Assembly (NCBI GenBank): GCA_043754535.1
Contig: JAYUUN010000081.1
Coordinates: 1 to 33,248, forward strand
Length of the DNA stretch: 33,248 bases
Reading direction: 5' to 3'
DNA from: Chloroflexota bacterium
Lineage (GTDB): Bacteria > Chloroflexota > Chloroflexia > QHBQ01
Each line of letters starts with the position of its first letter. The first letter of the stretch is position 1. Below the pieces are notes generated by a model. It ran no database searches and had not been told where the DNA came from. It saw nothing but the letters and a program-made list of their open reading frames with translations. This document shows positions 1 through 33,248 of the stretch, piece after piece. A program made the translations under genes and the position numbers.

Positions 1-662
1 ATCTCACCGCCGGTCGGGAAGTCGGGACCGGGCACGATGTCGAGGATTGCGTCCAGCCCGATATCGGGATTGTCGACCAGGGCCAGGCAGGCGTCGACGA
101 TCTCGCCCAGATTGTGGGGCGGGATATTGGTGGCCATGCCGACCGCGATGCCGCCGGCGCCGTTGACCAGCAGGTTGGGAATGCGGGACGGCAGCACGAC
201 CGGCTCACTCTCGGAGCCGTCGTAGTTGTCCTTGAAGTCGACGGTGTCCTTGTCGAGGTCCGCCAGGATGGCCATGGCGGCCTTGGTCATGCGGCTTTCA
301 GTATAGCGCATGGCGGCGGGCGGATCGTTGTCCACCGAGCCGAAGTTGCCCTGGCCGTCGATCAGCAGCAGGCTCATCGAGAACGGCTGGGCCAGGCGGA
401 CCAGGGTGTCGTAGATCGCGACGTCGCCGTGCGGGTGATACTTGCCCATCACGTCACCGACGATGCGAGCGGATTTGACGTAGGACCGGTCGGGCGTGTG
501 CCCCTGCTCGCCCATCGAAAACAGGATGCGCCGGTGCACGGGCTTCAACCCGTCGCGCACGTCGGGCAGCGCCCGGCTGACGATCACGCTCATGGCGTAG
601 TCTAGGTAGCTGTTCTTCATCTCCGTCTCAATATTGATCGGACGGACTATGCCAATCTCCAT
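1..662 (-). CDS. gyrA: DNA gyrase subunit A, 5' part (runs off window edge)
   Basis: Not in the ORF track. The minus strand from ATG 662 (SD AGAGG upstream) reads [45 protein letters not shown]...GKYHPHGD...GQGNFGS...AAMRYTE...[14 protein letters not shown]...GPDFPTGG. Confidence 0.97.
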
Positions 663-936
663 GCAATCTTATTCCTCTCTGGTACTGCGGGGGTCAAACA
701 AGGTTTGTTGTTAGTTGTATTATACCCTAAAACGGCCCAGGATGCCAGCTTTCGGCGACTTACCGCCCTGGTGTTCTAATCTGGTTTCCACCAAACGCTC
801 CTGGGCCATTTTAGGGGCTAGGAGGGTATAGGCTGTTAGAACCATAGAACGCAACGCGGTAGTAGCTAACTGGTATACTTCTTGCTAACGGCTACTTCTC
901 ACCAGATCGTCGCCTATGGTCTAGAAAGCGGGTCAC

Positions 937-1947
937 ATGGCCGTTGAGCAGCTAATCAAGCAGCAGGGAGCGCGCACCGAGGAGCAGTATCGGCGGCGGG
1001 TGCTGGCTCTGGCTGCCATCTACTTTGTCCTCAACCTCGTTTGCTTGCTGGTGATTTTCATTGTCGCCTGGCGCGTCAAGCTGTGGATCACTATTTCGCA
1101 ACGTAGCAACGTAGAGACCCTAACTTTCGCCTTCATCTTCGTCCTCTTTCTTTACCTCTACATCACCAGCTTTCGGGGAGCGTGGGGTGCCATGCGTATA
1201 TTCTGGCGCAACGGCATAAAGCGGATGCTGGGCCGCAACACTGAGCAGTTGGAGCGCGAAAAGCAGGCTGCCCTACACACCTGCGATCAGGAGGGCCACC
1301 GTCGCGCCTACACCGATGTGCAGATCGTGCGCAACGGTGACGAGGCAAGGCCAATCATCATCCCCCTGCGTGACGCAGCAGGCAGCCTCGGCGAATTGCG
1401 CATCAACGGGGTGCGCCTCTATCTCAAGGCAGAGGTGGAGGGGATCAGCAATTCTATCTTCGAGTATATTGTTAACCAGGTTGAGCAGGCGGTTAACCAG
1501 TGCGCGGAGCAGCACAGCAACGAGGAAGACGACGAGGGCGCACCCATCGAGATCAACATCGTCGCCTGGCAGTCGGTGGATGAGGAGGAGGCGGTGATGT
1601 ACTACCATCAGGTGGAAGCCTTTCGCCGCTTGGCCCGCAAGCTAGATGAGGAGCAGCAGTTTTGGCCGACGATCCGCCTACACGAGGGCGACGTGGAGTA
1701 CCTCAAGGCTCGCCTGCGCGAGGTGATCCCCACCCTGCGCGATGAAACGTTGCTGCCTGACGTGGAGTACAGTGCAGAGTACCGTATCCCAATCATCCCA
1801 GAGCCGCTCGGCTTCGTCAGCCTCAGCCGCAATGAGAAGCGCGCAGACCCTATTGCGACGATGGGCTGCGCGATGGTGGTGGTGATTGCCATGGCGGCCC
1901 TGCTACTCTACTTCATTTACCTGCCGCCCTGGGTGCCGGGCAAGTAA
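937..1947 (+). CDS. hypothetical membrane protein (two N-terminal and one C-terminal TM segments)
   Basis: 336-aa ORF with coding-like codon usage and hydrophobic stretches at both ends. No family recognised. Confidence 0.8.
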   Translation: MAVEQLIKQQGARTEEQYRRRVLALAAIYFVLNLVCLLVIFIVAWRVKLWITISQRSNVETLTFAFIFVLFLYLYITSFRGAWGAMRIFWRNGIKRMLGRNTEQLEREKQAALHTCDQEGHRRAYTDVQIVRNGDEARPIIIPLRDAAGSLGELRINGVRLYLKAEVEGISNSIFEYIVNQVEQAVNQCAEQHSNEEDDEGAPIEINIVAWQSVDEEEAVMYYHQVEAFRRLARKLDEEQQFWPTIRLHEGDVEYLKARLREVIPTLRDETLLPDVEYSAEYRIPIIPEPLGFVSLSRNEKRADPIATMGCAMVVVIAMAALLLYFIYLPPWVPGK

Positions 1948-1959
1948 GGAGCCAGTGCA

Positions 1960-2346
1960 ATGGGTCAGTTGATCAGGCGCAATATCCCCACCATCCTTGC
2001 CAGCCTGATTGGGGTTGGGCTGCTGATCCTGGCCTTTGCCAGCTGCAACGGCCCCAACCCACACGTAGTTGAGTTTAGCCAGCAGCCGACCCCCCAGGCA
2101 GCCCAGCACCCAGGTGAGAACCCCAGCTACAAGGTTACCTTTACTATCGAGAACCAGGGCCGAGGGGACGGACAGACGAAGCTGGTGGTCAAGCTGGTGG
2201 ACAAGCAGAGCGGTCATACCGTAGCTGAGCAACAACAACTGGTCGAGCTTGGCGACCGCGAGACTGAGGAGGTAGATGTCACCTTCCCCGATGTGCCGCA
2301 GGGGGAGTATACAGTGAGCTACGAGTTGCATTACCCGCCAGATTGA
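1960..2346 (+). CDS. hypothetical exported or lipoprotein with Ig/CARDB-like beta domain
   Basis: SD AAGGAG overlaps the upstream stop. Signal-like N-terminus ends LAFASC. YKVTFTIENQG...G pattern. Confidence 0.7.
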   Translation: MGQLIRRNIPTILASLIGVGLLILAFASCNGPNPHVVEFSQQPTPQAAQHPGENPSYKVTFTIENQGRGDGQTKLVVKLVDKQSGHTVAEQQQLVELGDRETEEVDVTFPDVPQGEYTVSYELHYPPD

Positions 2347-2371
2347 CAGCACGGCCCGCCTGACATATGAT
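2343..2371 (+). promoter_or_regulatory. sigma70-type promoter of the RidA gene
   Basis: TTGACA (2343-2348), 17 bp spacer, TATGAT (2366-2371). SD AGGAGG at 2388-2393. Confidence 0.75.
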
Positions 2372-2401
2372 AGCAGCAGATTGCGCCAGGAGGGATGAGC
2401 T

Positions 2402-2803
2402 GTGCAAAAGCAATACCTTAACCCCGAGACAGTTGCCTGACCCATTGGCAACTACACCCATGCGGTTATTACCCAGATTGGCACCGCTGCGATCATCATG
2501 ATTGCTGGTCAGGTAGCGATAGATGACGATGGCAAGCTGGTTGGCGAAGATAGCATGACAGCTCAAGCAGAGTTTGTGTTTGCCCAGATCGATGGTATCT
2601 TGCTAGCTTGCGGAGCCACCTTTGCCGATGTGGTCAAAACTACCTTCTTCGTCACCGATATAAGCCGCATAGGTGAGGTGGCAACGATTCGTCACCGCTA
2701 CATTAGCAAGAACTTCCCGGCCAGCACTGCCGTGGAAGTCAGCAAGCTAGCTCACCCTGGCTTGCTGCTTGAGGTCGAGGTGATGGCAATCGTGCAGCGA
2801 TGA
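2402..2803 (+). pseudogene. RidA/YjgF family protein with premature TGA at codon 13
   Basis: From GTG 2402: MQKQYLNPETVA*PIGNYTHAV...IAGQVA...DVVKTTFFVTD...R..FPASTAVEV..L...LLLEVE. In-frame TGA at 2438-2440. Confidence 0.8.
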
Positions 2804-2817
2804 CCCGCGCTGGCAGG

Positions 2818-2847
2818 TTGACACTGGGCGTGGCTAGCTTGTACAAT
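2818..2847 (+). promoter_or_regulatory. sigma70-type promoter of mfd
   Basis: TTGACA (2818-2823), 18 bp spacer, TACAAT (2842-2847). Confidence 0.65.
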
Positions 2848-2948
2848 AATAGCATCTCATATACGGAGTTGTAAGGGACTGGTCCACGGCCAGCCCCCCT
2901 ATTCATCTGCCCCTTGCCTCCCCTGACCACAGAAAGATATGTACAAAC

Positions 2949-5900
2949 ATGAGCCTTGCTGCCCTGCTTCCTCTCTTGCGCGGAAATAGCCGCTATGTTG
3001 ACTTGCTAGCCGAGGTGGGCCGTGCCTTGCGCGAACCAACCAGCGGTTCGGCCCGCGTTGGTGCCTTGCCCGATGCTGCCAAGCCGCTGCTCCTGGCTGC
3101 CTTGCAAGACGACCTGGCCGGGCAGGATGCGCCACATCGCATCTTCGTGATCGCAGCGCGACCAGAGCGGGCGCAGGCGATCTATGAAGGCTTGCTGGCT
3201 TACGTTCCCGACCTGGCCCGCCTGAGCTACTTCCCCACCCCCGACCCAATGCCCTACGAGCGCGTTGGTTGGGATCGCACGCTGGTTAGTCAGCGGCTAA
3301 CTACGCTGGAGGCGATGGCCGCTCCGCCAACTGGTGGTCTGCCGCTGATGGTAGTGGGGGCTGCCCGCGCCTTCATGCAGCCGACCATGCCGCCAGCCGA
3401 CTTTCGGGAGGCAACGATCACCCTCACTGCTGGCGAACACTTCGACTCGCAACGCATCCTCGCACAACTGGTGGCTATCGGCTACCAGCCCGCCAGCGTA
3501 GTTGAGGAAGCAGGCCAGTTTAGCAGGCGCGGGGGGATCGTGGACATCTACCCCGCCACCGCAGGACAGCCAGTGCGCGTTGACCTCTTTGGCGACGAGA
3601 TCGAGTCGTTGCGCCTGTTCGATCCGGTAACACAGCGCAGCGCAGGGGTAGTAACCAGCGTGAAGATCAGCCCCGCAATGGAGGTTCCGCTCTGGCGGCG
3701 GGCGGACGCGTTGCCTGCCCTACGCGAGTTGCAGATCGACGACCTGCGCGAGGAGGTGCGCGACGAGTGGCGCACCCTGCTCAACCTGTTCGAGCAGGGT
3801 GAGAGCTTCGAGGGCGTAGAGTTGTTCATGCCCTACTTCAGCCCGCCCGGCCAGCCACAAGGTGCGCTGGACTACCTGGAGCCAGGCGACCTGATTGTGA
3901 TTGACGATGTAGCGGCTACCCGCCTGTCAGCGGCAGAGATGGGGGGGCAGGCGACAGAGTATCGCCAGCAGCTAGCCAATCAGCACGAACTACCCGCCAA
4001 CCTGCGTGAACCCTTCATCCCCATTGACCGCCTGATCGCCCGCCTGCAAGACTTCGCCCTGGTGCAGATCGGCCCCTCGGTCGTCACCGACTCAGAGGGC
4101 AACCTGATCCCCCTGGTTTCCTCTACTCTAGGGGAAGGCCAGGTGGATGCTACCGACGAGGAGGGACTGACGGAGCAGGTGATTGCTGCCAACCCCTATG
4201 CAGGCAACATCAGCCGTCTGGTAGCCGACCTGCACCGCTTTCGAGCCGAGGCTACGCGGGTAGTGATCGTCAGCCAACAGACCGCGCGCTTGCGCGAATT
4301 GCTTGAGGAGCAGGACATCTACCCGGCGGTACGCAAGGGTGGGGCGAAGCGTGCGCCCGGCCAGCAATCCACAGTACCAGAGGACTTGCTTGGCCCACCC
4401 GCTGCTGGTAGCCTGCAAATGCTGACCGGCAACATCCCTGGCGGCTTCTTCCTGCGCGAACCCGCCCTCGTCGTCCTCAGCGACAGCGAGATATTCGGCT
4501 GGCGGCCCCCAGTGCGGCGGGCCAGTCGCCGCAGTGCGGGCGAGAAGGAGGCGCGTACCCGCAACGCCTTCCTATCCGAACTGAAGGTGGGCCAGTACGT
4601 CGTGCATATCGAGCATGGCGTGGGTCGCTTCAGTGGGTTGACGATGATGGCGACTGGCGAGGGTGAGCGTGAGTACATGGTGCTGGAATACGCCGCTGGT
4701 GACCGCCTCTACGTCCCCGCCGAGCAGACTGACCGCGTGCTGCCTTACTCCAACATTGGCGGGGCCGAGCCGCAGCTAAACAAGCTGGGGACAGCAGAAT
4801 GGGGACGCACCAAGCGCAAGGTGCGCGCCGCGACAGAGGAACTGGCGCGCGAACTGCTCAAGCTCTATGCTGCCCGCGAGCTATCCAGCCGCCCCAGCTA
4901 TGGCCCCGACACCAACTGGCAGGACGAGATGGAGGCGGGCTTCCCCTACACCGAGACCGAAGACCAGATGCGGGCGATCATCGAGACCAAGAGCGACATG
5001 GTAGAGGAGAAGCCTATGGATCGCCTGATCTGCGGCGATGTGGGCTACGGTAAGACAGAGGTGGCGATGCGGGCGGCCTTCAAGGCGGTGACGGGTGGGC
5101 GGCAGGTGGCAGTGCTGGTGCCAACCACCCTGCTGGCGCAGCAGCACTTCGACAACTTCCGCAACCGCATGGGCGCATTCCCAGTCAACATCGAGATGGT
5201 CAGCCGCTATCGTAGCAAGAAGGAGCAGAAGGAGATCGTGGAGGCGACGCGAGACGGGAAGGTAGACATCCTGATCGGCACCCACCGTCTCTTGCAGAAG
5301 GACATTAGCTTCAAGAACCTGGGCATGATCATCATTGACGAGGAGCAACGCTTCGGCGTGAAGCACAAGGAACGACTCAAGCAGATGCGGACAGAGGTGG
5401 ACGTGCTGACCCTGACCGCCACCCCGATCCCGCGCACCCTGCACATGGCGATGATTGGCGTGCGCGACATGAGCGTGATCGAGACCCCACCAGTCGACCG
5501 CCTACCAATCAAGACCTACGTCACTGCCTATAGCGGCACTCTAGTACGCGAGGTGATCCTGCGTGAGTTGCAGCGTGGCGGGCAGGTCTTCTTCGTCCAC
5601 AATCGCGTGCAGAGTATCGGACATACGCTGAACAAGCTACAAGCTCTGGTGCCAGAGGCGCGCTTTGGCATTGGGCATGGGCAGATGGAGGAGCATGAGC
5701 TAGAGCGGGTGATGAACGCCTTTGTGGGCCGCGAGATTGATGTGCTGCTGGCGACCACGATCATCGAGTCGGGGCTGGACATTCCCAACGCCAACACGCT
5801 GATCGTAGACGAGGCAGAGAACTTTGGCTTGGCTCAACTCTACCAGTTGCGCGGACGGGTGGGGCGCGGCGCAACGCGGGCCTACGCCTACTTCCTCTAC

Positions 5901-6713
5901 CACAAGGGTCAGCACCTCAACCCCGACGCGCAGGAGCGGCTGCACGCGATCCAGGGGGCAACTGAGCTTGGCGCGGGCTTCCGCATTGCCATGCGCGACC
6001 TGGAGATTCGCGGGGCGGGCAACCTGCTAGGCCAGGAGCAGAGCGGCCACATCACCGAGGTTGGCTTCGACCTCTACACCCGCCTGCTAGCCCACGCGGT
6101 AGAACAGGCCCGCCAGCAGATGCGGAGTGCCAGCGGCGGCGGCCTGAAGGTGGAGGGTGGCAACGCCGACCTGGGCGAGATGCAGGCCCAGAGCGAGATG
6201 GCTGCCGAAGCTGAACTAGACGATCAACCACTGATCATCGACTTGCCAATCCAGGCCTACTTGCCAGAGGATTATGTGCCAGACGCTGCCTTGCGCCTTA
6301 AGCTGTACCAGCGGCTGGCCCGCCCGCTCAGTCCCTTGCAGAGCCACGAGGTGAGCCAGGAGTTGGAGGATCGCTTTGGCCCCCTGCCCGCCCCAGCCAA
6401 GAGTTTGCTCTACATCGTGCAGGTCAAGGGTCTAGCTCTGCGCGCCGGGGTAGATGCGATCCTGACCAGTGAGAACGAGATCACCATCCGCCTCTCCGAG
6501 CGAGCTGCTGCTGGTGGTCGGTTGGCGAAGCTACCCTACAGCAGGGTAGCCCGCCGCTTCCCCGATCTCAAGGTGGGGGCGCGGTTGGTGCGCCTCAGCC
6601 GTCGTACCCTCGGCAGCAAGTGGCAGGACGCGTTGCGGGCCGTGCTAGAGGAACTGACCCTGGATGAGGCGAACCAGAGTGTGGGCGGGCGGCAGGAGTT
6701 GGGCAAGGCGTAG
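2949..6713 (+). CDS. mfd: transcription-repair coupling factor
   Basis: UvrB-like RGGIVDIYP, CarD/RID VVHIEHGVGRF, DRLICGDVGYGKTEVA, DEEQRFGV, TATPIPRTL, QLRGRVGR, DLEIRGAGNLLG, C-terminal TRCF domain. Confidence 0.98.
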   Translation: MSLAALLPLLRGNSRYVDLLAEVGRALREPTSGSARVGALPDAAKPLLLAALQDDLAGQDAPHRIFVIAARPERAQAIYEGLLAYVPDLARLSYFPTPDPMPYERVGWDRTLVSQRLTTLEAMAAPPTGGLPLMVVGAARAFMQPTMPPADFREATITLTAGEHFDSQRILAQLVAIGYQPASVVEEAGQFSRRGGIVDIYPATAGQPVRVDLFGDEIESLRLFDPVTQRSAGVVTSVKISPAMEVPLWRRADALPALRELQIDDLREEVRDEWRTLLNLFEQGESFEGVELFMPYFSPPGQPQGALDYLEPGDLIVIDDVAATRLSAAEMGGQATEYRQQLANQHELPANLREPFIPIDRLIARLQDFALVQIGPSVVTDSEGNLIPLVSSTLGEGQVDATDEEGLTEQVIAANPYAGNISRLVADLHRFRAEATRVVIVSQQTARLRELLEEQDIYPAVRKGGAKRAPGQQSTVPEDLLGPPAAGSLQMLTGNIPGGFFLREPALVVLSDSEIFGWRPPVRRASRRSAGEKEARTRNAFLSELKVGQYVVHIEHGVGRFSGLTMMATGEGEREYMVLEYAAGDRLYVPAEQTDRVLPYSNIGGAEPQLNKLGTAEWGRTKRKVRAATEELARELLKLYAARELSSRPSYGPDTNWQDEMEAGFPYTETEDQMRAIIETKSDMVEEKPMDRLICGDVGYGKTEVAMRAAFKAVTGGRQVAVLVPTTLLAQQHFDNFRNRMGAFPVNIEMVSRYRSKKEQKEIVEATRDGKVDILIGTHRLLQKDISFKNLGMIIIDEEQRFGVKHKERLKQMRTEVDVLTLTATPIPRTLHMAMIGVRDMSVIETPPVDRLPIKTYVTAYSGTLVREVILRELQRGGQVFFVHNRVQSIGHTLNKLQALVPEARFGIGHGQMEEHELERVMNAFVGREIDVLLATTIIESGLDIPNANTLIVDEAENFGLAQLYQLRGRVGRGATRAYAYFLYHKGQHLNPDAQERLHAIQGATELGAGFRIAMRDLEIRGAGNLLGQEQSGHITEVGFDLYTRLLAHAVEQARQQMRSASGGGLKVEGGNADLGEMQAQSEMAAEAELDDQPLIIDLPIQAYLPEDYVPDAALRLKLYQRLARPLSPLQSHEVSQELEDRFGPLPAPAKSLLYIVQVKGLALRAGVDAILTSENEITIRLSERAAAGGRLAKLPYSRVARRFPDLKVGARLVRLSRRTLGSKWQDALRAVLEELTLDEANQSVGGRQELGKA

Positions 6714-6724
6714 TTGGATCGCAC

Positions 6725-8071
6725 TCAACCAGCCGCCAGCAACATCTCAACCGCAGTGGCGCGCTTTGGCAGCTCCAACTCGTGGAAGATGTGGGCGGCC
6801 CGCTGGGCCAGTGCGATGGCCTCAGCCTGCCGTTCTGGACTGTCTGGACTGGCAGCAGAATAGCGAAACATCATTCTGGCGTATTCGGCCAGGGTGTTAG
6901 CCTGATTGTAGGGTGGGAGGGTGTGGTCGGAGAGAGCCAGCTTGAATTGCTCCTCGGCTTCGGCCCACTGCTCTAGAGCAGAGTAGATCATTGCCTGAGC
7001 CAGATGGAACAGAGGTAGTTCCTGCAACTCCACCCCTTCGATGGCGTGATTCCTGATCCAGTGCAGGTGGCGGCTTACCTTAGCCCAGTCCGCCTGAGCT
7101 ATGTAGTAGGCGGCCAGTTGCACGGCACTCGGCCCCTTGAGGAAGACCTTGCTGCTAGCATCGCTGATCGTCTTGATCGTACCAATGAGCCAGGCATGAT
7201 TGTCGCCCTTGCGCCACATCAAATCGCCGAAGTGCAGCGCAACTGCTTCCTCGACGATCAGATTACCGCTCTGACCAACCAGTTTCAGGGCTTCACGCAA
7301 GTAGACCTCGGCCTCGGCCAGGTCATCATGCCTGACATAGACGCTGGCGGCCTCGGCGGTGATCAGGCAGCGCATATCAAGGTTCTCGATCCTCTCACGA
7401 AGGGCCAGGGCGTTGGCTGCATAGCGCAGTGCCAGGCTGTAGGGGCCATAGCTGGCATAGAGCAAGGCGAGGGTACGGTAGTTGTCGGCCAGGGCAGAGG
7501 GTGCGTCGTCAAGCTCGGCTTGTTCCAGACCCTGAGTGTAGAAGTCAATGGCTTTTTCTACCTCACCAGTATTGAGGCAGATGTTACCCAGGTTGTTGAA
7601 GGCTTTAGCTGCTACCGCGTGTTCGCCGACGGCGAGGGCCAGGCTGCTGCTGCGCCGAAAGTAGCCGCTTGCCTCATCTGTAAGGTTCTGGTAATAGCTG
7701 ATGGTGCCGAGACCGTTGAGTACCTGGGCAAGAAGTCTTGAGCCAAGAGGGTGTTCGCGCAGTTCGCTCTCTGCCAACAGCATCTCCGCAGCCGCTTCGT
7801 TGAGCATCCCTTTGCCGAAATAGATGCGTCCTTGGATCCAGAAGGCTCGTGCGCTGAAGAAGTGCTGGCTGCGCTGCGCCAGGCTGAGGCTAATCATCTC
7901 CAGGTCAGCCGCTGCCAACCTCTTGGTAGCCTGCTCAAAGTTGCTGCTGATCGTACTGCTCTCAGCCTGATCAAGATGGAATTGCACGTGGGCGACACGC
8001 AGCGATGCACCACAAGTGGCACAGGCTCGTGCATCTTCCTTGTTCTCATCTCCACAGGTTACACATCTCAC
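6725..8071 (-). CDS. zinc-ribbon plus tetratricopeptide-repeat protein
   Basis: N-terminal CxxC-x10-CxxC (CVTCGDENKEDARACATCG). TPR motifs such as AFNNLGNICLNTGEVEKAIDFYTQGL. SD AGAGGA before GTG. Confidence 0.8.
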   Translation of the reverse strand: MRCVTCGDENKEDARACATCGASLRVAHVQFHLDQAESSTISSNFEQATKRLAAADLEMISLSLAQRSQHFFSARAFWIQGRIYFGKGMLNEAAAEMLLAESELREHPLGSRLLAQVLNGLGTISYYQNLTDEASGYFRRSSSLALAVGEHAVAAKAFNNLGNICLNTGEVEKAIDFYTQGLEQAELDDAPSALADNYRTLALLYASYGPYSLALRYAANALALRERIENLDMRCLITAEAASVYVRHDDLAEAEVYLREALKLVGQSGNLIVEEAVALHFGDLMWRKGDNHAWLIGTIKTISDASSKVFLKGPSAVQLAAYYIAQADWAKVSRHLHWIRNHAIEGVELQELPLFHLAQAMIYSALEQWAEAEEQFKLALSDHTLPPYNQANTLAEYARMMFRYSAASPDSPERQAEAIALAQRAAHIFHELELPKRATAVEMLLAAG

Positions 8072-8158
8072 ATTTGCATCCTCTATCTTATTCTACTCCA
8101 CCCTTGCAACGTGCGTCAACCAGCGGTGAAAGTGCTAGCTACTAAACTAAGCGCACCC

Positions 8159-10678
8159 TCACCGCCCACTCAGCTTCGCCACCGTTACCCCATCACCACC
8201 CGCCTGCTGCGCAGCAGAACCGTAGCTCTCGACCAGCGAACTCTTTGCCAGCAAGTCGCGTACTACCTGCCGCAGTACACCCGTCCCCTTGCCGTGGATG
8301 ATCCGCACGTAAGGCAGACCCGCCATGCTAGCATCGTTGAGGTACCGATCCAGAGCAGGTTCGACCTCCTCGGCCCGCCAACCTCGCATATCATACTCAA
8401 GGCCGGGGCTGGCCGCTACCCCCATCGGAGCAGCAATATTGAGGGTGACACTACCCTGTTGCCGCCCACCGATCCGCCGCAACTCCTTGACCGGCACTCG
8501 CATCTTGAAGGCACCAAGGGCTACCTCTACCTCACCGTCCACCCCAGGCGCACTGACCACCTCGCCCTCGCTTGCCAGCGATTCGACGAAGACGCGATCC
8601 CCTGGCTGCAAGGGGCGGGGTGCCTGCTCCTTCGCTGCGGGCTGGGTGGGGGTAGCCACAGGGCCAGTCTGCCGCGCCTGCCGCTGAGGGGCCTCGGCGG
8701 GGATTACGCCGGTCTCGCTGGTCGCCAGCATTTGCGCCACGCTGGTTGCCTGGCCGCCCTCTACCCCGCGTGCCTGGCGCACCTGCCGCTGCGTCTCCTC
8801 AAGCTGCCGCTGCGAGTCGGCTAGAGCCTGCCGACTGGTGGCCTGCTCTAGCGTGCTGCTAGCCTCGCGCAACCGCCTGCGCGCCTCCTTCAACTCCTCC
8901 TCGGCCTGCTCCCGTGCCTCCTCCACCGCCTTCTCACGCAGCCGCTCAATATTGCGAAGCTGGGCGCGCAGGTCGCGCTGCAACTGGGCAACATCGCGGC
9001 TCTTTTGTTGAGCGTCCAGGCGGGCGTGGGTGGCCTGCTCCCGCTCGATGCGGATGCCCGCCAGCAGCGACTCGACCTCGGCGGCCTGGGGGCTGACTAG
9101 CTCTTGCGCCCCCTCAATGATGTTGCCTGGTAGACCCAGACGGCGGGCAATTGCCAGCGCGTTGCTGCGACCCGGCAAGCCGATGGTCAGACGATAGGTG
9201 GGCGATAGGGTCTCCACATTAAACTCAACCGAAGCATTCTCTACCCCTGGTGTGCTGTAGGCATAGCTTTTCAGTTCCGAGTAGTGGGTAGTAGCTACCA
9301 ACAGGATGTTACGGCTCATCATGTCGTTAATGATGCCACGGGCTAGAGCCGAGCCTTCTAGCGGGTCGGTGCCAGCTCCCAGTTCGTCCAGCAGGATTAG
9401 CGCACCGGTGCGGGCCTCGCGTAGGATCGCCACAATGTTGGTCAGGTGCGAACTGAAGGTAGAAAGTGACTGCTCAATGCTTTGCTCATCGCCAATATCG
9501 GCAAAAATCTGATCGAAGATCAGGGCAGTGCTACCTTGATCAACAGGGATATGCAGACCTGCTTGGACCATCAGGCTGAGGAGACCGACCGTTTTGAGGC
9601 TGACTGTCTTGCCACCAGTGTTTGGCCCAGTGATCACCAGGGCGCGGAAGCTGTTGCCAAGCTCGATTGTGATCGGCACTACTTTGCCAGGGATCAGTGG
9701 GTGGCGTGCATTCTTGAAGTGCAACCCCGGTGTAGCAGTAAAGTCGCGTGGGGTCTTGCCCACCGCCGCCGCCTGCTGCACTAGCAAGAGGGCAGGTTCG
9801 CTGGCGAGGCTGTCTACACTGTACTTTGCCTTCGCCAAAGCGAGGTCGATCTCAGCCAGAGCCTCAACCGCCTGCCGAATCTCGTTGCCGTAGCCACCAA
9901 TTTGAGCCGCCAGGGCGCGCAGTACCCGCTCGATCTCATCCTGCTCCTCAAGCTGCAATTGCCGCCAGGTGTTGTTCAGCTCTACCGTCGCCAGTGGCTC
10001 CATGAACACGGTCGCCCCACTACCAGATTGGTCGTGGATTATGCCACGTACCTGACCTTTGAAGTCGCTCTTGACTGGGAAAACGTAGCGGTTGTTGCGC
10101 GTGGTGATAATCGGTTCCTGCAACACCCTGCTCCACTGCTCAGAATAGAGCAAGGTATTGAGGCGGTCAATCAGCCTACCATGCGCTTCTTTGATACCGC
10201 TACGGATGCTTGCCAGCTTCGGGCTGGCAGTATCCAGTACTTCACCACTGGGCGAGATAGTACGATTGATCGCCTGCTCAAGCATCGGCAAGTTAGCCAG
10301 TCGTCGCGCAACCTGAGCGACAGCTGCTAGTTCGTCCTCGCGGCCCTCGCTCAAGCGCAGCAGGCTGACGCGCAGGGTGCGGCTGCTGACCAGGGTAGAC
10401 TCGATGTCCAACAGTTGAGCGGGCTGGATCGCGCCACCAATCTCCCCCTGGCGGATCAGGTCGCGGATGTCGTGGGCCGCCCCCACCGTCGTGTCGGGTC
10501 GCAGTTGCAGCACGCGCACCCCCTCGCTGGTAATCTGCTGGCGAGCGCGCACCACTTCAAGGTCGCTACTTGGCTCAAGGGCAAGAGCCAGTTCGCGGCT
10601 AGCGGAGAACGCAGTGTAGGCGGCCAGCTTCTGCAACACTTTGGGATATTCGAGGGTGACAAGCGTCTTCGGGTTCAA
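8159..10678 (-). CDS. mutS2: endonuclease MutS2 (Smr domain)
   Basis: HDQSGSGATVFMEP, ITGPNTGGKT, DIGDEQSIEQSLSTFS, LLDELGAGTDP, TTHYSELK, Smr IIHGKGTG. Likely start is TTG 10678 after GGAGG (track starts at 10714). Confidence 0.97.
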   Translation of the reverse strand: MNPKTLVTLEYPKVLQKLAAYTAFSASRELALALEPSSDLEVVRARQQITSEGVRVLQLRPDTTVGAAHDIRDLIRQGEIGGAIQPAQLLDIESTLVSSRTLRVSLLRLSEGREDELAAVAQVARRLANLPMLEQAINRTISPSGEVLDTASPKLASIRSGIKEAHGRLIDRLNTLLYSEQWSRVLQEPIITTRNNRYVFPVKSDFKGQVRGIIHDQSGSGATVFMEPLATVELNNTWRQLQLEEQDEIERVLRALAAQIGGYGNEIRQAVEALAEIDLALAKAKYSVDSLASEPALLLVQQAAAVGKTPRDFTATPGLHFKNARHPLIPGKVVPITIELGNSFRALVITGPNTGGKTVSLKTVGLLSLMVQAGLHIPVDQGSTALIFDQIFADIGDEQSIEQSLSTFSSHLTNIVAILREARTGALILLDELGAGTDPLEGSALARGIINDMMSRNILLVATTHYSELKSYAYSTPGVENASVEFNVETLSPTYRLTIGLPGRSNALAIARRLGLPGNIIEGAQELVSPQAAEVESLLAGIRIEREQATHARLDAQQKSRDVAQLQRDLRAQLRNIERLREKAVEEAREQAEEELKEARRRLREASSTLEQATSRQALADSQRQLEETQRQVRQARGVEGGQATSVAQMLATSETGVIPAEAPQRQARQTGPVATPTQPAAKEQAPRPLQPGDRVFVESLASEGEVVSAPGVDGEVEVALGAFKMRVPVKELRRIGGRQQGSVTLNIAAPMGVAASPGLEYDMRGWRAEEVEPALDRYLNDASMAGLPYVRIIHGKGTGVLRQVVRDLLAKSSLVESYGSAAQQAGGDGVTVAKLSGR

Positions 10679-10741
10679 GGTCTGGTTCCTCCAGGTAGCT
10701 AGCATGGTTGCCACCTGCTCACCCCTGGTGAAGCAGGCTGA

Positions 10742-11305
10742 TTAGTGGAAGATAAACAGGTTTTGCGAGTTGGGGATGGGGGAAAGTAGGAGCTGCACCA
10801 CACCAGTCAGGTTGTAAAGCAGATTGACCGTGATCGAGTTCTCAGCGTTATTGAACAGAAAGCCAAACAGCGGCAGGCCGCTCAACGCACTGGAGCCAGC
10901 GTTGTTAACCAGAGACTTGATCAGGGTGGAGAGCATGATGAGGACAAGCAGGCCAAACACCGCCCCTAGCACCATCCCCCCCACCTGGTCGAGGGCTAGC
11001 AAAGCCTTCGGCAAGCTGGAGACGCGCACGGAGGAGAACAGGGCAGCTATGATTAGCAGACTGAGGGTGAGCAGCACCAGGAAGAACATCAGGATTTGGT
11101 AACCACCACTGCCCACCCGCTCCACCTTCAGCAGATTACCTGCCCAGCGAGCAAAGGGATCACTGACAACCGCGCTGATTAGCAGGGCGAGATAAAAGCC
11201 GATCACCCCAATCCCCATCTTGACCAAACCTTGAGCGAAGCCAAAGGCCAGGAAGCCAAAACCGAGGAGCAGCAGTACAATGTCGAAGATCGTAAAACTC
11301 ATCAA
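10742..11305 (-). CDS. cvpA: CvpA (colicin V production) family membrane protein
   Basis: FDIVLLLL...GFAQGLV and LDQVGGMVLGAVFG motifs. Lies directly upstream of mutS2, a common arrangement. Confidence 0.85.
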   Translation of the reverse strand: MMSFTIFDIVLLLLGFGFLAFGFAQGLVKMGIGVIGFYLALLISAVVSDPFARWAGNLLKVERVGSGGYQILMFFLVLLTLSLLIIAALFSSVRVSSLPKALLALDQVGGMVLGAVFGLLVLIMLSTLIKSLVNNAGSSALSGLPLFGFLFNNAENSITVNLLYNLTGVVQLLLSPIPNSQNLFIFH

Positions 11306-11343
11306 GGTACTCCTTGTCTGGGGTGGCTAGAATGCACCCCCTA

Positions 11344-11372
11344 ATTGTAGTAGGCAATGGCGATGAGTGCAA
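11344..11372 (-). promoter_or_regulatory. putative promoter of cvpA-mutS2
   Basis: Minus strand TTGCAC (11372-11367), 17 bp spacer, TACAAT (11349-11344). Confidence 0.55.
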
Positions 11373-11749
11373 GGCTGGAAGGCGACTAAAGCTGCGGCTG
11401 AGGATGTATCTTCCACCCCAACCAGCCCCGTTGGCGGCCAGTTTCACGCCCAGCATAGCACAGGCCCAGTTCCAGTGTCAATCTGGCTCGATCCAGGTTG
11501 GCTGTTCAGGCAGCCAGGGAACTTGCGCGAGCCGATTGGCGGCTCAATCGCGGACGAGTGCGTAGCGTAGGCTGGGGCAGGCCGCTCCAAACGTGCTGAT
11601 CCAGGCTGCTCACCATACCATTTTGCCAGCAGATCGTCCTGACCCTGAATAGCTAGCCAATTCGGTAGGGAAACAGAACAAATGCACCAGGGCCTTTTCA
11701 TGGAGCCCGCAGTTTTGTTGAACAAGCCTCCGCTGGGGTTCAACCATCT

Positions 11750-12552
11750 TTCGCGATCACCCAGCCTTCGAGCAGGTGCTAGCCGACTGGTGCCAAGCTG
11801 GCTTGCTGCCTGGCGGAGGCATTGCGTTGGATGGTGAGGAGCTACAGGGCAGCAGCCCACCCCATGTCGGACGCACCTACTTGTTGGCTGCTTACGCCTA
11901 CCAAAGCGGCTATGTTCTGGGTCAACTGGCGATTGGCAGCCGCGAGAACGAGAGCAGTACCGCACCCCCATTGCTGGCCTGGCTCAACTTGCAGGGCCAG
12001 GTTGTCACAGGCGATACCATGTTTACCCAAGTTAAGCTCTGCGCCCAGATTGTGGCCCAGGGTGGCGGCTACCTGTTTGTGGTCAAAGACAACCAACCTT
12101 GGCAAGCGACATCCAGAGGAAGTCCGCACGCTGCCCACCAGCCACGACCTGAACGATTATCTGGACTGGCCGTATGTGGGGCGGCTATGGTCGAGCGTGA
12201 GTGGTGGGACAGGCGAGGTCGCAGCCACTACCAGGGAGGTTACTTGATCACCAGTCTAGCCTCGGCCAGCGCAGCCAAGCTGTTGGCCTACAAACGCGGC
12301 CACTGGCAGATCGAGGATGTACTGCACTATGTGCGCGCCGCAACGATGGGTGAAGACCACAGCCAAGCACGCAAGGGCAGGCCAGCGGTAGTGGCAGCGA
12401 TGCGAAACACCACTATCGGCTTGCTGCGGCGGACAGGGGAGACCAACATCGTGGCGGCTCTGCGGCGCAACCTGATACACCCGCAACGGGCCTTCGCCTT
12501 GGTTGGGGTTCAGGTTCTACGAAAAGGCCTAACCGAGCATCTCCAGCATTGA
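11750..12552 (+). mobile_element. ISAs1-family transposase remnant (5'-truncated, frameshifted)
   Basis: IALDG..LQGS, VLGQ.....NE, VTGDTMFTQ...IVAQGGGYLFVVKDNQP, RGHWQIE..LHYVR..TMGED, RNTTIGLLR. The LDWPYVG segment lies in another frame near 12100-12190. Confidence 0.85.
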
Positions 12553-12589
12553 CAAACGAAAGGCCCCGCTCCTGGTTGGGGAGCGGGGC
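12552..12589 (-). terminator. intrinsic terminator after the ABC ATPase gene
   Basis: GCCCCGCTCC (12563-12572) / GGAGCGGGGC (12580-12589) stem, followed on the minus strand by CTTTCGTTTG. Confidence 0.75.
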
Positions 12590-12603
12590 ATACGGATAAG
12601 GGG

Positions 12604-13827
12604 TTACTTGCTCGCGCCGCCCGCGATAGTCGCTGCCTGCATGATGCCGGGGGCAACCTGGGCAACGGTTTCTTCCTTCGCCTTGAGTGCGTCACCACGC
12701 AGCAGGCTCAGTTCAGTCTGTGGGTCGAAGGCGTGCATATTGTCCATGTTGAAGTAGAGGTCAAGGCGGTCACCAGGGTGGGCTACCGTGCGGTTGTCGA
12801 GGCGAGCGACGAGGCTCTGGTCGCCAGTGTTGGCGTAGATGTAGACCTCATTGCCCATCGGCTCTACCACGTCGATAGTGGCGGTCATGGTGCGGCCTTC
12901 GCTCTTAGTGCTTTCGCTATTGCTGCCAAAGCGGTCGCCAGTGAAGACAGCGTTGGCGATGTCCTCTGGGCGCACGCCGAGGGTGATCTGCTTGCCGTTG
13001 TAGGGGGCTATCGCGCTGGCGTACTTGCGCGGCACCATCAGGCGCATATTCATCGCGGTCATGTAGACACTGTCGCCGCTGCCCTCAACCGTGACATTGA
13101 GGAAGTTCATGGAGGGGCTGCCGATGAAGCCAGCGACAAACTTGTTGTCGGGCAGGTTGTAGAGCCGCTGGGGGGTGTCAAGCTGCTGCAACAGGCCGTC
13201 ACGCATTACTGCAATGCGGTCGCCCATCGTCATCGCCTCTACCTGGTCGTGGGTGACGTAGATGGTGGTGGTTTGCAGGCGTTGGTGCAGGCGGCTGATC
13301 TCGGCGCGGGTCTGCACCCGCAACTTGGCATCGAGGTTGGAGAGTGGCTCGTCCATAAGGAACACCTGCGGCTCACGCACGATGGCGCGACCAAGGGCGA
13401 CGCGCTGCCGCTGGCCGCCGGAGAGTTCGCGGGGCTTGCGGGCGAGGTAGGGGTTGAGGCCCAGCATATTGGAGGCCTCCTTCACCCGCCGCTCGATCTC
13501 AGGCTTGACCACTTTGCGGAGCTTGAGGCCAAAAGCCATGTTGTCGTAGACGGTCATGTGCGGGTAGAGGGCATAGCTCTGGAAGACCATAGCGATGTCG
13601 CGGTCTTTGGGGGCTACGTCGTTGACTACCCGCTCACCGATGCGCAGGATGCCCTTGCTGATCTCCTCCAGTCCAGCGACCATGCGCAGAGCAGTGGTCT
13701 TGCCGCAGCCAGAAGGACCGACCAGGACGAGAAACTCCTTGTCGCGGATTTCGATGTTGAGGTCGTTGACAGCGGTTACTTTGTTGTTGTAAATCTTAAA
13801 CACGTGTTCGAGGTTGACACTAGCCAT
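12604..13827 (-). CDS. carbohydrate ABC transporter ATP-binding protein (MalK/MsmX/UgpC family), stand-alone
   Basis: GPSGCGKT, VFQSYALYPHM, LSGGQRQRVA, DEPLSNLDAKLR, YVTHDQVEAMT, C-terminal TOBE region. Confidence 0.95.
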   Translation of the reverse strand: MASVNLEHVFKIYNNKVTAVNDLNIEIRDKEFLVLVGPSGCGKTTALRMVAGLEEISKGILRIGERVVNDVAPKDRDIAMVFQSYALYPHMTVYDNMAFGLKLRKVVKPEIERRVKEASNMLGLNPYLARKPRELSGGQRQRVALGRAIVREPQVFLMDEPLSNLDAKLRVQTRAEISRLHQRLQTTTIYVTHDQVEAMTMGDRIAVMRDGLLQQLDTPQRLYNLPDNKFVAGFIGSPSMNFLNVTVEGSGDSVYMTAMNMRLMVPRKYASAIAPYNGKQITLGVRPEDIANAVFTGDRFGSNSESTKSEGRTMTATIDVVEPMGNEVYIYANTGDQSLVARLDNRTVAHPGDRLDLYFNMDNMHAFDPQTELSLLRGDALKAKEETVAQVAPGIMQAATIAGGASK

Positions 13828-13984
13828 CTGCGATACACCTTTCTGTGGTGCGAGGAAGCACCCTTGCTTCAGCCATGTGAGGTTGCAACAGAACTATCAG
13901 GTCACACGCCCCAACATTGAGGGCGGTGGGCATTGCCAAAACCTCTCCAACCAGCACATGGCGGTTAAAACTATCGGTGGATCA

Positions 13985-14013
13985 ATCATATTACAAGCGG
14001 GCTGCTTTGTCAA
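13985..14013 (-). promoter_or_regulatory. sigma70-type promoter of the sugar ABC ATPase
   Basis: Minus strand TTGACA (14013-14008), 17 bp spacer, TATGAT (13990-13985). Confidence 0.7.
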
Positions 14014-14225
14014 GTGGCTGCTCTGAGGTCATGCCACACTGCACCACGGGTCGTGGCAGCAGGCATGAGCTTGCTCTTGGGAAGGCAGTGGGCTAGCGAA
14101 TAAACCTCGCTAAGCGTGAGCAGTTGCGCACGAGGTTGATCTGCTAGCCCCAGCCGCTTATAATGAGCCGCAGTGCGTTGGCAACAGCGCAGCAAACCGC
14201 CGATCAGCGACTACTGTTATAAACC

Positions 14226-17200
14226 ATGATTGTGACCACCCACACTATGAGCAGCGAACAATCTCTCCCTCAGGCCGCCACCAGCGGGCGGCAAGCAGCA
14301 GTCGGCATTGTACTAGCGGGGCTGCTAGCTGCCTGGCTTGTCTTTGTCTTTGTCGCCTTCGACCAGGAGTTCGCGGCAGGCAAGGGGCAGGCTCCAGAGT
14401 ATTTCGCCCAACTGCGCTACATGAGCAGTTCGCCCTTCAGTGGCTTGCTGAACACTGCGCCCTGGCTGCGGCAGAGTGGTACTGCCAGCCTCGCCAGTTG
14501 GACGCTGACCACGGAAAGGTGGGGTTCCCTCGGCTATATCTTCCAGCTACCAACCGTGGGTGGGCTACTGCGGGCAGCAGGCCACCTGCTGGCGGGCGGC
14601 GGGCTGTTGTTGCTCACCCTCGCGCTCGGTCTCTGGCTGGCGCGGTTGCTGCGCCTACAACTGGATGACCCACCACTAATCCTGCTGCCATTGCTGGCGG
14701 GACTGGGCTACTGCGGCGTGTACACCGTCTACACCCTGCTCACACTCGGCCACCTGCTCTACCCCTGGATTACTTATAGCCTCACAGGGCTGCTGCTGGC
14801 GGGCGCGCTGCTAACGCTGGCAAGGGAGCGGAGTAGAGTGCGGGCCTGGTGGCGCACTCATCTCCCCCATCACCACCACCCCAGGGAGCGGTGGCGGGGA
14901 TTGGACTGGTTCCTGCTGGGCGTACTGCTAGTCACGGCCCTGCTCAACCTGGCGACGGCGTTGGCTCCGCCAGTGCTGAACGACGCACTGCTCTATCATC
15001 TCGCCCTGCCAAAGGTCTATCTGCAACACAACGGCTTCGTGCCAGTCTACAATACCTTCTTCATCCTGATGGCCGAGGGCATGGAGATGCTCTATGCCTG
15101 GCCGATGAGCCTGTTTGGGGCGCAGAACATCAGTGGCGGGATCACCAGCAGCCTGCTACACTTTAGTATTGGCATCCTGACCACCGTATTTAGCTACGGC
15201 GTGGCCCGTCGCTTTGGCCTCAGTCGCACTGCCGGGCTGATCGTTGCCTGCTGCTTCTTGGTTACGCCACTGGTTGGTCGCGAGGTCGGCACTGCATACG
15301 TGGATGTTGGCACTGCCTACTTCAGTGTCCTCTGCCTCTGGACACTCTACCGCTACTGCACCGCCAGCCACTATTCAGGGCTAGCGATCCGCTGGCTGGT
15401 GGCGGCGGCTCTGTTTGCGGGTATGGCTAGCGAGGTGAAGCTCTTTGCGGTCACGCTGTTCCCAGTGATCGCGGTGGCAGTGCTGGGCAAGTGGTGGACG
15501 GTTAGCCGCCGGGAGGGTATTCGGCCAGCGCGGACGCTGCGGGGCTATCTAGCAGCCGGGCTGGTGGCAGCGGTGGTGGGCGGGCTGTTCGCTTCGCACT
15601 GGTATATCGTAAGCTGGATGGTGCTGGGCAATCCCATCTGGCCGGTCGCCAACCTCAAGCTGGGGGGCTGGTTCTGGAACGAGCAGGCGGAGGCTAGCTA
15701 TCAGCAGATCGTGCGCATCTTCTTCTACTCAAACGAAGGTGCGCCCTTCACCCTCGGCAACCTTGCCCGCTATGCCAGCTGGGACTTCTCACTAGCCAAT
15801 ACCTTGCCGATCCCGCGTGGGGGGCCGCTGTCGCCGCGCACAGTCCCACTGCTGACTGCATTGCTGCCCCTTGGCACTATCCCGCTCTGCACCTGGCTGG
15901 TGGGCAGATTGAGGGGGCGCAAGCTAGCGGCGGTGGCAGCCCCAAGCTACCAGGCACCAGCGATAGCCCCCATCCTTTGGGGCGTAGCCTACAGCGTGGC
16001 CTTCCTGGTCTTCTGGTTTGTAGTGCAGGGGCAGTTGCGCTATCTGCTGTTCAGCCTACCGCTGTTCGGGCTGCTGGCGGGCTGGAACTACGACTGGTTG
16101 CGACGGAGGTGGCCGCTGACTGCCTTGCCGCTCAACCTCTTTCTGGTGGCGGCAATCCTGGTCACCAGCCTGGCGAACCTGAGCTTCAACGCCCGCGCCT
16201 TCAGTTCTGTCTACGGTAGGGTTGACGATGCTAGCTATGTGCAGGATCGGGCGGCGATTCGCTGGGGCGAGCAGTGGCAGACAATGCGTTACCTCAATCG
16301 GGCGGCTACGCCCCAAGAGGCAGTGCTGTTCGTTGACCTGGTGCCACTCTACTACCTCGACCGCGACTTCGTGATTAGCGACCCTGGCCGCGATAACTTC
16401 CTGGCTTATGAGCAACTGAAGACCGCTGCCGACTTCAAGGCACGCCTGGATGCGGGCAACTTCCGCTACTTCAACCACAACCGCGAAGCCACCTCGCTGG
16501 CCCCGCTCGACCTCGGCGCAGAGTGGGCTGGGCGCACACAGTACACGCACCTGGAGTACGTGCAGGGTAGCTGGTACACCTACCGCAAGGATGCGGAGCC
16601 GACGGCGCAGGTGGACGCGAGCAAGATCATCAACCCCCCGATGGACGGCTCTCAGGGGAATATGTGTACCCTCGGCTATGATGGCGCAAACCCCCTAACC
16701 AGCCTGGGGGCGTGGGGCTGGGTGAGCCTCGACGGTCTGGATCGTCTCAGCAGCCAGCGGCTAGCAAGTTGCACCCTCTTGCTCGTCAATCGGCACTCGC
16801 GACCACTACCGCCGCTGACCGTCCAGGATGATGACGCAGTGCAGCCTACCGATCCCGCTACGCTGGCGGTCGCCCTCAGGCGGGAGGGGGGGAGCAGGCT
16901 AGAGACCGCCGATTATTCGGTCTACCCAGTTGATGGCAGGCGGGCTAACGTTCCCTCGAAGCTGCGCCAGATGCTGGGCCTAACCCAGGTGATCGACCTC
17001 AAGCCCTGGTCGGCGACGAACGGCACGGCGGCGATCAGCTTTGAGGTGCTGACTCGCAACCCCCTCGTTCCGCGCCCGCTGCTCGGTGCCAGCGTGCCGC
17101 TGACCACCAGCCTCGTGCCAGAGCCGTTCTTCCAGCCCGACGGCATCAGCCTCGCGCTGACTGGTACCCTGACCCCAACTGCCGCGCTGAAGACTGCCGC

Positions 17201-17594
17201 TCCGCTGAAGCTAGATATGCTTGCCAATGGCAATCCCATACTGCCAGCGATCAGCGCAACGGTGCAAAGTGCCGCTACGCCATTGGACGTGCGGGCGCAG
17301 CGGGCGATAGCCTTCCACCTACGCCTCAGCCTGGGCGCGCAAGTGGAGGTTTCAGCCAGTGTGGACGGCCAGTTCCGCATCCTGGAGGCTGCCTTCAACG
17401 GTACAGGCGATGGGGTGGACGACACGCTAATCTTGCCGATCCCCGCGGACGCAAAGCAGATCGGCCAGCTAACCTTTCGCATCAGCGCACCCCCTGGCGG
17501 CACTGCCAACCTGCGTGACTTCACCTTGCACTATGGCGGCGGCCAACCAGCCGCCAACTTCGCCCTGCTCGGACTGGACCTGCTGGCGAAGTGA
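14226..17594 (+). CDS. large polytopic membrane protein, GT-C fold glycosyltransferase-like, with long soluble C-terminal extension
   Basis: Many TM helices. PP..DAL.YHLALPK loop, AYVD, GNPIWP and LRYLL motifs typical of PMT/ArnT-like GT-C proteins. Start may be ATG 14247. Confidence 0.75.
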   Translation: MIVTTHTMSSEQSLPQAATSGRQAAVGIVLAGLLAAWLVFVFVAFDQEFAAGKGQAPEYFAQLRYMSSSPFSGLLNTAPWLRQSGTASLASWTLTTERWGSLGYIFQLPTVGGLLRAAGHLLAGGGLLLLTLALGLWLARLLRLQLDDPPLILLPLLAGLGYCGVYTVYTLLTLGHLLYPWITYSLTGLLLAGALLTLARERSRVRAWWRTHLPHHHHPRERWRGLDWFLLGVLLVTALLNLATALAPPVLNDALLYHLALPKVYLQHNGFVPVYNTFFILMAEGMEMLYAWPMSLFGAQNISGGITSSLLHFSIGILTTVFSYGVARRFGLSRTAGLIVACCFLVTPLVGREVGTAYVDVGTAYFSVLCLWTLYRYCTASHYSGLAIRWLVAAALFAGMASEVKLFAVTLFPVIAVAVLGKWWTVSRREGIRPARTLRGYLAAGLVAAVVGGLFASHWYIVSWMVLGNPIWPVANLKLGGWFWNEQAEASYQQIVRIFFYSNEGAPFTLGNLARYASWDFSLANTLPIPRGGPLSPRTVPLLTALLPLGTIPLCTWLVGRLRGRKLAAVAAPSYQAPAIAPILWGVAYSVAFLVFWFVVQGQLRYLLFSLPLFGLLAGWNYDWLRRRWPLTALPLNLFLVAAILVTSLANLSFNARAFSSVYGRVDDASYVQDRAAIRWGEQWQTMRYLNRAATPQEAVLFVDLVPLYYLDRDFVISDPGRDNFLAYEQLKTAADFKARLDAGNFRYFNHNREATSLAPLDLGAEWAGRTQYTHLEYVQGSWYTYRKDAEPTAQVDASKIINPPMDGSQGNMCTLGYDGANPLTSLGAWGWVSLDGLDRLSSQRLASCTLLLVNRHSRPLPPLTVQDDDAVQPTDPATLAVALRREGGSRLETADYSVYPVDGRRANVPSKLRQMLGLTQVIDLKPWSATNGTAAISFEVLTRNPLVPRPLLGASVPLTTSLVPEPFFQPDGISLALTGTLTPTAALKTAAPLKLDMLANGNPILPAISATVQSAATPLDVRAQRAIAFHLRLSLGAQVEVSASVDGQFRILEAAFNGTGDGVDDTLILPIPADAKQIGQLTFRISAPPGGTANLRDFTLHYGGGQPAANFALLGLDLLAK

Positions 17595-17607
17595 TGAGGA
17601 GATAAAG

Positions 17608-18564
17608 ATGACAGTAGAGACACAAGCCAGTGCGATCAAGGTGCTGTTTATGGGTACGCCTGCCTTCGCGGTGCCAAGCCTGCGGGCATTGGTGGCGGCG
17701 GGCTACAAGGTAGTGGCGGTCGTCACCCAGCCGGATCGCCCAGCAGGGCGGGGGGGAGCGTTGGCCCAACCGCCGATCAAGCTAGCCGCCCACGAACTGG
17801 GCCTGCCAGTGCTGCAACCGCCAAAGCTACGCTCGCCAGAGGTCGTCGCCGAACTGCAAACTCTCGGCTACGATCTGGCAGTGGTGGCTGCCTATGGCGA
17901 AATCCTGCGGCCCAACGTGCTGGCAATCCCGCCCCTTGCCAACCTCAATGTCCACGCCTCCCTGCTCCCTCGCCAGCGCGGAGCCGCCCCGATCAACGCG
18001 GCGATCCTTGCTGGCGACCAGCAGGCAGGGGTGACGATCATGCTGATGGATGCAGGGATGGACACTGGCCCAATGCTGGCCCAGCGGGCGATCCCTGTAG
18101 CAGCGGCGGAGACGACTGCCAGCCTGACGGTGAAGCTGGCCGACCTCGGCGCAGAGTTGCTGCTGGCGACCCTACCTGCTTACCTGGGTGGCACCCTCCA
18201 GCCCCAGGCGCAAGACAATGCGCTGGCTACTTACACCAGCCCACTGCAAAAGGATGACGGTAAGGTGGATTGGGCGCAGCCAGCCGCGCAGATCGAACGG
18301 ATGGTGCGCGCCTACGACCCCTGGCCTGCGGCCTTCACCCACTGGCAAGGCAAGCGGCTGAAGCTGGTCAGGGTGGCCGTGGCTGCGCCCGCTAGCGAGG
18401 AGGCAGTAGGCGCAGTCTATCGCCGCACAGATGGGCAGGTGGCAGTACGCTGTGGTACGGGCGACCTGTTGCTGCACGAGGTGCAGCTTGAGGGTAAGGG
18501 ATCGACAGCAATCAAGGCCTTCGTCAACGGCTACCAGGAGTTTGTAGGCAGCAAGCTGGGTTTA
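17608..18564 (+). CDS. fmt: methionyl-tRNA formyltransferase (ends at TTA 18562-18564 if UUA terminates; standard-code stop 18636)
   Basis: FMGTPAFAV, VVTQPDRPAGRG, NVHASLLP..RGAAPI, MDAGMDTG, VQLEGK, family-like end GSKLG. SD AGGAG before ATG 17608. Confidence 0.95.
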
Positions 18565-18583
18565 GCCACCTTTGTGCTGGCAA

Positions 18584-18618
18584 GCAGAAGGGAGATGCGT
18601 TGTGCATCTCCCCTCTGC
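18584..18618. terminator. hairpin between convergent fmt and STAS genes
   Basis: GCAGAAGGGAGATGC / GCATCTCCCCTCTGC, 15-bp stem with one mismatch and a 5-nt loop. Confidence 0.65.
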
Positions 18619-18645
18619 CAACCCACGTCGTCCTGACCGTGCTGG

Positions 18646-18990
18646 CTAGACAGCAGCAGAGAGGGCGGCTTGTTCACTCTCGTAAATGGTAGCGAACTGA
18701 TCCAGGCCAACCATGTGGAATATCTTTTGGTAATGCGAACTGAGGCTGGTTAGCACCACCCGACGGCCATTGGTACGCGCCCGGTTGAGCAGGCTGAGGA
18801 TGATGGCGATGCCTGCACTGTTGATGTAGCTGGCTTCCTCAAAATTGAGTACGATCAGCTTGCCGCTATCGGTGGCCGCAGTGTAAGCCGTCGTCAGGAT
18901 CGCATCCGAGGTGGCCGTTACATCCCCCAGCAGGTCAACTATACTAGCGTTTTCCAGGTGGCGCAGGTTCGTTTGCAATTCGTTACTCAC
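18646..18990 (-). CDS. STAS-domain anti-sigma factor antagonist (RsbV/SpoIIAA-like)
   Basis: 114 aa. IVLNFEEASYINSAGIA phosphoserine motif and IFHMVGL. Confidence 0.9.
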   Translation of the reverse strand: MSNELQTNLRHLENASIVDLLGDVTATSDAILTTAYTAATDSGKLIVLNFEEASYINSAGIAIILSLLNRARTNGRRVVLTSLSSHYQKIFHMVGLDQFATIYESEQAALSAAV

Positions 18991-19041
18991 TTTGTTCTAA
19001 CCCCTTCTCCAATTTCAGCGGTGGCTGGTAGTCACAAGTCG

Positions 19042-19503
19042 CTATTGCAGCCCCATCTTAGCAAGGCTAGCGAGTGCGTGCTTGAGGTAGATCGTCATCC
19101 GTACTAGGCTACCCTCTGGCAGACGAGTCACTTCGACTTCATCCATCAACTGGGTGATCAGGAACATCCCCATGTTGCCATGGGTACCGAGCGGTGGGTT
19201 ATCCACAGTCAGTGGCTCTGTAATGCGCGGGGCAGTCTCGCCACGTCCCTCGTCAAGAACGTTGACATCGAGGCGATCATCTTCGCAGATCATCAGCACG
19301 TTTACTTCGCTGTCTTGAGCAAACTGGTTGCCATGCTCCATCGCGTTGAGGCAGGCTTCGGCCACTGCCGTACGGAGGTCATCCACCCGCGTCGGCTCAA
19401 AACCCATCTGGCGGGCAACAGCACTAGCGGCATCCATAGCCACCTTCTCAAAGCCAAGCACGCTAGGTACGTGCAGTTCGATCCTGTATCTGCTGTGCGT
19501 CAT
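19042..19503 (-). CDS. anti-sigma factor / serine kinase (RsbW-like HATPase)
   Basis: From ATG 19503: LRTAVAEACLNAMEHGN, VLDEGRG, GNMGMFLITQLMDEV. The track's 5' extension overlaps the riboswitch and is spurious. Confidence 0.9.
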   Translation of the reverse strand: MTHSRYRIELHVPSVLGFEKVAMDAASAVARQMGFEPTRVDDLRTAVAEACLNAMEHGNQFAQDSEVNVLMICEDDRLDVNVLDEGRGETAPRITEPLTVDNPPLGTHGNMGMFLITQLMDEVEVTRLPEGSLVRMTIYLKHALASLAKMGLQ

Positions 19504-19578
19504 GAACGCCTCGTTGCCCCCCACTCTGTATATTCCACCCCAAGCTATGGCCCATCCACGGCAGTCCCCGTTGGCTGG

Positions 19579-19608
19579 ATCATAGCACCTTTTACATCTC
19601 GTTGTCAA
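19579..19608 (-). promoter_or_regulatory. promoter of the rsbW/rsbV-like pair
   Basis: Minus strand TTGACA (19608-19603), 18 bp spacer, extended -10 TGcTATGAT (hexamer 19584-19579). Confidence 0.65.
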
Positions 19609-19614
19609 GCCAGG

Positions 19615-19643
19615 TTGACAGCATCGAACAGGTTCGTTATAAT
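19615..19643 (+). promoter_or_regulatory. consensus sigma70 promoter of the riboswitch-ribXY transcript
   Basis: TTGACA (19615-19620), 17 bp spacer, TATAAT (19638-19643). Confidence 0.85.
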
Positions 19644-19658
19644 AATCACAACTGAATA

Positions 19659-19790
19659 GGTTCTCAGGGCAGGGCGCAATCCCCGACCGGCGGTGAGCCA
19701 TTATTGGCAAGCCCGCGAGCTGCATTAGCCATGTGGCATGACCTGGTGCAAAGCCAGGGCCGACAGTTACAGTCTGGATGAAAGAGAACC
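19659..19790 (+). ncRNA. FMN riboswitch (RFN element)
   Basis: P1 GGTTCTC/GAGAACC. AGGGCAGGGCGCAATCCCCGACCGGCGGT, AGCCCGCGAG, CTGGTGCAAAGCCAG, GCCGACAGT, AGTCTGGATGAAAGA match the RFN consensus. Confidence 0.95.
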
Positions 19791-19883
19791 ACACGCGAAC
19801 CATCCCCCGCACGATTGTTGTGTGCTACTGGGCTGGGTCGGCTCCAGCCGGGTGCTGCAATGTGCCTGTTGGCTTCGTGTTCC

Positions 19884-19919
19884 CCCTGCCCTGAAGAATG
19901 TGTGGCGGGGCTTTTTGTT
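19884..19919 (+). terminator. candidate attenuator of the FMN riboswitch
   Basis: CCCTGCC / GGCGGGG stem followed by CTTTTTGTT. Confidence 0.5.
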
Positions 19920-19937
19920 GCCCCAGGAGGTAGGGCG

Positions 19938-20759
19938 ATGATCAGCACAGCAGGGACGGAACGACAGGCGGAATTGGACGGCAACGAAGTGGCGGTGAAG
20001 CGGCGGCGCAAGCGTGCTGCCCGCGGCAAGGGCTGGCTCAACCTGCTCAGTTTTGCCAGCTTCCTTGCCCTCTGGCAGGCAGTGGTTTGGCTAGGCGGCT
20101 ACCCCAGCTTCATCCTACCCGGCCCCTGGGCGGTGCTGATCCGCTTCGGTCAGGCGATCCAGAGTGGGCTGCTGTGGGATAACACGCTGGTTACGCTAGG
20201 CGAGATCGCCCTCGGCTTTGGCCTGGGGGCAAGCGGGGGGCTACTGCTAGCCTACCTGCTCTACAAGTCGCGGTTGCTGGAAACGATCCTCGCCCCCTAC
20301 ATCGCCGCCAGCCAGGCTCTGCCAGTGGTAGCGATAGCCCCACTGCTCGTTCTCTGGTTCGGCTACGGTCTGTTGCCAAAGGTGCTGATCTGCGCGATCA
20401 TCGTCTTCTTCCCAATCACGATCAGCACAGTCGTCGGCTTCAAGAGCATCGAGCGCAGCCTGGTTGAGGTGGCCGACCTGTTCGGGGCGAACGGCTGGCA
20501 GAAGCTGCGGCTGGTCGAGGTGCCACTGGCCGCCCACAATATCTTCGCTGGCCTTCGTCTCGGCCTCACCCTCTCCGTTACCGGGGCAGTGGTGGGCGAG
20601 TTCGTCTCCCCCAGCCGCGGATTGGGCTACCTGCTCAACTTCAGCAGCAGCAGCCTGGATGCGCCGTTGCGTTTCGTCGCGCTGTTTACCCTCGTTGCCC
20701 TCGCTATCCTCGGCTACCGCAGCCTGACCGCCCTTGAACGCCGTTTGGTGGACTGGTAG
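19938..20759 (+). CDS. ribX: riboflavin ABC transporter permease (SsuC/TauC-like)
   Basis: SD AGGAGG, ATG 19938. QALPVVAIAPLL.LWFG and GAVVGEF motifs. Sits directly under an FMN riboswitch, as in Chloroflexi ribXY. Confidence 0.8.
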   Translation: MISTAGTERQAELDGNEVAVKRRRKRAARGKGWLNLLSFASFLALWQAVVWLGGYPSFILPGPWAVLIRFGQAIQSGLLWDNTLVTLGEIALGFGLGASGGLLLAYLLYKSRLLETILAPYIAASQALPVVAIAPLLVLWFGYGLLPKVLICAIIVFFPITISTVVGFKSIERSLVEVADLFGANGWQKLRLVEVPLAAHNIFAGLRLGLTLSVTGAVVGEFVSPSRGLGYLLNFSSSSLDAPLRFVALFTLVALAILGYRSLTALERRLVDW

Positions 20760-20832
20760 CCGATCAGCAACTTTGTACAGACCAACTACAGCATACATCA
20801 CATCACATAAGATTGCATAGGAGATTAGCGCA

Positions 20833-21846
20833 TTGCAGAAGCTCAAAGGATTGTTGTTGCTAATAACGATGGTAGGGTTGGTAGCGGGCTGCGACAGTGG
20901 GGGGACAGCTAACACCCCGGCTGCTGCGTTGAAGAAGGTTAGGATTGGCATGGGCTACATCCCCAATGTGCAGTTTGCTGCCTACTACGTTGCCCAGGAG
21001 AAAGGCTACTACCGACAGGCGGGCCTCGATGTCAGCTTCGATTATGGCAGCACAGACGATCTGCTGGCCCAGGTTGCGGTCGGTAAGCTCGACTTCGCCA
21101 ACTCAGAGGGCGACGAACTGATCGTGGCAGCTAGCAAGGGAGTGAAGGATGTCTACGTCCTTGCCCAGTACCAACGCTTCCCAGTAGCGGTCTTCTTTAT
21201 GGCCGACTCGCCGATCAAGACGGTAGCCGACCTGAAGGGCAAGCGGATCGGCCTGCCTGGTAAGTACGGCGCAAACTACAACGGCCTGCTCGCTATGCTC
21301 TACGCCAACCAGATGACAGAGCAGGATGTGCGGCTGCAAGAGGTTGGTTACACCCAGGCCCAGGCGGTGCAGAGCGGCCAGGTAGACGCTGCGGTGGGCT
21401 ATGCAGTCAACGAGCCGATAGCATTGGCGGCTCAGGGCGTGAAGCTACGTACCTTGCAGGCCAGCGACAGCTACAATCTCGCTAGCATCGGCATTATCAC
21501 CAGCCAGGACAAGGTGGCCCAAGACCCCACAACCGTACAAGCCTTTGTCAGCGCGACCCTGCACGGCATTGCCGACATGAACGCCGACCCCGACGCGGCC
21601 TATGCTATCGCGGCAAAGAAGGAGTACGCTAACATTGACCAGCCGAACAGCGCAGTGCAACTGGCTGTGCTGAAGGAGACGGCGAAGTTTCAGCAGCCGA
21701 GTGGCAACCAGAGGCTGGGGGCGAGCGACCCGGCGGTGTGGGCCGCGACCGCAAAGTTCCTGCAAGCCAGCGGCCTGGTCAGCACGCAGCTAGATGTCAG
21801 CACCCTCTACACCAACCGCTTCGTCGAGGCTAGCCGGGTAAAATTA
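20833..21846 (+). CDS. ribY: riboflavin-binding lipoprotein (NMT1/THI5-like); ends at TTA 21844-21846 if UUA terminates, standard-code stop 21918
   Basis: Lipobox LVAGC, GYIPNVQFAAYYVAQEKGYY..AGLDV, DLKGKRIG.PG, C-terminal YTNRFV. Riboswitch context. Confidence 0.82.
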
Positions 21847-21942
21847 AGGCTGGCACGCGAGATGCTTGTAGAGCAATCAACTGTCCAAAAAGGAGATTAT
21901 CCACCCTGCGTGAGCTAGTCTAGTCGAACTACGGACAAGAAA

Positions 21943-21971
21943 ACGCGCCCCCTGTATACAGAGGGGCGCGT
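21943..21971. terminator. terminator between convergent ribY and lipoprotein genes
   Basis: ACGCGCCCC / GGGGCGCGT stem, with a TTTCTTG tail on the minus strand. Confidence 0.75.
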
Positions 21972-21993
21972 CCTTGTCGCTGGCGAAGGCCAC

Positions 21994-24099
21994 TTACGGA
22001 GCGGTGATGTCACCGACCTGGTTGACCTTGGTGATGGTGTAGATGACATTGCTCTCGGTAGCACCGGTCTTGCTGTAAGCCTTGACCTGGCGGGTGGTCT
22101 TGTCGCTCTTGGCAACCCAGACCTCGTACTTGCCTTCAGTACCGTTGGCGGCACCGTCGTAGGCGTAGTGGTCGCAGTCCTCGCCACCGATGGCCTCGCT
22201 ACCTTTGTTCTGGTAGCCGTTGAAGCCCTTGAGGCTGGAGAAGGTGTTGCTGAGGATACTGTCGTAGGCACCTACGATAGCCTGGCCGCCAGTGGTCTTG
22301 GTGTAGCTCTTACCGTCCATGCTGACGTAGGCATCCTCACCGATAACCACGTAGTTGATCTTGGTGCCAGAACTCTCGATCACCATGTTGGCCTTGTCGG
22401 GGCGGATGAAGTCACCTTCTACTTTGGAGGTGGTGGTGGTACCACTGGTCGTGCTTTCCGAGGTAAGGGCAAGGTGGTAGCTCTTGACGTTGGAGAGGTC
22501 AGCCACGTCGAGGGTACCTGCGCTGGTGCCGCCAGTGCCGCTAGTGCCACCAGTGCCACTCACGGAGGTGGCCGCAGCGGTTGCGCCCATCTCCATGTCG
22601 GGGGTGGCTTCGCTGGTCATGCCCATCGCTGGGGTAGCATCGCCCGTCATGGGGGTCATTGCGCTAGCAGGGTCGGTGACATTGCTCGGCTCTGCAATGG
22701 TCAGCGGCTCGTTGATCTTGCTCCACTTGAGCGTAGCCATGATCTTCTGACCGCTACTGGTACCATCGATCTTCATCTGGCGGATGGTGGGTGTGCCGTC
22801 GTTCGAAATCCAGATGTCGTAGCTGCCAGTCATGCTGCTGCTGCCGCCACTGGTTCCCAGGCTGCTCAGTGCCGCTGCGTCGGCTACGATGTGCTTGGTG
22901 TCAACGCCGTCGATCTTCTCAGTGGCGGGGCTGCCGTCCTTGAGCGCAGAGGCTGCCTTGTCAATGTCTGATGGCTTGAAGTTATCCCACATCTTGGTAA
23001 AGCTGTCCAGGCCGCTGGCGGAACCGCTAGCACTCTTGATGTAGGTCTTGCCACCATCCGCACTCATGTAGCTACCTTTGTCGGTCACTACCACGTCAGC
23101 ACTCCGACCAGCCGCGTTCATCTGCATGGACATCTTGTTGTTGGCAACGTCTATGTCGCCCGTCATGGTTATGCTCTGCCCCGCACTGTTAATGTCAGCC
23201 TCCAGACGGTAGCTCTTGAGCGCCTTCATGTTGGCTGCTGCGCTCTTGAACATCTCGGCATTGCCGCTGCTACTACCGCCGCCGTTGCCGTTGCTAGAAG
23301 CGGCAGTGGGGGTGCCGTCGCTCATCATCGTGCCAGCGGTTGGGGTGCTGTCGCCCATCATCGTGCCAGCGGTCGGGGTGCTGTCGCCCAGGCTGCCGCC
23401 GGTGCTGAGGTTGGTCGGCACCTTGATGTCGAAGGTCTGGTTGATCTTGCTCCACTTGACGGTGGCAACAACATCCTTGCCGTCGCTCTTGCCAGTGATT
23501 TTCATCTGGCGCACCAGCGGGGTTGCGTCGGTGGATATCCAGAGGTCTGCCGTGCCTTCAGTAGAGGACATACTGGTACTGCTGCTGGTCGTAGCAGAAA
23601 GGCCGCTGAGGTCCTTCAGATTGACGGTCATGTGCTTGGTGTCAACGCCGTCGATCTTCTCGGTGGCGGGCGCGCCGTCCTTCAGCGAGTCCTTCGCTTT
23701 GTCCACATCTTCAGGCTTGAAGCTGTCCCACATCTTGGTGAAACTGTCCAGGCCAGTGCTGGTGGTGCTATCCTTGGTGAAGGTCTTGCCGCCATCCATG
23801 CTGGTGTAGCTAGCTCCATCAACAGAGACGGAGTTGATGTTCATGCCCATTGCACCCATGGTCGCTGAGACCTTCTTGTTGGCAACGTCTACGTCGCCGC
23901 CCATCGTAATGTTTGTGCCAGCCTGGCTGGCAGTCACATCGAGGCGGTAACTCTTGAGGGCCTTCATGTTCGGCCCGGCCTTCTTGAGCAGGTCGGCATT
24001 GCTAAGGCTGCCACTGCCACTGTCGCCACAGGCGGCCAGGATCAGGCTCATGATCGCTACCATCGCTAGCACACTGATGCGCTGCTTGAAACTACCCAT
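21994..24099 (-). CDS. lipoprotein with three LppX/LprAFG (LolA-like fold) domains and Thr/Pro/Met-rich linkers
   Basis: Lipobox LAAC, SD GGAGG. Three repeats of MKxLKSY...E.IDG.DT.H...W.......RQ.K...K.N....I..P. Confidence 0.75.
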   Translation of the reverse strand: MGSFKQRISVLAMVAIMSLILAACGDSGSGSLSNADLLKKAGPNMKALKSYRLDVTASQAGTNITMGGDVDVANKKVSATMGAMGMNINSVSVDGASYTSMDGGKTFTKDSTTSTGLDSFTKMWDSFKPEDVDKAKDSLKDGAPATEKIDGVDTKHMTVNLKDLSGLSATTSSSTSMSSTEGTADLWISTDATPLVRQMKITGKSDGKDVVATVKWSKINQTFDIKVPTNLSTGGSLGDSTPTAGTMMGDSTPTAGTMMSDGTPTAASSNGNGGGSSSGNAEMFKSAAANMKALKSYRLEADINSAGQSITMTGDIDVANNKMSMQMNAAGRSADVVVTDKGSYMSADGGKTYIKSASGSASGLDSFTKMWDNFKPSDIDKAASALKDGSPATEKIDGVDTKHIVADAAALSSLGTSGGSSSMTGSYDIWISNDGTPTIRQMKIDGTSSGQKIMATLKWSKINEPLTIAEPSNVTDPASAMTPMTGDATPAMGMTSEATPDMEMGATAAATSVSGTGGTSGTGGTSAGTLDVADLSNVKSYHLALTSESTTSGTTTTSKVEGDFIRPDKANMVIESSGTKINYVVIGEDAYVSMDGKSYTKTTGGQAIVGAYDSILSNTFSSLKGFNGYQNKGSEAIGGEDCDHYAYDGAANGTEGKYEVWVAKSDKTTRQVKAYSKTGATESNVIYTITKVNQVGDITAP
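23323..23388. repeat. 33-bp tandem duplication (GDSTPTAGTMM x2)
   Basis: CATCATCGTGCCAGCGGT(T/C)GGGGTGCTGTCGCC at 23323-23355 and 23356-23388. Confidence 0.9.
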
Positions 24100-24373
24100 T
24101 ACTAACTATCCTCCCTTGTTGTAACCCCCACCCGATCAGGTGAGGGTAATTCAGAAGCCAGGCGCGCCCTGCGCCCAGCTACTCGAAGAACTTGCTGCAA
24201 AGGCAACACGGTCTTGCCTACCACTCATGCGCCTACTGCTGGTGGAACGTTGCAGTTGCATGGGTGGGCAGCATACTGTTGCCCTGACCCTGCTATTATA
24301 TACCATTAGAGGCTTGCCTTGCTGTTAAATCTTGTACATTCAACTATGCATCCTTTAGCACACGCTGGTTGGC

Positions 24374-25963
24374 TTAGTTGCCCCAGCCAGTGATGCCCTG
24401 GAAGACGTAGCCGATCACCGCTGCACAGCAGAAGCCGAGCAGCGGCCAGGTGTGCAGCTTGTAGCGTGGGTGCAGCAGCAATCCCAGCCAGAGGAAGCTC
24501 CAACTGATATACCAGGGCTGGTAGTAGAGACTGGTGAGGAAGGTGAAGAAAAGCAGAACACCATAGCAGGCTCGGAAAAGGCGGCGGGTTTGCTCCTCGG
24601 CCTCGAACTCTGCGTCAGCCTGCGCGCTCTGCCAGGCGACTAGCAGTTGGCGACCGGGGCGGTAGCGAGCCAATAGCCACTCCAACCGCTCGGCCAGCCA
24701 ACGTAGCGGCACACTCTCGGCCAGGATGTGCGGGCTGCCTTGCCAGATCACCCACAACTGGCGCAGGTAGAACAGGGCAAACCCCCCCCAGCCGAGCGAC
24801 TTAACCAGGCTGGTGGCGGTGGATCGGGCCAGGCCAGCCCCTTCCAGGCTATAGATCAGGGCAGTAGGGATGGGCGCGCCCAACTTGTCACCCAGGCGCA
24901 GGAAAGCGAGGCTGGCGGTTCCCTCCCACAAGGGGGCGTAGCAGAGGGCGGCGAAGGCGAAGCAAGCCCCCCCACTGAGCAGCGTGAAGCGGAGGTTGGC
25001 AAGCCCAATTTGCTGACCGCTGGGCGGCAACGACCGTCGCTTCTCCTGCTCTGCCTGCGCACGCCAGATGTAGACTAGAAAGAGGGGGATGATGAAGATC
25101 GGCACCACCTTGATCAGGCTGGCGGCGGTCAGGGCTAGCAAGCTGAGGCCGTAGCGACCACCAACCAGCAGCCAGACTGCCAGCATGACGAAAAAGAGCA
25201 TGACAATGTCGTTGTGACCACTGCCAATAAACTCGAACAGCACCAGTGGATTCCAGGCGAAGATCAGGGTGCCTGCCAACTGGTAGCGCGGTTGCACCTT
25301 ACCCAGGGTGAGGTAGAGCAGCCAGACGGTGCCGAGGTAGGCAAGGTAGGTCAACCCCTTGAACAGAAAGAGATTAGCCAGCAGGTTGCTACCAGCCAGC
25401 AGACTGAGGGGCGCAGTGAGCATCATCCAGAGTGGGCCGTAGGTACTGGGCATCTTAGTCCAGGCGATGTATTTGTAGAGCTGGTCGTGGCTAAACTGTT
25501 CTGGCGTGTGGGTAAAGGGGTTGGCCCCATACGTCGTCCACTCCCGCGTCTGGAACAGGTAGTCGAAGATATCTTGCGAAAAGAGGGGGTAGCTCCAAAA
25601 GAGGACGGTGGCGAAAGCCAGGGCAAGGCCGAGGGTCAGCCACTTCGCCAGCGGGTCGGCAGCAGACTCGGCTGACCAGGCTCGGCGCAAGGCTGCCCCC
25701 GCCGCCGCAAAGTAGAACAGGTGCAGCACGGCGATCACCGCCACATACGCCCCCTTATCTAGGAAGACGATGTTGTGGCCTACCATGCTGAACAGGGGGG
25801 TTGTTAGTTGGCCGCCAGGGATCAGGGTCGTGTAGTAGGCAGAGAGCGGGTAGTTGGCGGTGAAAAAGAGGAAGATCAGGGCCATCACCGTACCAGAGAG
25901 TGCTAGCAGGGTCGTACCTACCTGGGTGCGTACCTGTCCACGTGCTTCAACCCGCATTGCCAT
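24374..25963 (-). CDS. GT-C polyprenol-phosphate-sugar glycosyltransferase (MptA/MptB, GT87-like)
   Basis: PLFSQDIFDY, GANPF..TP, TYGPLW, AWNPLVLFE..GSGHND, IKVVP, YQPWY motifs. Polytopic membrane protein. Confidence 0.8.
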   Translation of the reverse strand: MAMRVEARGQVRTQVGTTLLALSGTVMALIFLFFTANYPLSAYYTTLIPGGQLTTPLFSMVGHNIVFLDKGAYVAVIAVLHLFYFAAAGAALRRAWSAESAADPLAKWLTLGLALAFATVLFWSYPLFSQDIFDYLFQTREWTTYGANPFTHTPEQFSHDQLYKYIAWTKMPSTYGPLWMMLTAPLSLLAGSNLLANLFLFKGLTYLAYLGTVWLLYLTLGKVQPRYQLAGTLIFAWNPLVLFEFIGSGHNDIVMLFFVMLAVWLLVGGRYGLSLLALTAASLIKVVPIFIIPLFLVYIWRAQAEQEKRRSLPPSGQQIGLANLRFTLLSGGACFAFAALCYAPLWEGTASLAFLRLGDKLGAPIPTALIYSLEGAGLARSTATSLVKSLGWGGFALFYLRQLWVIWQGSPHILAESVPLRWLAERLEWLLARYRPGRQLLVAWQSAQADAEFEAEEQTRRLFRACYGVLLFFTFLTSLYYQPWYISWSFLWLGLLLHPRYKLHTWPLLGFCCAAVIGYVFQGITGWGN

Positions 25964-26146
25964 GAACGCTGCTCCTACTACTTTTGTGCAAAAGCCACTA
26001 CCCTGATTTGTGACACAAGACCTTGCTATTATAACTGCAAAACGAGCAGTGAGGCAATCTTATCTCTCATCCTTTAGTTGGAGAGTAGCGCAACCTTCGC
26101 TAACGCTGCTATAAGCAGGAGGCGGGCCATAATGCGGCAGACACAA

Positions 26147-26176
26147 GAAGCCCCCTCCGCAAGCAGAGGGGGCTTC
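26147..26176 (-). terminator. terminator downstream of the lipoprotein gene
   Basis: GAAGCCCCCTC / GAGGGGGCTTC 11-bp perfect stem. Confidence 0.75.
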
Positions 26177-26198
26177 CTTGCTACATGCGAGCATAGAG

Positions 26199-27962
26199 CT
26201 ACTGGGCGGTCTCCGCTTCGGTCGCGTCAATCGTTCCGTCGCTGCCGTGATCCACCTCAACCATCAGTGGCTTGCCCGCGTCCCATGCGCCGAAGTTGAG
26301 GTACTCGGTGTCGCCACCGTTGATCTTAACATCCTTGTGCATGATGGTGTGCGAACCAGTCGCGTCGATCTCGGTCAGTTCGATGTCGTACTTGTCAGGA
26401 CTGCCTGAAGAGTCCTTGACCGCCAACTTGCCGGTTGCCTCATCGATGCTGAAGTCAAGTTCCTCACCTCTGCCAGCATCCAGGTTGTTGATCTTGATCA
26501 GGTAGTCGTGACCCTCCTGGTCAATCGCCAGCGTGATGTTGGGCGACTGGTTCTCGCCTGGTGCATAGGCAATCTTGTGGCCGTCAGCAGAGACAGTCAA
26601 GTTGTCCCGCTGCCCAGCAGTCAACTTCATGTTCTTGATGTTGGCAACTACGCCCTGACCGAAGATGGACAGCTCCTCCGCGTTGATATCCGTACCGTCC
26701 GGCCCATCCACCACCACGGTGTAGTCCACACCCTGGGGCAGGTTGTAGTACGGCTCCTGGTCGGAGACCAAAGCCCCACCGTGCAAGATCACCTCGTGTG
26801 CGCCGGGGATAGTGTTGACCAGCTTGCCGTTCTCAATACCGAGCTTGTTGCCCGCCTTGTCGGTGATCATCAGGTGGCCGGGGCCGTTGAGGATCATCTG
26901 GCGGGGCTGGCCCGCGCTGCCGTCGGTAGCATTGCACCAGGGGCAGACCAGGGGCCCCTGCCGCACCCGCAAGCTGGTAAGGTCCATTGGATAGCTACCA
27001 ACACCACCAGACCAGGGGGCAGCATCCTCCGTGGGGTTGAGGGCCGCAGATGCATACTTCCAGGTGTTGGCGGTGCGGTCAACCTCCACGTACTTGTCCA
27101 CGCCAGGGTAGTTGTTGTCGTAGACGTGGATAAGGTAGAGGCCGTTGCCCTTGTCCTCAATGGAGTAGGGAGTGACGGCGTGGCCGCCGCCCTTGAAGTA
27201 GAAGCCGAGGGTGTATTGGTCAGCAGCCCCAGGCTTGAACGAGGCGATCAGCATATCGAGGATTTCGCTGGGCGACTTGCGGCGGGTGGCAGCCGACTCG
27301 CTGGCGACCGGCTCTACTCCCTGGTAGGCCCAGCCAACCGAAATCAGGCTGCGGAGCTTGTCGTTCCCTTCCAGCTTGAGGTCGAAGGGGCTGTCCGCGC
27401 CATAGTCGGCGGCCTTAGCCTTACCCTCGTACATCAGCAAGGTAGCGACGGCAAAACCTTCGCAACTACCGCCGTTGATACCCTTGTTCTGCTGATCGAG
27501 CCATTGCAGGGCTGCCGTGCCAGGCACGCAAGTGGCACCGCTACCGGTCGCGCACACGGCCTTGTCACCAAACATCTGGCGGGTATCGGTGATGGTCAGA
27601 CCAGCAGGAGTTTCTGGGTACTTGCCGCCGTAGTTGGGGAAGCTGAAGCCATTGGGCTGAGAGCGGAAGCCGATGTCAGCAGTCGTCCCACCAGGCACAG
27701 CCGCCGCCACCGTGTCGGTTGGGACAGCAGCCGCCCCTGCTACTGTGTTGGTGGGGGCAGCAACCATCACATCGGTTGGGCCAGCATCATTCTTGGCGAT
27801 GCTGGTGCCGGTTGGGGCAACGGCAGCCGAGGCTAGCGTCGCGGTTGAGGCCGCAGCAGGCGCAGTAGCCGGGGGGGAGTCGCCGCCGCAGCCAGCCAGC
27901 GATAGGCTGATAGTCAGCAGTAGAACCAAAGCCATGAGCTTCTGGTGGTGAGGTTTGTACAT
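26199..27962 (-). CDS. lipoprotein with putative papain-like Cys-His-Asp domain
   Basis: Start ATG 27962 (track extends to 28205). Lipobox LAGC, Ala/Thr/Pro linker, GFSFPNY, GGSCEGF, GGHAV, VYDNNYP. Confidence 0.7.
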   Translation of the reverse strand: MYKPHHQKLMALVLLLTISLSLAGCGGDSPPATAPAAASTATLASAAVAPTGTSIAKNDAGPTDVMVAAPTNTVAGAAAVPTDTVAAAVPGGTTADIGFRSQPNGFSFPNYGGKYPETPAGLTITDTRQMFGDKAVCATGSGATCVPGTAALQWLDQQNKGINGGSCEGFAVATLLMYEGKAKAADYGADSPFDLKLEGNDKLRSLISVGWAYQGVEPVASESAATRRKSPSEILDMLIASFKPGAADQYTLGFYFKGGGHAVTPYSIEDKGNGLYLIHVYDNNYPGVDKYVEVDRTANTWKYASAALNPTEDAAPWSGGVGSYPMDLTSLRVRQGPLVCPWCNATDGSAGQPRQMILNGPGHLMITDKAGNKLGIENGKLVNTIPGAHEVILHGGALVSDQEPYYNLPQGVDYTVVVDGPDGTDINAEELSIFGQGVVANIKNMKLTAGQRDNLTVSADGHKIAYAPGENQSPNITLAIDQEGHDYLIKINNLDAGRGEELDFSIDEATGKLAVKDSSGSPDKYDIELTEIDATGSHTIMHKDVKINGGDTEYLNFGAWDAGKPLMVEVDHGSDGTIDATEAETAQ

Positions 27963-28223
27963 TCTTCCTTGTTCCTTCCTTCTTGTAACGGTGGATGTAG
28001 CTGTGCCGAGGCGCGATCCAGCACACAACTGCCTACCAGCCGGAGCAGACCTGCCCAGGCTGGCTGAACAACTTCTCAGCAGGTGTAAGTATACTACTTT
28101 GTAGCAGGCTTGCATAGCACCTAACGCCAGTAGTTTGGCACGAGTTTGGCGACCGCCCGCTAGCCAGCAACGGCCCACGGTTGCCAGGATGCGGGCAACC
28201 TCCAACCTTCACCAGCAGCACTG

Positions 28224-28232
28224 TGTTATAAT
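28224..28232 (+). promoter_or_regulatory. extended -10 promoter of the two-peptide operon
   Basis: TGtTATAAT about 50 nt upstream of ATG 28283. Confidence 0.6.
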
Positions 28233-28282
28233 AGCAGCAGTGGATTGGCGACCGGTATTTGGTGAGCAAAAGGAGGTTCAAG

Positions 28283-28390
28283 ATGAAGGACTCGGATGTG
28301 AACGGCATGATCATGGGACTTGGGGCTGCCATACTCATGTTCATCGCCCTGGCGTTGGTGAACCGCATTATGGGGCGCAAGGTTAACTGA
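28283..28390 (+). CDS. 35-aa single-TM small protein
   Basis: Strong SD AAGGAGG. MKDSDVNGMIMGLGAAILMFIALALVNRIMGRKVN*. Confidence 0.7.
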   Translation: MKDSDVNGMIMGLGAAILMFIALALVNRIMGRKVN

Positions 28391-28491
28391 TGAACGAGCA
28401 ACAGCAGAGCAGGGCAACTACCCTCTTTTACGCCGTGTTCTTCGCCTTCTTTCTGGCCCTGGTCAGGAAGTTCTTCAGCCGCAGCAAGTAG
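28390..28491 (+). CDS. 33-aa single-TM small protein
   Basis: TGATG stop/start overlap. MNEQQQSRATTLFYAVFFAFFLALVRKFFSRSK*. Confidence 0.65.
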   Translation: MNEQQQSRATTLFYAVFFAFFLALVRKFFSRSK

Positions 28492-28496
28492 TCCCA

Positions 28497-28529
28497 GGGG
28501 CGCACCTGCTACGCTGCGCCCCCTCTTTC
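28497..28529 (+). terminator. terminator after the small ORFs
   Basis: GGGGCGCA / TGCGCCCC stem followed by CTCTTTC. Confidence 0.6.
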
Positions 28530-28546
28530 GGCGGCGGCTCTCGGCT

Positions 28547-29053
28547 CTACCAGGCTGCTTGCAGACAACTGGCCGCCCACTCGATGGTGGCAGCCATCTT
28601 GCCCAGCAATGCCGTGCGGCTGCTACCCGTGCTGCTCACATCAATGCAGGAGAGAGGGCCGCGCAGGGTCTGCGTGCGCCCGTCGCGGCTGGTCAGTTGC
28701 AGGGTAACAATGCTGGCCGCCGCTAGTAGCGCGTCCTCGTCCGGCTGCACTGTCCCCCACAACACCAGGTCGGCCCCTACCTCGGCTGCCAGCAGGCGGG
28801 CGGCTGCTTCCTCGTTCAAGGCTGGCCCCAGGGCGATCAGCGGGTTGATCTGCTCAACCCCCCCCTTGCGTAGCTGGGCAGCCACCATCCCCGGCACCAG
28901 GTCACGCAGTTCGTAGCAGCCTCCGCCCTGCTCTGGCGCAATACATTGCAGCGCGCAGATGTAGAGGCGCACAGCGGCAGGGCGAAGGCTGGCAGCTATG
29001 TTGAGCGGGGGCTGGTTGTTGCTGATCTGGGCAAACGAGGGGTTAATTTCCAT
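28547..29053 (-). CDS. hypothetical protein
   Basis: ATG 29053 after GGAG. Has its own promoter. A..L...GADLVLWGTV resembles TolB-N/CsgG-like alpha/beta domains (weak). Confidence 0.65.
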   Translation of the reverse strand: MEINPSFAQISNNQPPLNIAASLRPAAVRLYICALQCIAPEQGGGCYELRDLVPGMVAAQLRKGGVEQINPLIALGPALNEEAAARLLAAEVGADLVLWGTVQPDEDALLAAASIVTLQLTSRDGRTQTLRGPLSCIDVSSTGSSRTALLGKMAATIEWAASCLQAAW

Positions 29054-29111
29054 GTTAGTCTCCAATATTGAGCGAGGTCAGGTGTAGCTTGCGTTTACGC
29101 AAGTTCATCCA

Positions 29112-29153
29112 ATTATAGCCTCTCCCCTGCCATTTGGCAAGTCCTACTTGCCA
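29112..29153 (-). promoter_or_regulatory. promoter with overlapping palindrome
   Basis: Minus strand TTGCCA (29140-29135), 17 bp spacer, TATAAT (29117-29112). TGGCAAGT-cct-ACTTGCCA at 29135-29153. Confidence 0.65.
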
Positions 29154-29171
29154 TACCGCAAGTGCCGAAAC

Positions 29172-29208
29172 CAAAAGTACCCCCTCTAGTATCAGAGCAG
29201 GTACTTTC
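29172..29208 (-). terminator. candidate terminator after tyrS
   Basis: AAAGTACC...CTCT / AGAG...GGTACTTT interrupted stem with T-rich tails. Confidence 0.55.
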
Positions 29209-29236
29209 TGGCTATCTAGCTCCCGTGCAAGGGGGA

Positions 29237-31273
29237 TTAGCTGCACTCGATCTTGACGAAGCGACGCTTGCCCGCCCGTACGATCAGCCCAGCTACCGGC
29301 TTGACGCTGGCATTGGGGTCACTCACCTTCTGCTCATCCAGGCTGACCCCACCTTGCTCGACCAGGCGGCGAGCCTCCTTGCGGCTGGGCGCGAGGCCAC
29401 ACTTGAGCAGCAGGTCAAGAATGTTGGTCGATTCGCAGGCTAGCTGGGCCGTGGGGATTTCATCGGGCAACCCCTTGTCTTGGAACACGGTGGCGAAGTG
29501 TTGCGCCCCGGCCTCGGCCCCCACATCGCCATGATAGAGGCGCACAATCTCGGAGGCTAGCCGCTTCTTCGCCAGCATTGGGTTCTGGCCTGCCGCGAGA
29601 TCGACCCTGATCTGCTCGATCTCAGCTAGTGGCACCTCAGTGGTAGCAACAAAGTAGTCCACGATCTGCTCGTCACTCAGGCTCATCACCTTGCCGTACA
29701 TATCAGCTGGCGCGTCGATGATGTTGATCGTGTTGCCCCAACTGCTGCTCATCTTACGCCCATCCAGACCCATGATCATCATATTAGTGATGATCTGCTG
29801 CGGGTTTTGGCCGTAAGCCTTCTGGATCACCCGCCCCGCTGTCAGGTTGAACAACTGGTCGGTGCCACCCAACTCTATGTCGGCGCGCACTGCTACGCTG
29901 TCGTAACCTTGCATCAGCGGGTAGAGGAACTCTTGCAGGCCAATCGGCTTGTCATCCTCCCACCGCTGCTTGAAGTTCTCGCGCTGGATCATCTGTGCGA
30001 CGGTGAACTGGCTAGCAAGGCCGATCAGGGCTGCGAAGTTCATCTGGCCTAGCCACTCGCTATTGAAGCGGAACTCCACCTCACCCTGATCGAGGATGCT
30101 CCTGATCTGGTCAATATAGGTCGCCATGTTCTGGCCCACCTGGGCTGCCGTCAGCATTGGGCGGGTAGCATCCTTGTCGCTGGCATCACCAAGCTGGCCG
30201 GTCACATCGCCGATGATAATCACTGCCTGGTGGCCCAGCTTCTGAAACTGGCGCAGCTTGCGGATCGCTACCGCCCGCCCGATGTGTATTTTGCTGCTGG
30301 TTGGGTCAATGCCGAGCTTGACCCGCAGTTGCCGCCCGCTCCGCAGCAGCTTTGCCAAATCCTCACGCACAATCACATCCACCACTCCCCGCGTCAGGAT
30401 ATCCTGGATCGCCACCTCATCAGTGCTGATCTTTGGGGGGGCCAGCATCTTCTCGGCCTCTGGCGGGGCGGTTGGTAGCGGTTGGCTAGCCTGGTCGCCG
30501 ATGATCTCGCTCATGTCGCTGATCAGCGGGTCTGCGAGGTCGAGGTCGTCGTCCGGCCAGGAGCAGCGGGGGTGTTGGCGGTCAAGGTGGAAGGTGCGCA
30601 CCTGCCCACCCAGTTGCTCATGCACCAGCTTCGCCAGCTCGTCAGTGGCGGCGCGCACCTGCTCCTCGTTGACCCCTAGCCAGCCGTCAATAGGGAGAAA
30701 GACGGCCACGCTGTCCTCACGTATCTTCGCTCCATTGCCCTGCCGCCAAACCCAGCGGCGGGTTCGCACCTGGTTGCTGTCGTCCACGTAGACAAACTCA
30801 CCAGCGGGCAGTTGCTCCGGCTCGCCCGGCTCGTCGTCACCGCCAAGAGGCTGAAAGAGGTCGCCCTCACGAGCGGGGCGCAGGGTGATGTCGCCGACGG
30901 TGCGATCCAGGTCGTGTGCGCCAATCGGCAGCAGGTACTTGAGAGCGACGCTGTTTGCCAGGTCTACCAGCGGGTTGATGTGGGGCAGCTTGCCTTTAAT
31001 CGCCCGGCCAGCTAGGGCCTCGATGCTGACGGGGTACTTGTTGGCGTTGATACCGAGGGCGGTGAACGCCTGCCGCCAGGCTGCAATGCCGGGGCTAGCT
31101 TGCAGGGCAGAGAGGCTGGCATACTGCGCCCGCAGATCGGTAATCGCCTGATCTAGGAGGAAGTCTATCGCCTCGTCATCGGCATAGTCCTGCCCCACCC
31201 CATGAGCGACCACCACGCCGAGGTAGAGGTTGGGGAACCGTTCAAGTACCGCCTGATCAATCGTGAAGTGCAT
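29237..31273 (-). CDS. tyrS: tyrosine--tRNA ligase with N-terminal B3/4 (PheRS-beta editing-like) domain
   Basis: ATG 31273 after GAGGT. B3/4: AWRQAF...YPVSIEAL...INPLVDLAN...GEFVYVD...RRWVWRQ. TyrRS: KLGIDPT..IHIGR, YPLMQGYD, GGTDQ, KMSSS, C-terminal S4 domain. Confidence 0.92.
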   Translation of the reverse strand: MHFTIDQAVLERFPNLYLGVVVAHGVGQDYADDEAIDFLLDQAITDLRAQYASLSALQASPGIAAWRQAFTALGINANKYPVSIEALAGRAIKGKLPHINPLVDLANSVALKYLLPIGAHDLDRTVGDITLRPAREGDLFQPLGGDDEPGEPEQLPAGEFVYVDDSNQVRTRRWVWRQGNGAKIREDSVAVFLPIDGWLGVNEEQVRAATDELAKLVHEQLGGQVRTFHLDRQHPRCSWPDDDLDLADPLISDMSEIIGDQASQPLPTAPPEAEKMLAPPKISTDEVAIQDILTRGVVDVIVREDLAKLLRSGRQLRVKLGIDPTSSKIHIGRAVAIRKLRQFQKLGHQAVIIIGDVTGQLGDASDKDATRPMLTAAQVGQNMATYIDQIRSILDQGEVEFRFNSEWLGQMNFAALIGLASQFTVAQMIQRENFKQRWEDDKPIGLQEFLYPLMQGYDSVAVRADIELGGTDQLFNLTAGRVIQKAYGQNPQQIITNMMIMGLDGRKMSSSWGNTINIIDAPADMYGKVMSLSDEQIVDYFVATTEVPLAEIEQIRVDLAAGQNPMLAKKRLASEIVRLYHGDVGAEAGAQHFATVFQDKGLPDEIPTAQLACESTNILDLLLKCGLAPSRKEARRLVEQGGVSLDEQKVSDPNASVKPVAGLIVRAGKRRFVKIECS

Positions 31274-31300
31274 TCTGCTAACCTCATCCCTTTTGGCTGC

Positions 31301-32683
31301 TAACCGCTTGCCGCTCAGTCGATTGAGTACTCGCATGACGCGGCCACTCTGCACAGCGGTCAGGTGCGCCTGCATGACAGCCAGTTGTTGGCGCAGGTTG
31401 GCGATCTCGTCCTCCAGGTTCTGCACCCGCGCCGCCCCGCTCATGGGCGAGGCCGCTTGCCCGTAATCGGGCAGGTGGGCGGCCAGCAACTCAGCGTCAC
31501 TCAGGCGGGCCTGCTCTGCACCAAAGCGTTTGAGGCGGGCAATGGCTTCGTGTTCGCGGTAGGCCAGTTCGCTACCAACCACAGGCTGGGCGGCGGTCTG
31601 CTGCCGCTTGCGCTCGGTCAGCATCTCTAGCAGGGGAAGGAACTGCTGTGACCGCGCTTCGGGCGTGTAGCGCACAAACACGTCGTCGAAGGCCGCTCTG
31701 CCGATACGCACCCGCTCCGCAGGGTCGAGCAGCCGATAGATCGCCGCCGCCCACTCGTCGTCGCCGCTGGCTAGCAGGCCGTTCTCGCCGTCGCGGATCG
31801 CTTCCCGAAAGGCGGGAGTGGGGCTGGCGATAGTGGGTACGCCGACCACCCCGGCCTCAAAATACTTCAGCTCGCTCTTTGCCATCGCGAACGGGTTGTC
31901 CAGTTCGAGGGGGGCGAGGTTGATGTCAGCCTGGGCCTGGATGCTGGGCAGTTGCCGCCAGGGAACGAAGCCGAACCGCTGCACCCGTGCTGTCCCTTCG
32001 TACTGGAACAGTGGCTCTGGCAGGCTCAGGTAGCCGCCAACCAGTAGCCTCACCTCTGGCCGCTCGCTCATCACCCGTGCCAGGGCAGGGACGACCAGAG
32101 CAAAGTCGCGGCTGTGGCTAGGCGAGCCGCTCAGGTAGCAGATGGTGATCGTAGCTGGGTCGCTGGTTGCCGCAGGCTGGGTGGCGAAAGCTGGTTGCTG
32201 CTGGGTAGCATAGATGATCTGGTCGTCGTAGAGGGCGTTGCGATTGACAAAAGCAGGCTTGCCGGTCTGCTCCGTCACCTGCGCGGCCAGGTAGGGGGTG
32301 CTGGTCAGGGCGAAGTCGCACTGGTCGAGGGTGGCGCGGTTGGCCGCGAACTGGCGCAGGTGCAGGGCGGTGTCCGCAGGCGGCATCTGGTAGAGCAGGT
32401 CGATCCGCTGGGCCAACTCTGGCAGGAATACAAGGTCATCGGTATCGTAGAGCGCAAGTTGGCCGCGATCCTGGATCACCGCCAGCATGGCGGCCACGGT
32501 CGGGGTGTAGCTGGCCCGGCAGAAGATGAAGGTGTCGTAGTCGCCCAGGTCGGCCAGCAGCAGCGGGTCGTCGGCGGAGCGCACAGCAGCGGCCACCCCT
32601 GCGAACCAGAGTTGCTCGGCCTGGTGCCAGGCGCGGTAACGCTCGGTGTCGCCGCTCCAACCAGCAATGAACAGTACCTTCAC
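31301..32683 (-). CDS. GT-B (GT4-like) glycosyltransferase with C-terminal coiled coil; in the standard code it reads through into tyrS
   Basis: GTG 32683 after GGAG. RYRAWHQAEQL, YDTDDLVF, GSPSH..D, DINLAPLE..NPF..AKSELKYFEAG..GVPTIAS. Tail VQSGRVMRVL is typical of polysaccharide-cluster proteins, then TTA at 31303-31301. Confidence 0.85.
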
Positions 32684-32687
32684 TGGC

Positions 32688-33248
32688 TCAGACTCCGATC
32701 CCGTTGTGCGGGCGATTGGCCGTCGCCTCGTCCTGCGCCAGGCTGCGGTCAAACTGGGACTGCGCCTCGGCACTAGCCTGCGCCCCGGCCAATTCCTCAC
32801 CGCTCAAGAGCAGGTCGCTGCTACTCTCAGCGTACTCTGCACTGGCTAGCTCGTGGCTGGTGGTACCATTCGTAGCCACGCCGTTGCTAGCTGGTTGGAG
32901 CAGGTCGTGCTTGCCGTTGCCGTTCAAGGCTGGCGAGGCAGCAGGCGGCCCAATGAAGTCGGCAGCCACGCCACTCGGTTCGGTGAACTCGCCGATCAGG
33001 AAGTCAAACTCGCGCTTGGTGTGCGTCTGTGGGGCTTCCTCGGTGCAATGCTGCCACGCGGCATCTACCTGGATCAGGCCATAACGTTCACCGCCCAGTT
33101 CTGGCTGCACGTCGAAGGTGTACCAGTGGTCGTGGTAGTCGAGGCAGTTGATCAGTTCGTTGTCATAGATCGAAACGGCAACATCAAAGTGGCCCTCCAG
33201 CAGCGGCAGCTTGGCGATCTTATAATCCACGTAGCCCTTACCGTGGAT
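32688..33248 (-). CDS. C-terminal part of polysaccharide ABC exporter ATPase (Wzt C-terminal domain), partial
   Basis: G.GYVDY.I..LPLLEG.FDV.VSIYD......DYHD..Y.F.V......YG resembles Wzt_C. Next to a glycosyltransferase. Confidence 0.7.
   Translation of the reverse strand: MHGKGYVDYKIAKLPLLEGHFDVAVSIYDNELINCLDYHDHWYTFDVQPELGGERYGLIQVDAAWQHCTEEAPQTHTKREFDFLIGEFTEPSGVAADFIGPPAASPALNGNGKHDLLQPASNGVATNGTTSHELASAEYAESSSDLLLSGEELAGAQASAEAQSQFDRSLAQDEATANRPHNGIGV

What the first reader, a model, noticed from the sequence alone, without database searches (positions are those of the whole stretch)
17608..32683. TTA (UUA) behaves like a stop codon: possible non-standard genetic code
Seen: I checked by hand every TTA (plus strand) or TAA (minus strand) triplet against the frame of the 24 credible genes (about 9,600 codons, many Leu-rich membrane proteins). 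None is in frame inside a protein, although TTG, CTA and CTT are used freely. In-frame TTA occurs three times, each at the expected C-terminus: fmt (18562), ribY (21844) and the glycosyltransferase (31303). Read as Leu, these give two junk 24-aa tails and an implausible GT-TyrRS fusion. TAA, TAG and TGA all still end other genes here. Known: UUA=stop is described for Thraustochytrium mitochondria (table 23); I know of no bacterial case. Inference: UUA is a fourth stop or an unassigned codon at which translation ends. All three sites are TTAG or TTAA, so termination on the +1 TAG/TAA at an undecodable codon is an alternative mechanism.
Basis: partly seen in the sequence, partly recalled or inferred. 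Interest (0 to 1): 0.97.

Follow-up and report, generated by a model that had tools for sequence, protein, structure and literature searches.

The report
UUA used as a stop codon
In this uncultured Chloroflexia bacterium and its family the leucine codon TTA is almost never found inside genes and instead ends about one gene in fourteen, which looks like a fourth stop codon.

Summary
In 2,908 stop-to-stop ORFs (1.18 M codons), in-frame TTA is almost absent from gene interiors: 28 of 475,144 codons, against 4,445 of 946,728 off-frame. It piles up at 3' ends, with about 200 ORFs affected. Codon periodicity is normal before these TTAs and gone after them.

Of 20 long ORFs with a mid-ORF TTA, none has the TTA inside a Pfam match. 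Eleven have it between unrelated domain sets, such as deformylase and a nuclease, or thiolase and an acetyltransferase.

All five genomes of the family (two genera) show the pattern. Sister-family genomes do not, including one of equal GC that uses TTA at 2.4 per 1000, spread evenly.

The +1 TAG/TAA idea fails as a general mechanism, because 75 of 200 sites are TTAT or TTAC, and 24 are TTATG stop/start overlaps.

No tRNA-Leu(UAA) was found in either genome of this genus. The sister genus keeps one, with a mismatched anticodon stem.

RF2 carries family-specific changes in its codon-reading loop (SPF to SPY, RRHTSF to RRQTSF). RF1 is canonical.

Best reading: UUA is a genuine terminator, probably read by the altered RF2 (inferred). 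Six literature searches found no bacterial case.

The parts
17608..18564 (+). fmt (methionyl-tRNA formyltransferase) gene. It runs from ATG 17608, which follows GAGGAG, to the in-frame TTA at 18562-18564 that is read here as its stop.
   Evidence: Pfam Formyl_trans_N and Formyl_trans_C end 10 residues before the TTA. In 38 of 40 relatives the match ends at query residues 317-329, most at 317-321, with TTA at 319; those that run past 321 include a stop codon.
18565..18636 (+). Non-coding tail between the fmt TTA and the next in-frame standard stop (TGA at 18634-18636).
   Evidence: It is conserved only in the same-genus genome. Genome-wide, such tails show no codon periodicity.
20833..21846 (+). 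The start at TTG 20833 is uncertain.
   Evidence: Pfam NMT1 covers residues 45-256. Relatives outside the genus match up to query residue 332-338, with TTA at 338; the few that run further contain stops.
31301..32800 (-). Group-1 glycosyltransferase gene ending at TTA (31303-31301). The start at GTG 32800 is uncertain.
   Evidence: Pfam Glyco_trans_1_4 covers residues 231-388 of the fused frame, and the TTA lies about residue 499. The TTA and its context are the same in the same-genus genome.
29237..31273 (-). B3_4 domain fused to tyrosyl-tRNA synthetase. It starts at ATG 31273, 27 nt after the TTA, behind an AGGGATGAGG stretch.
   Evidence: The fusion lies in one open frame in all family genomes and in four genomes of a sister family, and is split in another family.
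11776..12552 (+). Short DDE transposase-like ORF with an in-frame TTA at 12157-12159 inside the domain match. This is the one exception in the window.
   Evidence: Pfam DDE_Tnp_1 covers residues 35-209, with TTA at residue 128. The coding score is low (16.7) and it is single-copy in the assembly.
28086..28124 (-). Two in-frame TTAs (28124-28122 and 28088-28086) upstream of the likely ATG start at 27962 of the 26199-27962 gene. They lie in the leader, not in the protein.

Best explanation
In this family of uncultured Chloroflexia, UUA no longer serves as a leucine codon. It acts as a translation terminator alongside UAA, UAG and UGA, and ends about 7% of genes in this genome.

What is shown by sequence:
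- Selection has removed TTA from inside genes.
- Coding stops at TTA.
- TTA separates neighbouring genes that lie in the same frame.
- TTA takes part in TTATG stop/start overlaps, as TGATG and TAATG do.

Its codon-recognition loop carries four family-specific substitutions, which change HRLVR-SPF-DSA-HRRHTSF to HRMVR-SPY-DSQ-HRRQTSF. Two of them touch the SPF tripeptide and the His which, as I recall from RF2-ribosome structures, stacks on the second stop-codon base. RF2 normally reads U-A/G-A, so widening the second position to U would give UUA but not UUG. This matches TTG remaining an ordinary codon.

Inferred order of events: the RF2 change and the purge of TTA came first, since both genera share them. 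The cognate tRNA-Leu(UAA) was weakened (C31.A39 mismatch in the sister genus) and then lost in this genus.

My odds:
- UUA ends translation: about 0.9.
- RF2 is the agent: about 0.55-0.6.
For: Position in ORFs
- In-frame TTA by ORF decile is 395, 70, 19, 5, 16, 8, 4, 5, 31, 192. CTA, TTG and ATA are flat.
- The ratio of the last decile to the middle is 25 for TTA. The next codon is AGA at 2.7.
- Interior TTA is 28 of 475,144 codons, against 4,445 of 946,728 off-frame.

Coding signal
- GC at codon positions 1/2/3 is .67/.47/.75 in the 30 codons before a 3' TTA and .61/.60/.59 after it. That matches the sequence after standard stops.58/.60/.58.
- This holds separately for TTAG, TTAA, TTAT and TTAC.
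- TTATG overlaps number 24 of 200, against TGATG 83 of 860 and TAATG 28 of 676.

Domain and homologue boundaries
- Pfam on 20 ORFs with a mid-ORF TTA and coding sequence on both sides gave 0 TTAs inside a domain match. Eleven lie between unrelated domain sets, 2 directly flank a complete domain, and 7 are uninformative.
- In the sister genus, 0 of 7 are inside a match.
- Homologue ends coincide with the TTA for Fmt and the NMT1 protein.
- In family orthologues the aligned codon is TTA 13 times, a standard stop 9, a Leu codon 1 and another codon 9, of 32.

Distribution among relatives
- The pattern is present in G001-G004.
- It is absent in G006, G009, G024 and G013.
- G024 has 60.2% GC and uses TTA at 2.40 per 1000, spread evenly, with periodicity kept after 3' TTAs.

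tRNAs
- No tRNA-Leu(UAA) was found in G000 or G001. One is present in G002-G004 with a C.A mismatch closing the anticodon loop. G006, G008, G009 and G024 have normal ones.
- The syntenic slot in G000 is contiguous and holds no tRNA.

Release factors
- Only two RF-1-domain genes were found.
- SPY plus RRQ occurs in 7 of the 120 best RF2 hits, all from this family. The rest are SPF+RRH 99, SPY+RRH 4, SPF+RRQ 4 and no regex match 6.
- Four of the 13 family-specific RF2 positions lie within 14 residues of the recognition loop.
- The RF1 loop is canonical.
- The +4 base preference of TTA (G 54%) resembles TGA (G 40%) and TAA (G 37%), not TAG (C 47%).

Assembly
- Contigs from four runs in four studies carry the whole 17608-22000 stretch with 8-11 substitutions, no indels, and no change at either TTA.

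Precedent
- UUA as stop in organelles is attributed to RF2 changes (PMC12574857, passages read).
Against: - There is no direct evidence of termination: no peptide C-termini, no ribosome profiling and no RNA run.
- The sister genus keeps a well-folded tRNA-Leu(UAA) gene with a compensatory stem change. UUA may therefore still be read as Leu to some degree there.
- The link to RF2 is a correlation from a single evolutionary event. Each of SPY and RRQ occurs alone in other lineages. G024 and G013, with SPY alone, use TTA as sense. Loci with RRQ alone were too GC-rich to judge.
- The serine whose substitution is held responsible in organelles is unchanged here.
- One TTA lies inside a transposase domain match in the window.
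- In one sister-genus genome a TTA sits in the linker of a normally bifunctional Nnr gene.
- A standard stop within 3 codons follows 18% of terminal TTAs, against 11% after standard stops. This hints at leakiness.
- My gene set is home-made (stop-to-stop ORFs scored by codon usage). The assemblies are 83-89% complete.
Confidence: 0.7

Rival explanations
1. UUA is simply unassigned: no tRNA and no release factor reads it. Ribosomes stall there and the protein is freed by drop-off or a rescue system such as tmRNA.
For: No tRNA-Leu(UAA) was found in G000 or G001. A tmRNA gene is present. Sequence alone cannot tell release by a factor from rescue.
Against: - The sister genus shows the same pattern although it has a tRNA-Leu(UAA) gene.
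- tmRNA rescue tags products for degradation (established knowledge). That is hard to square with 7% of genes ending this way, among them fmt, def, isocitrate dehydrogenase and thiolase.
- No third RF-1-domain (ArfB-like) gene was found in the 89%-complete assembly.
- TTATG coupling overlaps occur at the rate seen for real stops.
Confidence: 0.12
2. Another factor, not RF2, reads UUA. It could be RF1 or an unrecognised protein or RNA, and the RF2 loop changes would be incidental.
For: - RF1 differs from the outgroups at two variable positions between PxT and GRIHTS.
- The RF2 substitutions each occur singly elsewhere.
- The organellar hallmark, substitution of the SPF serine, is missing.
Against: - RF1 keeps PxT, the Gln of VQRVP and GRIHTS.
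- RF1 reads UAR, so widening its second position would be expected to capture UUG as well. The organellar UUR cases are attributed to mtRF1a. Here TTG is an ordinary codon.
- Only two class-I RF genes were found.
Confidence: 0.1
3. At a hungry UUA the ribosome slips +1 onto an overlapping TAG or TAA. This would be like the -1 slip proposed for human mitochondrial AGA/AGG.
For: 125 of 200 terminal TTAs are TTAG or TTAA, against 43% of all TTAN in the genome. All three window sites are of this type.
Against: 75 of 200 are TTAT or TTAC. There the next stop lies a median of 18.5 codons away in the +1 frame and 14 in the -1 frame, like the controls at 17-18. Periodicity is lost after TTAY as well. 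G is also the commonest +4 base after TGA and TAA in this genome.
Confidence: 0.04
4. TTA is only a very rare leucine codon in a GC-rich genome. The tails are translated, or the sites are assembly errors.
For: The genome has 61% GC. The sister genus has a tRNA-Leu(UAA) gene.
Against: - G024, at the same GC, uses TTA at 2.4 per 1000, spread evenly.
- At the interior rate only about 10 ORFs would carry a TTA in the last 60 codons, and 200 do.
- The tails lack periodicity.
- This reading would create 11 implausible domain fusions.
- Four independent assemblies agree, with no indels, and the trait is shared by five genomes.
Confidence: 0.02

Closest known systems
UUA as a stop codon in labyrinthulean (Thraustochytrium) mitochondria: NCBI table 23 (recalled), attributed to a changed mtRF2a (PMC12574857, passages read)
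   Same: The same codon changes in the same direction (Leu to stop). UUG stays Leu. An RF2-type factor with an altered codon-binding loop is the suspected reader.
   Different: That case is an organelle genome with a handful of genes. This one is a free-living bacterium of about 4 Mb with some 200 such stops. There the 'invariant Ser204' is replaced by Ala, Gly or Cys. This is probably the SPF serine, though I did not verify the numbering against their figure. Here the serine is kept, and the neighbouring Phe (to Tyr), a His (to Gln), a Leu (to Met) and an Ala/Ser (to Gln) change instead.
UUA and UCA as stops in peDinoflagellate plastids (PMC12574857, 2025). [quoted passage not shown]
   Same: UUA is found only at the ends of coding sequences. 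RF1 is normal and RF2 is modified.
   Different: The plastid also converts UCA, and its RF2 has the Ser substitution plus deletions. Here TCA is an ordinary codon (last/middle decile ratio 1.35).
UUA/UUG stops in Marsupiomonadales and Pseudoscourfieldia mitochondria, attributed to mtRF1a changes (PMC12574857)
   Same: A Leu-to-stop change tied to a release-factor loop change.
   Different: Both UUR codons change there and RF1 is implicated. Here only UUA changes and RF1 looks canonical.
Human mitochondrial AGA/AGG 'stops': the -1 frameshift model (recalled), or the dedicated mtRF1 paralogue cited in PMC12574857
   Same: A sense codon without a cognate tRNA marks the end of reading frames.
   Different: There are only two such sites in that genome. 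Here a frameshift cannot explain 75 of 200 sites, and no extra RF paralogue was found.
bldA-dependent TTA codons of Streptomyces (recalled; PMC10732093 seen in a search listing only)
   Same: TTA is very rare in a GC-rich genome.
   Different: In Streptomyces TTA lies inside coding regions and is read as Leu by a regulated tRNA. Here it is absent from coding interiors and marks gene ends.

Membership tests
Sense-to-stop reassignment of UUA (table-23-like code) | The codon is absent from conserved positions inside genes. | tested here: met
   Interior TTA is 28 of 475,144 codons, against 4,445 of 946,728 off-frame. 0 of 20 and 0 of 7 mid-ORF TTAs lie inside a Pfam match. The one exception is a transposase relic.
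Sense-to-stop reassignment of UUA (table-23-like code) | The codon stands where homologues end or where neighbouring genes meet. | tested here: met
   The Fmt and NMT1 ends coincide. There are 11 two-sided domain junctions. TTA aligns to TAA, TAG or TGA in 9 of 32 family orthologue comparisons.
Sense-to-stop reassignment of UUA (table-23-like code) | The coding signal ends at the codon. | tested here: met
   GC1/2/3 goes from .67/.47/.75 before to .61/.60/.59 after. This holds for all four next-base classes and in the sister genus.
Sense-to-stop reassignment of UUA (table-23-like code) | There is no cognate tRNA-Leu(UAA). | tested here: inconclusive
   Not found in 2 of 2 genomes of this genus, which are 87-89% complete. 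Present in 3 of 3 genomes of the sister genus, with a C31.A39 mismatch.
Sense-to-stop reassignment of UUA (table-23-like code) | RF2 has its conserved loop serine substituted (the organellar hallmark, PMC12574857). | tested here: not met
   The serine of SPF/SPY is retained. Other loop residues change: M192, Y198, Q201, Q205.
Sense-to-stop reassignment of UUA (table-23-like code) | Direct proof that the polypeptide ends before the codon. | not testable with these tools
   No RNA holder is listed. No proteome is available.
Hungry-codon frameshift onto a standard stop | Every site offers a standard stop after a +1 or -1 slip. | tested here: not met
   75 of 200 sites are TTAY, with no nearby stop in either shifted frame.
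Unassigned codon with ribosome rescue | No tRNA reads the codon in the lineage that shows the pattern. | tested here: not met
   The sister genus has the pattern and a tRNA-Leu(UAA) gene. No ArfB-like third RF-1-domain gene was found.
bldA-type regulatory TTA | TTA lies inside coding regions and is read by tRNA-Leu(UAA). | tested here: not met

The most novel reading that the evidence does not exclude
A family of free-living, environmental Chloroflexia runs a four-stop genetic code in which an RF2 with a remodelled recognition loop reads UUA. This would be the first sense-to-stop codon reassignment in a cellular, non-organellar genome. It is caught at two stages. One genus still carries a weakened tRNA-Leu(UAA), so the codon may be ambiguous there. 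The other genus has lost the tRNA, so the change would be complete.
Probability: 0.55. Interest if true: 0.95.

Novelty: new variant of a known kind. Interest (0 to 1): 0.93.

Why it matters
All natural code changes described in bacteria turn a stop or a sense codon into an amino-acid codon. Sense-to-stop changes were known only from mitochondria and, since 2025, one plastid lineage (PMC12574857). Six searches found no bacterial case.

The standard screening tool cannot see such a change. [quoted passage not shown] Similar cases may therefore be hidden in public genomes.

In practice, table 11 annotation of this family gives about 7-10% of proteins a junk tail or a false fusion. Another report of this scan read one such junction as a novel gene fusion.

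In mechanism, it offers a natural RF2 variant with possibly widened second-base reading. It also offers two related genera that may show the order of events in a codon reassignment.

Tried and rejected
- +1/-1 frameshift model: rejected as the general mechanism.
- Assembly or indel error: rejected (and five genomes share the trait).
- GC pressure alone: rejected by the equal-GC control G024.
- SPY alone as the cause: rejected, because G024 and G013 have SPY plus His and use TTA as sense.
- RRQ alone: I fetched 12 metagenome loci with SPF+RRQ. They have 63-72% GC and 0-3 TTAs each, too few to judge.
- A second reassigned codon: the AGA, AGG and GGA excess in last deciles (ratios 1.4-2.7) is small. 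I attribute it to Shine-Dalgarno sequences of downstream genes and basic C-termini; I did not test this further.
- The ARAGORN 'tRNA-Pyl(CUA)' call on contig C31 looks like a false positive from its sequence. I did not pursue it.
- RNA evidence: no RNA holder is listed.
- Synteny test for tRNA loss: only partly informative, because the tRNA's neighbours differ among the sister-genus genomes.
- A scan-wide word look-up for similar findings returned nothing.
- The paper that proposed the labyrinthulean RF2 mechanism (reference 33 of PMC12574857) is not in the library. The identity of 'Ser204' with the SPF serine is therefore my inference, from the numbering of one solved chain.
- I saw no supplementary files of PMC12574857. 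Its RF alignments are in figures that I could not see.

Full report
**The window**

- 18562 lies in fmt.
- 21844 lies in an NMT1-type binding-protein gene.
- 31303 on the minus strand is codon 500 of an 1189-codon open frame.

In both plus-strand cases the next standard stop lies 24 codons further on.

The window is one whole 33,248-base contig (C81) of a 3.87-Mb assembly. That assembly has 132 contigs, 61.4% GC, 88.9% completeness and 0.7% contamination.

My 22 stop-to-stop ORFs on the window hold 10,394 codons and only four further in-frame TTAs.
- Three lie upstream of the likely start codons: 24105, 28124 and 28088.
- One, at 12157, lies inside the DDE_Tnp_1 match of a short, single-copy transposase-like ORF with a low coding score.

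Pfam shows that the long minus-strand frame is a group-1 glycosyltransferase, then the TTA, then a B3_4 domain joined to TyrRS. An AGGGATGAGG stretch and an ATG follow the TTA by 27 nt. The B3_4-TyrRS part is a true fusion. It is found in one frame in all family genomes and in four genomes of a sister family, and is split in another family.

**The whole genome**

I built a gene set from stop-to-stop ORFs of at least 100 codons, scored by codon usage and thinned for overlap. It holds 2,908 ORFs and 1.18 M codons and covers 91% of the assembly.

TTA occurs 745 times (0.63 per 1000), against CTA at 11.4 and TTG at 14.9 per 1000.

Its positions are bimodal. Counts by decile are 395, 70, 19, 5, 16, 8, 4, 5, 31, 192, while CTA, TTG and ATA are flat. 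The first-decile peak is leader sequence before true starts.

Of the sense codons, TTA has a ratio of last decile to middle of 25. The next is AGA at 2.7.

In the central part of ORFs of at least 300 codons, TTA is 28 of 475,144 in frame, against 4,445 of 946,728 out of frame.

**Coding ends at TTA**

200 ORFs have a TTA in their last 60 codons. The interior rate would give about 10.

GC at codon positions 1/2/3 behaves as follows.
- 30 codons before these TTAs: .67/.47/.75. This equals the last 18 codons of other ORFs, .66/.46/.74.
- After the TTA, up to the standard stop: .61/.60/.59.
- After ordinary stops: .58/.60/.58.

Counting TTA as a stop, usage is TAG 1091, TGA 862, TAA 676 and TTA 200.

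**Not a frameshift onto TAG or TAA**

The base after terminal TTA is G 108, T 49, C 26 and A 17. Periodicity is lost in each class.

After TTAT the GC peak moves to the frame of a gene that starts at the overlapping ATG. TTATG overlaps number 24 of 200, comparable with TGATG at 83 of 860 and TAATG at 28 of 676.

At the 75 TTAY sites the next stop in the +1 or -1 frame is no nearer than after ordinary stops. Medians are 18.5 and 14 codons, against 17-18.

**TTAs far from ORF ends are gene junctions**

74 TTAs lie more than 60 codons from both ends of an ORF. 31 ORFs have coding-like sequence upstream of such a TTA. I sent 20 of these to Pfam, chosen because they also look coding downstream, and left out 11.

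No TTA lies inside a domain match.

Eleven lie between unrelated domain sets:
- response regulator-GGDEF and a glycosyltransferase
- SDR, TldD and PmbA (two TTAs)
- thiamine-binding protein and biotin carboxylase
- APH kinase and RNase PH
- TPR and amine oxidase
- thiolase and a hexapeptide transferase
- Mrr nuclease and lipoate ligase
- FemAB and a methyltransferase
- deformylase and an Exo_endo_phos nuclease
- HD and ScpA
- AsnC and LysE

Two directly flank a complete domain: isocitrate dehydrogenase, and the start of a GH35 enzyme. Seven are uninformative.

The GH35 case is the '1573-aa fusion' of an earlier report on this genome. After its TTA come GGAGG and an ATG seven codons on, so I read it as two genes.

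**Homologue ends**

With the read-through Fmt as query, 38 of 40 relatives match. Most matches end at residues 317-321, where TTA is residue 319. Matches outside the genus that run further (to at most 338) contain stops. Only the same-genus genome aligns through the tail.

For the NMT1 protein, the relatives outside the genus (34 genomes, 37 matches) match up to residue 332-338, where TTA is 338. Four matches run further (to 342-351): three contain a stop and one is a second, weaker match in G002.

In the DNA sampled from family genomes, the codon aligned to a terminal TTA was TTA 13 times, a standard stop 9, a Leu codon 1 and another codon 9, of 32. Some paralogues are included.

**Distribution among relatives**

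I sampled DNA as follows: 390 kb of G001 (same genus), 400 kb of G002, 175 kb of G003 and 100 kb of G004 (same family, other genus).

All show the same bimodal TTA. Pooled, the other genus has 50 of 474 ORFs ending at TTA, and periodicity is lost afterwards.

Sister families do not show it.
- G009: 58% GC, 3.0 per 1000, flat.
- G006: 69% GC.
- G024: 60.2% GC, 2.40 per 1000, flat, with periodicity kept after 3' TTAs.
- G013: a small sample.

The trait is therefore family-wide. It represents one evolutionary event and is not a by-product of GC content.

**Assembly error excluded**

Contigs from four runs of four studies each carry the whole 17608-22000 stretch. They have 8-11 substitutions and no indels, and none of the differences is at either TTA.

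**tRNAs**

ARAGORN finds 46 tRNAs in the assembly. Leu anticodons CAA, CAG, GAG and UAG are present, but not UAA.

I built a covariance model from the four Leu tRNAs and searched ten genomes.
- No tRNA-Leu(UAA) in G000 or G001.
- One in each of G002, G003 and G004.
- Normal ones in G006, G008, G009 and G024. None among the loci returned for G005.

The sister-genus tRNA folds well and shows a compensatory stem change between genomes. Its loop-closing pair 31-39 is a C.A mismatch, which leaves a 4-bp anticodon stem. Outgroups have a Watson-Crick pair there.

Near the orthologue of the gene that flanks the tRNA in G002 and G004, G000 is contiguous and has no tRNA. Synteny varies, so this is partial support for true loss.

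**Release factors**

Only RF1 and RF2 carry the RF-1 and PCRF domains.

RF1 keeps PxT and GRIHTS.

RF2 reads SPY for SPF and RRQTSF for RRHTSF in all five family genomes.

Among the 120 best hits in the large protein collection the combinations are: SPF+RRH 99, SPY+RRQ 7 (the seven top hits, 68-100% identical, all of this family's type), SPY+RRH 4, SPF+RRQ 4 and unmatched 6.

Of 13 positions fixed in the family and found in under 5% of the other sequences, four lie within 14 residues of the recognition loop:
- M192 (Leu in 113 of 113 others)
- Y198 (Phe in 109 of 113)
- Q201
- Q205 (His in 108 of 113)

Alignment to solved RF2 chains confirms the positions. That this His stacks on the second stop-codon base, and that the SPF serine reads it, is recalled from published RF2-ribosome structures. 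I did not test it here.

The RF2 gene keeps the CTT TGA C frameshift site, seen in L240.

**Literature**

- PMC12574857 (abstract and passages read) reports UUA and UCA as stops in peDinoflagellate plastids. [quoted passage not shown]
- The same paper links UUA as stop in labyrinthulean mitochondria and in these plastids to substitution of RF2 'Ser204', and UUR stops to mtRF1a changes.
- PMC9825746 (passage read) states that Codetta cannot detect sense-to-stop changes.
- PMC13462651 (passages read) applied Codetta and gTranslate to GTDB genomes and reports only UGA-to-Trp.
- Six searches found no bacterial UUA stop.

**Reading**

It is shown at the sequence level that UUA marks the end of coding in this family.

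It is inferred that RF2 reads it. The grounds are:
- the loop substitutions
- the unchanged RF1
- only UUA, not UUG, being affected
- a +4 G preference like that of TGA and TAA
- the organellar precedent

The sister genus shows that loss of the tRNA did not come first. Its tRNA may persist to read UUG, or as a relic; this is speculation.

A modest excess of standard stops within 3 codons after TTA (18% against 11%) suggests some read-through.

**Limits**

- There is no protein or RNA evidence.
- The gene calls are home-made.
- The assemblies are incomplete.
- The RF2 link rests on one lineage.
- Genomes flagged unpublished (G007, G012, G015, G034) enter only the outgroup tallies and motif lists. 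No central claim depends on them.

Noticed in passing
window 29237-31273 (-): A B3_4 domain (related to the PheRS editing domain) is fused in frame to TyrRS. The fusion is found in all five family genomes and in four genomes of one sister family. It is split into two genes in another family.
   Followed up: partly
G000 contig C1:32852-37642 (-), locus L190: An earlier report of this scan (e1-3585524) read a 1573-aa GT-C/GH35 'fusion' here. It has an in-frame TTA 17 residues before the GH35 domain, followed by GGAGG and an ATG. Under the TTA-as-stop reading it is two ordinary genes.
   Followed up: yes
G000 contig C107:21292-24957 (+), locus L192: Three genes (SDR, TldD-like, PmbA-like) lie in one frame of 1222 codons, separated only by two TTAs.
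   Followed up: partly
window 11776-12552 (+): A short, single-copy DDE transposase-like ORF has a TTA inside its domain match and a low coding score. It may be a relic or a recent arrival from a host with the standard code.
   Followed up: partly
G003 locus L085:8472-10409 (-): In the sister genus a TTA sits in the linker between the YjeF_N and Carb_kinase domains of Nnr, which is usually one bifunctional protein. Either the gene is split there or the TTA is read through.
   Followed up: no
G000 contig C31:4032-4124: ARAGORN calls a 93-nt 'tRNA-Pyl(CUA)'. By eye the sequence does not look like a tRNA and is probably a false call. A tRNA-SeC(UCA) on C84:51665-51759 looks genuine.
   Followed up: no
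whole genome G000: The base after the stop differs by stop codon. TAG is followed by C in 47% of cases. TGA, TAA and TTA are most often followed by G (40%, 37% and 54%).
   Followed up: no
locus L240:450-560: The RF2 gene of the same-genus relative keeps the classical CTT TGA C programmed +1 frameshift site. Autoregulation through UGA is therefore probably intact.
   Followed up: no
metagenome loci L266, L270, L275, L282, L286, L292, L311, L312, L320, L322, L323, L269: RF2 with SPF but RRQTSF (His to Gln alone) occurs in several unrelated GC-rich lineages. Whether these avoid TTA could not be judged from 3-21 kb each.
   Followed up: partly

Follow-up and report, generated by a model that had tools for sequence, protein, structure and literature searches.

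The window analysed here, a stretch of 33,248 nucleotides from a Chloroflexota bacterium (contig JAYUUN010000081.1 of assembly GCA_043754535.1), carries a gene for methionyl-tRNA formyltransferase (fmt) that starts with the ATG at 17608 and is followed by a hairpin and a convergent gene for an anti-sigma factor antagonist (table 1). The 3' end of fmt reads GGC AGC AAG CTG GGT TTA G (18547-18565), with the protein ending in GSKLG and the TTA standing at codon 319 of the frame; the preliminary description had called it the sole in-frame TTA of the gene, and a count along the frame bears this out. The protein belongs to the TIGR00460 equivalog (292.7 bits, with a cut-off of 201.5), and the match, which pairs Fmt residues 11-314 with model positions 2-309 of 315, ends just before the TTA. 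Directly 5' of fmt lies a gene for a 1122-aa membrane protein (14226-17594, plus strand) with no NCBIfam match.

Table 1. Features of the window, and the tRNA-Leu(UAA) genes of the sister genus.
Feature	Position	Strand	Remarks
fmt, methionyl-tRNA formyltransferase	17608..18564	+	318 aa with TTA read as stop
TTA, predicted stop codon of fmt	18562..18564	+	
Apparent table-11 read-through tail of fmt	18565..18636	+	most likely not translated; carries a frameshift in the sister species
Hairpin between convergent genes	18584..18618	.	14 pairs, one mismatch; lacks a U-tract; might act as a terminator or stabilise the RNA end
Convergent anti-sigma factor antagonist gene	18646..18990	-	stop TAG
Second terminal TTA, end of ABC substrate-binding protein gene	21844..21846	+	unchanged in four of four runs
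Third TTA, splitting a 1187-aa table-11 frame	31301..31303	-	
tRNA-Leu(UAA), G002	L353:1487-1570	-	sister genus
tRNA-Leu(UAA), G004	L355:1487-1570	-	sister genus
tRNA-Leu(UAA), G003	L356:1379-1461	+	sister genus

The fmt end and other terminal TTAs of the window

The idea that Fmt proteins typically end around an LG does not hold in general: only five of 28 orthologs from outside the window's genus stop exactly at this position, and since the C-termini run on for a further 0-12 residues (median 2), fmt alone is only suggestive. No C-terminal extension is shared, the table-11 tail being common to none of the orthologs outside the genus. In a sister species of the same genus (G001), fmt has the same TTA, in the context GGT TTA A, and the tail that table 11 would add there is frameshifted and 59 codons long, versus 24 codons in the window. 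An assembly or homopolymer error concealing GGT TAG is excluded by this sister sequence and by contigs from four of four sequencing runs (four studies), which span 17500-22000 and show no substitution or indel at the site; these are assembled contigs, not raw reads, and two of the four runs are flagged as a possible source of the window DNA.

The hairpin begins 20 nt past the TTA and extends to 18618, as the preliminary description had it, but the 15 bp given there are in fact 14 pairs and one mismatch. Its folding is more stable than expected (z -2.75, with 2 of 200 shuffles equally stable), and it is conserved in G001, where one pair is G-U and the loop differs; the terminator scan made no call at this place. 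The hairpin is consistent with a 3' untranslated region, although by itself it is weak evidence.

Two more TTAs in the window stand at apparent gene ends. Reading through the one that closes the ABC substrate-binding protein gene (20833-21846) would append 23 codons under table 11, and the one inside the 1187-aa table-11 frame separates a glycosyltransferase (32800-31301) from a protein with a B3/4 domain plus TyrS that starts at ATG 31273. After the split, the latter (29237-31273, minus strand) is a 678-aa protein with the B3/4 (PheRS-beta editing-like) domain ahead of tyrosyl-tRNA synthetase. The table-11 frame 26199-28205 has two TTAs close to its 5' end, at 28088 and 28124 (minus strand), and the gene probably starts downstream of both; under table 23 the frame is 26199-28028. 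The proposal that a TTA stands in fmt where a stop belongs is supported and, as described below, holds across the whole genome and family. The fmt TTA is one case of a genome-wide pattern in which, to judge from the sequences, UUA would end translation.

TTA at gene ends across the genome and the family

In the genome of the window (G000; 3.87 Mb, 61% GC, 89% complete), TTA occupies only 22 of 550,240 interior codons, and it accounts for 85 of the 40,620 codons found in the last 20 positions of table-11 frames, a 51-fold excess over the interior. This end enrichment, for which the other sense codons were checked without reference to their amino-acid meaning, is unique to TTA, the next codon, AGA, reaching only 4.9-fold. 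When TTA is allowed as a fourth stop, coding-like segments of at least 100 codons, delimited by a codon model made and trained on G000 with TTA scored as neutral, end in TAG 1063 times, TGA 794 times, TAA 611 times and TTA 215 times (8% of 2,683). The coding score drops across TTA from about +0.17 to about -0.23, like at canonical stops, and the next canonical stop follows after a median of 19 codons, versus 17-22 after canonical stops. A start ATG overlaps the terminal codon in 25 of 215 cases for TTA (TTATG), 75 of 794 for TGA (TGATG) and 25 of 611 for TAA, and the following base is C after 12% of TTA, 16% of TGA and 48% of TAG codons. The terminal TTAs are not shadows of TAA on the opposite strand, with which only 11 of the 215 coincide. 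UAA, UAG and UGA still serve as stops in this genome, TTG is found at 14 per 1000 interior codons, and tRNA-Leu(CAA) is present.

Coding-like sequence flanks 23 TTAs of G000 on both sides; with a loose ribosome-binding-site filter, 18 of these read as gene junctions and four as antisense shadows, and one is left unclassified (contig C103, minus strand, 85515). Genes at the junctions include what we take, from sequence motifs, to be LeuB, a thiolase, TldD/PmbA and RNase PH; the names of the glycosyltransferase and TyrS of the window do not depend on such motifs. A 1573-aa table-11 frame on contig C1 (minus strand, 35224), resembling a GT-C/GH35 'fusion', has a single in-frame TTA, placed where the domains meet, with GGAGG and an ATG behind it, and is probably two genes rather than a fusion.

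Comparison with G001 (87% complete; 1.2 Mb of about 4.3 Mb sampled for ortholog ends) yielded 759 shared ends that are 92.7% identical. The terminal codon is kept in 45 of 51 cases for TTA, 133 of 170 for TAA, 253 of 294 for TAG and 218 of 244 for TGA, i.e. 78-89% for the canonical stops. TTA changed to CTA three times (one of these looks misaligned), to GCA once and never to TTG, and it was exchanged with a canonical stop in five cases, two of them in cleanly aligned ends. Frameshifting indels occur within the 45 nt 3' of the shared TTA in 9 of 45 genes, versus 2 of 45 upstream, and in 158 of 600 genes after canonical stops; mismatches downstream are spread flat over codon positions, with no third-position bias. 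The sequence 3' of TTA scores and evolves like untranslated DNA.

Arginyl-tRNA synthetase, ArgS, was found in 28 of 29 genomes searched. The protein ends at the same Met, followed by TAA, TAG or TGA, in 26 of the 28; in G000 and G001 a TTA comes right after that Met, and the tails behind it (nine and five residues) are unrelated to each other. Five outgroup ArgS copies carry interior TTA. Segments ended by TTA were likewise obtained from the other family genomes: 60 of 872 in G001, 29 of 276 in G002, 16 of 113 in G003 and nine of 79 in G004, from samples of 1.2 of 4.3, 0.44 of 4.8, 0.16 of 3.9 and 0.13 of 5.2 Mb, respectively. Among these 114 segments, 40 matched NCBIfam models (E 1e-25) and 74 had no match. 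In 39 of the 40, every listed match (the best five for each segment) stops before the TTA, and matches to ArgS, FabG, CinA and a prenyl synthase reach the model end one or two residues ahead of it; for FabG the support is that of the profile end, not of an ortholog-end comparison. The remaining matched segment is an epimerase/dehydratase pair, in which the second gene has its own ribosome-binding site and ATG past the TTA. In G003 (L141:9345-10307, minus strand), a TTA and a short repeat separate the genes for NAD(P)HX epimerase and dehydratase, and this repeat recurs behind several gene ends of G003.

Per 1000 interior codons, TTA occurs 0.06 times in G000, 0.06 in G001, 0.03 in G002, 0.05 in G003 and not at all in G004, as opposed to 1.02, 1.25, 2.31 and 1.78 in sister groups whose GC is similar; apart from G000 and G001, these rates come from samples of 0.04-0.44 Mb. 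All five family genomes (G000-G004) show the pattern, and sampled sister families use TTA within genes; the five share one ancestor and are taken as one event. G007, G012 and G015 are among the outgroups used for Fmt, RF2, ArgS and the tRNA, and G034 is one of the genomes searched, but what is claimed for the family itself is independent of these four. A scan of metagenomes found no species other than this one (99.8% identical). On the evidence of these sequences, it is close to certain that TTA marks protein ends in this family.

The cognate tRNA and the release factors

We did not find tRNA-Leu(UAA) in either of the two genomes of the window's genus (G000 and G001, 89% and 87% complete). The flanks of the tRNA gene in the sister genus map to a single assembled stretch of G000 that holds another gene and no tRNA between them, and G001 matches this stretch at 94.7%. 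Sister groups have tRNA-Leu(UAA) in 20 of 26, two of two and one of one genomes, and a fourth group in five of five with a looser pattern. The same looser pattern recovered the tRNA in genus g4 and in G002-G004, where its apparent absence had been a false negative of the strict pattern. The tRNA-Leu(UAA) of the sister genus (table 1) is unusual: a C31-A39 mismatch in all three copies reduces the anticodon stem to four pairs, a compensatory change is present in one of them, and the acceptor stem is unlike that of outgroup tRNA(UAA). This tRNA looks selectively maintained, which counts against UUA being a stop; it may be a weakened relic, have a non-translational use or provide low-level read-through. 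G002-G004 also have tRNA-Leu(UAG), and G002 and G004 have tRNA-Leu(CAA). A tRNA-Pyl(CTA) called by ARAGORN in G000 (C31:4032-4124) is a poorly paired structure and is treated as false; with introns and a lowered threshold, the program gave noise. The tRNA-Arg genes on contigs C79 and C111 of G000 represent an uncommon way of reading CGN codons, with the anticodons GCG and TCG and no ACG form found; G003 (L221) has a GCG form too. G000 also has CRISPR-like arrays with several different repeats (C27, C31, C43, C50, C62 and C112), two of which had no match in an annotated phage collection, and a search of the genome for one terminase family was negative.

Each of the five family genomes has only two proteins with an RF-1 domain, and no third release factor was found in them; the closest named homologues are labelled Chloroflexi, Chloroflexota or Chloroflexia. 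RF1 keeps PxT, the alpha-5 tip and RIHTS, and was rejected as the reader of UUA: among 128 sequences (11 from the family and 117 others), its reading head shows no change specific to the family. In RF2, on the other hand, GQHRMVRISPYDSQHRRQTS is common to all 12 family sequences. Four positions that are invariant in 136 of 136 other RF2 sequences are altered in every family sequence covering them, namely the alpha-5 Asp, HRL (to HRM, adjoining the SPF loop) and two C-terminal leucines. Two more family features, SPF to SPY and RRH to RRQ, are found in 13 and three, respectively, of the 136. A DNA pattern for HRMVRISPYD was hit in five of five family genomes and in none of 396 others of the class.

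No single substitution marks the family's RF2 by itself. The H-to-Q change (RRQ) was rejected as a diagnostic mark, being present at no fewer than 120 loci elsewhere, many of them in actinomycetes; none of the matches listed has HRM, and the 80 with flanks show no enrichment of TTA at ends. The alpha-5 motif 'AREGG' proved to be order-wide. SPY, H-to-Q and V-to-Q each occur singly in other bacteria without a known code change, SPY being reported from about a third of eubacteria (PMC3472500). The serine of SPF is described as discriminating the second base (PMC11903333 and PMC6821328), and organellar reading of UUA has been associated with replacement of the invariant RF2 Ser204 by Ala, Gly or Cys (PMC12574857). 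The organellar change is not seen in G000-G004, in which both serines of the loop, that of SPY and that of QTS, are kept, either of which may correspond to Ser204. The family-type RF2 was not found in viral contigs.

If UUA is a stop, RF2 is probably its reader. It is favoured because family-specific changes hit otherwise invariant RF2 positions and none hit the RF1 reading head, because UUA alone is affected and UUG and UCA are not, as fits a factor that needs A in the third position, and because TTA and TGA are similar in the base that follows them. The link to RF2 is nonetheless a correlation within one clade, stemming from a single event.

Meaning of UUA and comparison with known systems

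That TTA still encodes leucine and is simply very rare, with the fmt stop lost by mutation or misassembly, has hardly any probability left. High-GC genomes do seldom use TTA, and Fmt C-termini do vary by 0-12 residues; however, the same codon is present in four other assemblies and in the sister species, the 51-fold end enrichment is confined to TTA, the tails are non-coding, the ArgS ends agree, and other families of similar GC have interior TTA. A more serious rival leaves UUA unassigned, a 'hungry' codon at which ribosomes stall until tmRNA tagging, drop-off or slow near-cognate release sets the protein free. G000 and G001, where no cognate tRNA was found, would suit it, as would the presence of tmRNA and the want of a single diagnostic RF2 residue. 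Yet such tagging would destroy the proteins concerned, and those ending in TTA include the housekeeping ArgS, Fmt, DnaB, MurC, MurD, FabG and RpoA. TTA is moreover no less conserved than the canonical stops, its context resembles that of TGA and it takes part in stop-start overlaps, and a third RF-1-domain protein was not found in the five genomes; we regard a hungry codon as improbable, though the least so among the alternatives.

A +1 slip of the ribosome at a hungry TTA could also bring an overlapping TAG or TAA (T-TAG, T-TAA) into frame for normal release factors. G or A indeed follows 63% of terminal TTAs in G000, versus 43% for TTA in any context, and the fmt end is TTA-G in the window and TTA-A in G001. 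But G or A also follows 60% of TGA stops, and TTA-T or TTA-C, which offer no shifted stop, make up 37% of the G000 cases and 19 of 29 in G002, leaving slippage very improbable. Scarcely more credit is due to an ambiguous UUA, mostly stop and partly leucine through the odd tRNA(UAA) of the sister genus, with regulated read-through or fusions. It has in its favour that G002-G004 kept this tRNA, with the shared C31-A39 mismatch and a compensatory pair change elsewhere; interior TTA amounts, though, to only three of 95,511 sampled codons in G002-G004, the long-tailed cases examined resemble gene junctions, and tRNA(UAA) was not found in the window's genus. This last possibility is a qualification of the best explanation, not a replacement for it.

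The best explanation, very probable on the sequence evidence, is that in the chromosome of this family (G000-G004) UUA has changed its meaning from leucine to stop and is a true release-factor stop. UAA, UAG and UGA would remain stops and UUG leucine, about 8% of G000 genes would end in UUA, and a class-I release factor, most likely RF2 relaxed at the second base (U-A/G/U-A), would terminate there. TTA may have become rare in a GC-rich genome, after which tRNA-Leu(UAA) would have been weakened (sister genus) or lost (window's genus), RF2 would have captured UUA, and TTA could have reappeared at gene ends. If true, a genome with thousands of genes can undergo a sense-to-stop change, and the family RF2 would be a natural variant of interest for genetic-code engineering and for how release factors distinguish stop codons from sense codons. 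Under table 11, about 8% of the proteins in these genomes would be given a wrong end, and false fusions would arise.

The rarity of TTA in a GC-rich genome recalls Streptomyces, in which rare TTA codons are read by the single tRNA-Leu(UAA) encoded by bldA; there, however, TTA is an interior leucine codon, whereas here it closes genes and is followed by non-coding sequence. Known bacterial code variants, such as UGA read as Trp or Gly (tables 4 and 25) and the reassigned arginine codons, are lineage-wide changes like the present one, but those described in PMC8629427 and PMC13695967 are stop-to-sense or sense-to-sense. A bacterial sense-to-stop case was not found in the open-licence literature, and a 2025 paper presents its plastid case as the first such change outside mitochondria (PMC12574857). 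Codetta is described as unable to detect sense-to-stop changes (PMC9825746), and gTranslate is limited to tables 11, 4 and 25; such screens would therefore not report UUA as a stop here, and other cases may be hidden from them.

The kind of change suggested is known from organelles and would be, as far as the literature searched goes, the first in a bacterial chromosome. The fuller claim, that the family represents the first sense-to-stop reassignment of a cellular chromosome, with four stops, RF2 reading UUA by a non-organellar route and a transition caught midway (tRNA-Leu(UAA) crippled in one genus and lost in the other), we consider likely. The closest parallels are NCBI table 23, that of Thraustochytrium and other labyrinthulean mitochondria, with UUA as a stop, and the peDinoflagellate plastids, with UUA and UCA as stops; as in the present family, UUA went from leucine to stop and occurs only at gene ends, which PMC12574857 attributes to an altered RF2-type factor. 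Table 23 indeed reads the fmt gene of the window correctly. Unlike in these organelles, the change would here concern a bacterial chromosome of 3.9-5 Mb and hundreds of genes, with UCA staying serine; the Ser204 change proposed for the organellar RF2 is not seen, other loop residues differ, and one genus keeps tRNA(UAA). Sense-to-stop changes tied to release factors are likewise described, in PMC12574857 and PMC6821328, for mitochondria of Marsupiomonadales and Pseudoscourfieldia (Pycnococcus), with UUR as stop, and of Scenedesminia, with UCA as stop. Those mitochondria involve mtRF1a and other codon sets, whereas TTG is common inside genes here and the RF1 reading head is unchanged. The fate of the cognate tRNA finds a counterpart in Saccharomycopsis yeasts, in which, according to bioRxiv 10.1101/2023.07.05.547863, a structurally irregular tRNA-Leu(CAG) is retained, the old cognate tRNA being kept in altered form after reassignment and lost in some species; that change, however, is sense-to-sense and belongs to the yeast nucleus.

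Follow-up and report, generated by a model that had tools for sequence, protein, structure and literature searches.

A CtdA-like B3/4 domain naturally fused to tyrosyl-tRNA synthetase in Chloroflexota, a candidate proofreading module for tRNA(Tyr)

The stretch of DNA analysed here (33,248 nt, referred to as the window) contains, on its minus strand, a stop-free frame from an ATG at position 31273 to a stop at 29237, which encodes a protein of 678 aa (P0001). Pfam analysis of this protein identified a B3_4 domain (aa 65-219, E 8.6e-23), a tRNA-synt_1b domain (PF00579; aa 313-598, E 1.3e-68) and an S4-like C-terminus (aa 604-673), and so agrees with the sequence-only reading of this DNA, which had described a B3/4 domain of about 240 aa, an acidic, proline-rich linker and a complete tyrosyl-tRNA synthetase (TyrRS) in a single frame. 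The CtdA-like B3/4 domain comprises aa 1-240 (30554..31273, minus strand; PF03483, phmmer and structure alignment), and the TyrRS, which is complete and belongs to the Thermus thermophilus type, lies at 29237..30424 (minus strand; TIGR00234 and Foldseek). The acidic, Pro-rich flexible linker that joins them (30425..30553, minus strand; aa 241-283) has 11 Asp/Glu and 7 Pro in the 45 residues of aa 241-285 and a mean identity of 12% among homologues; it is the low-confidence exception in an AlphaFold model of the fusion (mean pLDDT 91.3), with pLDDT <50 at aa 242-259 and 261-263. Contigs from all four of the sequencing runs checked (of 15 listed; four studies, none marked as a possible source) contained no indel and no stop, and thus none of the stops or frameshifts between the domains that the earlier reading had named as fatal to it. 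Of the 16 substitutions listed in these contigs, none falls within 30699-31756, in the linker or at either domain junction, and a single contig covers the whole stretch in two of the four runs. An assembly artefact was ruled out by the run contigs, by the same frame in a genome of the same genus (G001) and by the database cluster members. No RNA dataset was found among the listed runs carrying the fusion stretch.

No stop interrupts the frame over the 509 codons 5' of the ATG at 31273, giving 1187 aa from a GTG at 32800 or 1148 aa from a GTG at 32683. This extension (31274..32683, minus strand) encodes, in frame and with no stop, a family-4-like glycosyltransferase with a helical tail (PF13692/PF00534), which the sequence-only reading had overlooked, together with the loss of a T-box found in relatives. 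The 1148-aa product belongs to a database cluster of nine members, eight of them of 1148-1155 aa, and the glycosyltransferase is likewise in frame with the fusion in G001. Homologues of the fusion begin at the Met of ATG 31273, and a Shine-Dalgarno-like GAGGT (31281..31285, minus strand) lies 7 nt 5' of it; as this site is kept in both the source genome (G000) and G001, ATG 31273 is probably an internal start for the 678-aa protein, and the cell may make the 678-aa form, the 1148-aa form or the two together. In the sister genus, two complete copies of the glycosyltransferase are separate proteins (a third is cut by the contig), and in one copy the stop lies about nine residues before the position of the fusion Met; the gene was not found at E 1e-10 in 36 more distant genomes. 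Since G000 and G001 alone have it in the tyrS frame, a conserved third module was ruled out. Upstream, the glycosyltransferase gene adjoins a Wzt-type ABC gene (complete in G001). No T-box was found in the window, whereas in relatives a Tyr T-box precedes tyrS at the place where the glycosyltransferase stands here. It would appear that in this genus tyrS ended up behind the glycosyltransferase gene and that the intervening stop was lost. As the locus now stands, a housekeeping synthetase forms the last part of a glycan export operon and its Tyr T-box is absent.

Elsewhere in the window, tyrS is followed by an unassigned frame of 172 aa (28547-29065, minus strand), beside which lies a strong sigma-70-like site (29112-29140; 11/12, with about one expected by chance in the region). 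An FMN riboswitch (109.5 bits) precedes two genes, one for an ABC permease, the other for an NMT1/THI5-like binding protein (19656-21918, plus strand), probably a riboflavin-type transporter, and a DDE transposase fragment was identified at 11776-12552 (plus strand).

The synthetase part scored 348.7 bits with TIGR00234 (tyrS), for which the cut-off is 113.8, and possesses the signatures of a bacterial TyrRS, all on the minus strand: HIGR (30275-30286, aa 330), KMSSS (29741-29755, aa 507), an S4-like tRNA-binding domain at the C-terminus (29255-29464; PF22421/PF01479) and the tyrosine-pocket residues Y451/Q455/D458/Q473. In a Foldseek search it came closest to T. thermophilus TyrRS. With these motifs present, it is predicted to charge tRNA(Tyr) with tyrosine in the normal way. 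No second TyrRS was found by tblastn or with the PF00579 profile in the genome, which is 89% complete; the other two PF00579 matches, a pair of TrpRS-like paralogues (G000 C124:25180-26025 and C128:80189-81070), are TrpRS by their motifs in our reading. Comparison of 69 fused with 25 unfused TyrRSs gave no sign of a relaxed site and no active-site change, the two columns that differ not being among the tracked pocket residues. T. thermophilus-type TyrRS (1h3e, 9sdf; PMC6765224) resembles this part of P0001 in its catalytic, helical and S4-like domains, at ~39% identity, and a separate Dtd is present in the genome here too; however, PMC6765224 describes that enzyme without an editing domain, whereas P0001 has 240 aa of B3/4 domain at its N-terminus.

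Dtd was found in 38/41 genomes, including G000 and seven of the eight fused relatives (the one miss, G018, is 73% complete), which rules out that the domain replaces a missing Dtd. For G000 it was also ruled out that the domain makes up for a PheRS whose editing site is dead, since a PheT encoded elsewhere in this genome has a B3/4 domain of its own and keeps its editing motifs; the same finding weakens the proposal that the fusion trans-edits PheRS errors. Two further tRNA genes of note were predicted in this genome by ARAGORN, a doubtful-looking tRNA-Pyl(CUA) (G000 C31:4032-4124) and a tRNA-Sec(UCA) (G000 C84:51665-51759).

Structure alignment of the B3/4 domain (VIA-align) with CtdA, the canavanyl-tRNA(Arg) deacylase, gave Z 25.3 and rmsd 2.6 over 223 aligned residues for 9f7e and Z 24.8 for 9mkl, compared with Z <=15.4 for PheRS beta; the domain thus resembles the stand-alone type, as had been claimed from the letters. 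With phmmer, the match to 9f7e had E 2.2e-16 and 64 bits; identity to CtdA is 23%. The domain has the whole 230-aa fold of the CtdA structural family as well as N107, G118 and Q178, equivalent to N105, G116 and Q/E173 of CtdA. Asn107 (30953..30955, minus strand) is also the counterpart of PheRS-beta N254, and N105 is essential in CtdA (PMC12449066). The motif R170-T-R-R-W-V-W-R-Q178 (30740..30766, minus strand) contains RRWVWRQ, whose arginines match the tRNA-end binding rim proposed for CtdA. Fold, RRWxWRQ, N105, G116, Q173 and basic rim are therefore features in common with CtdA (9f7e, 9mkl; PMC10018355, PMC12449066, bioRxiv 10.1101/2024.11.30.626143). CtdA, in contrast, is free-standing, and its pocket differs: in the residue numbering of the CtdA papers, Y104 corresponds to Ala106, E118 to His120, T165 to Arg170, C166 to Thr171, I189 to Pro194 and E191 to Asp196. 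His120, at the pocket floor, is part of a G118-A-H120-D motif (30911..30922, minus strand), and Pro194 and Asp196 are part of P194-I-D196-G (30683..30694, minus strand), for which the register was extrapolated by counting past the end of the CtdA alignment; the geometry of the pocket is deduced from alignments. Domains of this type are labelled here the His-pocket, or GxHD, subtype, a name coined in this analysis.

Mutagenesis reported for CtdA shows that Y104F, N105D, E118Q and E191V each abolish editing, that changes at G116, Q173 and N105 inactivate the enzyme (PMC12449066) and that C166 tolerates Ser or Ala (PMC12449066). The oddity remarked on earlier, LVDLAN in place of LVDLYN, falls on Y104 of CtdA, one of these sensitive positions. 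In place of the Y104/E118/E191/C166 of characterised CtdA-1, P0001 has Ala106, His120, Asp196 and Thr171, and it is not free-standing; nor does it resemble CtdA-2, in which the C166 position is missing in bacteria according to PMC12449066, since Thr171 stands within an ungapped RRWxWRQ. The PheRS beta B3/B4 domain, a Tyr-/m-Tyr-tRNA(Phe) hydrolase, shares the core fold and the Asn. However, PheRS H265 and G318, aligned to CtdA G116 and Q173 in PMC12449066, are Gly118 and Gln178 in P0001, and E334, which binds the Tyr hydroxyl (PMC3275996), would fall on Pro194, judging from a 16-residue offset; TIGR00472 gave 18.1 bits, against 402.65. An ordinary canavanyl-tRNA(Arg) deacylase that came to lie on TyrRS by chance would account for the shared fold and for the retention of N105, G116 and Q173; C166 tolerates substitution, and stand-alone members of the subtype appear as putative CtdA in the supplement of PMC12449066. 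We regard this as very improbable, as E118Q and Y104F each abolish canavanyl editing and, in the subtype, these positions are occupied by His and by a small residue, whereas ArgRS-fused and stand-alone Chloroflexota copies keep the Tyr and the Glu and reach 118 bits against CtdA, about twice the 64 bits of P0001.

The pocket substitutions relative to CtdA are common to two families of fusions and to 49 stand-alone members. In the first family (n=104, an alignment of homologues with PF03483 and PF00579 in which P0001 was substituted for P0002), no variation was seen at Asn107, Gly118, Thr171 or Asp196, while 102/104 have His120 and 76/104 have Gln178; in the second, from Clostridia (n=119), Asn, Gly and Thr are invariant and His, Gln and Asp are each found in 118/119. 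In three genome pairs the dN/dS of the domain was 0.08, 0.12 and 0.15, that of TyrRS 0.04-0.06 and that of the linker 0.23-0.45; the domain is under purifying selection. To judge from its residues, the pocket is neither a canavanine nor a tyrosine pocket, yet it is held constant. The altered specificity proposed by the sequence-only reading is partly supported by this selection and by a pocket unlike that of PheRS or CtdA, but its D-Tyr option is weakened by the presence of Dtd.

The changes at Y104, E118 and E191 may, however, signify loss of hydrolysis and not a new specificity. In another reading, in which it is no aminoacyl-tRNA hydrolase, the domain would bind the acceptor end, or would bind or destroy a small molecule (a tyrosyl-type inhibitor or an adenylate), and thereby support or protect TyrRS; Y104 and E118, required in CtdA, are replaced, the invariant Arg/Trp rim would suffice for RNA binding, and two gut loci (L167, L175; see below) lie without a T-box in a biosynthesis-like cluster. 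We consider this quite unlikely, because conservation of the buried residues N107, G118, H120, T171 and D196 reaches 98-100% in each family, which goes beyond simple RNA binding, and because the PheRS B3/4 domain hydrolyses its substrate though unlike CtdA at most of these positions (PMC12449066).

Both PF03483 and PF00579 are present in 104 of the 120 homologues listed, from sources named Chloroflexota and with the window's own cluster as one of them. Among 40 relatives the fusion is whole in seven and split across two contig ends in one, and in family f2 it was found in 0/26. In a sample of the phylum the domain profile matched in 83/401 genomes, and, with the source genome set aside, the match lies in a frame of at least 550 aa, whatever the partner, in 26 of 400. 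The best 80 of 183 GTDB loci comprise 29 fused to TyrRS (27 titled Chloroflexota, two untitled), one cut and 50 stand-alone, mostly Bacillota. A search with a Clostridia-side query, covering proteins of 354-1127 aa, revealed the second family (126 matches), whose members include Blautia wexlerae and Butyribacter intestini, cultured gut Clostridia; of its 120 listed long proteins, 118 have PF00579, two are TyrRS remnants and none has another synthetase. P0198 is by eye a further cut TyrRS fusion, without Pfam support, and was left out of the counts. No carriage of the fusion was found on viral contigs, and none of 294 matching plasmid records covers 80% of the query. Unpublished genomes used were G007 (which supplied one stand-alone CtdA-type domain out of four), G012 (unfused TyrRS and T-box) and G034 (unfused TyrRS), and the tallies of relatives, of Dtd and of the phylum sample take in the unpublished G015 and G267; no main claim depends on unpublished genomes alone.

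Fusion to synthetases is a general habit of CtdA-like domains. Among the best 150 of 3894 profile matches, the 26 longer proteins scanned included five ArgRS fusions (P0132, with two domain copies, P0220, P0240, P0258 and P0268), two class II LysRS fusions (P0237 and P0246) and ten TyrRS fusions. Pocket type tracks the partner synthetase: the ArgRS-fused domains keep Y104 and E118 (6/6), the LysRS-fused ones have Y104 and Asp118 (2/2), and His is found in none of these eight and in 71/74 TyrRS-fused domains of the tree set, while the TyrRS fusions P0233 and P0234 have other pockets. In long proteins, the His-pocket subtype was found only on TyrRS or its remnants, which suggests a proofreading step for TyrRS. 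With regard to origin, the synthetase part of the Clostridia fusions P0108 and P0181 falls within a group of Bacillota TyrRSs that are not fused, and a single clade of these with the Chloroflexota set was rejected (p-AU 0.000166, 32 rows; 14/46 rows, namely outgroups, long branches and near-duplicates, had been dropped and the tested group was chosen after earlier comparisons). In the B3/4 tree the second family lies among Bacillota stand-alone domains, but a single origin was not rejected (p-AU 0.08, 42 rows); there may have been two fusions, or one fusion followed by a partner swap. Unfused TyrRSs, some of them possibly cut sequences, nest among fused ones, which indicates that the domain is dispensable.

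Four metagenome proteins retain the two ends of the fusion: in P0183 and P0389 the B3/4 domain and S4-like end are intact and the synthetase core is decayed, and in P0191 and P0388 the B3/4 domain is followed by a TyrRS S4-like end, the core being deleted. They represent at most three events (clusters of 1-2 members for the three of four checked) and are candidate trans-editing factors. TyrRS orthologues of P0001 sit behind UAC T-boxes: in Chloroflexota, nine of ten tyrS loci scanned (six fused, three unfused) have an upstream T-box match that scores under the Rfam cut-off, all with UAC, and in gut loci a T-box above the cut-off with a UAC specifier was found in 4/8 scanned, with tRNA-Tyr directly upstream in two.

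None of the 50 stand-alone members lies within ~4 kb of a tyrS; nine, from related Clostridia, are preceded by a gene for a MerR regulator, and 4/5 of these regulators scanned have a GyrI-like sensor domain (L063, L064, L079, L084, L097, L101, L102, L103 and L106, upstream of 4001), and some lie among amino-acid catabolism genes. No riboswitch was found directly upstream in the 17 of these 50 loci scanned, and their neighbours share no pathway and hence give no clue to the substrate. These observations bear on a passenger role, in which the domain would actively deacylate some other mischarged tRNA, and tyrS would serve as a carrier that is expressed steadily and offers a tRNA-binding surface: 50 of the best 80 members are stand-alone and away from tyrS, nine of them behind the MerR/GyrI-like regulator gene, the linker is long and unconserved, and free-standing deacylases often correct synthetases of unrelated fold (PMC11415595). 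A passenger is nevertheless unlikely, as the His-pocket subtype was found fused only to TyrRS or its remnants, on two TyrRS lineages, and the decayed forms retain the S4-like end.

Taken as a whole, the fusion is probably a housekeeping TyrRS with a tethered deacylase, of an uncharacterised CtdA subtype, for mischarged tRNA(Tyr). When a tyrosine look-alike has been attached, the arginine rim of the B3/4 domain would take the acceptor end and the side chain would enter the pocket floored by His120 and Asp196; the ester would be hydrolysed near Asn107/Gly118, as CtdA mutagenesis suggests, and L-Tyr would be spared, the Tyr-gripping residues of PheRS being absent. The long variable linker suggests local recapture and not a rigid hand-over. 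Counted in favour of this tethered deacylase are the CtdA fold and catalytic positions, purifying selection in 3/3 pairs, a pocket that follows the partner, long proteins with TyrRS only, the two TyrRS lineages, decayed forms keeping the S4-like end, the UAC T-boxes and a published engineered chimera. Counted against it are the changes to the essential CtdA residues Y104 and E118 and the shortening of E191, the distance of stand-alone members from tyrS, the unfused TyrRSs among fused ones and the lack of any active-site difference between the two, the B3/4 tree's tolerance of a single origin, the other pockets of P0233 and P0234, the joining of CtdA-like domains to ArgRS and LysRS as well, the rarity of the decayed forms, and the fact that T-boxes reflect regulation of tyrS and not the substrate of the domain. 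By analogy to CtdA and from pocket chemistry, on which the ranking of substrates depends, the likeliest class would be non-protein analogues of tyrosine with a modified ring, DOPA for example, a class which takes somewhat over half of the weight we place on the tethered deacylase; Phe would take about a quarter of that weight and D-Tyr about a sixth. More broadly, we give roughly an even chance that this is a natural proofreading TyrRS, in which an uncharacterised His/Asp-pocket branch of CtdA-like deacylases that clears a tyrosine analogue from tRNA(Tyr) became attached to TyrRS once in Chloroflexota and a second time in gut Clostridia, and persists, where the core has decayed, as a trans factor made of editor and S4 part; taken with the ArgRS and LysRS fusions, CtdA-like domains would then be a plug-in editing kit, re-tuned for each partner, for synthetases held to have no editing domain.

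Two reviews list editing domains in seven synthetases, TyrRS not being among them (PMC11415595, PMC6765224). The engineered chimera of B3/B4 and TyrRS is reported to have editing activity on tRNA(Tyr) (Oki 2008, as summarised in PMC3275996) and, like P0001, has a B3/B4 domain tethered to TyrRS; it is, however, artificial, of archaeal PheRS type and removes Tyr, whereas P0001 is natural, of CtdA type and has an unaltered TyrRS. No paper on a natural B3/4-TyrRS fusion was found in the mainly open-access literature searched. In the accessible text of PMC12449066, whose phylogeny comprises proteins of 180-260 aa only, 'fused' and 'fusion' do not occur, and its supplement, as obtained and possibly incomplete, has no match for 'tyrosine' or 'tyrosyl'. 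The CtdA papers leave the substrates of divergent CtdA-like proteins an open question; the fusion points one uncharacterised branch of these at tRNA(Tyr), which is testable, with Blautia wexlerae and Butyribacter intestini as cultured carriers. If true, this would identify an analogue of tyrosine with importance in nature, and genetic-code expansion based on TyrRS would gain an editing module of natural origin.

Some individual loci show arrangements of their own. At L169:7616-9929 and L174:7615-9929, tRNA-Tyr(GTA), a Tyr T-box and a fused tyrS lie in a row in differing surroundings, which has the look of a movable cassette. The second-family fusions at L167:2380-13524 and L175:8001-16697 have no T-box match or motif and lie in a biosynthesis-like cluster with NeuB, a PLP-dependent decarboxylase and methyltransferases (L167 also has an SDR, a split transketolase and an NDK-like gene); at these two loci the fusion is possibly a self-protection gene. 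At L186:6040-8684, a CtdA-like stand-alone gene abuts a gene for an archaeal-type ThrRS.

Follow-up and report, generated by a model that had tools for sequence, protein, structure and literature searches.

A single in-frame UUA between a glycosyltransferase and a tyrosine--tRNA ligase gene suggests that UUA has become a stop codon in a family of Chloroflexia

On the minus strand of the window, by which the whole stretch of 33,248 nucleotides analysed here is meant, a glycosyltransferase and a tyrosine--tRNA ligase share one frame that is open under the standard genetic code. The locus consists of the following features:

29237..32800, minus strand, 1187-codon open frame with a single TTA inside
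31304..32683, minus strand, GT-B (GT4-type) glycosyltransferase gene of 460 codons, from GTG 32683 to CGG 31304 (Pfam and homologues)
about 31637..32110, minus strand, glycosyltransferase domain (Pfam)
31303..31301, minus strand, in-frame TTA at codon 500 of the open frame above, interpreted as ending the glycosyltransferase gene
31274..31300, minus strand, intergenic spacer of 27 nt with the Shine-Dalgarno sequence GAGGT and a repeat copy
29240..31273, minus strand, tyrS, tyrosine--tRNA ligase of 678 aa with an N-terminal B3_4 domain (Pfam and TIGR00234)
about 30617..31081, minus strand, B3_4 domain of tyrS (PF03483, Pfam)
29480..30337, minus strand, class I catalytic domain of tyrS (tRNA-synt_1b, PF00579, Pfam)
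29255..29464, minus strand, S4/SYY_C of tyrS (Pfam)
29237..29239, minus strand, canonical stop of tyrS (sequence)

Pfam matches follow each other along the frame in the order GT-B (Glyco_trans_1_4, residues 231-359), B3_4 (574-728), tRNA-synt_1b (822-1107) and S4/SYY_C (1113-1182); the public gene call for the frame is a protein of 1148 aa (P0002), and translation with NCBI table 23 yields 499 + 678 aa. At the junction the minus strand reads AAG CGG TTA GCA GCC AAA AGG GAT GAG GTT AGC AGA ATG CAC, with 27 nt between the TTA and the tyrS ATG (codon 510, window 31273..31271), the Shine-Dalgarno sequence at 31285..31281, 7 nt ahead of this ATG, and copy 2 of a 9-nt direct repeat (GGTTAGCAG) within the spacer. 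Re-reading of the sequence, a codon count over all 1187 codons and the Pfam matches agree with the original prediction in this layout (AAG CGG TTA, 27 nt with GAGGT, ATG CAC), in the one TTA of the frame, in the succession of GT-B, B3/4 and TyrRS and in the lengths of 678 and 1148 aa. The remaining leucine codons are TTG (7), CTT (9), CTC (27), CTA (12) and CTG (69). With 0.44 TTA per 1000 codons in the genome, about 0.5 would be expected in 1187 codons, and the presence of one is by itself not unusual.

A scan of 31000..31600 found no promoter-like or terminator-like site, which makes co-transcription of the glycosyltransferase gene and tyrS likely. The 301 bases around the junction show no other letter and no gap in contigs from four public runs belonging to four studies, in which the word depth of the junction-matching contigs is 8-26, so that an isolated assembly error is unlikely; no RNA run was among those listed.

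Each half of the frame resembles a complete protein. The glycosyltransferase matches the Pfam families Glyco_trans_1_4, Glyco_trans_1_2 and Glycos_transf_1, the scores of 52.8 bits for PF13692, 48.2 for PF13524 and 38.2 for PF00534 each exceeding the cut-off, and its C-terminal Rossmann domain is followed by a coiled-coil tail that ends ...GRVMRVLNRLSGKR, with the C-terminal peptide ...LNRLSGKR. Its nearest homologues (60-70% identity) start with MKVLFIAGW and end with ...LNRLGRK, ...LNRLTGNR, ...TGRRR or ...TGKRRL; P0122, P0124, P0125 and P0126 stop at the TTA or at most two residues from it, and P0123 and P0127 continue beyond its position. With the frame divided at the TTA, the upstream product is, judged by these homologues, an ordinary GT-B/GT4-type enzyme, whose coiled-coil tail its relatives share. 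The downstream half scores 348.7 bits against the TIGR00234 tyrS equivalog (cut-off 113.8; residues 289-677 on profile positions 7-405 of 406) and shows the HIGH-like motif KIHIGR and the KMSSS motif. TyrRS proteins with a B3_4 domain are common in Chloroflexota: B3_4 and tRNA-synt_1b occur together in most of the 120 listed homologues, with the B3_4 domain at the same N-terminal place in proteins of 560-790 aa, P0105-P0121 being without it. All five aligned TyrRS homologues begin at the residue matching M510, with MHFTI or MKFTI, the own N-terminus being MHFTIDQ..., and after the split the 678-aa protein is, by homology, an ordinary Chloroflexota-type B3_4-TyrRS. Chance does not explain the position of the TTA, as glycosyltransferase homologues end there and TyrRS homologues begin nine codons on.

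The search for the combined architecture and the comparison of related junctions, both proposed with the original prediction, point in the same direction. Glycosyltransferase, B3_4 and tRNA-synt_1b are joined only in the own 90% cluster (P0002) among the 120 listed matches of 372-1187 aa; the TTA is kept in G001 (same genus, 96% identity), tyrS of the other genus (G002, G004) has no glycosyltransferase gene upstream, and a conserved fusion with a sense codon at this place was not seen in these relatives.

The behaviour of TTA in the genome that carries the window (G000) places the junction in a wider context. TTA amounts to 0.44 per 1000 codons, CTA to 10.3 and TTG to 14.4, and the 397 in-frame TTA of 2595 ORFs are distributed with 106 in the first decile, 170 in the last and 5-34 in each middle decile. 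Among the 68 ORFs of at least 1000 aa no TTA lies within a domain, and mid-ORF TTA occur there only at gene junctions. A six-frame coding-window test, which is an indirect one, was applied to the TTA with confident coding sequence upstream (n = 147 in G000): in-frame coding continues after four of them (2.7%) and coding potential drops after 124 (84%). Gene junctions and misframed repeats account for the four exceptions, none of which is a credible sense codon. Continuation is similarly rare after the canonical stops (TAA 3/387, TAG 18/1006, TGA 7/465), while it reaches 34-43% after six sense codons, 29% after TGT and 20% after AGA; UCA remains sense, with coding continued at 310 of 860 sites. 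By Fisher's test TTA differs from CTA (p = 1.5e-26) and not from the canonical stops (p = 0.29). The coding-window score at the GT/TyrRS junction is weak on both sides and the junction is outside the 147 tested TTA, so that the two-gene call at this site rests on homology. From the tested TTA the next canonical in-frame stop is at a median distance of 17 codons, and the estimated share of gene ends using TTA is 7% in G000 and 9-17% in G001-G003. The codons ahead of TTA are diverse (AAG, CGC, CAG, GAG and others), and no single motif explains the sites because the surrounding contexts vary as well.

Many proteins cut at TTA, among them essential ones, end where their families end. In an NCBIfam scan of 35 TTA-truncated proteins, 12 were without a match, and for 17 of the other 23 the end of the protein and the end of the profile both lie within 10 positions; MurC ended at TTA covers profile positions 1-448 of 449 with residues 9-459 of 463, and the matches take in residues 42-383 of 384 in Tdh and 5-394 of 396 in a thiolase. 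For ten TTA-ended genes a homologue is present in the 400-kb sample taken from G002, and in every case its canonical stop aligns 0-11 codons away, three times exactly; one homologue in G006 has a canonical stop matching a TTA end. Within the other genus, the TTA that ends tyrS in G004 stands at the place of a canonical stop in tyrS of G002. Application of table 23 to the window also trims two more genes to homology ends, and the second and third TTA-ended genes of the window are:

17515..18564, plus strand, fmt (methionyl-tRNA formyltransferase), ended by TTA 18562..18564, codon 350
20833..21846, plus strand, SsuA-family substrate-binding protein gene, ended by TTA 21844..21846, codon 338

Fmt matches the TIGR00460 equivalog with 292 bits (residues 42-345 on profile positions 2-309 of 315), its true start probably lying downstream of 17515, and the standard-code frame would run for 23 more codons past the TTA, through a hairpin (GGGAGATGCGTTGTGCATCTCCC). 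The SsuA-family protein matches TIGR01728 with residues 39-331 on profile positions 2-289 of 290, and coding potential falls past its TTA. A second apparent fusion, between YfhO and GH35, has the junction TTA TTC.

The family was sampled with five species genomes from two genera, four of which passed the coding-window test, the fifth (G004) contributing one homology example. Besides G000, TTA is stop-like in three relatives from the two genera of this Chloroflexia family, with coding continued after 0/21 TTA in G001, 0/26 in G002 and 0/12 in G003; the 112-kb sample of G004 holds no in-frame TTA, the end of tyrS being its sole example. Sense-like behaviour was found in G005 (7/17) and G006 (3/11), and in two other families of the same order TTA is sense and tRNA-Leu(UAA) is present in most genomes. 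TTA is kept at 13 of 16 sites spanned between G000 and G001, the other three being accounted for by non-coding sequence, poor alignment and an indel, respectively. At a DNA identity of about 93% such conservation has to be expected and says little; a switch from TTA to a canonical stop was not seen at any of these 16 sites.

The tRNA complement is in line with this distribution. tRNA-Leu(UAA) was found neither in 46 aragorn calls nor in 44 Rfam tRNA matches, and BLAST with the tRNA-Leu(UAA) gene of a relative detected it in none of the five family genomes and in 13 of 16 genomes of the two other families (10 of 13 without three unpublished genomes). Its conserved place behind tRNA-Gly(GCC) is covered by the assemblies of G000, G001, G002 and G004 but holds no tRNA there, whereas it is occupied in G005. 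The completeness of the genomes, all of them metagenome bins, is 83-89%, and the absence of the tRNA therefore rests on this synteny and on five concordant bins. A "tRNA-Pyl(cta)" called by aragorn on contig C31 was considered as a suppressor and rejected, its stems being mismatched and the Rfam tRNA model not matching it.

Each genome possesses exactly two class I release factors; PF00472 matches RF1 and RF2 only, and an ArfB-type GGQ protein was not found. The recognition elements of RF1 are unchanged. RF2, which normally reads U-A/G-A, carries in the family three rare substitutions that set it apart from 127 other RF2 sequences: in the codon-recognition domain, where all three lie, GGTEAQDW has E/A for D and GVHRLVR has Q for V and M for L. 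The Ser of SPF/SPY is kept. The link between these substitutions and the reading of UUA is only a correlation between sequences. Other candidate determinants were discarded: the His-to-Gln change from RRHTSF to RRQTSF occurs widely (56 RQTS, 74 RHTS and 5 RETS among the 135 of 150 representatives that match the motif), SPY in place of SPF is common elsewhere and also present in the tRNA-bearing G013, and the prfB frameshift site does not use TTA, being CTT TGA C in all five prfB inspected, three of them from the family. According to published work, nearly a third of eubacterial RF2 have SPY (PMC3472500), SPF corresponds to positions 205-207 and Val198/Phe217 lie within the domain-2 sheet (PMC5378476).

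Taken at the level of the gene products, the frame very probably encodes two separate proteins with UUA ending the glycosyltransferase, as part of a lineage-wide code change by which UUA is stop-like and no longer leucine in this Chloroflexia family. Of the two readings offered by the original prediction, termination at TTA with two genes at operon spacing is supported at the locus and genome-wide by the ends and starts of homologues, the stop-like TTA and the missing tRNA-Leu(UAA). The codon that it singled out is real, but was treated as a local curiosity, while it appears to be one instance of a family-wide change. With somewhat less confidence, we consider it probable that in this free-living, uncultured family UUA is now a genuine stop read by a release factor, which ends roughly 7-17% of the genes and would be the first sense-to-stop case on a bacterial chromosome, arisen via loss of tRNA-Leu(UAA) and a change in an RF2 domain unlike that of organellar UUA-reading RF2s. 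Translation of the glycosyltransferase would then end at UUA 31303..31301 and TyrRS would start at the ATG 27 nt on with its own Shine-Dalgarno sequence. The reader of UUA would most likely be RF2, which is substituted where RF1 is unchanged. Codon capture is the likely route: G+C pressure would have made UUA rare, tRNA-Leu(UAA) would have been lost and the reading of RF2 widened, whereupon single A-to-T changes of TAA stops would have become tolerable.

Separate proteins would also result if UUA were an unassigned "hungry" codon, at which the stalled ribosome is freed by tmRNA rescue or slow unspecific release and the glycosyltransferase is tagged, degraded or made inefficiently. The loss of tRNA-Leu(UAA), the presence of tmRNA (tag GNKQYALAA), the retained SPF/SPY serine of RF2, the failure to find any release-factor residue known for reading U at position 2, and a bacterial precedent, CGG in Mycoplasma capricolum (cited in PMC8629427), speak for such a state. 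We nevertheless regard it as unlikely, as tagging would be costly at 7% (G000) or 9-17% (G001-G003) of gene ends, including murC, fmt, tdh and tyrS of G004, as no ArfB-type protein was found and as the RF2 recognition domain has lineage-specific changes; moreover, 14 of the 147 TTA overlap with the downstream start as TTATG, resembling TAATG and TGATG, which suggests ordinary termination-reinitiation coupling. Alternatively, the ribosome might slip by +1 at a hungry UUA onto UAG or UAA, read normally by RF1 or RF2, which would mirror AGA/AGG in human mitochondria. TTA is indeed followed by G at 70 and by A at 12 of the 147 sites (82 together), G being enriched to 48% compared with 19-39% after canonical stops, and the GT/TyrRS junction is TTAG (UUA G to UAG). 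At the 65 sites followed by C or T, among them YfhO/GH35, the TTATG overlaps and murC, the slip would meet UAC/UAU (Tyr), which rules it out there as a general mechanism, and the diverse preceding codons are mostly unable to re-pair in the +1 frame, so that slippage seems very unlikely.

If leucine were still inserted at UUA, through an undetected tRNA or near-cognate reading, the product would be a true fusion of 1148 aa and roughly 125 kDa, with the junction peptide ...SGKRLAAKRDEVSRMH..., perhaps accompanied by free TyrRS made from the internal start. The frame, open under the standard code, is kept in two species and shows no difference between contigs from four studies, and the genome bins are incomplete; still, this second reading of the original prediction is highly improbable. 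Homologues of either half end or begin at the junction with no second such fusion among the 120 listed relatives, the nine linker codons contain a Shine-Dalgarno sequence, TTA is essentially missing inside genes yet found at 147 gene ends, the tRNA slot is empty at four assembled loci, and with leucine at UUA a random tail (median 17 residues) would be added to many proteins, MurC, Fmt and Tdh included. An error of sequencing, assembly or systematic base calling that turned TAA into TTA is hardly credible: the codons differ by one base and all data are metagenome assemblies, but the junction is identical in four runs of four studies and the codon recurs in another species (96% identity), 387 normal TAA ends exist alongside the TTA ends, and neither tRNA loss nor RF2 changes depend on such an error.

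A release-factor-read UUA would have its closest parallels outside bacteria. To our knowledge, organelles are the only setting in which a sense codon is so far described as having become a stop, and we know of no RNA editing in the Chloroflexia case. The proposed change of UUA from Leu to stop is that of the labyrinthulean (Thraustochytrium) mitochondrial code, NCBI table 23, though there in a small organelle genome and here on a roughly 4-Mb bacterial chromosome with 61% G+C. In pedinophyte-derived dinoflagellate plastids UUA and UCA are stops, UUA occurs only at gene 3' ends and RF2 is modified with RF1 normal, as described in PMC12574857; TTA at gene ends and an altered RF2 next to an unchanged RF1 are likewise seen in the Chloroflexia family, whereas UCA stays sense in G000. 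The same text proposes RF2-type factors as the UUA readers in organelles and describes an mtRF2a without the invariant Ser204 (PMC12574857); in the bacterial RF2 the SPF/SPY serine is retained and the substitutions lie elsewhere, the counterpart of Ser204 not being mapped with certainty. This 2025 paper presents the plastid case as the first outside mitochondria (PMC12574857), and literature searches on the topic brought up no bacterial case of a sense codon turned into a stop. Rare codons tied to tRNA loss or limitation are shared with CGG in M. capricolum (PMC8629427) and UUA with bldA in Streptomyces (PMC10732093), but those codons are avoided or regulatory, while in the family TTA is a routine gene end, at 7-17% of genes.

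If this reading is true, the family would offer a natural system in which to study the acquisition of a new codon by a release factor and the passage of a codon through an unassigned state. Lineages with a sense-to-stop change would have been missed in the largest alternative-code screen, which reportedly used Codetta, and more of them may exist. Standard-code gene calls would be systematically wrong in the family, with false fusions (GT-TyrRS, YfhO-GH35) and false tails on MurC, Fmt and others, and in public databases a tenth or so of the proteins of these genomes would carry such tails or fusions, P0002 being an example.

The 1187-codon open frame on the minus strand very probably holds two genes, a GT-B glycosyltransferase gene and tyrS with termination at UUA between them, and not a glycosyltransferase-TyrRS fusion; other readings in which two proteins are made take up most of the small remaining probability. 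The glycosyltransferase and the B3_4-TyrRS are themselves ordinary proteins, and it is the change of code that is the finding. The features of the frame are as follows.

29237..32800, minus strand: open frame of 1187 codons
31303..31301, minus strand: TTA, codon 500 and sole TTA of the frame
31273..31271, minus strand: ATG, codon 510
Residues 231-388 of the frame: GT-B domain (Pfam)
Residues 574-728 of the frame: B3_4 domain (Pfam)
Residues 822-1107 of the frame: class-I TyrRS core (Pfam)
Residues 1113-1182 of the frame: S4-like end (Pfam)

The original prediction described a single in-frame TTA followed by the ATG of a B3_4-TyrRS, with the domains in the order GT-B, B3_4 and TyrRS, and this description is accurate throughout. 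The minus strand reads …AGC GGC AAG CGG TTA GCA GCC AAA AGG GAT GAG GTT AGC AGA ATG CAC TTC…, the predicted glycosyltransferase peptide before the TTA being …VLNRLSGKR and the predicted TyrRS peptide from the ATG MHFTIDQAVLER, while reading through the TTA would give …SGKRLAAKRDEVSRMH… across the junction. The junction is identical in contigs of four runs from four studies, and no promoter-like or terminator-like site was found within it. One TTA in 1187 codons is close to the expectation from the genome-wide rate (0.44 per 1000 codons); it is the position of this TTA, not its occurrence, that needs explaining. In 31277..31307 (minus strand) there are two copies of the 9-nt word GGTTAGCAG, their starts offset by 22 nt: the first lies across the TTA and the second directly before the ATG, and in G001, another species of the genus, the second reads GGTTAACAG. 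This repeat may be due to chance.

Chloroflexota commonly have B3_4-TyrRS proteins of about 640-700 aa, and among the 120 best of 7747 matches a glycosyltransferase domain joined to B3_4 and TyrRS was found only in the frame's own protein cluster (P0002, 1148 aa; nine members from four contigs). All five aligned TyrRS relatives start with MHFTI or MKFTI, their first residue aligning with M510. At 60-70% identity, the closest relatives of the glycosyltransferase end in …LNRLGRK, …LNRLTGNR, …TGRRR and …TGKRRL, at the TTA or at most two residues away, and two relatives, P0123 and P0127, continue beyond the TTA position with unalignable tails. The same open frame is present and the TTA is retained in G001 (96% protein identity), and in the sister-genus genomes G002 and G004 tyrS has no glycosyltransferase upstream and is preceded by a terminator-like stretch.

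Throughout the genome (G000; 3.87 Mb, 132 contigs, 61% G+C, 89% complete), TTA occurs 477 times in the 1,072,502 codons of ORFs of at least 250 aa, CTA being 23 and TTG 32 times commoner. The 397 in-frame TTA of 2595 composition-filtered ORFs, drawn from 4357 of at least 150 aa, are distributed by ORF decile as 106, 18, 12, 5, 18, 16, 7, 11, 34 and 170; these sites precede real starts or sit at extreme 3' ends. No TTA was found within a domain in the 68 ORFs of at least 1000 aa, where mid-ORF TTA mark junctions, each with a Shine-Dalgarno sequence and then a start codon behind it. A coding-window test, in which 20 codons on either side were scored in all six frames with TTA and stops left out of the scoring, gave the following.

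Coding-window test in G000
TTA (coding upstream, n=147): coding continues at 4 (2.7%), drops at 124 (84%)
TAA (n=387): continues at 3 (0.8%), drops at 90%
TAG (n=1006): continues at 18 (1.8%), drops at 78%
TGA (n=465): continues at 7 (1.5%), drops at 91%
CTA, ATA, TCA, TTT, AAA, GTA: continues at 34-43%
TGT (n=752): continues at 217 (29%), drops at 32%
AGA (n=488): continues at 97 (20%), drops at 50%

In this test TTA differs from CTA (p = 1.5e-26) and not detectably from the canonical stops (p = 0.29). The four TTA where coding continues comprise one junction (an RNase PH start two codons after the TTA), one repeat in the wrong frame and two tails that are short and of doubtful status. A canonical stop follows the TTA at a median of 17 codons and is immediately adjacent in only 6 of 147, and TTATG overlaps with a downstream ATG occur 14 times in 147 (TAATG, 13/387; TGATG, 27/465). 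By the window-test count, TTA ends about 7% of the genes. Of the canonical stops, TAG is used most often, closing 1048 of 2310 long ORFs, or 1006 when the 1858 confident ends are counted; the base that follows is C in 51% after TAG and G in 48% after TTA.

Proteins ended at a TTA were also compared with family profiles. The sample consisted of 35 TTA-truncated proteins, those lying in 20 retrievable regions, from 71 candidates; 23 have an NCBIfam match at E <= 1e-10, which in 17 lies at most 10 positions from both the protein end and the profile end, the other six having partial-domain matches or 13-20 residues left over. TTA-ended MurC is matched over 9-459 of 463 residues (profile 1-448 of 449), threonine dehydrogenase over 42-383 of 384, thiolase over 5-394 of 396 and a MalG-like permease over 29-305 of 305, and the matches of isocitrate dehydrogenase and a CobB-type deacetylase reach both ends. 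In a 400-kb sister-genus sample, all 10 homologues of TTA-ended genes, counted without alignments falling more than 12 residues short, have TAA, TGA or TAG at a distance of 0-11 codons from where the alignment ends; in three the stop coincides with the TTA position, as does the TGA of one homologue from G006, of another family; tyrS itself ends …STGEPVDG-TTA in G004 and …STGEAAGD-stop in G002. The window holds two further TTA-ended genes, to each of which standard-code calls add 23-24 false residues.

17515..18636, plus strand: frame of fmt, TTA at 18562..18564, followed by a GC-rich hairpin
20833..21918, plus strand: frame of an SsuA-family binding protein gene, TTA at 21844..21846

A YfhO-like/GH35 frame of 1574 codons on contig C1 has a TTA at codon 784 (…CGC TTA TTC TCG GAG GCT ACA CCG ATG…), followed by TTCTCGGAGGCTACACCG and an ATG that opens a typical GH35 N-terminus; most likely this frame is two genes. 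Similar TTA junctions lie on contigs C2 (codon 309), C107 (codons 281 and 758) and C105 (RNase PH). On C14 (81..3848, plus strand), a TTA-ended, TOMM-kinase/cyclase-like frame of 1256 residues, the last 80 of which align with positions 1-80 of an IS1-family transposase profile, may be another junction.

Among the 46 tRNAs called by aragorn in the 89% complete genome, leucine anticodons are CAA, CAG, GAG and UAG, and tRNA-Leu(UAA) is absent; the Rfam tRNA model yields 44 tRNAs, every one also an aragorn call. BLAST with tRNA-Leu(UAA) of G005, from another family, found this tRNA in none of five genomes of the family and in 13 of 16 of the order's two other families (10 of 13 leaving out the unpublished G007, G012 and G015), G006, G008 and G014 giving no match. 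Its usual site in those relatives, directly downstream of tRNA-Gly(GCC), is covered by the assemblies of G000, G001, G002 and G004 and holds no such tRNA there; in G005 it is occupied. A 93-nt aragorn 'tRNA-Pyl(cta)' (C31, 4032..4124) is probably false, having mismatched stems and no match to the Rfam tRNA model. G000 and locus L041 of G002 carry a tRNA-Arg with anticodon GCG, and tRNA-Arg(ACG) is not in the assembled tRNA set, a combination unusual in bacteria.

By the window test, coding continues after 0 of 21 in-frame TTA in G001 and 0 of 26 and 0 of 12 in the sister-genus genomes G002 and G003, versus 7 of 17 and 3 of 11 in G005 and G006 of other families; the trait therefore characterizes a single family and does not extend to the neighbouring ones. 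In-frame TTA is absent from the 112 kb sampled of G004.

Every genome checked has exactly two class-I release factors. The RF1 recognition elements (GGDEA…, PxT, GRIHTS) are identical in 15 of 15 sequences compared, and the CTT TGA C frameshift site is preserved in prfB. When the five RF2s of the family are compared with 127 others (15 from the order, 112 representatives), three substitutions are common to the five, at conserved positions and with a frequency of at most 3% elsewhere: D (95% conserved) to E/A in GGTEAQDW, and V to Q and L (99% conserved) to M in GVHRLVR (V198Q and L201M in E. coli numbering), all within the codon-recognition domain. On this correlation and on its normal U-(A/G)-A specificity, RF2 would be the candidate reader of UUA. 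Two other candidate determinants in RF2 were rejected, His-to-Gln in RRHTS, found in 56 of 135 representatives, and SPY, common elsewhere according to PMC3472500.

A +1 slip at UUA to UAG would suit the TTAG of the junction, but leaves unexplained the 65 of 147 TTA sites with C or T as next base. Stalling at UUA with rescue is possible, as tmRNA is present, but fits poorly with the essential genes concerned and with TTATG coupling. A true UUA stop codon read by a release factor, in a bacterial family, is the probable reading.

No bacterial sense-to-stop case was found in the literature searched, nor anything on TTA in Chloroflexi in the searched text of a large Codetta screen; Codetta is unable to detect sense-to-stop changes. 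According to PMC12574857, UUA is a stop in labyrinthulean mitochondria (NCBI table 23) and in plastids of certain dinoflagellates, both with an RF2-type factor lacking an invariant serine, some green-algal mitochondria have UUR stops, and the plastid case is termed the first sense-to-stop change outside mitochondria.

At the 3' end of tyrS in the sister genus (L003 in G002, L004 in G004), about 75 extra C-terminal residues (…IRAALQQAI…RIDYT…), preceded by neither a stop nor a TTA, are missing from the G000 TyrRS. B3_4-like proteins that stand alone, about 235-295 aa long and matching only residues 1-238 of the G000 TyrRS, occur in G009, G017 and G007, whose own TyrRS lacks the N-terminal domain; within the order, B3_4 therefore occurs as a fused domain and as a protein of its own.
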